64,000 bases of DNA from Spirochaetaceae bacterium (lineage in GTDB: Bacteria; Spirochaetota; Spirochaetia; DSM-2461), in NCBI GenBank assembly GCA_051531975.1, contig JAOPTT010000020.1:32001-96000 (forward strand). The letters run 5' to 3'. Under the pieces are notes generated by a model, which did not search any database, was not told the DNA's origin, and saw only the letters and a list, made by a program, of their open reading frames with translations. Within the stretch, counting starts at the first letter, position 1, and each line of letters opens with the position of its first letter. The translations under genes were made by a program, and so were the position numbers. Positions 1 through 64,000 of the stretch are shown here, in pieces.

Positions 1-1279
1 AATAATAAAGAACACCATTGGATTCTACGATTGATGACATACAAATTGGTTCTTTAATATCATCCAAGGTTTTAAAATCTGACCATGATTCTCCACCGTT
101 ATCTGAAGTTACATAGATTTTTTTTAGGGGGGCATGGGGTAGAGATACTGGACTGTTTGTTCTTACTACCATCATTAGATCCCCGATCTCATTTACTTGA
201 GCTATCTCACTTTCATTACCATCATCTAGTCTATCACTGGTCTGCCATGTTAAACCATGATCATCACTGTAAAGAGATAATGAGCCTCCATCGATATATC
301 CTGGAGCAACTAATCGTCCTTTATATATTCCACTATCAATCATAATTCCGTGTCCTGGACCAACAAACCCATCGTAAACTAATTCAGGATCGGACCAGGT
401 AAAACCTCCATCAGAACTGATTTTTTTGTATGTTTTGAAGTTATTAGCTTTGTTTCCTGATATATGTAGTAGAATTATTTCTCCAGTAATGGAATCAAAT
501 ATTGGTGTTGAGTTTCCGATTTTCCCGATTCCAGGTTCATATGTACTTGTTATTATTAAATCTGACCACGTAATCCCACCATCAGAACTGACTTTCTGAA
601 CCAGGTCGATATCTCCATGATCTAGAGATCCATTTCGTCTAGCTTCAGCCATAACTATTACCTGGTCATTTTGAAGTATTGTACCGTTTTTAAGTTTGGA
701 ACCTTTTGGAAGAACTAAAAGAGAAGGGATTCTGAATATATTATAATCACTCTCTCCTGATTCAAATATAGCGGTAGCATCACCATCAATATTTGAATAT
801 TCAAAATCCTGCTGAGTTCCTAATATATAAAATTGTAAAATGAAGGTAAGTAAAAGAATACCTGATAATATTGATCTGATATAAATCTTTTTTGTAAAAA
901 GTGCAGTTATACTCTGACCAAGCATTAGAAACATTAAAGGGACTAAGCCACCTAAAGCTAGATAGATTACCAAATCGTATAAAGATAATGGCTGGAAAAA
1001 ATCTACAATAACCGAAGTTATTAGACTATATATTAAAAACCCACTGATCAACAGAGAACCTAATAAATTAAGCCAGATCAGTTTTGAATTAGTAGATTTC
1101 CTATTTATGAACATCACCGCAATAAATCCAATAAGATTAAGGGCTAAGGTTACATATAATATAACTTTTTTATCTATTATAGGAGCATTAAACTTCATAA
1201 ACAGATAACTTCCAGTTATTAGAGAAATTACAGCAGTAATAGTAATTATATTTTTTAGAACTTTTAATACTTTAGACAT
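1..1279 (-). CDS. Membrane-anchored sialidase/neuraminidase (GH33, BNR/Asp-box beta-propeller) with ~5 N-terminal TM helices; 3' end runs off the window
   Basis: Not in the ORF track; translated by hand from ATG at 1279 (overlaps the stop of the upstream symporter), open to position 1. Contains FRIP, AEAR..DHGDIDLV, Asp boxes SSDGGITW, SSDGGFTW, SDDHGLTW, SDNGGESW, and GPGHGI..GRLVAP. The first ~155 aa are hydrophobic helices. Confidence 0.9.
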   Translation of the reverse strand, partial: MSKVLKVLKNIITITAVISLITGSYLFMKFNAPIIDKKVILYVTLALNLIGFIAVMFINRKSTNSKLIWLNLLGSLLISGFLIYSLITSVIVDFFQPLSLYDLVIYLALGGLVPLMFLMLGQSITALFTKKIYIRSILSGILLLTFILQFYILGTQQDFEYSNIDGDATAIFESGESDYNIFRIPSLLVLPKGSKLKNGTILQNDQVIVMAEARRNGSLDHGDIDLVQKVSSDGGITWSDLIITSTYEPGIGKIGNSTPIFDSITGEIILLHISGNKANNFKTYKKISSDGGFTWSDPELVYDGFVGPGHGIMIDSGIYKGRLVAPGYIDGGSLSLYSDDHGLTWQTSDRLDDGNESEIAQVNEIGDLMMVVRTNSPVSLPHAPLKKIYVTSDNGGESWSDFKTLDDIKEPICMSSIVESNGVLYY

Positions 1280-2624
1280 TAGACTCACCTTTTTTTCTTG
1301 TTTTTAATTCACTTAGAATCTTGCTGAACATACCGTTGTTAATTTTGTAGAACCTGATAACTATAACCGAGATTATTATTAACACTATTGGAATGATTGT
1401 AAGAGTACTTAGTATTCCGGTTAATGTAGACTCAGATTGATTTATAGAATTTGGTACGTAGTTTGTCCACTCTAGTACTGCTGCAACAAGTATCCCAGCT
1501 ACTGCAGTGGCTAATTTTTGACTGAAACTATATACAGCATAGGATATTCCCTCGGCTCGTTTACCGGTTTTCCACTCTCCGTATTCTATAGTATCAGGAA
1601 TCATAGCCCAACCAACTGTAGATATTGCCGCAATTCCGAAACTGCTTAGACCACCAAAAAGTAGGATCAGTCCTATCTGATCATAAGGGATAAAATGGAA
1701 TATTATTGATCCAATAATACCTATAACAGAACCTATTATATAAGTCCCTTTTTTATCCCATAATCGGGTTGCCAGAGGAATTAAAAGATTTGCAATAAGC
1801 ATTGATAATACTACAACACCTAGAAATACAGGCAATAAGTCTCCATTTCCAATATTGTAATTAACATAATAAATTGCTGCAGTTTCTCTAATGAAGACAG
1901 CCATATTTCCTACCAGGGAAGCTAAAGTCACTATTAATAATTGTTTATTCTTAAATAACAGTGGCCAGATATCTCTGATATGATAGGAGTCATCACTTAT
2001 ACTTTTGTTTTTTGTAGCTACTTTTGTAAGCTTGAAACAGAACAAGAAGAATATAAAAGATAAAAGACCAAATATTATGGAAACAAAGAAATACCCCTCT
2101 GATAAGGTAGAAAAAGCAGAAACAAGAGGTTCGGTAACTACTGAGACTGTAATAACTCCAATAAGCATAAATATCATTCGAATTGAAGATAAGGATGTTC
2201 TCTCCTGGGGGTCATCTGTTAAGGACGCAGTTAGTGATGAATAGGGAATATTAACCAGGGTGAATAACATTCCCCAGATAATATATGTAACACCGGCATA
2301 GACTATTTTACCTGTAATCCCTAATTCAGGTGTGGAAAACATAGCTATAGTTGCTAAAGCTAGAGGAAGTGATCCATACAATAAATAAACTCTGGCTTTA
2401 CCATGTCTAGATTTTGTTTTATCCATAAGCATACCCATAACCGGATCGTTAACTGCATCCCATAATCTAGCAACAAGGAAAATGATTCCTGCAGCCATTG
2501 CAGATATACCAAGTACGTCTGTATAGAAAAATAGTAAATAAATTACTGTTAATTGGAAAACCAGATTACTAGCCAAATCACCTAGTCCATATCCGATTTT
2601 AGTTTTTAATTTTAAATTACCCAT
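1272..2624 (-). CDS. Glycoside-pentoside-hexuronide (GPH/MelB-family) MFS sugar:cation symporter
   Basis: KIGYGLGDLASN, ARLWDAVNDPVMG, IPYSSL, PDTIEYGEWKTGKRAEG motifs; ~12 TM. Confidence 0.92.
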   Translation of the reverse strand: MGNLKLKTKIGYGLGDLASNLVFQLTVIYLLFFYTDVLGISAMAAGIIFLVARLWDAVNDPVMGMLMDKTKSRHGKARVYLLYGSLPLALATIAMFSTPELGITGKIVYAGVTYIIWGMLFTLVNIPYSSLTASLTDDPQERTSLSSIRMIFMLIGVITVSVVTEPLVSAFSTLSEGYFFVSIIFGLLSFIFFLFCFKLTKVATKNKSISDDSYHIRDIWPLLFKNKQLLIVTLASLVGNMAVFIRETAAIYYVNYNIGNGDLLPVFLGVVVLSMLIANLLIPLATRLWDKKGTYIIGSVIGIIGSIIFHFIPYDQIGLILLFGGLSSFGIAAISTVGWAMIPDTIEYGEWKTGKRAEGISYAVYSFSQKLATAVAGILVAAVLEWTNYVPNSINQSESTLTGILSTLTIIPIVLIIISVIVIRFYKINNGMFSKILSELKTRKKGESNV

Positions 2625-3945
2625 TATTATCCTCCTTAGTTAAATATGTCTTTATCATCTCTTCAGAAACTTCCTTATTTTTACAAATTTCTCCATAAAA
2701 CCTTCCACTATCCCTTATTTTTCGTTCCAAAGTTTCATAGTTTACTTCGATTAGACCAAACCTGGGACCATACCCATCATTCCATTCCAGATTATCAAGA
2801 AGAGACCAGTGGTAATATCTTCTGACATCAATACCATCTTCAATAAGGCGTTTTACCTGGGCTAAATGATCGTATATAAATTTTGCTCTTTTTGAGTCAT
2901 TAACATCTGGGATACCGTTTTCAGTAATATAAATTGGTAACTTATATTTGTCATATGTAGCCTTAATTACTTTATATAAACCCTCAGGATATATTTCCCA
3001 GCCAAGATCATTTACCCTATGATCAGGTAAATTTTCCTCAACTTTGACTTCACCAAACAGTGAAGCTGGATTATTACTTGAGTGAATAATATGTCTTGAA
3101 TAATAATTCACTCCAATAAAATCGCAGAAAGAACCTTTTCCTAGGGGATAACCAAAACCGACTGGAAATGTCAGGTGACCTTCTACCATTCCATTAAGGA
3201 ATAGTTTGTGAAAGGAATAATCCATTAGTTTTTTGCTTAGTTTTGTCAGGGGTTTCTGTTCTTTACATTCAAAATAAGCCAAGTGATGGGCTAAACCTAC
3301 CATTGTATCTGCATAACCCATTTCGCTTCTGAGTTCATGTATCATTTTGTATGAATGTAAATGGGCTAATATAAGGTTTCTAGAAGCTTTAAAGTAAGAA
3401 ACTATATCATCCGTATGTCCTGGAGGATATTTTCCATCCATATAAGTATCATTTAAAAAAACATTTGGTTCATTGATAGTGCAATATTCATTTACTTCAT
3501 GTCCTATAGATTGAATGACTTTTTTTACAAAACGGGTAAAATAGAAAACGCTCTTCTTATTGGTCCATGCACCTTTTTCTTCAAACCACTGAGGTTGAGA
3601 GAAGTGATGAAGAGTTACTAAAGGTTTAATCCCAGCATCAATTAGTGCTTTTATCTCATCCTGATAGTGCTTAATACCATCTTGGGACCAGACACCTTCT
3701 TTAGGTTCAAAACGGCTCCACTCAATACTCATTCTGTAGATCTCTTGGTTCATCTCTTTCATCAGTTCAATATCTTCTTTATAACGGTTGTAGTGATCCG
3801 CTGCTACAATAGAACTATCATTATTTGCAATTTTGCCTTTTAGAGACCAATGATACCAGTTACTATTTTTGTCTCCACCTTCGATCTGGGTAGCTGCGGT
3901 TGCACTACCAAATAATAGCTGTTTTGGGAATTTAATTTTTTTCAT
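2617..3945 (-). CDS. GH1 beta-glycosidase
   Basis: FGSATAATQIEG N-terminus, TINEP acid/base, YITENG nucleophile, WSLLDNLEW; no signal peptide. Confidence 0.95.
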   Translation of the reverse strand: MKKIKFPKQLLFGSATAATQIEGGDKNSNWYHWSLKGKIANNDSSIVAADHYNRYKEDIELMKEMNQEIYRMSIEWSRFEPKEGVWSQDGIKHYQDEIKALIDAGIKPLVTLHHFSQPQWFEEKGAWTNKKSVFYFTRFVKKVIQSIGHEVNEYCTINEPNVFLNDTYMDGKYPPGHTDDIVSYFKASRNLILAHLHSYKMIHELRSEMGYADTMVGLAHHLAYFECKEQKPLTKLSKKLMDYSFHKLFLNGMVEGHLTFPVGFGYPLGKGSFCDFIGVNYYSRHIIHSSNNPASLFGEVKVEENLPDHRVNDLGWEIYPEGLYKVIKATYDKYKLPIYITENGIPDVNDSKRAKFIYDHLAQVKRLIEDGIDVRRYYHWSLLDNLEWNDGYGPRFGLIEVNYETLERKIRDSGRFYGEICKNKEVSEEMIKTYLTKEDNNG

Positions 3946-4575
3946 TTAATCTGCCTTTAATGCCAGGATGTATATTGATACCTGGTTCTTTATTAGTTCA
4001 ATTCCACTTATACCTGTTTCACTTAATATCATCTCATTTCGGATTGCAATTCGCTGTCCAAAACTCCATAACACATTTGAAATTGTGGAAACCATTAATT
4101 TGATATCGATATCTTCTTTTATGGTTTTATCTTTTATACCTTTGACTAATAATTGGGTTAATAATTCATCGGATTCGAGGATAATGTTATTAAATCTTTC
4201 CATACTATCCGTAGATGGTTTATTTATTTTTTCATCTTTAAAATAAAAATCAAATTCCCCTAAGTACTTCATCACATTTGTTTTATTCGACATATAATCG
4301 ATTAGTTGAAACAAAAAAGATTCAAATTGAATCAATCCACTTCCGGTTAATTTATCAAATACTTCTTTATGGTATACATTCCAATCATTTAATAAAAATA
4401 TAGTCGTCTCATATGCCAGGCTCTCTTTTGTATCAAAATAGCGATAAAGTGTTCTTCTTGTTAAACCAACCTGATTGGCTATGTCATCCATAACCACATT
4501 AAAAAGACCTTTATCAAGAAATAATTCTCTAGCTTTTTCCATAATCAGGATTTCTTTTTCTTTTCTCTTATCCAC
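3946..4575 (-). CDS. TetR/AcrR-family transcriptional regulator
   Basis: N-terminal HTH MDDIANQVGLTRRTLYRYFDTKE; GTG start with AAGGA RBS. Confidence 0.93.
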   Translation of the reverse strand: MDKRKEKEILIMEKARELFLDKGLFNVVMDDIANQVGLTRRTLYRYFDTKESLAYETTIFLLNDWNVYHKEVFDKLTGSGLIQFESFLFQLIDYMSNKTNVMKYLGEFDFYFKDEKINKPSTDSMERFNNIILESDELLTQLLVKGIKDKTIKEDIDIKLMVSTISNVLWSFGQRIAIRNEMILSETGISGIELIKNQVSIYILALKAD

Positions 4576-4588
4576 AATATTTCCTTAC

Positions 4589-4640
4589 GACACAGTGTGT
4601 GTCATGAAAGCATACTAAACCCTGTCACACACTGTGTCAA
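4589..4640 (-). promoter_or_regulatory. Sigma70 promoter (TTGACA-17-TAGTAT) with two palindromic TetR operator candidates (GACACA-N3-TGTG(T/A)C)
   Basis: -35 at 4640-4635 and -10 at 4617-4612 on the minus strand; GACACAGTGTGTG (4589-4601) is the exact reverse complement of 4626-4638. Confidence 0.8.
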
Positions 4641-4698
4641 CTTTTAATTTGATTAATTTTGGGGAGGGGTTATTTTTTATTTTAAATATGAGATCTTT

Positions 4699-4824
4699 TT
4701 ATACTTTTGATTTAATGGAACGAGGGCCGTTCATCAACAAAAGAGAAATCCAAACACAGACTGTAAAATAAGACGAGTGCCAGAAAAGAAAACCAATTCC
4801 CCAGTCAGTGAGTTTTTTACTATT
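4699..4824 (-). pseudogene. Start-less 3' remnant of a membrane-protein gene
   Basis: Open frame NSKKLTDWGIGFLFWHSSYFTVCVWISLLLMNGPRSIKSKV*, preceded by an in-frame stop and with no plausible start; GC-richer than its flanks. Confidence 0.4.
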
Positions 4825-4842
4825 TTAGTAATATTCCTTCGT

Positions 4843-7038
4843 TTATTTCAATAAAAGTTGGTATATAAAATATAAATTTGCCAATGCATCATCATAGTTA
4901 TTACTTCTAATACTTAACTCTGAGATTATAGATTTTTTAAGATATATAAGTCTTATATCCAAATCCTTATTATCTTTAATATTTGTTTTTAAAATAGTAA
5001 AACATAGATCCCATATCTTGTCCCAATTACTATTTACAAACCATGATATTAATTTTTTATGGTTTGTATTAAATACATCTATATCCCTGGTTTGTTCTAA
5101 AAACTCTTTTATACCTTCACCTTTTTTTTGATTTTTAGCAGCGTATATATCTGATAATCTAGGTGTAAAGTCTAATAAATCAGAAACCAAAGAGTAATAT
5201 GTCTGTTTAAATATACTATCATCTTTAATTTTACAACTTTGATATACTTTACTGAAAATAAAACCTGTATCATCCATATTTTTAAGAGCAATTAAATAAT
5301 TTAGTTTATCCCATGGACTTTCTACTCTGCTCTCATAATCATAAATTTCTTCTAATAAATCCTTATTACCTATACGACCTAAGGATTTTGCTGCATTTGA
5401 TTTAATAACATCATCATCTGATTTAAATAGTTGTAATAAAACCTCTTCAACTTCTTTATAAGGATAAGCCCCAAGAGCAAATACCGCTTTTTTCTGATGG
5501 TAAGAACCAGAATCCTTAGCTTCGTTAATTAATTCTTCCATTAACTCTTTTCTTGGATGGTTAAAAAGCGATTTTATAACATCACCCTTAACAGGAGACA
5601 GTGGAGAGGATAAAATTGATTTTAACTCTTTTGTTGCAATATCAGTATCATTTTGAGAAATTGATAAAATGACAGTTCTCTTTTTTACTGGATCATATAT
5701 ATTATTAAGTTTTCCAATATAGTTATATGCTCTTAAACCTTCTAAGGAAAATAAAATTGAAGCTGTTTCTTTAGCACTTAGACTTCCTTTATCGATTATT
5801 TTAAAACTTATTAGAATCATGCTAATACTTAAAATAAGTCCAAAAAGAAAAAGCAAAGTAAAATTGTTTGGTAAATAGTTGGTTAAACTAACTCCCTTAT
5901 CAATTAAAAGACCACCTGTTAATCCTGTTATTAATGAGAAACTAGCAGTAACAAAGTTAATCATAGAATTATATCCAAATGAATCATTTTCAGGCATTGT
6001 ATTCACTATCACTCTGTCAATTAAAACATTATTAGATAATAAAAAGAAATTTGAAAAGAATCCTAAAATAAAATAAAAATAATATGGAATAAAGGTACTA
6101 TTGCTAACAGGTAATAAGACCCAAATAAATAAAAAAATTGAAAGTAGAATATTAGAACCAATTAATAGTGGCCTACTACCAATTCTATCTGCAAATGTTT
6201 TAGCAAAAAGACCAGATAAAATGTTCGCAAATGCAATTACCATAGTATATAAAAAAACTAGATTTGCAGAAAACCCAACCTCTTTTCTTAAAAAAACAAT
6301 AGTTAATCCGTTAACTACCATTACACTAATAGATATCCATCTTACTAAAAGAGGGTATGATCTTTTTTTATTTGTAATAGACTCTTTAAATATAACAAAG
6401 AGATTCCTACTTTTTTCATAGGCTACAACTTCTCGGCAAGGTATTTTTTTTAATTGAAATGCTGCCGTCGTGTTTAATATAACTCCAAGTAGTTGTAATA
6501 ATAACAGACCAGATATTCCTGATAATAATTTGAATGAGGTTACAATAAAACTAATTAGTTTTGATATTACAGATGCACTTTGGTTTGCAATAAATCCAAG
6601 AGCTAAAACATTTCCTCTATTAGTAGATGTTGTAACCATTTTTATTAAAGGATTCCAAATAACAACACCAACTATCCTTGCAGAACAAAAAAGTGTATAT
6701 ACCACTAATATTAGTAATACTGCTGGTCTTCCTTCTAAAAAAAACAGAAACATATATAATAATACAAACAGACCTCTTAATACCCATGCCGTATATTGAA
6801 GTTTAATAAGATTTTTTCCAGCAAGAAGTCTTGGTAAAAATACTAAAATAAATCCTGTTAAAAAAATTACAGAGGATATAAAACCTAATTCAATATTTGT
6901 AGCACCAAATTGTATAGCCATTAAATATACAGGTGTCTCTCCCATAAAATTGAATCCCATTCCATTTAAACCTTGAAATGTATAAACTTTTTTTTGGGCA
7001 TACTTTTTTTCTTTTTCACTTAAAAATATTGTTGGCAT
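4843..7038 (-). CDS. MFS transporter fused to a C-terminal HEAT-repeat domain
   Basis: ~12 TM N-terminal domain with FADRIGSRPL loop motif; C-terminal helical repeats (AVFALGAYP, NAAKSLGRIG). Confidence 0.8.
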   Translation of the reverse strand: MPTIFLSEKEKKYAQKKVYTFQGLNGMGFNFMGETPVYLMAIQFGATNIELGFISSVIFLTGFILVFLPRLLAGKNLIKLQYTAWVLRGLFVLLYMFLFFLEGRPAVLLILVVYTLFCSARIVGVVIWNPLIKMVTTSTNRGNVLALGFIANQSASVISKLISFIVTSFKLLSGISGLLLLQLLGVILNTTAAFQLKKIPCREVVAYEKSRNLFVIFKESITNKKRSYPLLVRWISISVMVVNGLTIVFLRKEVGFSANLVFLYTMVIAFANILSGLFAKTFADRIGSRPLLIGSNILLSIFLFIWVLLPVSNSTFIPYYFYFILGFFSNFFLLSNNVLIDRVIVNTMPENDSFGYNSMINFVTASFSLITGLTGGLLIDKGVSLTNYLPNNFTLLFLFGLILSISMILISFKIIDKGSLSAKETASILFSLEGLRAYNYIGKLNNIYDPVKKRTVILSISQNDTDIATKELKSILSSPLSPVKGDVIKSLFNHPRKELMEELINEAKDSGSYHQKKAVFALGAYPYKEVEEVLLQLFKSDDDVIKSNAAKSLGRIGNKDLLEEIYDYESRVESPWDKLNYLIALKNMDDTGFIFSKVYQSCKIKDDSIFKQTYYSLVSDLLDFTPRLSDIYAAKNQKKGEGIKEFLEQTRDIDVFNTNHKKLISWFVNSNWDKIWDLCFTILKTNIKDNKDLDIRLIYLKKSIISELSIRSNNYDDALANLYFIYQLLLK

Positions 7039-7097
7039 TAAATATCTCCATACTAATATTTCTGATTATATAACATTTTAAAAATAATGAGGACAAG

Positions 7098-8504
7098 CTA
7101 AATAAAAAGCAGATGCATTACCATTTCACCTAATCTTTTAACTGCTGGTACAATATCATCTGTATAACATCCAGCATCGATACGTATGAAGTTCTCAAAA
7201 TATTTCTTTTGGGAAAAAAGACCTCCAGGTACTATGGCTATTCCCTCTTTTATTGCAATCGTATAGAGGTCTAATCCAGATACATTACCTGGTAATTCAA
7301 CCCATAATGTATATCCACCCTTAGGGTCTGTCATATTTGTGCCATCAGGGAAATATTTTTTTACATCTGCTCTTAACTTTGACATTCTTGATGATACTTC
7401 ATTTCGTAGTTTTCTAAGTTGTCTATGAAAACCACCTGACTCTAAATAATTTGTTAATAATAGCTGGGATATGGTTGAAGTGCATATATTAGTACTCATT
7501 TTCCTTTGAATCACTCTGTTTTTAAATTTACCTGGAATAATATAACCCACTCTAAGACCAGGAGAGATAGTTTTTGAGAAGGAGGAACATAGTATAGTAT
7601 TACCAGTTGAATCGTAACTTCTACATGTTGTTGGTCTATTACCCTCAAAATATAGGTCTCCATATACATCATCTTCAATTAGAGGAATTTTTTTATCACT
7701 TAAAATTTCAGCTAATAACTTTTTATTTATATCGGGGATGATACTTCCACTAGGATTGTTAAAATTACTAATAACAAGACAAGCTTTTATAGTGTTAAAC
7801 TCCATTGCATATTTAAGAGCATCTATTGATATACCATCTTCAGCATTTGATGGAATTTCAATAATATTTAGTCCTAGGTTTTTAAACATTAATACTAAAT
7901 TACAATAAACTGGGGACTGTATAGCAACACTGTCTCCTGGTTTGGTAATAGCGCTAAGGGCTAAAAATAGAGCCTCTTCACAACCAGAGGTTATTACAAT
8001 TTCATCTTCCCTTATGGATAAACCACTATCAACTAGTTTTCCTATTATCGATCTCCTAAGGGATATTAACCCTTCGGTAGGTGCATAAGATAAGCATTGT
8101 TTTTTTTGTGTTTCAGAAAGTGAAGAAATTAAAATACTAAAATCCTGTACAGGCATTAGTGATGGGGAAGCTACTGCCGCACCTAATGGAATATGTTCAG
8201 GGTCCATTACTTCATTTAAAATGTGCTGATAGTCTAGGTTCTCAGTTGCAATTTGTATGACAGGGTTGTGTAAAATAGGCAGTGTATTAGAACAGTTCTT
8301 TTTTACAAAATAGCCAACCTTAGAACGACCTTCTATAACATCATCTATCTCTAAAATTGAGTATGCTTCCTTAATTGTATTTATACTAACTTTTAGGTTA
8401 TTACTCATCACTCTAATAGATGGAAGTTTATCACCTTCTGCATAAATATTTTTTTCTATCATTGTTTTTATCTGAAGTACAACTTGTTCATATAGGTATC
8501 CCAT
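7098..8504 (-). CDS. MocR/GabR-family regulator (GntR wHTH + class I PLP aminotransferase-like domain)
   Basis: GDKLPSIR..VSINTIKEAY HTH; NNPSG, IEDDVYGDL, SFSKTISPGLRVGY. Confidence 0.93.
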   Translation of the reverse strand: MGYLYEQVVLQIKTMIEKNIYAEGDKLPSIRVMSNNLKVSINTIKEAYSILEIDDVIEGRSKVGYFVKKNCSNTLPILHNPVIQIATENLDYQHILNEVMDPEHIPLGAAVASPSLMPVQDFSILISSLSETQKKQCLSYAPTEGLISLRRSIIGKLVDSGLSIREDEIVITSGCEEALFLALSAITKPGDSVAIQSPVYCNLVLMFKNLGLNIIEIPSNAEDGISIDALKYAMEFNTIKACLVISNFNNPSGSIIPDINKKLLAEILSDKKIPLIEDDVYGDLYFEGNRPTTCRSYDSTGNTILCSSFSKTISPGLRVGYIIPGKFKNRVIQRKMSTNICTSTISQLLLTNYLESGGFHRQLRKLRNEVSSRMSKLRADVKKYFPDGTNMTDPKGGYTLWVELPGNVSGLDLYTIAIKEGIAIVPGGLFSQKKYFENFIRIDAGCYTDDIVPAVKRLGEMVMHLLFI

Positions 8505-8522
8505 CTATTCAGTATACATCAA

Positions 8523-8599
8523 CTGTGTCCTAAAAGACACAGATAATTGCAAATATATAGGGTACAGATTATCGATAAGACTCTGTACCCTATATATTT
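8523..8599. promoter_or_regulatory. Inverted repeats in the divergent mocR/cysteine-synthase intergenic region, candidate MocR operator
   Basis: Perfect 18-bp IR AAATATATAGGGTACAGA (8551-8568)/TCTGTACCCTATATATTT (8582-8599); second IR CTGTGTC (8523-8529)/GACACAG (8536-8542). Confidence 0.65.
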
Positions 8600-8661
8600 C
8601 TGCTGTTTTGATTCTGTCTTTCCAAACTAGGTGGGTATAACATACTGTAGGGGTATGAAAA

Positions 8662-9732
8662 ATGTTAACTATGGAACAAACAGAATTAAAAATACAAAAA
8701 GCAATTTATGGAATATCAAATCTAATTGGTAATACGCCACTATTAGAGATTACATTTAAATATAAAGGTGAATTACGAAAGATATTTGCAAAAGCTGAAA
8801 ACTATAATTTAACTGGTAGTATTAAAGATAGAATGGCAATGCATATTTTAAAAAAAGCCTATTATTCTGGTGCTATAAAACCAGGGGATAGAATAATAGA
8901 AGCGACTAGTGGAAATACTGGAATTGCGTTCTCTGCGATTGGACGATTTTTAGGTCACCCAGTAACAATATTTATGCCTGATTGGATGAGTAAAGAGAGA
9001 ATTAATTTAATAAAGAGTTATGGTGCTGATATTGTATTAGTCTCTAAAGAGCAGGGTGGTTTCCGTGGAAGTATAGAGATGGCTAATAAGATGGCAGAAG
9101 AGCTTGGCGATGCATTTAGGCCACAACAATTTGATAACCTTGATAATTCTGATGCACACTACTCAACTACTGGTCCTGAAATATCCAAACAACTAGAAGC
9201 TCAATCTATGGTTCCTGATGCATTTGTTGCCGGAGTTGGAACTGGTGGTACTGTTATGGGTGTTGGGAAATACCTAAAAGAGCAAAATAACAATATTAAA
9301 ATATACCCGTTAGAGCCATCAAACTCTCCAACTTTAACTACTGGACATAAGGTTGGTTCACATAGAATACAAGGTATCTCAGATGAGTTCATTCCATCTA
9401 TAGTAGAATTAGATAAACTTGATGATATAATATGTGTCGACGATGGAGATGCAGTTATAATGGCTCAGAAACTAGCTTTTAATCTAGGTCTAGGAGTAGG
9501 TATATCTTCTGGGGCAAACTTTATTGGAGCATTAATAGCTGGGGAAAAACTTGGATCTAATAAAATTGTAACCACAGTATTTTCTGATGATAATAAAAAA
9601 TACCTAAGTACTGATTTAGCAGGTACAGAACCAGTAAAAGAGGGGTTTTATTCTACTGATATTGAACTTCTTAGTGTTAATAGTTTACATAGGGTTTGTG
9701 AGATTTGTAATAAGGGAAATAAAGCATCTTAG
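8662..9732 (+). CDS. PLP-dependent cysteine synthase (CysK/CysM)-family enzyme with C-terminal CxxC extension
   Basis: IGNTPL, GSIKDR (PLP lysine), [21 protein letters not shown]; tail RVCEIC. Confidence 0.88.
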
Positions 9733-9809
9733 TTTATTGAGTTTTAATTTTCTTTTACTAAGTATTTAAACCTATATAATATATAATTATAGGATGAGGT
9801 CTCTTAGTA

Positions 9810-10655
9810 ATGAAAATTGAATATCAGATGCAAAAAAACTTAACATACAAAAATAGAACAGTATTCAGTAAAGTATCATTAGATAGTTTTGATAGAGTCC
9901 CCAAATTATATACAGATAACGAAGCTTGTTTTTTATTTGTTAATAGTGGGGAAATATCAGTAAGATCTCAAGATGATTATATGAATTTAGATAAAAACAC
10001 AGCTCTACTAGGTAAATGTTTAAACTATTTTTTTGAAATGAATAGACAGTTGAAACAGAAACAAAAAGGCATAGAAGTTCTTGGAATTATTCTCTATCCT
10101 GATATTGTTGAGGAGTTATTTGAATTCGATTTGGAAAATTATACCTATACAGTCAATTTTAACTTAAAGCAGATAGAAGTAGATAAATTGATGATTAATT
10201 TTAGAGAGAGCATCAATTTATTACTTGATAATCCAGAGTTGGCTGATGAGTTAATGATAAAAAATAAACTAAAAGAGTTTATATTATTACTTACAAAGTC
10301 CCAGAGAGCTCCATCTCAATATGATTTTCTATCTGCTATGTTTAAACCTAATAATGTTCATTTTAAAACAACTATCAGCCATAATATTTATAGTAATTTA
10401 ACAATAGATGAGATGTCACATTTATGTCACTTAAGTACATCTTCATATAAAAGGAAGTTTAAAGAGGTTTTTAATGAGACTCCTCAGAAATATATAGTTA
10501 ATAAGAAAATTGAAAAAGCTGCAGTGCTTCTTAAAAACTCAAATTTAAGAGTTTCAGAGATAGCTTATGAAATCGGTTTTGATTCTTTGTCTACTTTTAA
10601 TAGGAATTTCGTTAAAACATTTAATATATCTCCATCTAACTATCGATTGAACTAA
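9810..10655 (+). CDS. AraC-family transcriptional regulator (ExsA-like N-terminal domain)
   Basis: C-terminal double HTH: LSTSSYKRKFKEVF..VSEIAYEIGFDSLSTFNRNF. Confidence 0.92.
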   Translation: MKIEYQMQKNLTYKNRTVFSKVSLDSFDRVPKLYTDNEACFLFVNSGEISVRSQDDYMNLDKNTALLGKCLNYFFEMNRQLKQKQKGIEVLGIILYPDIVEELFEFDLENYTYTVNFNLKQIEVDKLMINFRESINLLLDNPELADELMIKNKLKEFILLLTKSQRAPSQYDFLSAMFKPNNVHFKTTISHNIYSNLTIDEMSHLCHLSTSSYKRKFKEVFNETPQKYIVNKKIEKAAVLLKNSNLRVSEIAYEIGFDSLSTFNRNFVKTFNISPSNYRLN

Positions 10656-10686
10656 TTTGATAACTTATTGATCTAATCTGATAAGT
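10647..10686 (+). promoter_or_regulatory. Tandem 21-bp-period direct repeat, candidate AraC binding site for the SDR gene
   Basis: TTGAACTAATTTGATAAC at 10647 and TTGATCTAATCTGATAAG at 10668. Confidence 0.65.
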
Positions 10687-10744
10687 TTATATTCAAATTT
10701 CTCCTTATATTATAATTAAGTGATTTGAATAGGAGATTTTAAAA

Positions 10745-11653
10745 ATGAATAAAAGAATAATGATTACAGGAGCAAACGCAGGACTTGGTAAAGAGAGTGC
10801 AAGACAGCTTGCATATGTAAATGGTACAGAAAAAGTAATTCTAGCCTGTAGAAACAGGGATAAAGCTTTAGCTGCACAAAATGAACTTGAAAATATAACA
10901 GGTAAAAAGATATATGAAATACTTATAATGGATGTTTCTAATCTGGAATCTGTTAAAAAAGCTGTTAACGAACTAGAAGTTCCAATCGACGCACTTATTA
11001 TGAATGCTGGTGGAATGGGTGGACCAACACCAAATAAAAAAACAGAAGATGGAGTAACACATATTGCAGCTTCAAATGTATTAGGACATGTTTTATTATT
11101 GGATGAACTTCTAAAAAAGAAGAGACTTAATAATGTCGCACTGTTTGCAGGTACTGAAGCTGCTAGAGGCGTACCTAAAATGGGAATGAAAAGACCAAGT
11201 TTAAAGACATCCTCGGTTGAGGAGTTTAAATCAATTTTTGACGGGTCTTTTTTTCCAGAAAATGTTAAACCAATGGTTTCATACGGACCTGTAAAATACG
11301 CTGCAATTATGAGTTTAATGTCTACATCTCGTAAATATCCAGATATAAAAATATTATCTATGAGCCCAGGTGGTACCAGTGGAACTGAGGCCGCAAAAAA
11401 CTTACCTGGAATAATGAAATTTATGATGGTTAAATTAATGCCTTTAATGGGAATGATGCATAGTTTAGAAACTGGGGCCAAAAGGTTTGTAGATGGAATA
11501 GCAGATAATAAATTCGAAAGTGGTAATTTTTATGCTAGTAAAGCAAAAGCAGTTACAGGGGCAATAATAGATCAAAGTGATATTTTCCCTGACTTAAAAA
11601 ATGAAACTTTTCAGGACAATGCTAATTTAGCAATTCATAACTTTATTAAATAA
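10745..11653 (+). CDS. SDR-family NAD(P)-dependent oxidoreductase
   Basis: TGANAGLG Rossmann motif, LACRN, MNAGG, YGPVK (YxxxK). Confidence 0.9.
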   Translation: MNKRIMITGANAGLGKESARQLAYVNGTEKVILACRNRDKALAAQNELENITGKKIYEILIMDVSNLESVKKAVNELEVPIDALIMNAGGMGGPTPNKKTEDGVTHIAASNVLGHVLLLDELLKKKRLNNVALFAGTEAARGVPKMGMKRPSLKTSSVEEFKSIFDGSFFPENVKPMVSYGPVKYAAIMSLMSTSRKYPDIKILSMSPGGTSGTEAAKNLPGIMKFMMVKLMPLMGMMHSLETGAKRFVDGIADNKFESGNFYASKAKAVTGAIIDQSDIFPDLKNETFQDNANLAIHNFIK

Positions 11654-11679
11654 ATATCACATTATTATAATAACTGTGT

Positions 11680-11710
11680 TATATCTTCTATTAATTATAT
11701 AGAAGATATA
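11680..11710. terminator. 12-bp perfect AT-rich stem-loop between convergent genes
   Basis: TATATCTTCTAT (11680-11691)/ATAGAAGATATA (11699-11710). Confidence 0.5.
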
Positions 11711-11713
11711 TAC

Positions 11714-11766
11714 ATGCCTATAATTAAAAATATAAAAGGTAGGAATATACTTGATTCTTCGGTAAT
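11714..11766 (+). pseudogene. eno: Decayed 5' stub of an enolase gene
   Basis: ATG at 11714 reads MPIIKNIKGRNILDS, then after a 1-nt shift GN; resembles the conserved enolase N-terminus M..I..I.AREILDSRGNPT. Confidence 0.6.
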
Positions 11767-12569
11767 TATATATCTTCATGGTTCACATTTTGAAAAGTAT
11801 TTAATTCCAATAATACTTTTTTTCTAAAAGTTCCAGGAGGAATATTACATTTACTTTTAAACAATTTATTAAAATATTGTGTATCAGGTATTCCTACTGA
11901 AGAACAAATCTCTTTTATAGATAATGTCGTTGTTGCTAAAAGTTCCTGGGAACGTTTTATTCGTAAATTATTTAGATATTTAAGTGGTGGATCATCAAAA
12001 TAATCTTTAAATATAACAGAAAAATAACCGGGAGCATAACATGCTATTTCAGATAATTCATTTATACTTAAAACCTTGTTCAAATTCGCTTCCATATATT
12101 TTTTAACATTCAATAAAGGGATAGGGCATTGTTCATTAGAATCCTCTATAAAATTTGATAACAAAATATCTATAGAACCTCTAACAAGCATTTCTGATTT
12201 AAGATCAGAATTAGTATAATTTGCAGAGATATTATTAAACATATTTGTTAAGTTATATGTAGATTCTGGACTATTTATTAGTATTGGACTGTAATCAATA
12301 AAACTGTATAGATCTTTATCATAATTAATTGTGAAATTTATATAACTATGGTCAAGATAGGATTTACATTTAGATTGTATCAGAGAAAATGAAGGTAGTA
12401 GGTATAGGTTATCTTTTTTAAGTTCTATTATACGATCATTAGTTATTATCTGAGCCTCTCCGCTATGTATAAAGTATAATCTGTTTACAGGTAGTGCTGT
12501 TAAATCCTTAGACCATTTGGATCCAACTCTACTACGACCTGCAGTATGAATATTATAATAATTTAACAT
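11766..12569 (-). CDS. AraC-family regulator (cupin sensor + HTH)
   Basis: LYFIHSGEA cupin; YAPGYFSVIFK..SIKEICSSVGIPDTQYFNKLFK. Confidence 0.9.
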   Translation of the reverse strand: MLNYYNIHTAGRSRVGSKWSKDLTALPVNRLYFIHSGEAQIITNDRIIELKKDNLYLLPSFSLIQSKCKSYLDHSYINFTINYDKDLYSFIDYSPILINSPESTYNLTNMFNNISANYTNSDLKSEMLVRGSIDILLSNFIEDSNEQCPIPLLNVKKYMEANLNKVLSINELSEIACYAPGYFSVIFKDYFDDPPLKYLNNLRIKRSQELLATTTLSIKEICSSVGIPDTQYFNKLFKSKCNIPPGTFRKKVLLELNTFQNVNHEDI

Positions 12570-12666
12570 TAAATCTCCATATCTGAGAAATATACAATGA
12601 TGACTAGGTTTTCTCTATTTAATTATGATGTTTTATACAAGATAATGTAAGTACTGGGAGATAATA

Positions 12667-14421
12667 ATGAGTAAAAAACCTAATGTAGTATTTGTATTAA
12701 CTGATGACCAAGGATATGGCGATCTTAGTTGCACTGGAAATCCATGGCTAAAAACTGACAATATTGACTCATTTTATAATGATTCTATGATAATGAATAA
12801 TTTTCATGTTGGACCTACATGTGCACCTACTAGGGCAACACTAATGACAGGACATTATGCTAATTCAACAGGTGTATGGCATACAGTTGGTGGCCGGTCT
12901 CTGCTTAGAGAAGATGAAGTCTCTATTGCTACAGCGTTTAAAAATGGTGGTTATAAAACAGGAATCTTTGGTAAATGGCATCTTGGTGATAATGCTCCAT
13001 ATAGACCCCAGGATAGAGGTTTTGATAAAGCCATTGTTCATGGTGGAGGTGGTATAAGCCAGGCTCCAGATTATTGGGGTAACGATTATTTTGATGATAC
13101 ATATATGGTAAATGGTGAGTTTAAAAAATTTGAAGGTTATTGCACCGATGTTTGGTTTAGAGAAGGTATTAACTTTATTAAAGAGAACAAAGAGAATCCA
13201 TTTTTCTGTTATATACCAACAAATGCACCCCATGGACCATTTAATATAATGAAAAAGTATAGGGATCTATATAAAGAAAAACTGGATATAACAGATGCAA
13301 AACAGAGAGAGCGTTTTTATGGAATGATTACTAATCTGGATGAAAACTTTGGAATATTAAGAGATACATTAAAAGAACTGGAGTTGGAAGATAATACTAT
13401 TTTAATCTTTATGACTGATAACGGAACATCCTGTGGTGCTACTTTTGATGATTCTGGAAAGCTTATAGATGGCTGGAATAACGGACTTAGAGGCTGTAAA
13501 AACTCAGAGTATGATGGAGGTCACAGAGTTCCATTTTTCTTAAGATGGCCAAATGGTGGTTATGATGGTGGTAAAAATATAGATCAGCTAACAGCAAGTA
13601 TTGATTTAATGCCCACACTACTTGAGATGTGTGGAGTAGAACACGGTTTAACATTTCATGGTAAATCTATTGTTCCACTACTGGATGGAAATTCAGATAA
13701 ATGGACAGATAGAGCTGTTGTAACAGACTCCCAAAGGGTTACAGATCCAATTAAATGGCGTAAAAGTGCAGTAATGACAAATAGATGGCGTTTAATAAAT
13801 GGCTTAGAGTTATACGATATGAATAATGACCGTTTACAACAGAATAATTTAGCTTTAGATCAACCGGAAGTTGTTATTAGTTTAAGAGAAGAGTATGACA
13901 AATGGTGGGATCTCGTTAAGCAAAAATATGATGAAGAGATACCTATATCCATTGGTTTCAATTCAGAAAGAGTCCGCCTATCATCCCATGATTGGAGAGG
14001 TGATGGAGATCATGCTGTATGGAATCAGTCTCAGATAAGAGATGGAAGAATTACAAATAGCTATTGGGAAATTAATGTCAAAGAGTCCGGAACATATGAA
14101 ATAGAAATGTGCCGATGGCCAATAGAGGGAAATGGTAGATCTATTAGAGAGGGAATAGATGGAGATGACATCGTCTGGAATAAAAATGATGTAGACGAAA
14201 CTAAATATGATTTTTATACAGGTGGTAAAGCCCTAAACATAATTAAAGCATCGATACTGATTGATGATATTAATAAGCAATCGGATGTAAATGATAGTGA
14301 TAATAGTATTAAATTCAGAGTAGAAATAAAAAAAGGTAAAACACATCTACAAACATATTTTACAACTGAAAGTGGGGATAGTCTTGGTGCTTATTATACC
14401 TATGTGACCAAAGTGTTATAG
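12667..14421 (+). CDS. Formylglycine-dependent S1 sulfatase (arylsulfatase-like, possibly S1_17)
   Basis: PNVVFVLTDDQG, CAPTR, GKWHLG, TDNG; extra C-terminal domain; no signal peptide. Confidence 0.92.
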   Translation: MSKKPNVVFVLTDDQGYGDLSCTGNPWLKTDNIDSFYNDSMIMNNFHVGPTCAPTRATLMTGHYANSTGVWHTVGGRSLLREDEVSIATAFKNGGYKTGIFGKWHLGDNAPYRPQDRGFDKAIVHGGGGISQAPDYWGNDYFDDTYMVNGEFKKFEGYCTDVWFREGINFIKENKENPFFCYIPTNAPHGPFNIMKKYRDLYKEKLDITDAKQRERFYGMITNLDENFGILRDTLKELELEDNTILIFMTDNGTSCGATFDDSGKLIDGWNNGLRGCKNSEYDGGHRVPFFLRWPNGGYDGGKNIDQLTASIDLMPTLLEMCGVEHGLTFHGKSIVPLLDGNSDKWTDRAVVTDSQRVTDPIKWRKSAVMTNRWRLINGLELYDMNNDRLQQNNLALDQPEVVISLREEYDKWWDLVKQKYDEEIPISIGFNSERVRLSSHDWRGDGDHAVWNQSQIRDGRITNSYWEINVKESGTYEIEMCRWPIEGNGRSIREGIDGDDIVWNKNDVDETKYDFYTGGKALNIIKASILIDDINKQSDVNDSDNSIKFRVEIKKGKTHLQTYFTTESGDSLGAYYTYVTKVL

Positions 14422-14428
14422 TACACTG

Positions 14429-14456
14429 TTGACAATCTCATTTTATAGGGTAGAAT
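14429..14456 (+). promoter_or_regulatory. Sigma70 promoter candidate
   Basis: TTGACA (14429-14434), 16-nt spacer, TAGAAT (14451-14456), upstream of the large AraC gene. Confidence 0.55.
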
Positions 14457-14482
14457 AATCTACTACAGCAGGGGGATAAATA

Positions 14483-16771
14483 GTGTTTTTCAAAAAAAAA
14501 CAGGTGAAAACTAAAAAGAGTATATTTAGAAGGTTTTTTATTCCGTATATGGTTTTACTTTTAATATTTTTTATCCCTCAGTTAATTATTAATCAGAACT
14601 TTTATAATAACCTTAAGTCTAATCACTCTGAAAAAATTAAGGAATTAACAAATAGGAGTCAAAAACAGGTAGATTCAAGATTTACTGAAATAGATAATAT
14701 CATGTCACAGATAATACTTGATCCTGAATTCAGATATTCTGCCCTCTCTTACTCTACAGATTCAAAAAAACTTTATAACTATGCTCTCTCTCTCCCTCGG
14801 TATCAATATATTAATAGTGTTCTTGAGGATATAATTATCTATTTTTATCAAAATGAGCTTTTTATTAAACCTGGAGTATTTTCATTAAGACCAGAAACAT
14901 TTTTTAAAGCAAATATTAATGATAATTATGTGAATTATAAACCCTGGGTAGAAGATATTAAATCAAATATAGGAGTTGATAGGTTTTTTAGATCATCCTT
15001 TAAGAACCTGGGTTTTGATACAACAACAGCAGATTTAATAACTTATATAAAAGATTTTCCAATAGGTAATAAAAATTCTACAAAAGGTATAATAATGTCT
15101 TCAATCTCCTTAAAAAGTCTTTTTTCAACTTTTGATAAAACTCAATTTGGTGAAAAAGGGGATTTTATTATTTTATATAATGATGAGTTTCTAGCATCTC
15201 TAAATTTTGTAGATAATTATAATCATCTTAATTTAAAAGAACTGCAACATAGTTCTACAGTTGAAATTGGTATAGAAACATTTCAGGTAATAACAATAAA
15301 ATCTAGATTTAAAGGGATCACTTATGTATCTTTAATACCTGATACTCTATTACTTCATCAGATTAATAATTTTTTAAACATCTCAATTACTGTGTTTATA
15401 ATCTTTTTGCTTATTGGAATATCAATCTCAATATTTTTTGCACTACAATCAACTAAACCAATTAATAAATTGTTTAATCTTATAGATTCCAAGGAAAAAA
15501 ATAACAAACAGGACAGTAGATTTAACTCCTTTGAGGATATTTTTACTTCTGTGGAGAAGATTGTGGATAAAAATGATCTTTTACAGGTAAATATAAAGAA
15601 AAACAGAGATAATCTTAAGTCAGGTTTTCTATCACAACTTATTTTTGGTAACTTTAAAGATCAAGAAACTTTAAATAGCTATCTAAACTATATTGAACTT
15701 CCATTATTAAGTAAAAATTACATATTGACCATTGGAAAACTAACCGGTTTTAATATTGATAATAAAGATAGAGAGGTAATAGAGGAGCTGGAACAAAAAA
15801 AGCTACTGATTAAAACAGTTATAGAAGAAGAGTTCAATGATTCTGTATTAATACAGAATTTACAAAGTGATAAAGTTATAATTCTATTTCATAGCAATAA
15901 AGGTTTTGATAAAAATATTATTAAATCATTTCTTAACCGAATAAGTCAAAAACTAGAAGATCACCTTAAGATAAAGAGTCAATTTGCTTTAGGTAATGTT
16001 TATAATAAAATAATCGATACAGCATTTTCATATAAAAGGGTTATAACTATATTTAATAATCCTGTACCTGCAGGGGATAGGGTAATATGTGTGGATAATA
16101 GTAATTTTACTGAAAAAATATGGACCTACTCCCTTGAAACAGAGTTACAGTTAATTTCTTTAGTAAGAATGGGGGAGTTTACAAAATCTATCGGTCTTTT
16201 TAATCAGCTAAAAGAGGATAATGAAAATTTAAGCCGAAGCAGAAAACTTGATTTTTTATATGAACTAAGTGGAACAGTATACAAGTTAGCTTACCAGTTA
16301 TTAGATGAAGATAATATCGCATCATTTGAAATACAGATGAACAAAAATAGGCATAGTGAACATATAATGGACTATTACACAGGTATAGAAGAACAGATAA
16401 AACAACTATGTTCAATTTCTGAAAAAAATAAAGAGAGCCACAATACCCAGCTAAGAGACTCTGTATTAAAATATGTTAATGATCACTATGCTGATTTTGA
16501 TATTAATCTTTACAAAGTTGCATCCCATTTTAATTTGGCTGAAAAATATCTTTCCCGCTTTTTTAAGGATCAGGGTGGACATAATTTTGCAAGTTATATT
16601 GAAGATCTTAGAATGAACCATGCTGTAATGTTAATGAGTGATACAAAATACTCCTTAACTGAAATATCTAAAAAGGTTGGATATTGTAGCCATAATACTT
16701 TTTATAAAGCATTTAAAAGAAAATTCAGCGTAAGTCCTGGTGTTTACAGGGAAAAAATGTCAGATAAGTAG
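14483..16771 (+). CDS. Membrane-spanning YesS-like AraC regulator (TM - extracytoplasmic sensor - TM - C-terminal AraC HTH)
   Basis: Two TM helices flanking a ~260-aa sensor; C-terminal LAEKYLSRFFK..EISKKVGYCSHNTFYKAFKR; no histidine-kinase motifs. Confidence 0.88.
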   Translation: MFFKKKQVKTKKSIFRRFFIPYMVLLLIFFIPQLIINQNFYNNLKSNHSEKIKELTNRSQKQVDSRFTEIDNIMSQIILDPEFRYSALSYSTDSKKLYNYALSLPRYQYINSVLEDIIIYFYQNELFIKPGVFSLRPETFFKANINDNYVNYKPWVEDIKSNIGVDRFFRSSFKNLGFDTTTADLITYIKDFPIGNKNSTKGIIMSSISLKSLFSTFDKTQFGEKGDFIILYNDEFLASLNFVDNYNHLNLKELQHSSTVEIGIETFQVITIKSRFKGITYVSLIPDTLLLHQINNFLNISITVFIIFLLIGISISIFFALQSTKPINKLFNLIDSKEKNNKQDSRFNSFEDIFTSVEKIVDKNDLLQVNIKKNRDNLKSGFLSQLIFGNFKDQETLNSYLNYIELPLLSKNYILTIGKLTGFNIDNKDREVIEELEQKKLLIKTVIEEEFNDSVLIQNLQSDKVIILFHSNKGFDKNIIKSFLNRISQKLEDHLKIKSQFALGNVYNKIIDTAFSYKRVITIFNNPVPAGDRVICVDNSNFTEKIWTYSLETELQLISLVRMGEFTKSIGLFNQLKEDNENLSRSRKLDFLYELSGTVYKLAYQLLDEDNIASFEIQMNKNRHSEHIMDYYTGIEEQIKQLCSISEKNKESHNTQLRDSVLKYVNDHYADFDINLYKVASHFNLAEKYLSRFFKDQGGHNFASYIEDLRMNHAVMLMSDTKYSLTEISKKVGYCSHNTFYKAFKRKFSVSPGVYREKMSDK

Positions 16772-16823
16772 AAATAATCCATGTTCACTACACATCATCA
16801 GCCTTAAATGTAGAAATAATCCA
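16768..16823 (+). promoter_or_regulatory. 14-bp direct repeat GTAGAAATAATCCA, 42 bp apart; candidate activator site for the ABC operon
   Basis: Exact copies at 16768-16781 and 16810-16823. Confidence 0.65.
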
Positions 16824-16904
16824 CTACTAATTTACCATTTCAACTACTCCAATATCGATATTTGATACAATAATTATATTATCAAGTATCGGCGAGGAGG
16901 ATAT

Positions 16905-17834
16905 ATGAGAAGCAAATTGACATCAGGTTCAATTCTAAAAGATTTTCGTAAAAACTATCAGTTACATATAATTGTACTGATTCCAATTGTGTTTATTATT
17001 ATTTTTAACTATATACCTATGTATGGAGTGCAAATTGCATTTAAAAACTTTATTCCAATAAAAGGAATAATGGATAGTCCATGGGTTGGATTAAAATATT
17101 TTAAAAGGTTTTTTGATTCACCAATGTTTGGTAGGGTAATGTGGAATACCATTTCATTAAGTGTATATCAACTTGTTGCAGGATTCCCAATACCTATTCT
17201 TTTAGCACTGGCTATGAACAATACTAAAAAGAAATTGTTTAAAAAAAATGTTCAGATGTGGACTTATGCCCCCCATTTTATATCAACAGTTGTTCTTATT
17301 GGAATGATGTACCAGTTTTTCTCACCAAAATTGGGAATTGTAAATGATGTTATTAAACTTTTTGGTGGTGACCCAAAAATGTTCATGGGTAATCCTATGT
17401 ATTTCAGACATATGTTTGTATGGTCAGGAGTATGGCAGAGAGCGGGCTGGAGTTCAATAATTTATCTATCAGCTCTATCAGCTGTAGATACTTCCCTGCA
17501 TGAAGCTGCAATTGTAGATGGTGCAAATAGGTTACAGAGAGTGTGGCATATTGATATACCAGCAATTGTTCCAACAATGGTAACACTTTTTATTCTTAAT
17601 TTTGGTCGGGTGATGTCCATTGGTTTTGAAAAGGCACTTTTAATGCAAAATGCAACAAACCTAGAAGCCTCGGAAATAATTTCTACCTACGTATATAAAG
17701 TTGGTTTAGCATCTACAGTTCCAAACTTTTCATATGCGTCAGCTATAGGTCTATTTAATTCAGCAATAAACTTTGCCCTCTTAATCATAGTCAATAGAGC
17801 AGCTAAAAAAATGACAGAGACATCACTTTGGTAG
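16905..17834 (+). CDS. Carbohydrate ABC transporter permease (LplB-like)
   Basis: YIPMYGVQIAFK, EAA loop HEAAIVDGANRLQ. Confidence 0.93.
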   Translation: MRSKLTSGSILKDFRKNYQLHIIVLIPIVFIIIFNYIPMYGVQIAFKNFIPIKGIMDSPWVGLKYFKRFFDSPMFGRVMWNTISLSVYQLVAGFPIPILLALAMNNTKKKLFKKNVQMWTYAPHFISTVVLIGMMYQFFSPKLGIVNDVIKLFGGDPKMFMGNPMYFRHMFVWSGVWQRAGWSSIIYLSALSAVDTSLHEAAIVDGANRLQRVWHIDIPAIVPTMVTLFILNFGRVMSIGFEKALLMQNATNLEASEIISTYVYKVGLASTVPNFSYASAIGLFNSAINFALLIIVNRAAKKMTETSLW

Positions 17835-17843
17835 GAGAAGGAA

Positions 17844-18785
17844 ATGAGTAATACAGAGATGACAAAAAAAACAGAAGTACCAAAGTTAATTACTAAAAAC
17901 AGAAGGGTGCAAGATGAGAAGTTATTCTATTTTTTAAACGACTCAATACTTTTTATAATATTCCTATTGGTATTTTATCCACTGGTTTATATTGTAAGTG
18001 CTTCCTTTAGCTCACCTAATGCTGTTTCAGCAGGTAGAGTTTGGTTGTTTCCTGTGGATTTTTCTCTGGCAGGTTATGACGCAGTATTTGGACACAGAGG
18101 AATATTTACAGGCTATGTAAATTCAATTATTTATACAGTATTAGGGACAATCTTTAATATATTTCTTACTGTTTTAGCTGCATACCCACTATCTAGGAAA
18201 AAGTTTAAAGCAAAAAATATCTATATGTTTATTTTTGTTTTTACAATGTTTTTTAATGGTGGTCTTATTCCAACTTATATGCTTGTAGCCAAGCTTGGAC
18301 TAATAAATACAAGAGCCATTATGGTACTTATGGGGGGGATATCAGTATATAACATGATTATTACCAGATCTTTTTTCCAGAGTGCAATTCCTGATTCTTT
18401 AATAGAGGCGGCAGAGTTAGATGGTCTGAGTGATATTGGTATTCTGTTACATATATTTTTACCACTTTCTAAAGCTGTACTGGCTGTAATAACACTATTT
18501 TATGCAGTATTCCACTGGAATCAGTTTTTTGATGCTTTTATCTACCTAGGAGATAAAAAGTTATTCCCTCTTCAGTTATATCTAAGAGAGATACTTATAA
18601 TGAATCAAATCGACCAATCCATGCTTGAAACAATGGATATGGAAGAGATGATGGCACGGGAAGGACTTGCAGACTTGTTAAAATACTCACTAATTATTGT
18701 GGCAAGTGTACCTGTAATGCTTATCTACCCATTTATCCAGAAACACTTTGTTCAGGGTGTAATGATTGGATCTATAAAAGGTTAA
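17844..18785 (+). CDS. Carbohydrate ABC transporter permease (LplC-like)
   Basis: MFFNGGLIPTY, EAAELDG, YPFIQKHFVQGVMIGSIKG. Confidence 0.93.
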   Translation: MSNTEMTKKTEVPKLITKNRRVQDEKLFYFLNDSILFIIFLLVFYPLVYIVSASFSSPNAVSAGRVWLFPVDFSLAGYDAVFGHRGIFTGYVNSIIYTVLGTIFNIFLTVLAAYPLSRKKFKAKNIYMFIFVFTMFFNGGLIPTYMLVAKLGLINTRAIMVLMGGISVYNMIITRSFFQSAIPDSLIEAAELDGLSDIGILLHIFLPLSKAVLAVITLFYAVFHWNQFFDAFIYLGDKKLFPLQLYLREILIMNQIDQSMLETMDMEEMMAREGLADLLKYSLIIVASVPVMLIYPFIQKHFVQGVMIGSIKG

Positions 18786-18788
18786 TTT

Positions 18789-18806
18789 AACCGTAGGTTT
18801 ACGGTT
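18789..18806 (+). other. Short stem-loop immediately upstream of the SBP gene
   Basis: AACCGTA-GGTT-TACGGTT. Confidence 0.4.
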
Positions 18807-18838
18807 TATTAAATATTAAAAAATAATAGGAGATTTTA

Positions 18839-20509
18839 ATGAAAAAATTATTAGTAGTTTTGCTGGTTTTTGCAATTTCAATCGCTTCGTTATCAGCTGG
18901 TGGTAACAATGAAGCAAAAGATGGAGCTGTATTGGAAGATACCGCGTCCAATGTTAACCCTCCAGGTGTCTTTCCAATAGTTAAAGAGCCTATACAGGTA
19001 AAAATGTATATAACTCCAAGCGCTAAAGTAATCGATATCGAGACTAATGAGGCTCTTAAATATATTGAAGAATTAACAGGAATAGATTTAGTATTAACTG
19101 TTGGTCCTGAACAAGCAAAGGAGAAGATTAACCTTATGTTAGCTTCTCAAACTGACCTTCCTGAAGTATTTTTAACATATGAAGGAATCTCTATGGAGCA
19201 GGTGTCTATAAATGGTGAATATGGTGTATTTGAACCTATTGATCATCTATTGGAAAAATGGGCACCAAATACTATGAGAGCATTTGAATATCAGCCAGAT
19301 ATCAGAAGACAGATTACTGCACCTGATGGCCATATCTACAGCTTTTCTAACTATTCAGAAGGTCAACATGTTATGCATAGTCAAAAGATGTGGGTAAATC
19401 AAAAATGGCTTGAAAGAGTTGGACTTGAAGAACCTACAAATCTTAAAGAATTCAAAAATATGTTAGTTGCTTTTAAAGAAAAGGATGCAAATGGAAACGG
19501 AGATCCTACCGATGAGATTCCACTTGGTTCTATTGCGGATAATACATGGAGAGCAGACATATTTGGTTTCTTAATGAACCCATTTGTTCCAACAATCGAT
19601 TTTAAAGAGGCATATCTATATAATGATAAAGGAACAATTAAAAACTCTGTACAACAGGCAGGTTGGAAAGATGGTTTATATTATATGAAAGATCTTTATG
19701 ACGAAGGTCTGCTTGATCAGGAAGCTTTTGTATTAACTAAACCTCAAATGAAAGCTTTAGTTATGAATCCTGAAGGTGTAATGGTTGGAGCAATTCCTGC
19801 TGGAGCTCCAGGACCTTTTATTAATTCTGCTCTACCTGGACCTAGGGATGAATACAATGCTATTGCTCCACTAACTCAGGTTAACGGTGACAGACCAAGA
19901 ACACCATACTTTAAACCAAAAGCACTTCCTAGATTTGTTATAACTTCTGAAGCTAAAAACTTAGAGGCGATTGTTAGACTTGGGGATCTATTAATGATCG
20001 ACCCATTTAGTGGTAAGCCAGGTGATTTAGAGATGGGACTTAATGTTTGGTACGGACCTAATGGTTGGACAAAGCCTGCTGATGGTGTTAAAGGTAATAA
20101 TGGAAGTCAAGCTCTATACGAGTGGGCATTTAGTTTTAATGATCCAACTAACCTGAACTTTGCTAACCTTCCTGGACTTTTTTCTCAAAAACTTAAAAAA
20201 GGTTCAATGGTTGCTAAAAAAGGATTTGATTTAGAGACTCTATTATGGAATGTAACTGAAGAGAAGTACGAACCATATAGTGACCCTGTATTTGTACCAC
20301 CAGTAATTATTAACAATGATGATGTTTCTGAAGCTGGAGAGATCAAACAGATCTTAATGGACTACATGAAAGAGAATAATGCTAAATTTGTTATGGGTAT
20401 TAGAGATCTTGATACTGAGTGGGATACTTACCAGGAAGAGTTAATAACTTTAGGACTAAACCGTTATGTTGGTATGGTTCAAACTGCATATAACAGACAG
20501 TACAAATAA
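18839..20509 (+). CDS. Oligosaccharide ABC transporter solute-binding protein (LplA-like)
   Basis: Signal peptide ending SLSAGGNNE; DANGNGDPTDEIP motif; ~550 aa. Confidence 0.9.
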   Translation: MKKLLVVLLVFAISIASLSAGGNNEAKDGAVLEDTASNVNPPGVFPIVKEPIQVKMYITPSAKVIDIETNEALKYIEELTGIDLVLTVGPEQAKEKINLMLASQTDLPEVFLTYEGISMEQVSINGEYGVFEPIDHLLEKWAPNTMRAFEYQPDIRRQITAPDGHIYSFSNYSEGQHVMHSQKMWVNQKWLERVGLEEPTNLKEFKNMLVAFKEKDANGNGDPTDEIPLGSIADNTWRADIFGFLMNPFVPTIDFKEAYLYNDKGTIKNSVQQAGWKDGLYYMKDLYDEGLLDQEAFVLTKPQMKALVMNPEGVMVGAIPAGAPGPFINSALPGPRDEYNAIAPLTQVNGDRPRTPYFKPKALPRFVITSEAKNLEAIVRLGDLLMIDPFSGKPGDLEMGLNVWYGPNGWTKPADGVKGNNGSQALYEWAFSFNDPTNLNFANLPGLFSQKLKKGSMVAKKGFDLETLLWNVTEEKYEPYSDPVFVPPVIINNDDVSEAGEIKQILMDYMKENNAKFVMGIRDLDTEWDTYQEELITLGLNRYVGMVQTAYNRQYK

Positions 20510-20534
20510 TACTTAAAAATAATTAAGTAACAGT

Positions 20535-20565
20535 AAGGAGTTGCTTTTTTGCAGCTCCTTTTTTT
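20535..20565 (+). terminator. Intrinsic terminator/attenuating stem-loop after the SBP gene
   Basis: AAGGAGTTGC-T6-GCAGCTCCTT followed by a T tract. Confidence 0.75.
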
Positions 20566-20576
20566 ATGGAGAAAAA

Positions 20577-22613
20577 ATGCAAGAATTACGATTTAGACAA
20601 ATTCACCTGGACTTTCATACAAGTCCTCTGATTAAAAATATAGGAGAAAAGTTTGATGCAGACGAGTTTGCTTCTACATTAAAAGAAGCAGCAGTTGATT
20701 CTATTACCTGTTTTGCTAGGTGCCATCATGGTTGGTTATATTATGAATCAAAAAACTTTCCAGAACTTATCCATCCTGAATTAAAAAAGAAGGGATTACT
20801 TGAAGCTCAAATAGAAGCTTGCCACAAAGAGGATATTCGTGTGCCTGTTTATACTACTGTTCAGTGGGATGAGTTACAGACAAAAGAACACCCTGAGTGG
20901 TTAATGCGTAATCCGGATGGCAGTCCAAAACAACATGGTTTTTATGATGCAGGATTTTATAACTTTCTCTGTGTAAATACACCATATGCAGATTTTTTGG
21001 AGGCACATTTAAGGGATATGTTTGATAGTATTCCTAATATAGATGGAATCTTCTTAGATATTGTACAGGAGACCCAGTGTTCCTGTGAGTACTGTAAAGC
21101 TGGGATGATAAAAGATGGTCTTAAACCACACTTAGAGAGTGACCGTAAAATATATGGAAAGAAGGTTATAACAGATTTTAAATATTGGATGACAGATATT
21201 ATCAGATCGATGAACAAAGATTGTTCTATTTTTTATAACTGCCAGGCAGTACAGCAGCACTCAAAAGATGCATATTCCCATATCGAAGTTGAGTCTCTTC
21301 CATCAGGAGAGTGGGGTTATGATCACTTTGCATTTGAATCCAGATATGTTCGAAATTTAGGCCTTGATGTTTTAGGTCAGACAGGAAAATTCCATACAGC
21401 ATGGGGTGATTTCCACTCTTTTAAAAGTAAAGAAGCTTTAGAGTATGAATGTTTTAGAATGTTAACACTTAATACTAAATGTATGATAGGAGATCAACTA
21501 GAACCTAATGGTAGACTTTCTACAGATGCATACAAACTTATAGGCAGTGTATATAACAGAATTAAAGGGAAAGAAGAGTGGTGTTCATCTGCTTCTGCTC
21601 TATGTGATACTGCAGTTTTTGATCCAAGGGAATTTTATAAACCCTGTGACTTTAAACACCCTGAATCTCTTTTAGGTGTTATGAAAATGCTTGAGCAGAT
21701 GGGTAATCAATTTGACATTATAGATTCTTCTATGGATTTTTCTAAATATAAACTACTAATCTTACCAGACGTTATCCCAGTGGAGGGTGACTTTTCAGAA
21801 AAAATTGAAAATTACCTAAACAGTGGTGGCAGCTTAATTTTATCATATATGTCTGGATTCAAACCGGATAAATCTACAATCGGCTTTGATAAAATGCCTG
21901 TTACAAAACAGATAAAACAGGTTGTGGATTTAAATGGGGATGAGATACATGGAAAATTTGAACTAAGACGAAACTCTATGGCTAACTATATTATTCCTGA
22001 AGGGGATATAGGTGTAGATTTGCCTAATACTGAACATACAATGTATAGTAAAAACCTTGATGTAACTCCAGTTAAAGGTAGCTCTGTATTGGTAAATGCT
22101 ATTGCTCCTGAGTTTTATAGAGACTATATGCATTTTTGTTCCCACAGACAGGCTCCTTCCTCAGGTATTATAGAAGGCCCAGCCATTGTTGGAAATAAAA
22201 ATGTAATCTATTATGCCCATAATATATTTAAGATGTATCAGTTAATAGCCCCGGGTTGGGTAAAAACTCTATTTAGAAATAGTGTAAATATGTTATTAAA
22301 TCCAATGCTTAAACATGATGGTCCATCTACACTATTAACAGCAATAAATAGACAGGAAGATAAAAAAAGGGATGTATTACATCTATTGCACTATATTCCT
22401 AAAAGAGTTTGTAAAACAATGGATATTATTGAAGATGTTATTCCTTATCATAATTTAAACCTATCAATTAAAACTGATAAAAGCATAGAAAAAGTAACAC
22501 TGGTTCCTGAAGGTATAGAGTTGAACTTTATTACATTTGAAGGTCGTACAAATTTTGAAGTCGAGAAACTAGAAGGCCACCAGATGGTTGAGTTAACATG
22601 GAAGGGTATATAA
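20577..22613 (+). CDS. GH151-like alpha-L-fucosidase (GHL6 domain + GH42-type trimerisation domain)
   Basis: RFRQIHLDFHTS, FARCHHGWLYY, DGIFLD, HIEVESLPSGEWGY, GKFHTAWGDF; start moved to ATG 20577 (GGAG RBS). Confidence 0.82.
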   Translation: MQELRFRQIHLDFHTSPLIKNIGEKFDADEFASTLKEAAVDSITCFARCHHGWLYYESKNFPELIHPELKKKGLLEAQIEACHKEDIRVPVYTTVQWDELQTKEHPEWLMRNPDGSPKQHGFYDAGFYNFLCVNTPYADFLEAHLRDMFDSIPNIDGIFLDIVQETQCSCEYCKAGMIKDGLKPHLESDRKIYGKKVITDFKYWMTDIIRSMNKDCSIFYNCQAVQQHSKDAYSHIEVESLPSGEWGYDHFAFESRYVRNLGLDVLGQTGKFHTAWGDFHSFKSKEALEYECFRMLTLNTKCMIGDQLEPNGRLSTDAYKLIGSVYNRIKGKEEWCSSASALCDTAVFDPREFYKPCDFKHPESLLGVMKMLEQMGNQFDIIDSSMDFSKYKLLILPDVIPVEGDFSEKIENYLNSGGSLILSYMSGFKPDKSTIGFDKMPVTKQIKQVVDLNGDEIHGKFELRRNSMANYIIPEGDIGVDLPNTEHTMYSKNLDVTPVKGSSVLVNAIAPEFYRDYMHFCSHRQAPSSGIIEGPAIVGNKNVIYYAHNIFKMYQLIAPGWVKTLFRNSVNMLLNPMLKHDGPSTLLTAINRQEDKKRDVLHLLHYIPKRVCKTMDIIEDVIPYHNLNLSIKTDKSIEKVTLVPEGIELNFITFEGRTNFEVEKLEGHQMVELTWKGI

Positions 22614-24184
22614 TGAAAAGACCAAATATTTTATATATTATGTCCGATGATCATGCAGCTAATGCTATTAGTGCTTATGGGTCAAGATTAGCTAACCAGG
22701 CACCAACACCAAATATTGATAGAATTGCAGACAGTGGAATACGTATGGATAACTGTTTTTGCACAAATGCTATATGTACCCCAAGTAGAGCTGTTGTTTT
22801 AACAGGTCAACATAGCCATGTTAATGGAGTTAAAACACTATCAGATCCATTAGATGAAAAATCAACACTACTATCAGAACTTCTGAAAAACAGTGGATAT
22901 AAAACAGCACTTTTTGGAAAATGGCATCTACATGCTGAACCTAGAGGATTTGATGATTGGGCTGTACTTCCTGGGCAGGGTGAATATAATGATCCATCGT
23001 TTATTATTCGGGAAAACAGCGAAGCTCCAGCAATTCTTGATGTTATAACTAATAAGGATTCTACTTATACAGATGAGTGGACTAAAGATTATGACTGGGG
23101 GAAACATATTAAGGCAAAAGGCTATGTAACAGACGTTATTACAGACCTTACCTTGGATTGGCTTGAAGAGCAAAACAGTGAGAAACCTTTTTTCCTATGT
23201 TGTCATCACAAGGCTCCCCACGACTTCTTTGAGTATAAGAGAGTACACGAAGATATATACAAAGATACAAGCTTTAATGAACCTTCTACGCTTTTTGAAG
23301 ATGAGAAGACCAGGGAAGAGATATCCAGAAAATATGGAACAACTGTTTCAGAGCGTTGGGAACCGAGGAATATGGTTAAACACCTCTCTGATCCTAACTA
23401 TCCAAATGGTGGTGCTATAGATTTTAGTGGTAAAACTGCAGAAGAGAAAACTAAAATTGCATACCAGAAATATATTCAGGATTATCTTAGAACTGTTCAC
23501 GCTATAGACCAGAATGTAGGGCGTATTCTTGACTATCTAGAAAATAGTGGTCAGATGGAAAATACCATAGTTATATATACCAGTGACCAGGGGATGATGT
23601 TAGGTGAACATGACCACATAGATAAAAGATGGATATTTGATGAATCACAACAGATGCCACTTTTAATCAGCTACCCTAATGGTATTAAAAAGGGAATAAC
23701 TTCTGATGACGTAGTAGATAATGTGGATTTTGCACCCACTCTGTTAGATTATGCAGGTATAAACAGACCAAACTACATGCAGGGTAGAAGTTTTAAATCT
23801 GTTCTGGAACAAGAGACTCCAAAAGGGTGGAGACAGAGTGTCTATTACAGGTATTGGATGCATATGGCCCACCATTGGGTACCAGCTCATTTTGGTATAA
23901 GAACTCAGGAATGGAAACTGATATTTTTCTATGGGAAACGGCTAGATGCCTCAGGTTGTGAACAACCTGACTGCCTAGTTGATACCCCACCGGGCTTTGA
24001 GTTATACGATGTGAAAAATGATCCTGAAGAGAAGGTTAATCTTGTTAGTGATACTAATTATTCAGATGTTTTAAGTAAAATGAAGTCCGAGTTAATGTCA
24101 CTAAAAAAAGAGGTCGGAGATAGCGATTCTGCATATCCTGAAATGATGGAAATGCAAAATAAATATTTTAATGATTCTTACTAA
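22613..24184 (+). CDS. S1 sulfatase (N-acetylglucosamine-6-sulfatase-like, possibly S1_11)
   Basis: PNILYIMSDDH, CTPSR, GKWHL, HHKAPH, TSDQG; ATG overlaps the upstream stop (TAATG). Confidence 0.92.
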   Translation: MKRPNILYIMSDDHAANAISAYGSRLANQAPTPNIDRIADSGIRMDNCFCTNAICTPSRAVVLTGQHSHVNGVKTLSDPLDEKSTLLSELLKNSGYKTALFGKWHLHAEPRGFDDWAVLPGQGEYNDPSFIIRENSEAPAILDVITNKDSTYTDEWTKDYDWGKHIKAKGYVTDVITDLTLDWLEEQNSEKPFFLCCHHKAPHDFFEYKRVHEDIYKDTSFNEPSTLFEDEKTREEISRKYGTTVSERWEPRNMVKHLSDPNYPNGGAIDFSGKTAEEKTKIAYQKYIQDYLRTVHAIDQNVGRILDYLENSGQMENTIVIYTSDQGMMLGEHDHIDKRWIFDESQQMPLLISYPNGIKKGITSDDVVDNVDFAPTLLDYAGINRPNYMQGRSFKSVLEQETPKGWRQSVYYRYWMHMAHHWVPAHFGIRTQEWKLIFFYGKRLDASGCEQPDCLVDTPPGFELYDVKNDPEEKVNLVSDTNYSDVLSKMKSELMSLKKEVGDSDSAYPEMMEMQNKYFNDSY

Positions 24185-24200
24185 TTGAAAGGAGTTCAAT

Positions 24201-25244
24201 GTGAGTGTAATACCAGAATATCTTAAAGAATTTAAAGATCTCTATAATAACGTAGGTCCCAGAGATGCTAATAAAGAGTGGTTTAAAAGTGCAGATTATG
24301 GTCTGTTTATTCATTATGGTCTCTATTCAATGTTAGGACGACACGAATGGGTTCAGCTATTTGAAACTATTCCAGTGGACCAATATGAAAAACTAATAAA
24401 TGATTTTACTGCTGAAAAATTTGATGTTCAGGAAATAGTTAAATTTGCAAAATCATGTGGAATGAAATATATAAACATCACTACAAGACACCATGACAGT
24501 TTTTGTCTATGGGATACAAAGTATACAGAGTTTAAATCTACAAATTCTCCAGCAAAAAGAGATCTTGTAAAAGAGCTCTACGACGAGTGTGAAAAAGAGG
24601 GAATTGCACTGTTTTTATATTACTCCCATGGAAGGGACTGGAAACACCCCCATGCTCCAAACAACGATGATTGGGGTGGTAAAGCACGTCCTCTCTATGA
24701 ACCATTAGAGTCTACATATAAATATGGTGATGAACATGATCTAAACATCTACCTAAATTTTATGAAGAATCAGGTTACTGAATTATTAACAATGTTTCCC
24801 AATGTTTCCGGAATATGGCTTGATGGTATTGCAGTTCCTGCAAGTGGAGATTTTGCTAAGTTTAAGTGCCAGGAGTTATATGATCTTATACATAAAGTAA
24901 GTCCCCACGCCCTTGTATCCTATAAACAAGGGTTGTTAGGTACAGAGGACTATTTCACCCCAGAGCATTATGTCCCAGATAATAGTGATGATAGACAGGG
25001 TAAAATAAATTCAATGAGTAAAAAAATTGAAGTTTGTTCCACAATGATTCAAAATCCTGTCTCTTGGGGTTGGCAACCAGAATCAGAACATAGATCTGTG
25101 GAAAATGTTTTGTCTCTACTATCAAGTACTAAATCTATAGGAGCCAATCTTTTATTAAACTCAGGGCCGTGTCCTGATGGTTCTCTTGATCCGGTAGATG
25201 TGGAAATACTTTTAGAGGTGGGGCAAAAACTCTCTTCTAATTAG
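24201..25244 (+). CDS. GH29 alpha-L-fucosidase, catalytic domain only
   Basis: YGLFIHYGLYS, TTRHHDSFCLWDT, IWLDG nucleophile, NLLLNSGP. Confidence 0.9.
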   Translation: MSVIPEYLKEFKDLYNNVGPRDANKEWFKSADYGLFIHYGLYSMLGRHEWVQLFETIPVDQYEKLINDFTAEKFDVQEIVKFAKSCGMKYINITTRHHDSFCLWDTKYTEFKSTNSPAKRDLVKELYDECEKEGIALFLYYSHGRDWKHPHAPNNDDWGGKARPLYEPLESTYKYGDEHDLNIYLNFMKNQVTELLTMFPNVSGIWLDGIAVPASGDFAKFKCQELYDLIHKVSPHALVSYKQGLLGTEDYFTPEHYVPDNSDDRQGKINSMSKKIEVCSTMIQNPVSWGWQPESEHRSVENVLSLLSSTKSIGANLLLNSGPCPDGSLDPVDVEILLEVGQKLSSN

Positions 25245-25262
25245 TCTTTTAACATATAATAC

Positions 25263-25290
25263 AGCAGCCTAGATGCAACATATGGCTGCT
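25263..25290 (+). terminator. Stem-loop at the end of the ABC-GH151-sulfatase-GH29 operon
   Basis: AGCAGCC (25263-25269)/GGCTGCT (25284-25290); long loop, weak T tract. Confidence 0.4.
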
Positions 25291-25351
25291 CATATTTTTC
25301 TTGCAATTTTATAACAAATAATTGATATTTGATATATAAGGAAAAAATAAT

Positions 25352-26104
25352 ATGCAAAAGCCAAAAATTCTAATATTACCTCTGTTATATATATTTTTTA
25401 TAACTCCTTCATATTCTGAGGAGCAACAACTTTTTAAATTCACAGGAGGCGCTCCTCTTGATTCATATCAATCAATTACTATAATACCTATTTTGAAAGA
25501 GGTGTTTAAAAAAATGAATAAAAAAGTAACTTTTAAATACAATCCAAGCCTCAGGTCTTTAAAATTATCAAATTCAGGAGAGTATGATGGGGAGTTACAT
25601 AGAGTTTATGATTTTCACGAAATTACGAACAAGAAATATTCAAATTTGATACGTATTGATACATATATGATGTCCATTCATCTTTCGTATTTCACTACAA
25701 TTAAGGGACTGAATATTAAAAATAGAGAGGATTTGGCACAGTATAAAGTTGCTTATTACCGTGGTAGAAAAAATGTGGATAACTTGCTAAAAGGTTTTCT
25801 CCCGCCGAGTCAGATTTTTTTAACTAATAATGATGATATTGCATTTAAGATGTTATCCACTGGAAGAGTGGATATTGTTATTGCAGAGGATGTTGAAGGA
25901 TTATTCTTAATTAAAAAAGAATTAAGTTATTCAAATATATATAAACTTAAAAATATTAAAGAGACCAAGATTTATACTTATTTAAATAAAAAGCATAGTT
26001 CTCTGCTTCCTCTAATAAATAAAACTCTTACTGATATGAAAGAAGATGGATCATATCAGAGTATCTTAGAAGAATCCCAGTTGGAATATTTTAACCGTTT
26101 ATAA
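25352..26104 (+). CDS. Orphan family-3 (amino-acid-type) periplasmic solute-binding protein
   Basis: Signal peptide; RSLKLSNSGEYDGEL, MLSTGRVDIVIA, MKEDGSYQSI. Confidence 0.8.
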   Translation: MQKPKILILPLLYIFFITPSYSEEQQLFKFTGGAPLDSYQSITIIPILKEVFKKMNKKVTFKYNPSLRSLKLSNSGEYDGELHRVYDFHEITNKKYSNLIRIDTYMMSIHLSYFTTIKGLNIKNREDLAQYKVAYYRGRKNVDNLLKGFLPPSQIFLTNNDDIAFKMLSTGRVDIVIAEDVEGLFLIKKELSYSNIYKLKNIKETKIYTYLNKKHSSLLPLINKTLTDMKEDGSYQSILEESQLEYFNRL

Positions 26105-26111
26105 ATTTAAA

Positions 26112-27431
26112 TTATAACTTAATATGTCTTTCTAGTTTTTCGACTATCTCAGGAAATGTATCCTTAATATTTGTAGTTTCATCTGGGTTAGATTTAATAT
26201 CAAATAGATATAACTCCTTATTCTTGTCGTGTATAAGTTTATACCTCCCATCAAAAGCGAGCTTCCAATTAAATGATTTACCTTTTTTACTGAAATTAAG
26301 AGCTGATGTTACAACATTCCTAGGAATATAAAATCCACCCTCAAATTGTTGTTTTAAAGAGCAACTATCCATTTGCGTTGGAACCTCAAGGCAGGCATAG
26401 TCAAGAAAAGTTGCGGCTAAATCCATTGTAGTTACAACTCCATCATAGGCTTCAGATTTTAATACACCAGGACCAGAGACTATTAAGGGTACAGCTACAG
26501 AACCGTGAAAAGGTTGACATTTTCCCCATAAATCGTGATCTCCAAGCATATCGCCATGGTCTGATGAAAATACTATAAGCGTGTTTTCCAATAACCCACT
26601 CTCTTTAAGATAATCTAAATATTTACCTATTTGATTGTCTATGTTTTCTATCATAGCGGCATAATTTCTTCTAATATTAAGATGTATTGATTCATCATAT
26701 TCAGTAGAGTTTATAGGCATTGGAAATTTTTGGTCTTTATATAGTTTTGACATGGACTTGGTAATATCCCATGGGGTATGGGGCCCAGTAAAGTTTACCT
26801 GTAAAAACCACGGTTTATTAGCTGGTGTTTCTTTTATTAGATTCAGCCCATTCTCCGCTAACCAGTTATCACAATAAAAATCGTCCTTTAGAGGTGTTGG
26901 AAAAGTTGACAGGTTGACTCCATCAGTTATTCTCTTTGACATATCATCTATATGGTTAGACATTACTTTGTTATCTTTTAGATGTGAAATATAAGGGCCA
27001 AAATATCCATTTCTTGAACTTGTTATACTATCAATCTTACCTTCATTATCCACACCATCACTGAATCCCCACTCGTTTAGGAGATGTTTTCCATCGACTC
27101 CCCAGTTAAAATCAGGCTTATGTAGGTCAAATTTCCCACACCCTAAAACCTGGTAATCTGCTTTATCTCTTAGTAGTTTATAAAATGTTTCCTGCTGCAA
27201 AGGGTAGTTTTCTGCATTGGATCTGACACCACAATTTTTATACTCTCTGCCAGATGCTAATGAAGCCCTACTTGGCGCACAAAGTGGCGAAGGGCAGATA
27301 GCTGAGTTAAATACAATACCATTTTGAGAAAGATAGTCCAGGTTAGGTGTTTTTAATGGTAGCTTTTTATTGCTGCCAAGCCAGTCCCACCTCCACTGAT
27401 CTGGGAAAAAAAATAGAATATTAGGTTTCAT
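26112..27431 (-). CDS. S1 sulfatase
   Basis: PNILFFFPDQWR, CAPSR, GKFDLH, SSDHGDMLGDH. Confidence 0.92.
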   Translation of the reverse strand: MKPNILFFFPDQWRWDWLGSNKKLPLKTPNLDYLSQNGIVFNSAICPSPLCAPSRASLASGREYKNCGVRSNAENYPLQQETFYKLLRDKADYQVLGCGKFDLHKPDFNWGVDGKHLLNEWGFSDGVDNEGKIDSITSSRNGYFGPYISHLKDNKVMSNHIDDMSKRITDGVNLSTFPTPLKDDFYCDNWLAENGLNLIKETPANKPWFLQVNFTGPHTPWDITKSMSKLYKDQKFPMPINSTEYDESIHLNIRRNYAAMIENIDNQIGKYLDYLKESGLLENTLIVFSSDHGDMLGDHDLWGKCQPFHGSVAVPLIVSGPGVLKSEAYDGVVTTMDLAATFLDYACLEVPTQMDSCSLKQQFEGGFYIPRNVVTSALNFSKKGKSFNWKLAFDGRYKLIHDKNKELYLFDIKSNPDETTNIKDTFPEIVEKLERHIKL

Positions 27432-29226
27432 GTTGTCTCCTTAAAATTATAGATTGAATTGTTAGTCCATTCATCGACTCTTTAGCATAGGATTTCCTGT
27501 GGTTTGTCCAATCCTTATTAAGACACCAGGGCCCAGCATGGGGGCTCTTAATATCTTTTTCTGTCCAGATACCACTCTGTTTTATCGATTGTGAATCTTT
27601 TTTTATTAATATCTCTTTAATACCTGGCTCTTTAAAAATTAATAATCCTAGAGATATTGATTTAATTTTCAACTGCTTTTTTTTATGGTTTATCTCATTA
27701 CCATCACTAAATCCTTCTAGGAAACCAGAACTTTGACCAGTTAATAATAGTTTTAATGATTTGTCTCCAACCTGTATAACAATAGGCATCTCTAGCATAT
27801 CCAAAGAGTATTTTATTTCAATTTTAAAATTTTCACTATTTTTGATGTAAAAAGACCATTTCTTCTCTATATCTGGGATGTTAGTATTATACTGAAGGTT
27901 GTTATAATTACCCTGGGATATCTCATTTTCTCTAGTTAATTCGATTTTGTTATCTATCTCTATAGCAATATTTTTTTTAACAACAAGTTTAGAATCTAAC
28001 TGACACTTTATTACGGTTACATAGGGTTCCGGGGAGAAGTCAAAAAGATCAATTAAAATTCTATTGTTATGTGTTTTCCATTTTATCTCATTACCACCTG
28101 TCATGAAACTTATTTTCTTTGGTAGATTATTTATTTCAGGCAGGAGAATTTTATTATCTTTTGGCCATTTAGATACCATTAAATATAAGGTTTCATTAAT
28201 CCATGTTGCATAACCCCAGGTAAGGTAGTTAAAAGGGTTATTATTAACATTAAAAATCGAATCCCTGTTTATTTTTACCCATTCTCCTATTTTTGAAAGA
28301 ACCTGTTTTTCATAGTTCAAAATAGATCCATCAGCCTTGGGTCCTATATTAAGTAGATAATTCCCACCAGAGGATGTAACTCTACAAAGTAGATCAATCT
28401 GTTTTCTTAGCTGTGTCTCGATATTTGGTCTATCTATCCAGGACTTATAACCCCATGAGTGATAAAAAGTACAAGGTGTCTCACAACCCTGATTTATAGG
28501 ATTTTCTGGAAGGTGGTTATCTGGCAGGGTTAAAAAGTCCCCTTGGTTGTTCATTACCCTTCCACTAACAAGACAGTCTGGCTGCTGTTTATGGACTGTT
28601 TCTGACAGTTTAATACTATCCTCAACTGTAGGTAGTCCCATATCAAAAAATACTTCGTTTATTGCACCATAGTTATTTAACAATTCCCTTAGCTGTTTTA
28701 TAGATAGGTCTAGGTGATCTTTTGTGAATTCCTCAAAAACTGCATATTTGGTTTCTGGTTCTCTGGTAACCGCGGTATTTGAGTTCCAGTCCGGATTTGA
28801 AAAGTATATTCCAAGTTTAATATTGGATTCTAAACAGGCTTCTGATAGCTCTTTTAATATATCTTTTTTATACGGAGCCAGATCCACAACGTTAAAATCT
28901 GTTGTATCGGTTTTAAACAGACAAAATCCGTCGTGATGTTTAACTGTTAGGACAATATATTTCATTCCAGCATCTATAGCAGTTTTTACTATATTGGGGG
29001 CATTAAACTTTACTGGATTAAAATCTTTAGTCAGGTTTTGGTATACTTCTCTTTTTATGCTGGCATGTCGCTGTATCTGCTCACCTAATCGCGGGATCTT
29101 TTTTCCATTCCATATTCCTGCTGGTATTGAATAAAGTCCCCAGTGAATAAAAAGTCCAAACTTCAGAGATGACCATTTATTAAGTGCTTTAATATTTATT
29201 GTATGTTTTCTCTTTGGTATATCCAT
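27421..29226 (-). CDS. GH29 alpha-L-fucosidase with C-terminal beta-sandwich/CBM-like extension
   Basis: KFGLFIHWGLYS, VKHHDGFCLF, FFDMG nucleophile region, GGNYLLNIGP. Confidence 0.9.
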   Translation of the reverse strand: MDIPKRKHTINIKALNKWSSLKFGLFIHWGLYSIPAGIWNGKKIPRLGEQIQRHASIKREVYQNLTKDFNPVKFNAPNIVKTAIDAGMKYIVLTVKHHDGFCLFKTDTTDFNVVDLAPYKKDILKELSEACLESNIKLGIYFSNPDWNSNTAVTREPETKYAVFEEFTKDHLDLSIKQLRELLNNYGAINEVFFDMGLPTVEDSIKLSETVHKQQPDCLVSGRVMNNQGDFLTLPDNHLPENPINQGCETPCTFYHSWGYKSWIDRPNIETQLRKQIDLLCRVTSSGGNYLLNIGPKADGSILNYEKQVLSKIGEWVKINRDSIFNVNNNPFNYLTWGYATWINETLYLMVSKWPKDNKILLPEINNLPKKISFMTGGNEIKWKTHNNRILIDLFDFSPEPYVTVIKCQLDSKLVVKKNIAIEIDNKIELTRENEISQGNYNNLQYNTNIPDIEKKWSFYIKNSENFKIEIKYSLDMLEMPIVIQVGDKSLKLLLTGQSSGFLEGFSDGNEINHKKKQLKIKSISLGLLIFKEPGIKEILIKKDSQSIKQSGIWTEKDIKSPHAGPWCLNKDWTNHRKSYAKESMNGLTIQSIILRRQHET

Positions 29227-29287
29227 ATTTTAAATAATCATATCTTGAATTAAATAATCAATGCTTTCTATAAAATTTCATTGTCAG

Positions 29288-29323
29288 GTGGATTATTTCA
29301 CTATGGAATATAGAAATATTCAT
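29288..29323. promoter_or_regulatory. Divergently oriented copies of the GAAATAATCCA motif in the GH29/sulfatase divergent promoter
   Basis: GTGGATTATTTC (29288-29299; reverse complement GAAATAATCCAC) and the weaker TAGAAATATTCAT (29311-29323). Confidence 0.55.
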
Positions 29324-29406
29324 GGTGTATATAAATTGTAAACTTGAACAGAAAGTTCACATTGTTAATAATAAAAAGAGTAGATATTTATAATAGGAGA
29401 AGTTAA

Positions 29407-30792
29407 ATGAAAAAAAATATTGTATTCTTTTTTACCGATGATCAGCGATTTGATACTATAGCTGCTTTAGGAAACAAAGATATCATAACACCTAATATGG
29501 ACAGGCTTGTTAATAGTGGAACAACATTTACCCACGCCCATATTCCCTGTGGAACATCCGGCGCAGTTTGCATGCCTAGTAGAGCTATGTTACATACAGG
29601 TAGAACTCTTTTCCATCTACAAAACGAAGGGCAGGAAATCCCAAAAGAACATATTACATTAGGCGAAACATTACAAAAAGCAGGCTATGAGACTTTTGGT
29701 ACAGGGAAATGGCATAATGGAACATCATCTTATGCTAGAAGTTTTACAGCAGGCGGAGAAATATTTTTTGGTGGAATGTTTGATCATTGGAATGTCCCTG
29801 CATATAATTTTGATCCGACAGGGAAGTATGATAAAACTGTGCCATATACTACCGCTGCATTTAGTTCCAGAAAATTAAATATTATGAACACTGATCATAT
29901 CACCCCTGGTAAACACTCTTCGGAACTGTTTGGAGATGTATCAGCAGAGTGGATCAAAAATTATAATTCCGATAAACCATTTTTCAGTTATATTTCATTT
30001 ATGGCTCCCCACGATCCAAGAACTATGCCTGAAAAATTTAAAAATATGTACAGTGCAAAAGATATTCCACTACCGGAAAATTATCTGCCTGAACACCCTT
30101 TTGATTTTGGTATAAGGAACTTAAGGGATGAAGTATTAGCCCCATATCCAAGACAACCCCAGGAAGTTAAAGAACATATTGCAGAATATTATGGAATGAT
30201 AACCCATCTGGATAACGAGATGGGTAAAGTCATAAAAGCTGTTGAAGATAGAGGAGAGCTTGAAAATACACTATTCATTTTTGCAGGTGATAACGGTTTA
30301 GCTTTAGGTCAACATGGACTGTTTGGTAAACAAAACCACTATGAACACAGTATCCGTGTACCACTAATTTTTTCAGGACCTGGTATTCCAAAAAATGAAT
30401 TAAGGGATTCATATGCATATCTACTAGATATTTTCCCAACTATTTGTGAATACCTGCAGGTAGACAAACCGGAAACTGTAGAGGGAATAAGTTTATTGCC
30501 TCTAATAGAAGATGTAAAAAAAATAAATAGGCATACACTCTATTTTGCTTTCACAGATATTATGCGAGGGGTAAAAGATAGGCAATATAAACTTATTGAA
30601 TATGCAACACCATGTTGTAGAAAAACTCAACTTTTTGATCTTATAAATGATCCACACGAAATGAATGATCTATCTGATGATGAAGATTACCTTAGTATTA
30701 AAAACTGTCTAAGAAGTCAAATGTTTATATTAAGAGATGAATGGGATGATCGAAAACATCCACTTGGAAAAAAATACTGGGATAGGTATTAG
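29407..30792 (+). CDS. S1 sulfatase (choline-sulfatase-like annotation class)
   Basis: NIVFFFTDDQR, GAVCMPSR, GKWHN, APHDPR, GDNG. Confidence 0.92.
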   Translation: MKKNIVFFFTDDQRFDTIAALGNKDIITPNMDRLVNSGTTFTHAHIPCGTSGAVCMPSRAMLHTGRTLFHLQNEGQEIPKEHITLGETLQKAGYETFGTGKWHNGTSSYARSFTAGGEIFFGGMFDHWNVPAYNFDPTGKYDKTVPYTTAAFSSRKLNIMNTDHITPGKHSSELFGDVSAEWIKNYNSDKPFFSYISFMAPHDPRTMPEKFKNMYSAKDIPLPENYLPEHPFDFGIRNLRDEVLAPYPRQPQEVKEHIAEYYGMITHLDNEMGKVIKAVEDRGELENTLFIFAGDNGLALGQHGLFGKQNHYEHSIRVPLIFSGPGIPKNELRDSYAYLLDIFPTICEYLQVDKPETVEGISLLPLIEDVKKINRHTLYFAFTDIMRGVKDRQYKLIEYATPCCRKTQLFDLINDPHEMNDLSDDEDYLSIKNCLRSQMFILRDEWDDRKHPLGKKYWDRY

Positions 30793-30801
30793 GAGAGAAT
30801 A

Positions 30802-33063
30802 TTGAATAAACATCATAATATAATAGCAGATAAAACATTACAGGTCGCACTAGATACAGTCAAATCTATCTATGCCACAGATAAAAATGCACATATAGAT
30901 ATACTTTTAGAAGATAGATACTATTTTGTGGATCATACGCTAATAATTGCTGGAGACTATTCTCCTGGATCAGATGGACGTTTAACTTTTAAAGCCTTAA
31001 ACAGTAGCAAACCTATTATTGGTTCTGGTACTAAGGTATTTGACTGGAAACCAGTAGATACCTGTAATATTCCGGATTATATTAAATTATCAGATGAACA
31101 GAGATCAAAATTATTTGTATCAAATGTTCCTGGGGATATAGATGATGTAAAATGCCTATTCAAAAATGATAAAATTTTACAGAGAGGAAAAAGTCGACCT
31201 TTAGAAGCCAGGGTTACAAAATATGAGATGCTAAAAAGTTTTAATGTTGCCAATGAGTCTGACCGAAAACTTCTAAAACAAGTTCCTGTTCCTGGAAAAG
31301 AGTTAGAAAAAATAAGGTTTTCAGAGGATCTTGATATACTTTTTACAGCTGTACCATGGCAGTTATCGATACTTCCTGTAGAAAGATTTGATATAGAAAA
31401 TGGATTTGTTTATACAAAGGAAGAGGGTACAGTTCCTGCATGTATGAAACTACATGAACCTTCATGGCTTGAAAATCAACCAGAATTCATCTCTAATCCT
31501 GGAGAATGGGCTTATGATTCAAAGTTGAAAATGATCTTTTATTGGCCAGTACAGCCCTCCGATCTTTCCGACATTGTAATTCCAACATTAAAGAACTTAA
31601 TTACTGTAGAAGGTTCAATCGACTATGATGGTCCAGTAGATAGTCCAGTTAATAATATTCATTTTAGTGGAATAACATTTAAACATGGGATAAGGGATAC
31701 AAAAGACTCTCTATCAAAAGCTAGAGGACTTCAACATGACTGGGAATTTTTTGATAGATCTAATGCATTATTACAATTTAGAGGAACACAAAACTGTAGT
31801 GTATCAAACTGCCGATTTACAACAACAGGTGGAGTGGCTATTAGAGGTGATCTGCATGTTCAGAACTTGTTAATTGAAAATAGTATGATTGATAATATTG
31901 GTTCAATGGGAATCCTTTTATGTGGCTATGGTCCTGGTTCCAAGGATGTTAATAAAAATAATACTATCAGAAATAATATAATCCACCACACAGGGGAGAT
32001 TTATCACCATGGACACGCCATCTTTTTATGGCAGAGTGGGAATAATAAGGTATCACATAATACAATTCACCACGTTCCTAGAAAAGCAATTGGAATCGCA
32101 GGTCTCAGGCTTCCACTTTTAGAACTAAGAGAGGTAACTTGGGATGATTCATCATTATTAATCCGATGGGACGAAATTGATAAGGCTACTAATGGTCTAG
32201 GTCTTGAACTAACAAATAAAATTAAAAAATCTGAAATAGATGGGGATGATTTGGTAACAGATAATCTTCGTGGAGAATTATGGAAGTTATATCTGGATTT
32301 TCTGCATGGTCGTAATAATATAATTGAGTATAATAACGTATATCGTGCTCTGGACAAGCTTGGTGATGGTGCTGCAATAAATATTTCAGGAGCAGGAGTT
32401 GGTAACATTATCTACAGAAATTATGTACATCATGTTACAACACACCACGCTTCAGGTCTAATGAGAACCGATGACTGGCAATCAGGTACTACTTTTCAGG
32501 AGAATGTTCTATATAAAGCTAATGTCTCTGGGATAGTTAGAAAAAACATGACCCATCTGGTAAATAACTATATTATAGATGTAAGTACAAAGCAGACGGT
32601 TCGTTTTGCTTCATATCCAAATGAAAGTTCTACCAAAGGGGCACTAATAAATAAGAACATATTCCTTGAAACAGAGAGTCCTTTTGTTTTGTATAATGAG
32701 GGATATACAAGTCCTGGGATGGTTCATATCTCCGATGTTAACTCAGATTTTAATATCATTCATAACCTTTCTAACTCAAATATCTCAGAGGAATTATTAG
32801 ATCAAAACCGGAGAAATTTACTTGATAACAATAGTTTAAATAAGGACCCCCAATTATTAGACCTTAAAAATGAAGACTTTAGACTATCACCTGATTCTCC
32901 ATGCCATTCCTTGGGTATACTTTCTATTGATATTAAAGAGATGGGAATTACCAATGAATATCCAGAAGATTTACTACAGTTTGACGATGATCCTGGTTAC
33001 GGAGACCCAGAAGTTTATCACCGTGGTAGAAACAACGACAAAAAGGAGTATCTATTTTGGTAG
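30802..33063 (+). CDS. GH141-like right-handed parallel beta-helix glycoside hydrolase (putative fucosidase/exo-fucanase)
   Basis: WLENQPEFISNPGEWAYD, QHDWEFFD, Asn-ladder repeats (NNTIRNNIIH, NNKVSHNTIH, NNIIEYNNV), LGDGAAIN, RTDD. Confidence 0.78.
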   Translation: MNKHHNIIADKTLQVALDTVKSIYATDKNAHIDILLEDRYYFVDHTLIIAGDYSPGSDGRLTFKALNSSKPIIGSGTKVFDWKPVDTCNIPDYIKLSDEQRSKLFVSNVPGDIDDVKCLFKNDKILQRGKSRPLEARVTKYEMLKSFNVANESDRKLLKQVPVPGKELEKIRFSEDLDILFTAVPWQLSILPVERFDIENGFVYTKEEGTVPACMKLHEPSWLENQPEFISNPGEWAYDSKLKMIFYWPVQPSDLSDIVIPTLKNLITVEGSIDYDGPVDSPVNNIHFSGITFKHGIRDTKDSLSKARGLQHDWEFFDRSNALLQFRGTQNCSVSNCRFTTTGGVAIRGDLHVQNLLIENSMIDNIGSMGILLCGYGPGSKDVNKNNTIRNNIIHHTGEIYHHGHAIFLWQSGNNKVSHNTIHHVPRKAIGIAGLRLPLLELREVTWDDSSLLIRWDEIDKATNGLGLELTNKIKKSEIDGDDLVTDNLRGELWKLYLDFLHGRNNIIEYNNVYRALDKLGDGAAINISGAGVGNIIYRNYVHHVTTHHASGLMRTDDWQSGTTFQENVLYKANVSGIVRKNMTHLVNNYIIDVSTKQTVRFASYPNESSTKGALINKNIFLETESPFVLYNEGYTSPGMVHISDVNSDFNIIHNLSNSNISEELLDQNRRNLLDNNSLNKDPQLLDLKNEDFRLSPDSPCHSLGILSIDIKEMGITNEYPEDLLQFDDDPGYGDPEVYHRGRNNDKKEYLFW

Positions 33064-34535
33064 AGGAAAAAATAGAAAACAGTTGGGAATCATTAATAAA
33101 CCATGGTATTCCAGAGTGGATGCTTGATCAAAAATTTGGAATCTATGCACACTTAGGACTATATTCTGTTCCGGGTTTTGGTAACGAATGGTATGAAAAG
33201 CATATGCATGACCCAAGTAGTGATATATATCAGAAACATATTGATGAATTTGGACCAACAGCAGATTTTAGCTATCTAGATTTTTTACCTAAATTGACAG
33301 CAGATAAATTTGATGCAGCAGAGTGGGCTGAGTTATTTAAACTCTCAGGAGCAAATTATGCCGGTCTCTCTCTGGCACATCATGATGGTTTTGGGCTCTG
33401 GGATAGTGATGTATATAAATGGAACGTAGGGAAAATGGGGCCAAAGAGGGATCTTTATGGTGAACTTGCTACAGAGATTAAAAAAAGAGGGATGAAACTT
33501 GTGGCCCCTTTCCATATTTTACGTGGATATAACTGGGTTCTTCCAGAGTGGAATCAATGGGATCAGTCATGGAATGAGGATGTTGTAGAACAAGGGAAAA
33601 AAGAAGGCTGGCAGATCTTTGATGCAAAATATAAAAACTTTTATTGGAATCAGATTGCTGGGGCGGATTATAAAGACTTTTTATTACAATGGAAGGAATC
33701 AATAAAAGAAGTAATAGATAAATATGAACCAGACCTAATGTGGTTTGATGGTGGAAGATTTTCTTTAGGCGAAGTGGAACAATATACTCTAGAAGTTTTA
33801 TCTTATTATCTTAATAAAAGTATTATGTGGGAAAAAGAGGTTGGTGTCTTTAATAAACTCCCAGTAAGCCTTATATATAACTTTCCTGAAGAATTTGGAA
33901 TCAGTCAGTTTGAAGAAGGCAGAGATAGACCTGAAGTTATGACTAGGCCATGGAATGATGATATGAAAATAAGTCATGGTTCCTGGGGTTGGACAGAAGG
34001 ACAAACATATAGATCAGGTAAGGAGATTCTACATGGTCTTATAGACCGTACAGCAAGAGGCGGCAGTCTCATGTTATCACTATGTCCTAAAGCTGATGGT
34101 TCCATTTGTGAAGAGCAGAAAACATCCCTTAGAATTGTTGGTGAATGGTTAAAATATAACGATGAAGCAATTACTGGAACCAGACCATGGCTTTTACATG
34201 GAGAAGGGGATATACAAAAGTTAAAAGTTAAAAATGATAAGGGCAAGATATATTGGAAATATGATAAATGTAATGGAAATGATATTAGATATACAATGTC
34301 TAAGGATGGCAATATTATTTACGGTATAACTCTTGGTTGGCCAGGTGATAATGTTTATTTTAAATCACTTGGATTATTATCAAAATATCTTAATAAAGAG
34401 ATTAGCCATATTCAACTTCTAGGGTCTAAATCAAAGACTGTTTGGAAACAGGACGATAGTGCATGCAATGTAAAACTTGATCCTAATTTAGATAGGAACT
34501 TATTAGCTTATACCTGGAGAATAAGATTAAAATAA
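33057..34535 (+). CDS. GH29 alpha-L-fucosidase
   Basis: IPEWMLDQKFGIYAHLGLYSVP, HHDGFGLWDS, MWFDG, PKADG, GTRPW. Confidence 0.9.
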   Translation: MVEEKIENSWESLINHGIPEWMLDQKFGIYAHLGLYSVPGFGNEWYEKHMHDPSSDIYQKHIDEFGPTADFSYLDFLPKLTADKFDAAEWAELFKLSGANYAGLSLAHHDGFGLWDSDVYKWNVGKMGPKRDLYGELATEIKKRGMKLVAPFHILRGYNWVLPEWNQWDQSWNEDVVEQGKKEGWQIFDAKYKNFYWNQIAGADYKDFLLQWKESIKEVIDKYEPDLMWFDGGRFSLGEVEQYTLEVLSYYLNKSIMWEKEVGVFNKLPVSLIYNFPEEFGISQFEEGRDRPEVMTRPWNDDMKISHGSWGWTEGQTYRSGKEILHGLIDRTARGGSLMLSLCPKADGSICEEQKTSLRIVGEWLKYNDEAITGTRPWLLHGEGDIQKLKVKNDKGKIYWKYDKCNGNDIRYTMSKDGNIIYGITLGWPGDNVYFKSLGLLSKYLNKEISHIQLLGSKSKTVWKQDDSACNVKLDPNLDRNLLAYTWRIRLK

Positions 34536-34545
34536 ACATCTCATT

Positions 34546-34569
34546 TGTAGGGGGTTATAGACCCCTACA
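34546..34569 (+). terminator. GC-rich stem-loop ending the sulfatase-GH141-GH29 operon
   Basis: TGTAGGGG/CCCCTACA stem. Confidence 0.65.
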
Positions 34570-34792
34570 GTTCAAATATATTTTATCACTGTAATGCATT
34601 TTATTTCCCTTAATCAATTAATATATTTTTATCTCTAATTATATGCTTTCTTTAATCATAAGATATAAAAGATTAGAAATACCCTAAAAATATAGTACAC
34701 TTGTATTATAACAAAATAAACATAATGACTGATTTCTAATTCTATTATCCCTTATATAATTTAATTAGATTGGAAAATATAAGGAGATCAAA

Positions 34793-35812
34793 ATGTTATT
34801 TATTAAAAAATTAGTAGTTTTAGTTACAGTAGTTCTGCTTTCATCACTAGGTTCAATTTATGCTCTAGGTAATGAAGAGTTAACAATGGATAATACATTT
34901 AAGCCTGCCCAGATAGTTAAAATTGACTTAGCCAGCTCAAGTTGTATTATACAAAAAGGTTCATCAGATAAAATTGAAGTTCATCTGGAGTATACATACC
35001 CTAAAGAAAATTACACTCCTTTATTTAATGAAGTAGGTAACTCTCTGATTTTAACTGAAAAATTCAGAGGAATAACTATCTCAGGTAAAAGTACATGGAC
35101 AATAACAGTACCTGAAGACACCAAACTGGACATAAGCATCGCATCGGGGAGGGTTAATATCAGCGGTATTACTAAAGGTTTTAAAGTTGGTACAGCTTCA
35201 GGAAGTATAACAACTGAGAATACCTCAGGTTCGATTCACCTATCTTCAGCAAGTGGGAAAATTACAGTTTATGATCAAGACGGAAATGCAAACTTGAGTA
35301 CTGCTAGTGGAAAGATAAACTTAAACTCTATTACAGGTGATATGAAAATAAACAGTGCCAGTGGATCAGTAATTGCTGAAAATATGGTCGGAGATATGGC
35401 CGTAAGTACTGCTTCAGGAAAAATAAACATTGATTCATCAGAGGGTGCTTTTAATGTTAATAGTGCAAGTGGCAATATCAATATGACAAATATTTATATT
35501 ACTGGTGCCAGTACATTTAATGGAGCCTCTAGTGATATTCTTGTTGAACTTTCTAATGGTACAAACTACGATCTTAGCCTTAATACGGCTTCTGGGAATT
35601 CTGTTCTAGACTATAAAGGTCAAGCTGTAAATGGAAAATTTGTATTTACTGCCCGTGAAGATAGAGGTGAGATAATATCGATGATACCTTTTGATACAGA
35701 AACAACATTTGATAAAAATGGATATACATATATGAAAAAAACATTTGTTAAATCAGGAGATACTCCACAGATAGAAATTTCAACTGCATCAGGTAGAGCT
35801 GAGCTAAAATAA
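34793..35812 (+). CDS. Secreted DUF4097-family beta-strand repeat protein
   Basis: Signal peptide; repeated (T/S)ASG.I units at ~19-aa spacing. Confidence 0.8.
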   Translation: MLFIKKLVVLVTVVLLSSLGSIYALGNEELTMDNTFKPAQIVKIDLASSSCIIQKGSSDKIEVHLEYTYPKENYTPLFNEVGNSLILTEKFRGITISGKSTWTITVPEDTKLDISIASGRVNISGITKGFKVGTASGSITTENTSGSIHLSSASGKITVYDQDGNANLSTASGKINLNSITGDMKINSASGSVIAENMVGDMAVSTASGKINIDSSEGAFNVNSASGNINMTNIYITGASTFNGASSDILVELSNGTNYDLSLNTASGNSVLDYKGQAVNGKFVFTAREDRGEIISMIPFDTETTFDKNGYTYMKKTFVKSGDTPQIEISTASGRAELK

Positions 35813-38800
35813 TGATATTTAATATTAGAGAAGGAGTTTTATACTTAATAGTAATCTTCCTTCTCTTTTCCTGTATGGAAACAAAAACAAAATTAACTCT
35901 TCCATCAGAAACAATATCCAACTTATCTTTTACAAGTAAATCTTTAGACAATATTTCTATAAACAACTACCAGATGGATGATGGATTATCTGCAAATTTA
36001 TCAACAAAAGTTCTAGTGGATAAAGAAGGATTTGTATGGATTGGAACAGAGGATGGTCTTAACCGTTATGATGGAAAATCTTTTAATAAGTATAAAACAG
36101 ATCCAGATAGAAGTGACAGCTTAAATAATAATCAGATAACAACAATTTTTGAAGATTCTAAAGGATACCTATGGATAGGCACATATGGTAGCGGGTTAGA
36201 ACTATTTGATAAAAACAGCAACCGTTTTAGGCATTTTAAACATGATTCAAACTGGGATAATACTATTGCCGGTGATTATATTGTTTCGGTTAACCAAGAT
36301 TCAAATGGTTTAATATGGGTAGGCACTGAGGACCATGGTTTAAGCAGTTACAATATGGATAAAAACCTTTGGAATAATTACACTGCATCATCTGAGAGTG
36401 TTTTATCAATTATTGAAGATAGTAAAAAAAGGTTGTGGATTGGAACAAAGAGTGGTCTAAGTCTATTTAACAGAGAAAAAAACGAATTTCAGAATATTTT
36501 AAATGGATATCAAGTAAATGATATAAAATATTATAACAATGATTTATGGATTGCTACAGAGAATAATGGTCTATTAAAGTTCAGTACTTTAGATATGCAG
36601 ATTAAATCCTATTATATAGAAGACAGATCCATAATATCCCTATTTATTGATTCCGTAGAACTGTTATGGATAGGAACAGAGAGTGGCATCAAAGTTTTAA
36701 ACGTTAAGAATGGGGATTTTGTTCCATTAAGATACAATTTTGATAGTCCTGTTTACTCAATAGACGAAGATATGGCTTCAGGTATTTGGTTATCTTCAAA
36801 CAGTGGAATATTTAGAATAGAAAGAAGAACCACATCTTTTAATAGTTATATGGATTTTAAAAGTATTAGTTGTATCACAAAAGATCACTTAAGTAATATA
36901 TGGGTAGCAAATAGTTCCGGGGAAATTAATATCTATAATTCAAAACTAAAAGAATGGAATCTTTGGGATAATCAAATATCAAATAGGGAAATTTTATCAC
37001 TACATTTTACTAAAGATAGTGATCTCTGGGTTGGAACCGATAGAGGATTATTAATGTATTCTAGTTTATCTCATGATTCTAAACCAATTTTCTATCTGGA
37101 TAATTACATAATAAACAGCATAACAAGTGATGTTGGTGTAGTGTGGATAGGAACTGAAAATGGACTATTTTATTTTGATAAAGAGATTGACGATTTTATA
37201 GAGATTAATCTTGAACATAATAAAGTAAATACAGTTTTTATTGACTCTATAGGTAACATTTGGATAGGAACAAAAGGTGGAGGTATCCTATTATATAACA
37301 GATCAAAAAAGAGTTTAAAAAAAGTAGTTATAGATTCAAGACTAAATAAGAATATGAATAGTAATAACATATTAACTTTCTATGAAGACAGATCTGGGAT
37401 TATATGGATAGGAACAAGAGGTGGGTTAATCAGGTTTAATAACACCACACAGATATTCAAAAGATACAGCGAAAGTAGTGGATTACCTAATAATATTGTA
37501 AAGGCAGTTTTAGAAGATGATAAAGGTTATCTCTGGATAAGCACTAATAAGGGGTTGTCCAAATTTAACCCTAAAAATGAAGAGTTTGTGAACTTTAATA
37601 AATTTGATGGTTTAAGCGGAGACATTTATAATGTTAACTCAGCAATATATAGTGATACAGGTATAATGTTTTTTGGTGCAGAGAGTGGAGTTAGTTCATT
37701 TTATCCAGATGATAATTTTAGAAACAGTTACATTCCCAGTATCTATTTTACATCTTTTACGCAAAGTGGTATCCCCCTTGTTTTTAATGAAGCGATAGAG
37801 AATCTGGAAACTATAACTCTAAAATGGCCAAAAAACTCTATTGAGTTTAGTTTTGCAGCTCTAAACTTTTATCAATCGAATCACAATTATTATGCTTATA
37901 AACTAGAGGGATACGACAACTTTTGGAACTACACAAACAGTATAGGATCAGGGCAGTATTCAAATCTCCCTGGAGGCAGATATAAATTAAGAGTCAAAGG
38001 TTCAAATAACGATGGAGTCTGGAATAATACAGGGACATTTATTAACCTAATAATTTATCCTGCTTTTTGGAAAACATGGTGGTTTCGAGGACTATTAATA
38101 ATTTTATTACTATTTCTTATTATATTGATATTTAGGTTAAAAGTTCAGAGTACCCACAATAAAGCTATAGAACTCGAAAATGAAGTAAAGAAGCAGACTA
38201 ATAAAAGAGTTTTGATAGAAAATGAACTTGCAGTAATTTCTGAGAGAACCAGGCTTGCAAGGGATCTGCACGATTCTGTAACTCAAACACTTTTTAGTGC
38301 AAATCTGATTTCAGAAGTCCTACCTGAATTATGGAATAAAAATCCAAACAAAGCAGCAACTAAGACCAGACTTGTTAATACACTAACTAGTGGAGCATTA
38401 GCTGAAATGAGAACACTTTTAAGGGAGTTAAAACCATCTTCAATCACAGAGGTTCCAATGAGTGATCTGCTAAATCAGTTAATAATTATATCAAAAGCTC
38501 AAAGTGGAATTAATATATCTATTAAAACTGAAGAAAATATTACACTTAAACCTGATATACAGATTGTTTTTTATAGAGTAGCCCAGGAGGCGTTAAATAA
38601 TATTGTTAAACACTCTTGTGGTTCAAAAGCTTCAGTAATATTTAAAAGTGATAAAAAGGAAACATTTCTGCGAATAGATGATAACGGGTGTGGTTTTGAT
38701 ACTTCAACTATACCACCGGGGCACTTTGGAATCGGTAATATGAAGGGTAGAGCAATGGACGAAGGTATAAGTTTTAAAATAAATAGCAGTGTTGACTGTG

Positions 38801-38841
38801 GCACAATTATTGAACTTAAGTGGAGAGGGAAGGACATATGA
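35812..38841 (+). CDS. Sensor histidine kinase: double beta-propeller (Reg_prop) + Y_Y_Y + TM + HisKA_3/HATPase
   Basis: Many D..G.LWIGT repeats; YSNLPGGRYKLRVKGSNNDGVW; ERTRLARDLHDSVTQ; EALNNIVKH, DDNGCGF; lipobox-like LFSC. Confidence 0.9.
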   Translation: MIFNIREGVLYLIVIFLLFSCMETKTKLTLPSETISNLSFTSKSLDNISINNYQMDDGLSANLSTKVLVDKEGFVWIGTEDGLNRYDGKSFNKYKTDPDRSDSLNNNQITTIFEDSKGYLWIGTYGSGLELFDKNSNRFRHFKHDSNWDNTIAGDYIVSVNQDSNGLIWVGTEDHGLSSYNMDKNLWNNYTASSESVLSIIEDSKKRLWIGTKSGLSLFNREKNEFQNILNGYQVNDIKYYNNDLWIATENNGLLKFSTLDMQIKSYYIEDRSIISLFIDSVELLWIGTESGIKVLNVKNGDFVPLRYNFDSPVYSIDEDMASGIWLSSNSGIFRIERRTTSFNSYMDFKSISCITKDHLSNIWVANSSGEINIYNSKLKEWNLWDNQISNREILSLHFTKDSDLWVGTDRGLLMYSSLSHDSKPIFYLDNYIINSITSDVGVVWIGTENGLFYFDKEIDDFIEINLEHNKVNTVFIDSIGNIWIGTKGGGILLYNRSKKSLKKVVIDSRLNKNMNSNNILTFYEDRSGIIWIGTRGGLIRFNNTTQIFKRYSESSGLPNNIVKAVLEDDKGYLWISTNKGLSKFNPKNEEFVNFNKFDGLSGDIYNVNSAIYSDTGIMFFGAESGVSSFYPDDNFRNSYIPSIYFTSFTQSGIPLVFNEAIENLETITLKWPKNSIEFSFAALNFYQSNHNYYAYKLEGYDNFWNYTNSIGSGQYSNLPGGRYKLRVKGSNNDGVWNNTGTFINLIIYPAFWKTWWFRGLLIILLLFLIILIFRLKVQSTHNKAIELENEVKKQTNKRVLIENELAVISERTRLARDLHDSVTQTLFSANLISEVLPELWNKNPNKAATKTRLVNTLTSGALAEMRTLLRELKPSSITEVPMSDLLNQLIIISKAQSGINISIKTEENITLKPDIQIVFYRVAQEALNNIVKHSCGSKASVIFKSDKKETFLRIDDNGCGFDTSTIPPGHFGIGNMKGRAMDEGISFKINSSVDCGTIIELKWRGKDI

Positions 38842-39464
38842 TAAAGATATTAATTGTAGATGATCACCAGATGGTGCGTATTGGTTTAGAAACAGCTCTT
38901 TCTATCATCGATGATTTTGAGGTCTGTGGAGAGGCCAAAAACGGTCAGTTAGCCGTGACATTTTGTGAAAAAAATAGTGTTGATGTTATTTTAATGGATC
39001 TGATGATGCCAGTTATGGATGGTATTACTGCAATAAAAAAAATAAAAAATGAATATCCCGATATCAGAATTATAGCGCTTACAAGCTTCCCAGAAGATGA
39101 TCTTGTAGAAAAAGCTATAGAAGCAGGAGCTGATAGTTATCTTCTAAAAGATGTTACAGTTCATAGATTGGAAGAGGCTATTCGTGCTGCATCCCATGGA
39201 GTTCCTACTCTATCGCCTGAAGCCACCCGGGTTTTACTTAATAGTAGAAGAGATAGTAACCGTTTAGGAGATGACCTTACCCCCAGAGAGACGGAAGTTC
39301 TTAAGATTATGGTCAGTGGCCTAAATAATAGACAAATTGGAGAAAAACTATTTATTAGCCGTGCAACAGTTTCTGTCCATGTAAGTAAAATTTTAAGCAA
39401 ACTAAATGTATCCAATAGAGTAGAGGCTGTTACATTGGCAATTAGTTTAAAGCTTTTAAAATAA
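38838..39464 (+). CDS. NarL/LuxR-family response regulator
   Basis: ILIVDDH, LMDLMMPVMDG, LTPRETEVL..SRATVSVHVSKILSKL; start moved to ATG 38838 (ATGA overlap). Confidence 0.93.
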   Translation: MIKILIVDDHQMVRIGLETALSIIDDFEVCGEAKNGQLAVTFCEKNSVDVILMDLMMPVMDGITAIKKIKNEYPDIRIIALTSFPEDDLVEKAIEAGADSYLLKDVTVHRLEEAIRAASHGVPTLSPEATRVLLNSRRDSNRLGDDLTPRETEVLKIMVSGLNNRQIGEKLFISRATVSVHVSKILSKLNVSNRVEAVTLAISLKLLK

Positions 39465-39674
39465 AATCGTCTACCTGTTCTAATAACATAACTTATTACT
39501 AATTAGTTATATTACCTAGTTATTTCATATTTTCTCTTCTTTAATAATCTTAAATTCTAAACTAAACATTTTTTCCTTACTTATTAATTATAAGGAAAAA
39601 ATAAATGTGTATCAGATTAACATGTTATATAATTAAAAAATAACATCTTTAATAAAATTAGGGCGGAGGTATGA

Positions 39675-42600
39675 TTGACCGTAGAAAATAATACCGTACT
39701 TATAATGGATGATAATCTCCAAAATATTATTTCTTTATCTACAATCTTAAAGGATGAACGTTATAATGTTCAGATAGCTAAAAATGGTTCTCAAGCTATA
39801 GATTGTGTAAAAAAAGATCCACCACAACTTATTATAATGGATGTTTATATGTCTGTATTGGATGATTTTAATGCATGTCATGAGATAAAAAAATATGAAG
39901 AATTTAAATTAATCCCAATAATTTTTATTAGTGCTATGGATGACTCTTATAATAAAGTACAGGCTTTTAAAGCGGGGGGAGTTGACTATATTACAACACC
40001 ATTTCAGATTGAAGAATTATTAATGAGAGTGACAACTCAAATTAGTTTATATAATCTACAGTTAAAATTAAAGGATACAAATTTAAAATTAGTCAAAAAT
40101 TTAAAAAATACTTTTGAACAGTCTGTTGTTGGCATTTTTTATGGTAGTCCTGAAGGTAAATTTATAAAAGCTAATAAAAGATTTTTAGATATTACTGGTA
40201 ATACAGAGCGTGAGCTTCTTGAAATGTATATTATTGATATAATTCACGAAGATTTTAAGTCTATTGAAATGTCAAATATAAATAAGCTGCTAAATAAAGA
40301 AGTTTCAAAATATGTTCAGGAATTCATAATTAATCATAAAAGTGGAAACACTATATGGACAAAAATAACAATATCTCTTGTAAGTGATAATTTGGATGAG
40401 CCTGATTATATTGTTGGTGTATTGGAAGATATTACCGCCAGAAAAGAGTCAGAAAGAATTCTTAAAACAAGTGAACGAACTCTTGTACAGGCTCAAAAAA
40501 TGGCAAAACTTGGTAATTGGGAATTAGATCTCGTGAATAATAAGTTATATTGGTCTGAAGAAATTTTTGATATTTTTGGTGTTGATTCCAAAAATTTTGA
40601 AGCTACGTATGAGACATTTATAGAGATTATACATCCTGACGATAGAGATAAAGTCAATCAGGTATATCAGGAACATCTATCAAATAAAAAACCTTATGAT
40701 ATTGAACATAGAATACAATTAAAAGACGGAACCATTAAATTTGTCCGTGAGAACTGCGATTCTGATTTTAATTTAGATGGTGAACCTATTAAATCAAGGG
40801 GAACAGTCCAAGATATTACTGAAAAAAAAACAGTTGAAGATGAGATTCATAAATTAAATTTAGAACTTGAAGATAGAGTTAAACAAAGAACAAATGAAAT
40901 AAAAATATTATCCCAGGCTGTAGAACAAAGCTCTTCTTCTGTTGTTATAACAGATAAAAATGGAATAATTATATATGTAAACAAGAACTTTACTGATGTT
41001 ACAGGATATACATCTCATGAATCTATAGGTAGTAAACCTTCTATTATTAAATCAGGTGAAATGAATGGCTCATTTTACAAAAAATTGTGGAAAACTATTT
41101 TATCTGGAAATACTTGGAAAGATGAAATTTTAAATAAAAAGAAAAATAATGATCTGTTTTGGGAATTTGTTTCTATCTCACCAATTTTAAATGAAACCAA
41201 TGATATTATAAGTTTTGTTGCTGTTAAAGAAGATATTACTGAACGTAAAATACGAGAAAAATCATTAAGGGAGAAAACATTCAGGCTCGCACTTCACACC
41301 GATGTATTATTAGATCTAACGAAAGGTCATGAAATAACTGATAAAAGTATTGAGAAGGCGTATAAAGTTATAACAGAAGCCTCCGCAAAAGGGTTAAATA
41401 TAGAACGTTCAAGTATTTGGTTATTTGATGTTAAAAGAGAAAGTTTAGAATGTTTAGATCTGTATGAATCTTCATTAAATTGTCATTCAAAAGGCTTAAT
41501 TTTAACAAAATATAATTATCCTGCTTATTTTAAAATTCTTGAAGAAAAAAGACTCATCTTAGTAAACGATACCAGAATTGAGAATAAAACTTCTGAGTTG
41601 AAAAAAAAATATCTAGACCCCTTGAGTATTTTTTCAAAGATGGATAGTCCTATTTGGTTAAGAGGTGAAGTTATTGGGATCGTCTGTAATGAGCATATTG
41701 GAGATATCCGTACCTGGAAATCTGATGAAAAGTCATTTTCTAGATCTATTGCAGATTATGTTTCTCTTTCAATAGAAGCATCCGACCGTAGGCAGGCTCA
41801 GGACATAGCTGAGACTGCTACAAAATCCAAAAGTGACTTTTTAGCAAATATGAGTCATGAAATACGAACTCCTATGAATGCAGTTATCGGTTTAACACAT
41901 TTATTATCTAAAACAGACTTAAATTATAAACAAAATGATTATGTAAAAAAAATTGATAGTTCAGGTAGGAGTCTTCTTGGAATAATTAATGATATTCTTG
42001 ATTTTTCAAAAATTGAAGCAGGAAAGCTTGATATAGTAGACATTGATTTTAGTCTTAATGATCTTCTAGACAGTATTATGAACATCGTAAATATTAAAGC
42101 TCAACATAAAGGTCTTAAACTGGAAGTATCTATAGATAATGGGATTCCAGATAATTTAGTAGGTGATTCAATGAGAATAAGTCAGATACTGATTAATCTT
42201 ATAAATAATGCAGTTAAGTTTACTAAAAGTGGTAATATTATAATAAGTTGTAATATTGTAGAATTGTTAGAAGATAATATCATTCTTAGTTTTACAGTCA
42301 GTGATCCAGGAATCGGGATGACAGATGAACACAAAAAAAACCTTTTTCACTCCTTTTCCCAAGCTGATACATCTATTACACGTAAATATGGGGGTACTGG
42401 ACTAGGGCTTGCTATCTCTAAAAAATTAACAGAGATGATGGGGGGCCGAATTTACTTTGAAAGTGAATATCATAAAGGAAGTAAGTTTTCATTTACAGTT
42501 AATTGCAAAAAAAATAAAAAAATAAAACAAGACATAATTAAATTTGACCTTAAGGTTTTAGTTGTTGATGATAGTAAAATAATTCAATCGATATTAGAAA

Positions 42601-44006
42601 CTTATTTAGTAAAATTAGGTTGTAATATTACACTTCTTGATAGTGGTGAGGATGCAATTGATTTAGTCAAAAAATCAGAGAATAATCCATTTAATCTGAT
42701 ATTAATGGATTATCATATGCCCGGAATAAATGGATTAAAGGCAATAGAAGAGATAAAAAAAACAATTAATATTAAAAAAACAAAAATTATTCTAATTACA
42801 GGATTTGATGATGAAGATATTAAAAAAGAAGCTGAATTATTAGAATGTAATGACTTTATTATTAAACCAATAACCAAATCTATGCTTTTTGATTCAATTG
42901 TAAATTTATTTGGACCACCATTAGGAAGGTATCTTGTTCAGAAATCATCTTCTGAGTTATATAAGGAAAAAATACATTCCAAAATACTTTTAGTAGAAGA
43001 TAATGATATAAACCAGTTAGTTGCAAAAGAAATTCTTGAAGATAAAGGGTTGGATGTAGATATTGCCCAAAATGGAAAAATTGCTGTGGATATGGTTAAT
43101 CAAAATTATTACGACCTTGTTTTTATGGATATACAGATGCCAGTTATGGATGGTTTTACAGCCACAAATATTATAAGAAGAGATGAGACTAAAAGTTTTC
43201 TTCCAATTATAGCTATGACTGCAGATGCAATGACAGGGGTAAAAGAAGAAGTACTAAATAATGGTATGGACGACTATATCACTAAACCAATAGATCCAGC
43301 ATTACTATTTATAACTCTGGAGAAGTGGTTAAAAATTAATATCGATGACAGAGATCTTAGTTCAAATAATATAGAATCTATATTACCTGTAATTGAGTAC
43401 ATTTCTGTAAAAAAAGGGATAAGTAGAGTAAAAGGAAACACAGACGTTTTTATTAAACTTATTAAAAAATTCAGGATTAAATACATCGATGTAATGGACA
43501 TCATTAAACCATTGTATAACAAAAAAGAATATGAAAAATGTGAAAAATTAATACATGGGATTAAGGGAGCTGCTGGAAATCTCAGTGCAGAATCACTATA
43601 TGAGGCAGCTACAAAATTTGATACCGCCTTAACAAAGTGGGATAAAAACTCAATACCAATTTATTTCACGGAATTTGAGGATGAACTGCTTAAGGTATTG
43701 GAATCAATAGACAGGTATGAATGCCTTAATAAAGAGGAAACTGATTATGTTACCCATGATGAAAGTATAGATATAGATAAAGAACTAATAGAATTTCATA
43801 AGCTTTTTTTAGAACTAGCAAAAAATCTTAAAGAATATAACATGAAGGCAACAGATATCATGGATGAAATATTGTTAAAGCTTAGGTCAGTGGAAATAAA
43901 AGACCAGATTAAAACTATTAGTATTAAAGTTGAAGATTATGAATTTGATGTTGCTCTTGAACTTCTATCAAAATTTAATATTAAATATGATTTGAATATT
44001 GATTAG
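39675..44006 (+). CDS. Cytoplasmic hybrid histidine kinase: REC-PAS-PAS-PAS-GAF-HisKA-HATPase-REC-REC-HPt
   Basis: FLANMSHEIRTPMN, NLINNAVKFT, GGTGLGL, three DIT-ending PAS units, HGIKGAAGNL HPt. Confidence 0.92.
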   Translation: MTVENNTVLIMDDNLQNIISLSTILKDERYNVQIAKNGSQAIDCVKKDPPQLIIMDVYMSVLDDFNACHEIKKYEEFKLIPIIFISAMDDSYNKVQAFKAGGVDYITTPFQIEELLMRVTTQISLYNLQLKLKDTNLKLVKNLKNTFEQSVVGIFYGSPEGKFIKANKRFLDITGNTERELLEMYIIDIIHEDFKSIEMSNINKLLNKEVSKYVQEFIINHKSGNTIWTKITISLVSDNLDEPDYIVGVLEDITARKESERILKTSERTLVQAQKMAKLGNWELDLVNNKLYWSEEIFDIFGVDSKNFEATYETFIEIIHPDDRDKVNQVYQEHLSNKKPYDIEHRIQLKDGTIKFVRENCDSDFNLDGEPIKSRGTVQDITEKKTVEDEIHKLNLELEDRVKQRTNEIKILSQAVEQSSSSVVITDKNGIIIYVNKNFTDVTGYTSHESIGSKPSIIKSGEMNGSFYKKLWKTILSGNTWKDEILNKKKNNDLFWEFVSISPILNETNDIISFVAVKEDITERKIREKSLREKTFRLALHTDVLLDLTKGHEITDKSIEKAYKVITEASAKGLNIERSSIWLFDVKRESLECLDLYESSLNCHSKGLILTKYNYPAYFKILEEKRLILVNDTRIENKTSELKKKYLDPLSIFSKMDSPIWLRGEVIGIVCNEHIGDIRTWKSDEKSFSRSIADYVSLSIEASDRRQAQDIAETATKSKSDFLANMSHEIRTPMNAVIGLTHLLSKTDLNYKQNDYVKKIDSSGRSLLGIINDILDFSKIEAGKLDIVDIDFSLNDLLDSIMNIVNIKAQHKGLKLEVSIDNGIPDNLVGDSMRISQILINLINNAVKFTKSGNIIISCNIVELLEDNIILSFTVSDPGIGMTDEHKKNLFHSFSQADTSITRKYGGTGLGLAISKKLTEMMGGRIYFESEYHKGSKFSFTVNCKKNKKIKQDIIKFDLKVLVVDDSKIIQSILETYLVKLGCNITLLDSGEDAIDLVKKSENNPFNLILMDYHMPGINGLKAIEEIKKTINIKKTKIILITGFDDEDIKKEAELLECNDFIIKPITKSMLFDSIVNLFGPPLGRYLVQKSSSELYKEKIHSKILLVEDNDINQLVAKEILEDKGLDVDIAQNGKIAVDMVNQNYYDLVFMDIQMPVMDGFTATNIIRRDETKSFLPIIAMTADAMTGVKEEVLNNGMDDYITKPIDPALLFITLEKWLKINIDDRDLSSNNIESILPVIEYISVKKGISRVKGNTDVFIKLIKKFRIKYIDVMDIIKPLYNKKEYEKCEKLIHGIKGAAGNLSAESLYEAATKFDTALTKWDKNSIPIYFTEFEDELLKVLESIDRYECLNKEETDYVTHDESIDIDKELIEFHKLFLELAKNLKEYNMKATDIMDEILLKLRSVEIKDQIKTISIKVEDYEFDVALELLSKFNIKYDLNID

Positions 44007-44037
44007 TCAACAGTAATAATTAAAATAGGAGTTCTTC

Positions 44038-45063
44038 ATGAATACTAACAAACAACAAATACTTATTGTTGATGATATTAATACTAATCTTCAGGTTTTA
44101 TATAATATCTTAAAAGATGACTATGAAGTCCTCTTTGCAAAAAATGGGATACAGGCATTAAAAATAATTAATAACAATAGCGTTAAACCTGATCTTATTT
44201 TACTCGACGTTATGATGCCTGAAATGGATGGATTTGAAGTTTGCAGAAAACTTAAGCAGTCATTTTTCACAAAAAATATTCCTATAATTTTTGTATCAGC
44301 AAAAGATGAAGATGTTGATGAAGAAACTGGGTTTGGATTGGGAGCAGTTGATTATATTGCTAAACCGGTCCGTCCAGCTGTTGTCCTGGCAAGGGTAAAG
44401 ACCCATCTGTTAATAAATGACCAAAAAAAACATCTTGAAGATATTGTAAAAGAGAGGACCAATGAACTCGAAAATACCAGATTAAAAATTATACGGAGAT
44501 TAGCTAAGGCTGGAGAGTTTAAAGATAATGAAACAGGAATGCATGTTATAAGAATGAGTAAGTACGCTCAACTTTTGGCAAAAAAGATAGGAATGAGTGA
44601 CGAAGAATCTAAATTACTTTTAAATGTAGCTCCAATGCATGATATAGGTAAAATAGGTATCCCGGATCACATTTTATTAAAAAAAGGACCACTGGATGCA
44701 GAAGAATGGAATATTATGAAAAAACATGCACAAATAGGGTATGACATCTTAGGTGAAGCAGATGCAGATATCATTTCTGAGGCTAAAAATTGTGCAATTA
44801 CTCACCATGAAAAGTGGGATGGTTCAGGTTATCCTAATGGAATAAAAGGTGAAGATATACCTATTTATGGCCGTATTGTGGGTGTTTCTGATGTATTTGA
44901 TGCTTTAACAAGTGAGAGGCCATATAAAAAAGCGTGGAGTGTTGAAAAGGCTTTAGAACTTCTAATTCAGGAAAAGGGTAAACATTTTGATCCTGATTTA
45001 ATTGATAAATTCCTTGAAATCATACCTGAGATTCTAAAAATTAAAGAAGAATTTAAAGGCTAG
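44038..45063 (+). CDS. Response regulator with HD-GYP c-di-GMP phosphodiesterase domain (RpfG-like)
   Basis: REC LLDVMMPEMDG; MHDIGKIG, HHEKWDGSGYP, DVFDALTSERPYK. Confidence 0.93.
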   Translation: MNTNKQQILIVDDINTNLQVLYNILKDDYEVLFAKNGIQALKIINNNSVKPDLILLDVMMPEMDGFEVCRKLKQSFFTKNIPIIFVSAKDEDVDEETGFGLGAVDYIAKPVRPAVVLARVKTHLLINDQKKHLEDIVKERTNELENTRLKIIRRLAKAGEFKDNETGMHVIRMSKYAQLLAKKIGMSDEESKLLLNVAPMHDIGKIGIPDHILLKKGPLDAEEWNIMKKHAQIGYDILGEADADIISEAKNCAITHHEKWDGSGYPNGIKGEDIPIYGRIVGVSDVFDALTSERPYKKAWSVEKALELLIQEKGKHFDPDLIDKFLEIIPEILKIKEEFKG

Positions 45064-45156
45064 AAAATATTCTCTGTATATATAAGATATTACTTACTGG
45101 TATAATAATCTGCAAACATCTATAAAACTATTTTTATAACATGTAATCTAATATAT

Positions 45157-45681
45157 ATGTTTCTAATTATACCAATTTCCATTCTAATTATGATATTAAT
45201 AATCTTTTATAGTTTTAAAACAGGAGTTGTTCCTATGCCTTCATCTTATAATGAGAGGTTATTAGTTTTAAATATTATCTCCAGGTATAAAAACATATCA
45301 AATATAACAGAATTAGGTGCCGGTTGGGGAGGTATTGTTAATAAACTTTCAGTACGATATCCAGAGCAATACTATACTGCTGTAGAACTTTCTATAATAC
45401 CCTATTTCGTAGGGAAAGTTTTTACATTTCTTAAGAGACAACCAAATATAAACTGGAAACTTCAAAACTTCTTAAATGCACCCTTAGATGATGAAACTAT
45501 ATATATTACATATTTATCAGGACCTATAATGAAGAAGTTAAGAAGTAGGTTTGAAAAGGATTTACCAAAAGGTACAGTATTAATATCAATTGCTTTTGCT
45601 ATGCCTGGGTGGACGGCAACAACTGTTGAATATGTAAATAGTAAAACTTATGCACCTATCTATATTTACGAATTAAAATAG
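45157..45681 (+). CDS. Small membrane-anchored class I SAM-dependent methyltransferase
   Basis: N-terminal TM, GVVPMPSS, ELGAGWGG motif I, AVELS. Confidence 0.75.
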   Translation: MFLIIPISILIMILIIFYSFKTGVVPMPSSYNERLLVLNIISRYKNISNITELGAGWGGIVNKLSVRYPEQYYTAVELSIIPYFVGKVFTFLKRQPNINWKLQNFLNAPLDDETIYITYLSGPIMKKLRSRFEKDLPKGTVLISIAFAMPGWTATTVEYVNSKTYAPIYIYELK

Positions 45682-45751
45682 GTTTTTACTTTGACCTACA
45701 GAATTATGAATAAAACATTTAATTTAAATGATAATTATTACTGTTAATTTC

Positions 45752-45780
45752 TTGACTTTATCTCTACATGGAGATACTTT
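45752..45780 (+). promoter_or_regulatory. Promoter TTGACT-17-TACTTT with palindromic MarR (MhqR-type) operator TATCTC-N6-GAGATA
   Basis: Operator 45759-45776 lies in the spacer and overlaps the -10; ATG follows 6 nt after the -10. Confidence 0.7.
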
Positions 45781-45786
45781 GTAGGT

Positions 45787-46239
45787 ATGGATAGTAACAA
45801 AGTAGATGAAACTAACGTTAATTTAAAGTTAATAATATCAATTACAAAGTTAATGAAGTCTGTAGAATTAGGTATAACACCCCAGATTTTATCAGAAGGT
45901 TTATCACAAACACAATTTATTGTTTTGGAAGCCTTATTACATAAAGGTCCACTAACAGTTAATGAAATTATTGAAAAGGCATTTTCGTCTAGTGGTAATA
46001 TTGGTTTAGTAATAAAAAACTTAGAAAAATTAGAATTAGTAAAAAAACAAGTATCAGAAATCGATAAAAGAAGTAGAACTATTATTTTAACAGAAAAAGG
46101 AAGAGATGTTATTAGTAACTTTTTCCCAAAACATGTAAAAACTCTGAATCATCTTTTAAGTGGAATTAACAAAGAAGAAAAAATTGAATTATCAGGTTTA
46201 ATGAAAAAGATAAGTCTATCCATAGGAGAGAAATTATGA
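45787..46239 (+). CDS. MarR-family regulator (MhqR-like)
   Basis: GLSQTQFIVLEALLHKGPL..SSGNIGLVIKNLEK..DKRS..LTEKG. Confidence 0.88.
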   Translation: MDSNKVDETNVNLKLIISITKLMKSVELGITPQILSEGLSQTQFIVLEALLHKGPLTVNEIIEKAFSSSGNIGLVIKNLEKLELVKKQVSEIDKRSRTIILTEKGRDVISNFFPKHVKTLNHLLSGINKEEKIELSGLMKKISLSIGEKL

Positions 46240-47090
46240 ATATTAAAGGAATAAAAAAGATAAAAACACCTCAAAGAGTTACTGATGGAGCTGGTGTAGA
46301 ACTAAATAGAGTTATTGGAATTGATGAAGTAGATGATACCGATCCATTTTTAATGTTAGATCATTTTGAAAACAGAGACCCAACAAAAGAGATGGCTGGT
46401 TTCCCATGGCACCCACATAGAGGAATTGAAACAATTACATATATGATAAAGGGTGGAATCTACCATGAAGATAGTCTTGGTAATAAGGGTAAGTTAGAGT
46501 CTGGGGATGTTCAGTGGATGACAGCTGGGAGTGGAATAGTTCACCAAGAGATGCCTTTAGAGGGAGCTGGTAACCTGTATTTAGGGTTTCAGTTATGGTC
46601 TAATCTACCTTCGACCCATAAGATGATGAATCCTAGGTATCAGGAAATAAAATCAGATGATATTCCATTAGTTACAGACGAAGATGGTAGTTTAATTAAA
46701 GTGATTACTGGTGAATATAAAGGTGTACAAGGACCTGTATCTGAAATTATCACAAATCCTCTATACCTTGATATTTATATTCTACCAGATGTAGAAAAAG
46801 AGATTATTGTTAGTGATAAAAAAAATACATTTTTATATGTTTTTGAAGGTAGTGGGGAAATACATTCTACATTAAAATTAGAACCTGTCAAAAAGTTAGA
46901 TCTAGTACTATTTACATCTGGAGATGTTATTAAAATTAGTTCAGGGAAAGAGGGTATTAGGTTTTTACTAATATCAGGAGAACCACTTAATGAAGCGATT
47001 GCTTGGAGTGGACCTATTGTCATGAATACCCAGGAAGAGTTACAAGTTGCTTTTAATGAATATAATAATGGGACTTTTTTGAAACAATAG
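46236..47090 (+). CDS. Pirin-family bicupin protein
   Basis: DPFLMLDHF, HPHRGIETITY, WMTAGSGIVHQE, GPIVMNT. Confidence 0.95.
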   Translation: MNIKGIKKIKTPQRVTDGAGVELNRVIGIDEVDDTDPFLMLDHFENRDPTKEMAGFPWHPHRGIETITYMIKGGIYHEDSLGNKGKLESGDVQWMTAGSGIVHQEMPLEGAGNLYLGFQLWSNLPSTHKMMNPRYQEIKSDDIPLVTDEDGSLIKVITGEYKGVQGPVSEIITNPLYLDIYILPDVEKEIIVSDKKNTFLYVFEGSGEIHSTLKLEPVKKLDLVLFTSGDVIKISSGKEGIRFLLISGEPLNEAIAWSGPIVMNTQEELQVAFNEYNNGTFLKQ

Positions 47091-47095
47091 ATAAC

Positions 47096-47126
47096 AGCAA
47101 CTGATATTTATGACATATCAGTTGCT
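47096..47126. terminator. Stem-loop (probably bidirectional terminator) between convergent genes
   Basis: AGCAACTGATAT (47096-47107)/ATATCAGTTGCT (47115-47126). Confidence 0.7.
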
Positions 47127-47140
47127 AGTTTATATAACTA

Positions 47141-47644
47141 TTAAAGATAAAAGTTAACACCTAATACAACTTCCGTAGATGGATACATCCAATCTGGTTC
47201 ACCAATTAAAAGAGATTGGCAAGCTTCTAATATAATATTCATTGATGGATGGATTTTATATCTTGCTCCTAATTTTATATTAGGACCAATTAAAAAACCT
47301 TTATCATCACCTGTTAATCTAATTGTAGGACTTAAACCTGTACCAACTAAAAAAGTGAAAACTTCATTTTGTGGAAATAAAAAATTAATCCCAACCTTAA
47401 TAGGAATGTTAAACATAGGTTCTACATCATCATTTTCATCTACATTTTCAGTATTTAAATTAAGAGCAACCTTTATATCAAGTTCTTTATTGTCATTTAG
47501 TGGTTTTATTAAAGAAAACCCAAAATTAACAAAAAACTCTTCTAGGTACTCTGTTCCAGCACTTATTGAATATGATGTTAATCGATCTTCTGAATAAAGG
47601 TTAAACGCGGCTAATAATAGTGTAACTAATAATATTTTTTTCAT
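47141..47644 (-). CDS. Small secreted protein, probable 8-stranded outer-membrane beta-barrel
   Basis: Signal peptide; alternating amphipathic strands; C-terminal VVLGVNFYL resembles a beta-signal. Confidence 0.65.
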   Translation of the reverse strand: MKKILLVTLLLAAFNLYSEDRLTSYSISAGTEYLEEFFVNFGFSLIKPLNDNKELDIKVALNLNTENVDENDDVEPMFNIPIKVGINFLFPQNEVFTFLVGTGLSPTIRLTGDDKGFLIGPNIKLGARYKIHPSMNIILEACQSLLIGEPDWMYPSTEVVLGVNFYL

Positions 47645-47736
47645 CCTATTATAAAACTATATTTGTCAAGAAGAATCAAGTTATTTATTATATGAATCTC
47701 CTTGTAACAGCTTAATAAAGCATTTAATATAGCTAT

Positions 47737-49647
47737 ATGAATCTCTTAACAATTCAAGAAGTTGCCTCAAAATTAAAGATATCTAAAGCAAGTGTTAAAA
47801 ACTGGGAAAAACAAGGATATCTTGCGCCAGTTCATAATAAATTATACTCACCATCAGATGTTTCTACACTTCAGAGTAAATTAGATAGTGGAGAACTTAA
47901 AAGACTTGAGAGCAGGGCAAATAAAAGTAGATCCAAGAACCAGTTTATACCTTTAGAGTATCTAAAGAATCCTGAATCCATAACAGGATTAGAGGAAATT
48001 ATAACTTTTATTACTAAGTATAATATTAAACCCGAACAAGCACTTTTTTTATTGGCAATAAATGCACTGGTTAAAACAGACGATATAGAAAAAGAACATT
48101 TATATGAAGCTCTAAAATTTGAGAATTCAAATTATTTTAAACGTGAGTCAGTTTTTGAGGAATTAAAAAACTGGTATGAGCAGATTCATAAAAAAGAGAT
48201 TAAAAAAGATAATCTATATTGTAATTTCCTTTTAGAAGTTCCTCTACCAACTGAAATTGATCTGTTAGGTATTATTCATCAATCAATTATGCAAGAGGGT
48301 ACAAAGTCATCATTAGGCTCATATTATACACCGCCTTCATTAGTTTCTAAGATTGTAAAAGATAATATAACACCTGAAAGTAAGGTTCTAGATCCTTGTT
48401 GTGGAACAGGGCAATTTCTTTTAACAATGGCAGATGATATCCTAGATCCAAATTTAATTTGGGGTGCAGATATTGATGAAATCGCAGTAAGGATAGCAAA
48501 AGTAAACCTATTATTACATTATCATGAGCGGGATTTTACTCCTAATATATTTCACTGCAACTCATTAACCAATTGGGTGGAAGGAGATTTTTCTTTAATA
48601 GCAACAAATCCTCCCTGGGGTGCTAAAATTAATTTAACTACATTAAAACAGTTAAAAGATATATATCCTGAGATACAGTCAAAAGAGAGTTTTTCATTCT
48701 TTTTGACCTTTGCATTAACACATCTTAAAAATGGCGGTATATATTCATTTGTACTTCCTGAATCTATTTTATATGTAAAAAATCACCAAGATATTAGATC
48801 CCATCTTCTAAATAACTCCCAAATTAAATTTATACAAAGTGGTGGGCGGATGTTTAAAAATGTATTTTCCTCAGTTATTAGAATTGATGGTATAAATACA
48901 TTACCGGTCAATGATACCGTTGTTAAACTAGAGACAACACAAAACGAATATAGTATTAAACAAAATAGATTTTTATCTAATCATAACAGAATAATTGACC
49001 TTTATTGCTCAAATACTGACCAAAATATAATTGAGAATGTATATAATAAACCCCATGTAACATTAGAAAATAGTGCTGATTGGGCTTTAGGAATTGTTAC
49101 TGGAAATAATAACTTACACATAAAAAAAATAATCGACGAAAATCTTGAACCACTTTTTAAGGGAAAGGACTTAGAACCACTAAAATTTAAATTGGCAACT
49201 AATTATATAGAGTTTAATCCAAAACTATTTCAGCAATGTGCTCCTGAACATCTATATAGAGCTCCTGAGAAATTAGTATATAAATTTATATCCAAAGACC
49301 TAGTTTTTGCTTATGATGATAAACAGCTTTTAACACTGAATAGTGCAAATATTCTTATCCCAAAAGTTCCTAATTATCCTATTAAAATAATTGGTGCTCT
49401 ATTTAATTCAGCACTTTACAAATTTATATATAAAAAGAAATTTAATGCTCTAAAAGTACTAAGAGGGGATATTGAGACTCTACCCATTCCAAACTTAACC
49501 TCTGATGAAAAAAAGATATTAACCTCTTTATCTAACAGAGTCATTTCTAATGAAATCGAGTATAAAGATATCGATGACTATATTTTTAATCTATTTGAGA
49601 TATCAGATGAATACAAGTCTAAGATAATGATGTTTCTAGAATCCTAA
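47737..49647 (+). CDS. N6-adenine DNA methyltransferase (gamma class, TaqI-like TRD) with N-terminal MerR/excisionase-like HTH
   Basis: LTIQEVASKLKISKASVKNWEKQG HTH; GSYYTP, LDPCCGTGQF (motif I), ATNPPW (motif IV). Confidence 0.88.
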   Translation: MNLLTIQEVASKLKISKASVKNWEKQGYLAPVHNKLYSPSDVSTLQSKLDSGELKRLESRANKSRSKNQFIPLEYLKNPESITGLEEIITFITKYNIKPEQALFLLAINALVKTDDIEKEHLYEALKFENSNYFKRESVFEELKNWYEQIHKKEIKKDNLYCNFLLEVPLPTEIDLLGIIHQSIMQEGTKSSLGSYYTPPSLVSKIVKDNITPESKVLDPCCGTGQFLLTMADDILDPNLIWGADIDEIAVRIAKVNLLLHYHERDFTPNIFHCNSLTNWVEGDFSLIATNPPWGAKINLTTLKQLKDIYPEIQSKESFSFFLTFALTHLKNGGIYSFVLPESILYVKNHQDIRSHLLNNSQIKFIQSGGRMFKNVFSSVIRIDGINTLPVNDTVVKLETTQNEYSIKQNRFLSNHNRIIDLYCSNTDQNIIENVYNKPHVTLENSADWALGIVTGNNNLHIKKIIDENLEPLFKGKDLEPLKFKLATNYIEFNPKLFQQCAPEHLYRAPEKLVYKFISKDLVFAYDDKQLLTLNSANILIPKVPNYPIKIIGALFNSALYKFIYKKKFNALKVLRGDIETLPIPNLTSDEKKILTSLSNRVISNEIEYKDIDDYIFNLFEISDEYKSKIMMFLES

Positions 49648-51942
49648 AGCTTCTAATACTTTAACCCCAAGCTTTCTATTTTTTCCTCTGTATGGATAAC
49701 AATGGATATGAATTGCAGGGTTAAAGTTTAGCTCTATTATAGTTGCATTATCATTAGTTCTTTTCTCTTTTATATCTTTAATCATCATATCAACACCAGT
49801 AATATTGGCTCCAACAGCTTTTGCAGCTTTTATTGCCTCAACAAAATAACTTTTATCAACACTATCAGTGAAATCTAAACTGTCACCACCTGTACTAATA
49901 TTAGAGTTTTCCCTTATGTAAATCAATTCATCCTTATTAGGAATAGAAGCAATGTTCAGATTTTGATTTTTTAAAAAGAGTAATTCTGATTCACCTAATT
50001 TAAGGTGTTCTAAAGGTTTTTTATACCCTAAACCTCTAAGTGGATCTTGGTTCTTAATTGTAATTAACTGTTCTATAGTTGATTTCCCATCACCTATGAT
50101 ATTAGCTGGAACCCTTTTTAGTATTCCACAAACTTCACTGTTTATAATTGTAAACCTATATTCTTCACCAGGGAAAAATGTCTCTATTAAAACTGTTTCA
50201 TCATTTGCAAAACCTAAATTGATACCTTGCTCAAAATCAACTTTACTAAAACCACTGTTTAAAATTGTAATACCAATACCAAAATTTGTATTATTAGGTT
50301 TTATTACAATTTTTTTAGAGTTGTATTTATAAAAGTCATCTATTGCAGCTAATTTGTTTGTATATATCCCTCCCTGAGGAACAGATACACCATTTTCAGC
50401 TAAAACCCTTTTAGTTATAGCTTTATTTTCCATTACTAATACAGTTGAATAACTATCTAGACTAGTTTTTGTAGCCTGTTTTATATATTCAATTTTCTCT
50501 CCACTTCTTATACTTATAAAGTTCTCATTAACATCTAATATTTTTACTTTTAAGCCTTTTAGAAGAGCTTCTTTCACTAATATTTGGGTTGATAACTCAA
50601 GTTCTTCATAACCTTTTAAAGAGAATCTTTTAGATAATGAATCAGTTTTATTTTGTTTAGCTACAGAAAGGTGATGATTAATATAACCCTTCTTTTCTAC
50701 AAGTTTATATATGTTTTCAGAGTATGGTTTAACTTTTCCATTTAACTTATTTATTGCATTAGATATTATTGAATTATAATAATTATTATTAATATTTAAC
50801 GTATCTAAAACATTTTTTACTCTCTCGAAAAAGAAAAGTCCCTCTTCTTTTAGTTCATCATTAAGTTTTCTACCATGTAAGCTAACAAAGTTTTGTTTCT
50901 CTATAGCTTTACTTTGTGCATCCTGATCATAAAGGCTACATGGATATAATAAGCTAGAAAGTATTATTAGATGTACTAAGTGAATATCACCTTTACTAAT
51001 CCCAACTTTTGTTAAAGGATTAAGATCTATCATTCTTAGTTCTATATACTCAATTCCTTCTTTTTCAAGTTCAGTGAAAGTATTTTGATCTTTACTGTTC
51101 TTTAATCTAACAGGACTATAATATTCATTTACACAATTTAATGCACCTTTGGATATTAATGACTTTAAGTCACTTATATTCTCATCTAGTGTATCAAAAG
51201 ATACTCTAAAATCCTCATTATTCCTGTATCCACATATACTGTTTCTATAAGAACAAGCATCGTCAAATATAAACTCTTCACCCCGCCTGAACTCTTTTGC
51301 AGTTTCACAACATAATTTATATGTTGAATGAGTTGCTACATTAGCACCTAATAAATATGTAATTAACCATTGGTGTTTAAGTAAGTTTCTTGAAATTGTT
51401 AGATATAATCTATTTTTAAAGTCATAGTAAGAATCTTGTTTTTCTTCAAATTTATATAGTTCATGTAAAAAAGAATTTCTAAAAGAGAAATTATAATGTA
51501 TTCCAGAAATTAACTGTTTATGTTTACCATATTTTTCAGCAATATACTCTCTATATTTCATTTTAGCTTGAGCATCAGGACTTGAACCATAATTTGCAAT
51601 TGGAATATCATTATCATCAGGTATTATTGGAGGCATACTACTAGTCCATAGGTATTCATCTTTAGGTAAGTTTTCATTAACAATATCGTGAATATTCTCA
51701 AGCATATAATAAGCTTCATCTATGGAGTTAGATGGTGGTGTAATCATCTCTATTTGACTTTCTGAGAAGTCTGTCGTTATATATGGATGGGTTAGCTTGT
51801 CACCAAGGATTGTTGGGTGTGGTGTTAGTGCTAATTTTCCATCTGTATCAACCCTGAGGTTTTCTTTCTCAAGACCCCATTTACCTTTAATAAGGCCGGC
51901 TGCTAAATTATTATCTTTTATCGTTTTTAACATTTTATCCAT
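49636..51942 (-). CDS. gshAB: Bifunctional glutamate-cysteine ligase/glutathione synthetase (GshF)
   Basis: GLEKENLRV, TDFSESQIEMITP, SGIHYNFS, EYYSPVR, then LELSTQIL and ATP-grasp KPNNTNFGIGI, NSNISTGGDS, IELNFNP; start moved to ATG 51942 (or 51933). Confidence 0.93.
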   Translation of the reverse strand: MDKMLKTIKDNNLAAGLIKGKWGLEKENLRVDTDGKLALTPHPTILGDKLTHPYITTDFSESQIEMITPPSNSIDEAYYMLENIHDIVNENLPKDEYLWTSSMPPIIPDDNDIPIANYGSSPDAQAKMKYREYIAEKYGKHKQLISGIHYNFSFRNSFLHELYKFEEKQDSYYDFKNRLYLTISRNLLKHQWLITYLLGANVATHSTYKLCCETAKEFRRGEEFIFDDACSYRNSICGYRNNEDFRVSFDTLDENISDLKSLISKGALNCVNEYYSPVRLKNSKDQNTFTELEKEGIEYIELRMIDLNPLTKVGISKGDIHLVHLIILSSLLYPCSLYDQDAQSKAIEKQNFVSLHGRKLNDELKEEGLFFFERVKNVLDTLNINNNYYNSIISNAINKLNGKVKPYSENIYKLVEKKGYINHHLSVAKQNKTDSLSKRFSLKGYEELELSTQILVKEALLKGLKVKILDVNENFISIRSGEKIEYIKQATKTSLDSYSTVLVMENKAITKRVLAENGVSVPQGGIYTNKLAAIDDFYKYNSKKIVIKPNNTNFGIGITILNSGFSKVDFEQGINLGFANDETVLIETFFPGEEYRFTIINSEVCGILKRVPANIIGDGKSTIEQLITIKNQDPLRGLGYKKPLEHLKLGESELLFLKNQNLNIASIPNKDELIYIRENSNISTGGDSLDFTDSVDKSYFVEAIKAAKAVGANITGVDMMIKDIKEKRTNDNATIIELNFNPAIHIHCYPYRGKNRKLGVKVLEALGF

Positions 51943-52083
51943 TAGTAAAAAGATAAACATCATAATAGGGAAAGTCAATTAGAATCTTGTTTAAAAGGAA
52001 GTAAGTTGAATTATAGATCGTAGAATAAAATTTCTATGTAGGTGTTTAAAATATAAACTTAATAGACATAGTTGAAATACTCA

Positions 52084-53247
52084 CTAATTTATTAATAAAA
52101 GAAAATTTGATCTAAATTCTTCCAGATTATGTTTTCCTCCAGCACCTTGCCATAATGGACTTCGACCACCACCTTTACCATTAATTATTGGTAAAACGTC
52201 AGATTTAAACTTATCAAAATCTATAATCGGATTTGATGAATCAATTAGATACCAGTTTAAGTTTTCTCCTAAATTTATAACTAATAGGGCATTCTCCAGT
52301 TTATTAACTAATTCTGAAGCAAGCTTTTGAGTAATTTTAGATGGTATGTTTTCGAAAATAATGAAACTTTGTTTCTCTTGTTGGATAGATTTAATACTGT
52401 TTTTTATCAATATCTCACTAATACTTTTTTGTTCCTGTTTAAGTTTGGAAACACTGTTTTTTAAAGTTAATAGACCACCAGGTATTTCATTATCTCTAGT
52501 AGAAAGTTCTTTGTTTATTTTATGAATAATTGAAGTTTTATTTTGATAATCTTTTAAAGCGTTTATACCAATTAGAAATGTTAATCTGATATTACCTCTA
52601 ATTTTTTCATAACCAGTGATTTTAATAAGACCAATTTGTGAAATGTTAGATAAATGCAGACCTCCACAGGGAACACAGTCATAGCCTTCAATTTCAACAA
52701 CTCTAATATATCCTGAATATTTTGAGCTACGTCTTATATTAAAATCTTTTAACCCTTCATCATCTGTTTCATGATAAATTATATTATTATTATTAGAAAT
52801 TAGTTCAAAACATCTATTTTCTATGTTAAGTAAATCATTATCATTTATTTGTGTAGAATCGATCTCAATAGTTGTCTCATTTTCACCTAAATGAACACTT
52901 AATGTATCTAAATCTAACTCTTTTTTTAATACTGCAGATATTAGATGCTGACCACTATGTTGAACCATAAAATGTTCTCTATGGTCTCTGTCTATTACAC
53001 ATGTAACAACTTTATCAAGAGGTTCTTTTTCTAAGATATGTAGAATATTATCATTCTCTTTTATTGTATCTATAACTTTTATATTACCAATTAAACCTCT
53101 ATCCCCGGGCTGTCCACCACCTTCAGGATAAAAGTATGTCTCATTTAGTTCTATAAGATACAAACCTCTATCATTTTTAGTGATAGAGGTTATTTTAGCT
53201 TCAAAATTATATATTTTATTATCTAAATAGTATTTTTTTAATGTCAC
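52084..53247 (-). CDS. AlaX-family alanyl-tRNA editing protein with C-terminal DHHA1 domain
   Basis: FYPEGGGQPGDRG, HSGQH, CGGLH zinc motifs, GKGGG. Confidence 0.88.
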   Translation of the reverse strand: MTLKKYYLDNKIYNFEAKITSITKNDRGLYLIELNETYFYPEGGGQPGDRGLIGNIKVIDTIKENDNILHILEKEPLDKVVTCVIDRDHREHFMVQHSGQHLISAVLKKELDLDTLSVHLGENETTIEIDSTQINDNDLLNIENRCFELISNNNNIIYHETDDEGLKDFNIRRSSKYSGYIRVVEIEGYDCVPCGGLHLSNISQIGLIKITGYEKIRGNIRLTFLIGINALKDYQNKTSIIHKINKELSTRDNEIPGGLLTLKNSVSKLKQEQKSISEILIKNSIKSIQQEKQSFIIFENIPSKITQKLASELVNKLENALLVINLGENLNWYLIDSSNPIIDFDKFKSDVLPIINGKGGGRSPLWQGAGGKHNLEEFRSNFLLLIN

Positions 53248-54917
53248 TTAATTATAGATGACGCAAATAAAAACCAACTTGCATGTGGTATCCATTGCTC
53301 ACCCCATCTCCATGTATTATCTCCGGTGTTTGCACACTCTGGTTGAAAGTCTATATCAGATTCATCTAAAAATCCACCAGTTATACCGTTACATATTCCA
53401 CCAGGAAAACTTGGATATGCAGCAGCATAATCAGGAGTATTTCTTCCTCTACCATATAACATACACATATCGTAGGGGTTTAAACCTAGAATCCAGTGCA
53501 TTTGATTATTTCCAAATGTTAATAATTTATCAGAAAACTCTTTATCATCTGAAAATAGCAAGGATCCCATGTAAGCTGCCGCAGCTAAGGATGCTATTCT
53601 AGCATTTTCACCTTGCCACCAGTAACCTGTCTCATTTTTATGGGGTATAAAAAATGCCGTCTTCCTTACATCATCAGTATCCACAGTATATTGCCTAGCA
53701 TATCCAAATGGGTTAGTCACTTCACTTGTAATTTCTAGTTCGTAATTAAGAGCATTTTTAATTACACTTTTAACTTCAGAACTATCTTCAATAGATAAAT
53801 ATTCAATTAAAGATATAATTGGAAAACCAGCTTCTGCTGCATGGAAATATGGTCTGTCTACATTATCTGCTCTAAACCAGTTATTAATATTATTATCAGA
53901 AGTTTGTCGGTCCATTAGAGATTTAGCTCTCTTATCTGCAGCATTTTTATGTTTTTTATCACCGGTAACTTTAAATAGTTCAGTTGCAGCTAATAGAGCG
54001 CAATAATCATCTATTATATTTTCTTCACCATCGTCTAAATACTTTGTATTATTTATTTCTAAATGATCAAAAGCCTTTATTGCAATATCTAAATATGTTT
54101 TAGATGAAAATTCGCCTTGTTCTTCTAAAGTTGAAGCTTTAGCCAATGCGGCAATTGATACTCCAGCGCCCTGCCTATAACCTGCCTGATAGTTATCAAA
54201 TTTATGGCCCTTCTGAGTTTCGTAGGCACATATCTCTCTCTGTTCTGGGGCCTTAGACCACTTATCAAAAACTATAGAATAAAAATATCCATCTTTATCA
54301 AACATTCGAACTAAAAAATCTGCACCAAATAGTGCTTCATCTATAACTCTAGGTTTAATTAAAGCAGTTTGATGATCTCTTTTATCTGAGTTTTCAATTA
54401 GCTTTAGAATGTGCCAAACAGAACCAGGAATTTGCTGAGGATTGAAAAAGTTAGCATAACTTAAATGAGTTAAATATTTACTAATATCACCGGAAGCATC
54501 ATACCAGCCACCACTAACATCAACAGTGCCAGTTCTTTTACCAACAAAGGATGCTGTTCTATCCTTTCTATCCCATTTACCAGATGATCTTTGGGATTTA
54601 AAATAATTAATAATTTCATTGTGTAAAAACTTATCATATATAGTTTCTTCAATATAAAAAGGTTCAGAAGATATTCCATCAACATCAATATAATATCTTC
54701 CTAATTCTTTAAAACCGGAGAAGTCTAAACTAAAGAAATACCAATCTTTCCAATTATCAACTGTTCCAGCACGGACAATTTCACCAGTGTAAACAATATC
54801 CCCATTTTCTCTATTTATTAAAGAAAATGATCTACCTGTAAACGATTCCGGTGCCTTTAAAACAGCTTTTTTGCTTGTGGAGACTGTATAACCAGGATGA
54901 CTAATAAATATTTTCAT
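53244..54917 (-). CDS. GH9 glycoside hydrolase, exo-beta-D-glucosaminidase type
   Basis: DVSGGWYDASGDISKYLTHLSYANFFNPQQ, ENIIDDYCALLAA, PHKNETGYWWQGENAR, WRWGEQWIPH; resembles the Vibrio/Photobacterium chitin-operon GH9 subgroup; no signal peptide. Confidence 0.85.
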   Translation of the reverse strand: MKIFISHPGYTVSTSKKAVLKAPESFTGRSFSLINRENGDIVYTGEIVRAGTVDNWKDWYFFSLDFSGFKELGRYYIDVDGISSEPFYIEETIYDKFLHNEIINYFKSQRSSGKWDRKDRTASFVGKRTGTVDVSGGWYDASGDISKYLTHLSYANFFNPQQIPGSVWHILKLIENSDKRDHQTALIKPRVIDEALFGADFLVRMFDKDGYFYSIVFDKWSKAPEQREICAYETQKGHKFDNYQAGYRQGAGVSIAALAKASTLEEQGEFSSKTYLDIAIKAFDHLEINNTKYLDDGEENIIDDYCALLAATELFKVTGDKKHKNAADKRAKSLMDRQTSDNNINNWFRADNVDRPYFHAAEAGFPIISLIEYLSIEDSSEVKSVIKNALNYELEITSEVTNPFGYARQYTVDTDDVRKTAFFIPHKNETGYWWQGENARIASLAAAAYMGSLLFSDDKEFSDKLLTFGNNQMHWILGLNPYDMCMLYGRGRNTPDYAAAYPSFPGGICNGITGGFLDESDIDFQPECANTGDNTWRWGEQWIPHASWFLFASSIIK

Positions 54918-54933
54918 ATAGACCTCTCTCTAT

Positions 54934-56988
54934 TTAATCTTTTATTGTTAATTTTTTTGGTACTATGTAATCAAAAAGACTTAAAGCCAACCAACATACA
55001 GTTCCTGTTAACCAGGGGATACCACCATTTCCAGCTTTATCTGGATAATAACCACCATTATAATAATTAACTAATACAAATGGTTCACTTCGAGTTTGCC
55101 TAAAATCTTTATACATAGGAAGGGCTCTTTTTAAGAATTCCATACCTTCTTCATTTCGGTTTGCCTGTAATAAGGCATATACGCCATACAGTGATGCATG
55201 GTTATATACAGCAAAATTTTCAGCTAATCCAGGTGCAAGGGCGGATAAATTTCCAACAGCTTCTTCAGGTTCTACAAAACCAGGATCACATATCATCAGT
55301 CCGTTTGGTGTTGCTAGTTTTTTAACCATATTATCCATAGCAATTTTAGCTTTGACCGGATCTCTTTTATCCATACCTGAAATTGTAAACCAGGCCTGTG
55401 GTAGTAAAAAGATTCTATCTTCCATACCAATCTTTTCGCCTTTTTCAGTTATTCCACGACCAAACCATTCTCCAGTCCAGTAGACCATTACACCGTCATA
55501 TAGTTTATCTTTTAACTTTTCTATGTTTAATCCATGAGTCTCATCGGTTCTAATATCAAGAATTGCAAGTTTATCTAAGGCATAGTATGCAAATTGGTTT
55601 AACCAAACACTTCCACCTTTTAAACCTAATCCTGAAAGTGCATCATTCCAATCCCCAATTCCCATATCAACTAAACCATGTTCTCCAATTTGAAGACAAT
55701 AATTTATACCTCTAACACAGTGTTCGTATACAGTGGCTTTTTCTTCAGATTGAAAGAATTGAACATTCTCTTTTAAAATAGATTCATCACCTGTGTTTAA
55801 AATGTATCTTTCAACTGCTATAGGTAACCAGAAGGCTAAATCTCTAAAATCCCTTTCATCATTAAATCCTCCACCAGTATTCCACTGTCTTAGACATCGT
55901 CCATTATCAAATTGTTTTGTACACATAGTTAAAATGATCTCTTTTGCACCATTTTGATTAAAATAGCTAAGACTCATAGCATCCTGTGCAACGTCTCGGA
56001 ACCCTCTAAATGGAATTCTAACTAAACCCTCTGATTGCTGATAAATTTGATAGGGGAAAAATGTTTTAAGATAATTTTTTAATATACTATCCTCAAGGTT
56101 TTCAAAAGCAGGCTTGAAAACCTTCTTTTGCCAACTCTTTTGTACAACTTCAAACTCCTCTTTTACCTGGGTTACTGTTGGGAATTCCCTTTTTATTTTA
56201 TCTATGTTTTTTTCATCAGTACCTAAAAATATAACTAACTCTCTGCATTCCCCTGGTTGTAGGGTTAAATCAAATTGGTAAGCTCCAATATATGGATCTC
56301 CACCACTTGTTGAATTCTTTAATTGTCCATTTAATACATTTTCTGGTCGTCTCATAGATCCATTTCCCCTAAATGAAAACAGACTAGCATCGTATGATGT
56401 TGGTTTATCAATAGATGTAAAAAAACCAGTAATAGTATCTGCATCACCCTGAAGTTTTCGAAAAACTAAAGAGTTTGTAGAATTATCATAGCTCGAGTTT
56501 GTGAACCATGAATAATAGACAGGATCAACTCCAAAAGTATCATATAATAGAAACTCAACTTCAGGAGTAACAGAAATATTTTTAACAACGTTAGAATTAT
56601 TTAAAACTTTTATTAAACCAATCTCATATGTACCATCAGATGGTAAAAAAATAGTATGGCTAACATTTATTCCATTTTTGGAAGAATCAAACTTAGTATA
56701 TCCCGGGGCATGAATGCATTTATACTCATCTAAACAGACTTCAGAAGGGTAGAAGGATGGACTCCATACTGTGTCACTATCCTTTATATATAAAAACCTT
56801 CCTTTATTGGGAGTATAAAAATCGTAGTTTGTAACTACTGTTCTTGGTTCCTCAATTGTTGTTGAATATGCATCACCTAAATGAGATATTTTAATTCCAT
56901 AACTTGGATTTGATAAAAAGTTATACCAACTTCTTAGTTCCTGAGGTTCTGTTAACTCAAAATGTGTATCTGTTAGTTTCCAGCTCAT
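54934..56988 (-). CDS. GH94 glycoside phosphorylase, short and divergent
   Basis: WYNFLSN, GFRDVAQD, GDWND catalytic motif, ENFAVYNHA, SEPF, WLTGT. Confidence 0.87.
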   Translation of the reverse strand: MSWKLTDTHFELTEPQELRSWYNFLSNPSYGIKISHLGDAYSTTIEEPRTVVTNYDFYTPNKGRFLYIKDSDTVWSPSFYPSEVCLDEYKCIHAPGYTKFDSSKNGINVSHTIFLPSDGTYEIGLIKVLNNSNVVKNISVTPEVEFLLYDTFGVDPVYYSWFTNSSYDNSTNSLVFRKLQGDADTITGFFTSIDKPTSYDASLFSFRGNGSMRRPENVLNGQLKNSTSGGDPYIGAYQFDLTLQPGECRELVIFLGTDEKNIDKIKREFPTVTQVKEEFEVVQKSWQKKVFKPAFENLEDSILKNYLKTFFPYQIYQQSEGLVRIPFRGFRDVAQDAMSLSYFNQNGAKEIILTMCTKQFDNGRCLRQWNTGGGFNDERDFRDLAFWLPIAVERYILNTGDESILKENVQFFQSEEKATVYEHCVRGINYCLQIGEHGLVDMGIGDWNDALSGLGLKGGSVWLNQFAYYALDKLAILDIRTDETHGLNIEKLKDKLYDGVMVYWTGEWFGRGITEKGEKIGMEDRIFLLPQAWFTISGMDKRDPVKAKIAMDNMVKKLATPNGLMICDPGFVEPEEAVGNLSALAPGLAENFAVYNHASLYGVYALLQANRNEEGMEFLKRALPMYKDFRQTRSEPFVLVNYYNGGYYPDKAGNGGIPWLTGTVCWLALSLFDYIVPKKLTIKD

Positions 56989-57211
56989 TTATATACTCCT
57001 ATTAACTCAATTTAATATATTATTATCCGGTTTTATCTAAAAAGCAATTAGGTTTGTATTGTTTTTAATACTAATCTAAAAGTTTTTTTATTATATATTG
57101 TTTTTATTATTTAATAAAGTGATTTTTTGGATTATGTTTTTACGATAAAACTCCGATTTAAAATGCTTCTAGCCACTCTATACCCCTTTTAAAGTTTTTT
57201 CTAATAAGTTC

Positions 57212-57266
57212 TTGACAGACAGGGTAAACAGGAGTAAATTGATGTTAGTTAAGTTAACTTACTAAC
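57212..57266 (+). promoter_or_regulatory. Promoter TTGACA-17-TAAATT followed by a palindromic ROK-type operator GTTAGT-N11-ACTAAC
   Basis: -35 at 57212-57217, -10 at 57235-57240, palindrome at 57244-57266 over the predicted +1. Confidence 0.72.
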
Positions 57267-57291
57267 TTAACCAAGTAGGTAAGGAGTTAAA

Positions 57292-58449
57292 TTGAAAGCA
57301 TCAAACAAGAGTTTTCAGAGACAACACAACCTTGCCCTTGTAGCAAGAAGTATTTGGAAGAGCGAAGGGATTAGTCGGGTAGATATATCTAAGGATATTC
57401 AATTAGATAAAACATCAGTATCAAGTATTGTTTCTATCTTATTGGAAAATGAATTAGTAGAGGTTGCAAATATTGGAGATTCGATGCCTAAGGGTGGAAG
57501 AAAACCAATAAACCTAAAAATAGATACTGATTTTGGTCATGTTCTTGGTCTAAATATTCAACCTGATAAATGTAAGTTAGCAATTCTTGGTTTAGATGGT
57601 TCTTTACTGTTTAAAGAAGAGATTATTATTCGAGAAGATTTAACATTAGAGACAATTATTGATCTTGCGATGTTAAAGATTGAATCTGAGTTTAAGTCAG
57701 ATATAAAGATATTAGGTTGTACTTTAGGGCTACCAGGTACAATTGATACTACAACTGGTTCGGTAATCAATTCCGATCCATTTAAAATAAAAAATAGGGA
57801 TATTGGTGCAGATTTAAAACTTAAGTACTTATTCCCTTTTTTAATAGAAAACGATGCAAACTGCTGTGCATGGGCTGAGATTTTTTTCAATAAAGAGAAA
57901 AATGGGAATTTTCTTTTCCTATTAGGAGAATTAAACAAGCACTATCTTGTTCATAATATAGAAGTTGGTATTGGTTTTGGTATGGGTGTAGTAATTGATA
58001 ATAAAGTTTACCACGGTTTTAATAACCAATCCGGTGAGTTTAAAAGTCTTTTCTGGCGAAGTAAAGATGATTATCAGTTTGGCTCAGATAAAGCTAAGCG
58101 ATCTTTTGGTAGGTTGCAAGGTGTATTAACAGATGAAGTATTGGAGGAGTTATTATTAAACTTTACTCCTATTATTTCTGTTTTAAACCCAGAGAGGGTT
58201 GTTATAGGTGGAGATATTCAAAGGTATACAAATAGAATCAATCAGATGATTGATACTGAGTATACCGATAGATATTTTTCACAAAAGTTTTCAAATTGTA
58301 AGTTTGTTGCCTCTAGTTTTGGAGAATACGATGTTGCAGTTGGAGCTGCTTGTATGTTTTTGGAGAAGTTATTTAGACTTCCAGAGATATCAGAAGCAGA
58401 TAATATACGAAATATTAGTTGGGAAAATCTTTTTTCTGACTTTATTTGA
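57292..58449 (+). CDS. ROK-family transcriptional repressor (NagC/XylR-like)
   Basis: N-terminal HTH ISRVDISKDIQLDKTSVS, GGRKP linker, IENDANCCA, GIGFGMG. Confidence 0.9.
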   Translation: MKASNKSFQRQHNLALVARSIWKSEGISRVDISKDIQLDKTSVSSIVSILLENELVEVANIGDSMPKGGRKPINLKIDTDFGHVLGLNIQPDKCKLAILGLDGSLLFKEEIIIREDLTLETIIDLAMLKIESEFKSDIKILGCTLGLPGTIDTTTGSVINSDPFKIKNRDIGADLKLKYLFPFLIENDANCCAWAEIFFNKEKNGNFLFLLGELNKHYLVHNIEVGIGFGMGVVIDNKVYHGFNNQSGEFKSLFWRSKDDYQFGSDKAKRSFGRLQGVLTDEVLEELLLNFTPIISVLNPERVVIGGDIQRYTNRINQMIDTEYTDRYFSQKFSNCKFVASSFGEYDVAVGAACMFLEKLFRLPEISEADNIRNISWENLFSDFI

Positions 58450-58469
58450 TAATTAAATGGAGGAATTTA

Positions 58470-59735
58470 ATGAAAATTCGAAATGTTGTTTTAATGTTAA
58501 TGGTTGCTTTATTAGCAGTTGGAAGTGTATTTGCTGGTAGTAATGAAGAAGCTCCTGCAGAGAAAGTAAAATTAGTTGTTCTTGGTTATGGTGACGCAAG
58601 TACTCCTGATGGAAAAATGTTTGTAGAAAATATTGAGAACTACATGGCTGCTAACCCTGAAGTAGAAATTGAGTGGGATATGCAGTATGACGAACTATAT
58701 CACCAAAAATTACAGGCTACTTTAGCTGGTGGTGAGCAATTAGATATGGCATATATGTGGAATGGTGGTTCAAGACATCAACCAGTTATGGATGCACAAC
58801 AAGAAATTGATCAATTACAATTTGTTGACGCTTCTTTATTCCATGACGGTGCTTTAGCTGGTGGTGGTAAAAATGGTGAGTTATTTTCAATTCCAAATGC
58901 AAAACAAGCACATACTGTTATGTATTCAAACGATGATTTATTAGCTGAATTAGGTTTAGAAATTGCAACAACTTACGAAGAGTTATTAGCTCAAAGTGAA
59001 ATTGCACAAGCTAACGGTATTTCAGCTCTTGCATATCCTGGTGCTACAGCTTGGTGTCACAATACTTTTGTATACTCAGTATTAGTTGGAAGATTTGGTG
59101 GTGCTCAGCATGCTAAAGATTTAATTGCTAAAAAAGCTAAGTTTACAGATGCTCCTTCAGTTAAGGCATTTGAGTTTATTAAAAAAATGTTTGACGACGG
59201 TGTTGTTACAGAAGATACTTTACAAGCAGACTACGGTGTTTCTTTAGCACAGTTTAACAATAACGAAGCATTATATATGATTGATGGTGGTTGGAGAGCT
59301 GCACAGGTTACTTTAACTAACTTTACATGGAATCAGTTTATTGCTGTACCAGGTGAAATTGCTGCTGGTTCTGGTAACGGTGGATACTCTGCTGGTTACG
59401 CTGTAATGAAATCTGCAACTGTAGATCCTGCAAGAAAAGCTGCTGTAACTAAGTTAATTCAGTATATGTCTGGTGAAGAAGCTTCTTTAGTTAGAGCTAG
59501 ACTTTCTGGTGCTGTACCTTCATTTAAAGTGAAAGGTGATATTGTTTACAAAGTTGGTACTGAACCTTCTGCATCGTATATCGCTGGTTTAAGTTCAATT
59601 ACTGACACAGTTGGTGATTATATCGATGGTACTACTACTTCTACATTTAGTGATGGTATTATTGAAATATGGTTAGGTTCAATTACTCCTCAAGAATTAG
59701 CTGATAAAACTCAGAAAGTTTACGACGAGAACTAG
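58470..59735 (+). CDS. Sugar ABC transporter solute-binding protein
   Basis: Signal peptide ending VFAGSNEE; family-1 SBP features; start moved to ATG 58470 (GGAGG RBS). Confidence 0.9.
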   Translation: MKIRNVVLMLMVALLAVGSVFAGSNEEAPAEKVKLVVLGYGDASTPDGKMFVENIENYMAANPEVEIEWDMQYDELYHQKLQATLAGGEQLDMAYMWNGGSRHQPVMDAQQEIDQLQFVDASLFHDGALAGGGKNGELFSIPNAKQAHTVMYSNDDLLAELGLEIATTYEELLAQSEIAQANGISALAYPGATAWCHNTFVYSVLVGRFGGAQHAKDLIAKKAKFTDAPSVKAFEFIKKMFDDGVVTEDTLQADYGVSLAQFNNNEALYMIDGGWRAAQVTLTNFTWNQFIAVPGEIAAGSGNGGYSAGYAVMKSATVDPARKAAVTKLIQYMSGEEASLVRARLSGAVPSFKVKGDIVYKVGTEPSASYIAGLSSITDTVGDYIDGTTTSTFSDGIIEIWLGSITPQELADKTQKVYDEN

Positions 59736-59758
59736 AAATAACTAATTTTAATTAACAT

Positions 59759-59796
59759 AAGAAGTACAAGGGTCATACTTTGTACTTCTTTTTTTT
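59759..59796 (+). terminator. Intrinsic terminator/attenuating stem-loop after the SBP gene
   Basis: AAGAAGTACAAG/TTTGTACTTCTT stem followed by a T run. Confidence 0.75.
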
Positions 59797-59810
59797 CATG
59801 GGAGGGTAGA

Positions 59811-60725
59811 GTGAAAAACAAATTACGTAAAAGAGGGGATCTGTTATTTTATATAGCCATGGTTGCACCATGTATGATTCTTTATATAGCGATTATTGCC
59901 GGTCCGATTGTGGCAAGTTTAGGTTTTGCTTTTACTAATAATGACTTTAGACCAAATCAGGAATGGGGTTTTATAGGGTTTGCTAACTTTATAAAAATAT
60001 TCTCTGATCCTGTCTTTTGGTTAGGATTTAAAAACAACATGTTAGTTGTTGCTTTATCTGTATTTGGTCAGATACCATTAGGTCTTTTATTAGCATATTT
60101 CCTTTTTAGAAATATGGTAAAAGCACCATCGTTTTTCCAAGCAATGGTTTTTATGCCACAGGTTATATCAACAGTAGTTATTGGTCGAATATTCCAAAGC
60201 TTTTTTGATATTCGTGGGGCAGCAACAGGGTTAATGCGACTAATTACCGCCGATCCAAAGTTTACATTTAAATGGTTTATTTCTGATAATCAAGCAATGG
60301 TTCCAATTCTAATCGGTATGTTATTTATTTATACTGGTTTTTATATGTTAATGTTTTTAGCTAATATGCAAAAACTAGACAGTGGAATTGTAGAAGCAGC
60401 TTCTATTGATGGTGCATCTGAAATGCAGATTTTTGCAAGAATAATTGCTCCTGCTTTATCAGGGATTATTATAATAAATGCAATATTAGCAATTGCCGGT
60501 TCATTAAAGAGTTTTGACTTAATTTATGCAATGGCTCCAAACGATGGAAAGGGACTTGGTAATAAAAATATTGTATTAGCAACATATATGTACCATAACG
60601 GTTTTAAAACATATAAAATGGCATTTGGTAGTGCGGTATCTGTTATTATCGTTGCAATTAGTATGCTATTGATTGCTGTATCAAGCTGGGCTGGTAAAAA
60701 GCTAGACCCATTACAGGAGGGGTAA
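59811..60725 (+). CDS. Sugar ABC transporter permease
   Basis: FIGFANF, EAASIDGASEMQ; 6 TM. Confidence 0.92.
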   Translation: MKNKLRKRGDLLFYIAMVAPCMILYIAIIAGPIVASLGFAFTNNDFRPNQEWGFIGFANFIKIFSDPVFWLGFKNNMLVVALSVFGQIPLGLLLAYFLFRNMVKAPSFFQAMVFMPQVISTVVIGRIFQSFFDIRGAATGLMRLITADPKFTFKWFISDNQAMVPILIGMLFIYTGFYMLMFLANMQKLDSGIVEAASIDGASEMQIFARIIAPALSGIIIINAILAIAGSLKSFDLIYAMAPNDGKGLGNKNIVLATYMYHNGFKTYKMAFGSAVSVIIVAISMLLIAVSSWAGKKLDPLQEG

Positions 60726-60726
60726 G

Positions 60727-61581
60727 ATGGATAGTACAAACTCAATAAACAAACATACTCCATTAGGAAAATTAGTGGTATATGCTCTTTTTATATCATT
60801 TGTGATTTTTACAACTTATCCACTATTTTGGCTTGGTTATTCGTCAATAAAAACAAAAAGTGAGATTCAGAACGATCCTTTAGCTTTCGCAGAAGTACCA
60901 CAATGGGGTAACTTTTCTGAGGCTTGGGAAGTAGGTAATATTGGTACAGGTTATATGAACTCGACAATATACTTAGTTTTTACTCTAATTATCGTTTTAA
61001 TAGCTTCAATGATGGCTGCATATGTATTTGCGAAATCACCATTTAAAAAACTCACAAAGGTATTAAAAGCAGCGGTAGGTTTAGGTATTCTTATATCTAC
61101 CCACTCTATAATGATACCTCTGTTTTTAATGTTAAAAACATTTGGTTTAACTGGATCTAATGCACGGCTTGGGATAATTTTAACTTACTCTGCAGTTGCA
61201 TTACCAATGGCCGTATTTATAGCTGCGGATTTTATTAAAGGTCTTCCTGACTCCTTAGTTGAATCGGCTGAAATAGATGGTTGTGGGAGATTTCAGGCAT
61301 TTATACAGATTATATTACCAATGACTAAACCTGTAATGGCAACAATTGCTATTATTACAGCACTTGGAACATGGAATGAGTTCTTATTAGGTTTTATTTT
61401 ATCTAATAGACATACAAAAGCTTTACCCCCAACTATTATTGCTTTTGCAAATCCTAGAACTCCAGAGTACCACTTGCAGATGGCAGGTTTAGTAATTTCA
61501 ATTATACCTATGATTGTTTTATATGCTATTTTTAATAAAAGTATTACAAAAGGTGTAGTTGGTGGTGCTATAAAAGGTTAA
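60727..61581 (+). CDS. Sugar ABC transporter permease
   Basis: ESAEIDGCGRF, WNEFL, GVVGGAIKG. Confidence 0.92.
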   Translation: MDSTNSINKHTPLGKLVVYALFISFVIFTTYPLFWLGYSSIKTKSEIQNDPLAFAEVPQWGNFSEAWEVGNIGTGYMNSTIYLVFTLIIVLIASMMAAYVFAKSPFKKLTKVLKAAVGLGILISTHSIMIPLFLMLKTFGLTGSNARLGIILTYSAVALPMAVFIAADFIKGLPDSLVESAEIDGCGRFQAFIQIILPMTKPVMATIAIITALGTWNEFLLGFILSNRHTKALPPTIIAFANPRTPEYHLQMAGLVISIIPMIVLYAIFNKSITKGVVGGAIKG

Positions 61582-61617
61582 TTTTACCTTAACAAAATAT
61601 TTTTTCTATACTCCTCT

Positions 61618-61644
61618 GGCTACAGTTATACTGTAGCCTTTTCT
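61618..61644 (+). terminator. Intrinsic terminator of the ABC operon
   Basis: GGCTACAGT-TAT-ACTGTAGCC followed by TTTTCT. Confidence 0.75.
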
Positions 61645-61676
61645 TATTATAAATGAAATTATTTCTTGTAGATATC

Positions 61677-61705
61677 TTGAAAAGCTTCTTAATTATTAGT
61701 AAAGT
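61677..61705 (+). promoter_or_regulatory. Sigma70 promoter candidate for the leu operon
   Basis: TTGAAA (61677-61682), 17-nt spacer, TAAAGT (61700-61705). Confidence 0.5.
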
Positions 61706-61774
61706 TACTTAAGTATATTTTAAGGCCGGTATAACTAAGGTTATAACTTGCCAATGAAACCTAGGGGGAGCGTT

Positions 61775-63430
61775 ATGGACTTTACTAAGTATAAGAAGTA
61801 TCCGCCAGTTAATCTGGATAATAGAGAGTGGCCAACAAAAATTTTGGACAAAGCTCCTCTCTGGTGTAGTGTCGATTTAAGAGATGGTAATCAATCTTTA
61901 CCTATACCGATGAGTATTAACGAAAAAGTTGAGTATTTTAAACTCCTAGTAGAAATGGGATTTAAAGAGATTGAAGTAGGTTTCCCATCTGCATCAGAAA
62001 CAGAATTTAACTTTGTACGTCGTTTAGTAGATGAAAAATTAATACCAGATGATGTAAACATTCAAATATTAACCCAATGTCGAGAGCATTTAATAAAAAG
62101 ATCTTTTGAAGCTTTAGAGGGTGTTAAAAATATAATTATTCATTTTTATAACTCTACATCTAAACTTCAAAGAGATGTTGTTTTTAATAAAAGTCGAAAA
62201 CAGATAACTGAGATTGCAGTTGCCGGGGCAAAACTTATTAAAAAAATAGCTGGGGATTTTAAAGGTAATGTTCGTTTCGAATACTCTCCAGAGAGTTTTA
62301 CTGGAACAGAGTTAGATTATGCTTTAGAAATTTGCGAAGCAGTTATGGATGTTATAAAACCAACAGTTAATAATAGACTTATTTTAAATTTACCTGGAAC
62401 TGTAGAGATGTCTACACCTAATATTCATGCTGACCAGATTGAGTGGTTTTGTAAAAATGTTAAAGATAGAGATAAAGTTCTAATTAGTTTACATGCTCAT
62501 AACGATAGAGGTACAGCTACTGCAGCCACAGAACTTGGTGTTTTAGCAGGTGCAGATAGGGTAGAGGGAACTCTTTTTGGAAATGGAGAAAGAACTGGTA
62601 ATGTTGACTTAGTAAATGTTGGTATGAATTTATATACTCAAGGTATTGATCCTGGGTTAAATTTTTCTAATATAGATAAAATTATTGAGATATACACAAG
62701 ATGTACAAGAATGACTATTGCACCAAGACATCCCTGGGCTGGTAATTTAGTATATACAGCTTTTTCTGGCTCCCATCAGGATGCTATTAGAAAAGGACTT
62801 GAGGCACATAATAAATCTGGTAATCATGTCTGGGAAGTACCATATCTGCCTATAGACCCATCGGATCTTAATAGAGTTTACGAAGAGATAATAAGAATTA
62901 ATTCTCAATCAGGTAAAGGTGGTGTAGCATTTGTTTTAGAAAATAGTTATGGCTACAAACTACCCAAAACTATGCATCCTGAGTTTAGTAGGATCATACA
63001 GAAAATTACCGATGAAACAGGTAGTGAATTATCACCAGAAAACATATTAAATTCTTTTAATAAAGAATATTTATATGTAGATTCTCCATACTCTTTATTG
63101 GATTATACAATAACTACTAGTAGTAAAGAGACAACAATATCAGCTGAAGTAACAGATGGTGATAATACATTCAAAGTAACTGGAAATGGAAATGGACCTA
63201 TAGACAGCTTTTTTAATGGAATTATTCCTATAACAGGGAAAGATCTTAAGTTTCATGACTATTCTGAGCACTCATTATCTGAAGGTGCTGATTCTAAAGC
63301 AGTTGCATATATTGGAGTTGTTACTGGTACTGGAGATATTGTATATGGAGTTGGAATCGATTCAAGTATAAATACAGCATCAATAAAAGCACTACTTTGT
63401 GCATTAAATAGAGTAAAAAGAGGAGAATAA
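61775..63430 (+). CDS. leuA: 2-isopropylmalate synthase (yeast/actinobacterial-type LeuA)
   Basis: WCSVDLRDGNQ, EYSPESF, HAHNDRG, GNGERTGN, HQDAI, IRINSQSGKGG; start moved to ATG 61775. Confidence 0.96.
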   Translation: MDFTKYKKYPPVNLDNREWPTKILDKAPLWCSVDLRDGNQSLPIPMSINEKVEYFKLLVEMGFKEIEVGFPSASETEFNFVRRLVDEKLIPDDVNIQILTQCREHLIKRSFEALEGVKNIIIHFYNSTSKLQRDVVFNKSRKQITEIAVAGAKLIKKIAGDFKGNVRFEYSPESFTGTELDYALEICEAVMDVIKPTVNNRLILNLPGTVEMSTPNIHADQIEWFCKNVKDRDKVLISLHAHNDRGTATAATELGVLAGADRVEGTLFGNGERTGNVDLVNVGMNLYTQGIDPGLNFSNIDKIIEIYTRCTRMTIAPRHPWAGNLVYTAFSGSHQDAIRKGLEAHNKSGNHVWEVPYLPIDPSDLNRVYEEIIRINSQSGKGGVAFVLENSYGYKLPKTMHPEFSRIIQKITDETGSELSPENILNSFNKEYLYVDSPYSLLDYTITTSSKETTISAEVTDGDNTFKVTGNGNGPIDSFFNGIIPITGKDLKFHDYSEHSLSEGADSKAVAYIGVVTGTGDIVYGVGIDSSINTASIKALLCALNRVKRGE

Positions 63431-63431
63431 A

Positions 63432-64000
63432 GTGGCGTATAATATTGCAGTTTTACCTGGAGACGGTATTGGTCCAGAAGTAATGGTTCAAGCATTAAGA
63501 GTATTAAAAGTTGTAGAAGGCAAATTTGGTTTTACATGTAAATTAGAAGAGGGATTAATTGGTGGTGCAGGTTACGATGCTGCTGGACATCCTCTACCAG
63601 AAGCTACAAAAGAGATCTGCTTAAGATCAGACGCTGTATTTTTAGGAAGTATCGGTGGTCCTAAATGGGAAAACCTTGCTCCTGAATTAACACCAGAGTT
63701 AGGTGGTTTATTAGCACTTAGAAAACTTCTTAATCTATTTGCAAATATTAGGCCTGCAGTTATATACGAAGAACTTAAAGAGATGTCACCACTATCATCT
63801 AGAATTTTAACAGAAAAAGTAGATTTTGTTACAGTTCGAGAATTAGCATATGGTGTATATTTTGGGCAACCAAAAATGTTAGAAGAAAATGAAGCTTTTG
63901 ATACAATGAGATACACAAAAGAAAATGTTCAGCAGATTGCAAGAGCTGCATTTGATATTGCGATGAAAAGAGATAAAAAAGTAACATCAGTTGATAAAGC
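63432..64000 (+). CDS. leuB: 3-isopropylmalate dehydrogenase, 3' end runs off the window
   Basis: Not in the ORF track; GTG at 63432 reads AYNIAVLPGDGIGPEVM..GSIGGPKW..LLALRK..FANIRP..VRELAYGVYFG..TSVDK. Confidence 0.95.
   Translation, partial: MAYNIAVLPGDGIGPEVMVQALRVLKVVEGKFGFTCKLEEGLIGGAGYDAAGHPLPEATKEICLRSDAVFLGSIGGPKWENLAPELTPELGGLLALRKLLNLFANIRPAVIYEELKEMSPLSSRILTEKVDFVTVRELAYGVYFGQPKMLEENEAFDTMRYTKENVQQIARAAFDIAMKRDKKVTSVDK

Follow-up and report, generated by a model that had tools for sequence, protein, structure and literature searches.

A gene cluster of about 23 kb in a free-living spirochaete appears to serve the cytoplasmic scavenging of short, sulfated, alpha-L-linked oligosaccharides of galacto-configured sugars that include both the rare sugar L-galactose and L-fucose, a reading drawn from sequence comparisons to which we give an even chance. 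The cluster occupies positions 11766..34570 of the window, the whole 64,000-nucleotide stretch of DNA analysed here. The original prediction had described it as a SusCD-free locus for sulfated fucans, built around an ABC importer in a probable spirochaete. Pfam and PDB matches confirmed its inventory of four Cys-type S1 sulfatases, three GH29 enzymes, one GH151-like and one GH141-like enzyme and two AraC regulators, and the importer-centred layout also stood, with two LplBC-type permeases and a large solute-binding protein (SBP). All genes of that inventory were found, as follows.

11766..12569, minus strand: AraC-family regulator, transcribed divergently from sulfatase 12667 (PF12833, E 1e-14)
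12667..14421, plus strand: S1 sulfatase, CAPTR (PF00884), no signal peptide
14483..16771, plus strand: AraC regulator of 762 aa (PF12833 at residues 680-757), hydrophobic N-terminal segment by hydropathy
16905..17834, plus strand: ABC permease, LplB type (PF00528), 51% to a permease on Fusobacteria plasmid pZRK30-3
17844..18785, plus strand: ABC permease, LplC type (PF00528), 51% to a pZRK30-3 permease
18839..20509, plus strand: large oligosaccharide-binding protein (the SBP), signal peptide by hydropathy
20535..20560, plus strand: hairpin and T run, just 3' of the SBP gene
20541..22613, plus strand: GH151-like alpha-L-fucosidase homologue (PF14871, E 2e-40), probable start ATG 20577
22598..24184, plus strand: predicted S1_11-type 6-O-sulfatase, CTPSR (PF00884)
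24201..25244, plus strand: short GH29, catalytic domain only (8Z63, 421 bits)
25352..26104, plus strand: family-3 solute-binding protein (PF00497, E 5e-6)
26112..27431, minus strand: S1 sulfatase, CAPSR (PF00884), GKFD replacing GKWH
27421..29226, minus strand: GH29 with C-terminal extension (9RZY, 239 bits)
29407..30792, plus strand: S1 sulfatase, CMPSR (PF00884), GKWH
30802..33063, plus strand: GH141-like beta-helix enzyme, no signal peptide
33057..34535, plus strand: GH29 of the BpGH29 clade (7SNK and 7LJJ, 258 bits, best of 31)

The family-3 binding protein was missing from the earlier inventory; by position alone it may be a member of the locus.

The host genome (5.46 Mb, completeness 98.5%) gave three FlaA matches over the cut-off, compared with none in 14 control genomes, which identifies the host as a spirochaete. 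Neither the TonB-receptor profile PF00593 nor the SusD profile PF07980 matched anywhere in the genome, with positive controls, so that both the proposed host and the SusCD-free character were borne out. Four of the six PF01120 matches in the genome (the three GH29 enzymes and the GH151-like one) fall inside the 23 kb, above chance. Of 48 sulfatase matches in the genome, just four lie in the locus. In a comparison with 37 relatives the genome counted 45 sulfatases, and none of the relatives more than 24. Hydropathy revealed no signal peptide or hydrophobic N-terminus in any of the nine locus enzymes, so the cluster looks suited to cytoplasmic oligosaccharide scavenging and not to surface polymer degradation. 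No GH168-type endo-fucanase exceeded the cut-off in the genome, with PF14885, which we take to mark GH168, as the only proxy; together with the lack of signal peptides, this argues for oligosaccharide scavenging over polymer degradation.

SBP 18839 had no Pfam match. It matches AlgQ-type oligosaccharide-binding proteins in the PDB (E 1e-33 to 1e-35), and its closest homologues (39-68% identity) are unnamed for the most part. The locus encodes no ABC ATPase; four MalK/UgpC-like ATPases lie elsewhere in the genome. The 14483 regulator, presumably YesS-like, is probably a membrane-anchored sugar sensor. The hairpin at 20535..20560 could stabilise the transcript of the transporter genes or terminate it, though it is a weak candidate, since six hairpin-plus-T-run sites were observed against 9.2 expected by chance.

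Sulfatases and glycoside hydrolases

All four sulfatases carry the C/S-x-P-x-R motif and a PF00884 domain (E 8e-54 to 7e-46). By sequence, 22598 is of the S1_11 type and closest to porphyran exo-L-galactose-6-sulfatases: its best PDB matches were the S1_11 enzymes 7SNJ (BpS1_11, 466 bits) and 7LHA (464 bits) and the GlcNAc-6-sulfatase 5G2V (376 bits), S1_11 including GlcNAc-6-sulfatases too, after which scores dropped to 135. The eight site residues of BpS1_11 (S/C83, H133, H214, D215, R271, D345, R347 and H428) are all kept in 22598 (C60, H110, H208, D209, R257, D342, R344 and H425), as mapped through a proxy, the S1_11 enzyme of the B. uniformis agar locus, with a constant offset of 3. Identity to the B. 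uniformis enzyme is 45%. The heparin-locus S1_11 enzyme has R at the position of D209 and E at that of H425; among the eight residues it differs clearly only at these two (D215 and H428 in BpS1_11 numbering). In the tree this enzyme falls in a separate KAPHR clade (support 99/100); 22598 lies outside that clade and branches at an open fork next to the porphyran enzymes, not among them. The D-R-H triad of 22598 is common, occurring in 74 of its 119 nearest homologues. We infer that 22598 removes sulfate from O6 of L-galactose; fucose has no O6, so a 6-O-sulfatase cannot act on fucose itself.

The other three sulfatases are, by sequence score, far from any solved relative. For 12667, which we take to be S1_17-like, the best PDB matches were carrageenan sulfatases at only 183 bits, and a 47% homologue on Persicobacter pPP8 is flanked by GH16, GH2 and GH29 genes. 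The best PDB match of 26112 reached 137 bits; at C2:537263, and again in family genome G042, a sulfatase of its type forms a pair with a 29407 homologue. An S1_17 or S1_25 assignment had been put forward as a sign of fucan use. The hallmark of the S1_25 fucose 3-O-sulfatase SWF4, a His to Gly change that gives KFG for KWH, is absent from 29407, which has GKWHNG and scored only 139 bits against 6HR5 (S1_25). A copy of 29407 at C2:538626 (92% identical, 87.5% in DNA) adjoins a tripartite tricarboxylate transporter, and further homologues occur on pZRK30-3 (54%) and in the sister genome G003 (57%). For sulfatase maturation the genome has an anaerobic maturase, at C4:194275 (TIGR03942, 469 bits, cut-off 349).

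All three GH29 enzymes exceeded the PF01120 cut-off (E 2e-62 for 24201, 8e-68 for 27421 and 5e-76 for 33057), and their nucleophile Asp (D231 column) is invariant. The porphyran alpha-L-galactosidase BpGH29 is the closest match to the sequence of 33057, though identity to the BpGH29-type enzyme is only 34%. Its D302 aligns with the O6-binding Asp327, and H32, E44 and W310 are the equivalents of His68, Glu80 and Trp335. The D302 equivalent is found clade-wide (75 of 79 homologues of 33057) and is therefore not diagnostic of an alpha-L-galactosidase; the GH29 cluster of 33057 also contains xyloglucan fucosidases. The O6 Asp is missing from both 27421 and 24201, the latter having Cys at this position in the alignment. 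Among solved structures, 22598 and 33057 thus come nearest to two adjacent porphyran-pathway exo-enzymes, BpS1_11 (7SNJ) and BpGH29 (7SNK).

The GH151-like protein matched 6TVK, presumably a GH151 structure, over its full length (residues 13-685; E 5e-115, 389 bits). Sequence searches with 30802 returned 9RX2 (E 1e-108) and BT_1002 (E 6e-8). When its structural model (pLDDT 91.5) was searched, BT_1002 ranked first (Z 33.9, rmsd 2.6, 502 aligned, 20% identity) ahead of a runner-up at Z 27.1; PF21231 gave no match in 30802 at E<=0.001. A full-length homologue (59%) is present on pZRK30-3, whereas the family's 37 other genomes gave none at E<=1e-20. On sequence and fold, 30802 would represent a rare cytoplasmic GH141 clade. 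GH141 includes endo-fucanases, and by analogy 30802 could itself be endo-acting.

Sugar catabolism and related loci

Use of sulfated fucose, as originally proposed, fits the L-fucose catabolic route at C7:155-162 kb, where the isomerase FucI is over both cut-offs and its kinase and aldolase neighbours are below theirs. The genome also has two GH95 genes. An FGGY-GatD-GatZ-FucU-AKR operon lies at C7:123-128.6 kb, with GatZ and FucU over their cut-offs and GatD and FGGY below. Judged by its genes, this operon could reduce L-galactose to galactitol, feeding tagatose-6-phosphate, and is a candidate reductive L-galactose pathway; a full-text literature search did not find this five-gene route in print. 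Of the family's 37 other genomes, 22 have the AKR, which adjoins GatZ in 6 of 12 loci checked. Because AKR is so widespread, and GatD and FGGY are below cut-off, galactitol itself or some other sugar could be the substrate of the operon. Co-occurrence of operon and locus genes across the family is weak: GatD is found in 8 of 38 family genomes, in 4 of the 6 with a 29407 orthologue (p 0.012, ignoring kinship) and in only 2 of the 7 with a BpGH29-type gene (p 0.46).

The closest homologous locus lies on pZRK30-3, a plasmid of Fusobacteria bacterium ZRK30 (CP102408.1); it is known from annotation, and no characterisation was found in the literature. It groups a maturase, permeases (51%), an SBP, a GH141 (59%), an S1_11 sulfatase (49%, KAPHD) and the 29407 homologue (54%), joined to an FGGY-AKR-GatD-GatY-PfkB-FucU cluster (AKR 65%, GatD 45%, FucU 48%). 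The likeness to the spirochaete extends over permeases, GH141, S1_11, second sulfatase, AKR, GatD and FucU. In contrast to the spirochaete locus, the plasmid has a LacI regulator, a local maturase and a large CBM4_9 protein, GatY and PfkB in place of GatZ, and neither GH29 nor GH151 among the annotated genes seen; it has no FucI.

In G003, a GH29, the 29407 orthologue and a BpGH29-type GH29 lie directly upstream of the whole FGGY-GatD-GatZ-FucU-AKR operon. Against the L-galactose reading, the nearest homologue of 33057 sits in a Chloroflexota locus whose S1_11 is of the KAPHR type. Other relatives carry subsets: G018 has LplBC-SBP-GH151, G022 has LplBC-SBP-GH29 and G042 has the 26112/29407 pair. 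No full copy was found among relatives. For 12667, 22598 and 33057, homologues encoded on plasmids occur mostly in agar-type loci. The spirochaete itself has two GH117 homologues and an anhydrogalactonate cycloisomerase (50%, 46% and 61%), together with an ABC importer (C7:5.9-13 kb), and one of its GH2 enzymes shares 35% identity with the GH2 of the B. uniformis agar locus. Searches with the agarase and GH16 of B. uniformis gave no match in the genome, whose single GH16 we take by motif to be laminarinase-like.

Proposed route and competing readings

The proposed sulfated-fucan substrate was upheld in part: the fucose families and the FucI route agree with it, but 22598 and 33057 are closest to L-galactose enzymes. 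With enzymes that point to both L-galactose and L-fucose, a plain fucoidan locus is improbable. In the scavenging route that we favour, polymer would be cut by other microbes, and fragments would be imported by the SBP and two permeases, powered by a MalK-type ATPase encoded elsewhere, with the genes switched on by the AraC sensor. The maturase at C4:194275 would activate the four sulfatases, which would remove sulfates from the non-reducing end, 22598 at L-galactose O6 and the others at other positions. The GH29, GH151 and GH141 enzymes would then release the freed sugar, 33057 probably releasing L-galactose. L-fucose would enter the FucI-kinase-aldolase route, and L-galactose possibly the five-gene operon via galactitol, galactitol-1-phosphate and tagatose-6-phosphate.

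We also consider, as a speculative and rather unlikely proposal, an anaerobe pathway for multiply sulfated alpha-L-galactans or L-galacto-fucans, in which the GH141 clade, and possibly GH151, would cut alpha-L-galactosyl bonds, the unassigned sulfatases would remove 2-, 3- or 4-sulfates of L-galactose, and the sugar would be fermented by a reductive route that is as yet undescribed. This would involve a mutarotase, an aldo-keto reductase to galactitol, an FGGY kinase and galactitol-1-phosphate dehydrogenase, ending with GatZ in the spirochaete or PfkB and GatY in Fusobacteria. Such glycans would be red-algal agarans or invertebrate L-galactans.

A locus for fucoidan oligosaccharides, whose 6-O-sulfatase would act on a non-fucose sugar present as a minor component in a galactofucan or heterofucan, has a similarly low probability and is the strongest rival. 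Three GH29, GH151 and GH141 are the families listed for fucoidan breakdown, GH141 holds endo-fucanases, the FucI pathway and two GH95 are in the genome, and 24201 and 27421 lack the O6 Asp. However, 29407 lacks the SWF4 hallmark, PF14885 gave no match over the cut-off, about five GH29 compare with 13-15 in Planctomycetota fucoidan loci, pZRK30-3 lacks FucI, and the agar-type setting of most plasmid homologues of 12667, 22598 and 33057 points elsewhere. Somewhat less probable is a patchwork of separately acquired or duplicated modules for more than one substrate, with no single pathway. Two genes mid-locus (26112 and 27421) are on the strand opposite to their neighbours, an unrelated family-3 SBP interrupts, the 29407 copy sits beside a tripartite tricarboxylate transporter, and relatives carry subsets only; yet each of the five glycosidases comes from a family that acts on alpha-L-galacto-configured sugars, and four to five parts recur together on pZRK30-3 and in the Chloroflexota locus.

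Exclusive use of porphyran or agaran oligosaccharides, with the locus supplying the L-galactose steps and the beta-D-galactosidase and GH117 steps encoded elsewhere, would suit the C7:5.9-13 kb genes and the GH2. We regard it as improbable: porphyran alternates D- and L-galactose, yet the locus has no beta-galactosidase, five alpha-L-glycosidases and four sulfatases are more than needed, and the agarase and GH16 evidence is against it. The least probable substrates are animal glycans, for example fucosylated chondroitin sulfate or a mucin that is both sulfated and fucosylated. S1_11 does include GlcNAc-6-sulfatases, and both GH29 and GH151 contain fucosidases, but the KAPHR signature seen in the heparin-locus enzyme is missing from 22598, and a Pfam search of the locus found no hexosaminidase, lyase or GH88.

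If the scavenging reading is true, anaerobic spirochaetes would be secondary consumers of sulfated marine glycans, acquiring fragments by ABC import without SusC/SusD, and clusters of GH29, GH141 and sulfatases would not automatically be fucoidan loci. The three distant sulfatases, the GH141 clade and the five-gene candidate route for L-galactose offer enzymes worth study. Like the porphyran exo-cycle of B. plebeius and B. uniformis (BpS1_11, BpGH29, BpGH2C), the locus has the same eight S1_11 site residues and a GH29 that falls in the same clade and keeps an equivalent of Asp327; unlike it, the locus lacks SusC/SusD, GH16/GH86 and GH2, imports through an ABC system, has its enzymes in the cytoplasm and adds GH151, GH141 and three further sulfatases. 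With the loci for fucoidan in Planctomycetota, Lentimonas and Wenyingzhuangia (GH29, GH95, GH141, GH107/GH168, S1_17/22/25) it shares GH29, GH141 and several S1 sulfatases, with a FucI route in the genome, whereas it has no endo-fucanase by the PF14885 proxy, no secreted enzymes, few GH29 and a predicted 6-O-sulfatase. Gram-positive-style LplABC importer loci with a large AraC sensor are known from the Bacillus lpl/ytc/yes operons. The spirochaete locus has the same permease-permease-large SBP order, adjacent AraC gene, lack of a local ATPase and cytoplasmic exo-enzymes, but in a diderm host and with enzymes for sulfated alpha-L-sugars.

Gene content of the locus and its host

The locus at 11766..34570 is real, rare and centred on an ABC transporter, and its gene content marks it as a putative system for sulfated alpha-L-sugar oligosaccharides. 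Every gene listed in the original prediction is present at its position; the list lacked a family-3 solute-binding protein (SBP). Genes are named by their start coordinates.

11766, minus strand: AraC regulator
12667: sulfatase, then a 762-aa AraC regulator, two permeases and a 556-aa binding protein
20541, 22598, 24201: GH151-like enzyme, sulfatase and GH29 enzyme, in that order, after the 556-aa binding protein
Between 24201 and 26112: family-3 SBP
26112 and 27421, minus strand: sulfatase and GH29 enzyme
29407, 30802, 33057: sulfatase, GH141-like enzyme and GH29 enzyme, in that order, at the locus end

The locus holds four of the six PF01120 matches and four of the 48 sulfatase matches of the genome, which at E ≤ 1e-25 has 45 sulfatases, versus 24 in the runner-up of 37 family genomes. 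The proposed spirochaete host was supported by three FlaA matches over the cut-off (none in 14 control genomes), as was the proposed absence of SusCD, with zero TonB receptor and SusD family matches in a 98.5% complete genome and positive controls. A simple hydropathy scan, not SignalP, found a signal peptide on none of the nine enzymes and a clear one on the SBP. All four MalK/UgpC-like ATPases lie outside the locus, and the genome encodes an anaerobic sulfatase maturase (over the cut-off). From this layout, short fragments would be imported and then broken down in the cytoplasm. A scan for promoters identified 88 sites where 96 were expected, a repeat scan revealed no operator-like element, and PF17992 and PF18206 searches had zero matches, with controls equally silent.

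Literature on spirochaetes together with fucoidan, GH141, L-galactose or sulfatases, covered largely outside subscription journals, yielded no account of a locus like this one; supplementary lists of GH29 L-galactosidases or sulfatase subfamilies in two bioRxiv preprints (one being 10.64898/2026.05.19.726164) may be relevant here. A fish-gut study placed Spirochaetota among phyla without fucoidan capacity (PMC11333855).

The S1_11-type sulfatase and the substrate sugars

The PDB matches of 22598 are led by 7SNJ at 466 bits and 7LHA at 464, with the GlcNAc-6-sulfatase 5G2V following at 376. 7SNJ represents BpS1_11, a porphyran sulfatase from B. plebeius; its L-galactose-6-sulfate site comprises S83, H133, H214, D215, R271, D345, R347 and H428 (10.1101/2023.03.30.534863). 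Residues were mapped through a proxy, the S1_11 enzyme of the B. uniformis pBUN1 agar locus, which has all eight at a constant offset of 3; details of BpGH29 and BuS1_11 are second-hand, via papers other than Robb et al. 2022. Aligned in this way, the counterparts in 22598 are C60, H110, H208, D209, R257, D342, R344 and H425. The D-R-H triad is carried by 74 of the 119 nearest homologues, and no close S1_11 homologue appeared in 400 phylum genomes with at most three candidates scored per genome. Fucose is a 6-deoxy sugar, so a 6-O-sulfatase requires a non-fucose residue. For 22598, a putative L-galactose-6-sulfatase, L-galactose is the best-supported such residue. We give about an even chance to substrates that combine L-galactose and L-fucose.

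Fucoidan proper is in our view an unlikely substrate. Fucoidan loci hold GH29, GH95, GH141, endo-fucanases, S1_17, S1_22 and S1_25 (PMC11685898, PMC11068906); this genome has two GH95 genes, and a GH168-type endo-fucanase, sought through PF14885 as the sole proxy, was not over the cut-off.

That the locus is a patchwork is less probable still.

A metagenome scan returned 29 loci, mostly short and hardly syntenic; a 24201 homologue and a 33057 homologue occurred in one locus each. Plasmid pZRK30-3 from Fusobacteria bacterium ZRK30 offers the closest parallel, with an SBP, permeases (51%, 51%), S1_11 (49%), a 29407 homologue (54%) and a GH141 enzyme 59% identical to 30802 over its full length, the sole plasmid match; its locus also carries a maturase and LacI. 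A Chloroflexota locus likewise unites a sugar ABC system with four GH29, GH151 (49%) and S1_11 (46%), although the latter is of the KAPHR type, a signature that 22598 lacks.

Porphyran as the only substrate is improbable, and animal glycans are very improbable.

In a 25-row tree, neither the porphyran clade (99/100) nor the clade formed by KAPHR enzymes (99/100) contains 22598. One heparin-locus S1_11 has R at the D209 column and E at the H425 column; it also has R in the R257 column, but that stretch is poorly aligned.

The other sulfatases and the glycosidases

The best solved relatives of 12667, 29407 and 26112 are distant (183, 149 and 137 bits, respectively), and 12667 may be an S1_17 enzyme. 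A 47% homologue of 12667 lies amid GH16, GH2 and GH29 genes on Persicobacter pPP8. On a Catenovulum plasmid, 12667 and 22598 homologues stand two genes apart, adjoining an AKR, amidohydrolase and Zn-dehydrogenase cluster similar to the oxidative L-galactose route. S1_17 spans a fucan and a carrageenan 2-O-sulfatase (PMC9096561, PMC6315715). The original prediction also named S1_25 as support for fucan; 29407 has GKWH and so lacks the hallmark of SWF4-type S1_25 enzymes, in which KFG replaces KWH (PMC6315715), and 26112 has GKFD at this position. Supplements searched for sulfatase motifs yielded none. Elsewhere in the genome, 26112/29407 homologues stand behind tripartite tricarboxylate transporter genes (TctABC) on contigs C2 (L110:5378-12018) and C11 (L166:7465-13232), an arrangement that recurs in the related genomes G044 and G018 and suggests small sulfated sugar import; the C2 copy shares 87.5% DNA identity with window 29407-30792.

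Among 31 solved sequences, 33057 matches the porphyran alpha-L-galactosidase BpGH29 (7SNK, 7LJJ) best, at 258 bits. Asp327 of BpGH29 fixes O6 (PMC9774334); D302 of 33057 aligns with it, and the same column has C in 24201 and P in 27421. As an L-galactosidase diagnostic, D302 was dropped after a control, its support weakened because D occurs in 75 of 79 homologous loci and the GH29 cluster of 33057 also contains xyloglucan fucosidases (PMC11189522). The nearest solved relatives of 24201 (8Z63, 421 bits) and 27421 (9RZY, 239 bits) are both labelled alpha-L-fucosidase; a single-sequence fold of 24201 reached a pLDDT of 38.9, and fold search on that model was meaningless. The predicted model of 30802 resembles BT_1002 (Z 33.9), and 9RX2 was missing from the results of that search. 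Fucosidase, xylanase and endo-fucanase activities all occur within GH141 (PMC12786026), so membership leaves its substrate unfixed. A 30802 homologue was found in none of the 37 other family genomes (E ≤ 1e-20); GH151 occurs in 27 of 400 class genomes. No paper naming 8Z63, 9RX2, 9RZY, 9RZX, 9S0X or 9S03 was found.

Candidate catabolic routes and other sugar loci

An operon on contig C7, at 123-128.6 kb, is by its gene content a candidate reductive L-galactose route.

L161:9910-16580 (G000:C7:121909-128579): regulator and operon of FGGY kinase, GatD-like, GatZ, FucU and AKR genes

It matches the pZRK30-3 cluster, in which FGGY kinase, AKR, GatD, GatY, PfkB, FucU and epimerase genes precede the transport and sulfatase genes, but GatZ replaces GatY and PfkB. 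In G003, of the same genus, the operon is preceded by a GH29, an orthologue of 29407 and a second GH29, which shares 46% identity with that of B. uniformis. Because the operon encodes an AKR and a homologue of fucose mutarotase, its makeup suggests an L-aldose as input. Galactitol is the product of L-galactose reduction, and D-tagatose-6-phosphate that of galactitol-1-phosphate dehydrogenase. Against such a route, the AKR occurs in 22 of the 37 remaining family genomes; it adjoins GatZ in 6 of 12 loci and, among eight wider regions, only in that of G003. As a marker by itself, the AKR was dropped. The GatD gene (8/38 genomes) coincides with BpGH29-type genes (7/38) in only two genomes and with 29407 orthologues (6/38) in four, counts drawn from related, hence non-independent, and often incomplete genomes. 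A reductive L-galactose route was found nowhere in the literature covered, largely outside subscription journals. The boldest reading, L-galactan use with a novel reductive pathway, is in our assessment tentative and rather doubtful.

No FucI was found on pZRK30-3, in a search limited to the plasmid. The large CBM4_9 protein of this plasmid might name the substrate. A (2S)-3-sulfopropanediol dehydratase HpfG (over the cut-off), a sulfite exporter and an alcohol dehydrogenase adjoin its sulfatase locus (L154:27409-33110); the plasmid may serve sulfonates as well as sulfated sugars.

On the fucose side, FucI exceeds both cut-offs, with a kinase, an aldolase and DeoR nearby (C7, L104:873-12307). 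The same region holds a glycyl-radical enzyme (87% homologue in G003), rejected as a propanediol dehydratase because it fell under every NCBIfam cut-off. GH117 and cycloisomerase homologues in the genome, where B. uniformis agarase queries found no match, are in keeping with a scavenger life-style. One C7 region (L162:5873-15016) combines an ABC importer, two GH117 homologues, a homologue of anhydrogalactonate cycloisomerase (61%) and an aldehyde ferredoxin oxidoreductase; the latter stands where an NAD-linked anhydrogalactose dehydrogenase is expected, and the region may represent agar-oligosaccharide catabolism in an anaerobic variant.

Upstream of the window on C20, a second sulfated-glycan locus (L102:5404-19608 and L103:136-6459) comprises a PfkB kinase, KDPG aldolase, enolase-family dehydratase, aldehyde ferredoxin oxidoreductase, two sulfatases, a two-component system, an ABC importer, GH78-like and GH2 genes. 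On C2 (L106:5328-16383), GH95, an ABC importer and a GH29-like protein with F5/8 domains surround a sulfatase gene that is broken into two pieces, with one stop. Within the window, GH9-like and GH94 genes are oriented divergently to those of a ROK regulator and sugar ABC importer (53244-61581), possibly for chito- or cello-oligosaccharide use. The window also encodes a bifunctional glutathione synthetase GshAB (49636-51978; over NCBIfam cut-offs) and an adenine methyltransferase that carries HTH_17 at its N-terminus and also a TaqI_C domain (47737-49647), with no nuclease recognised among its neighbours.
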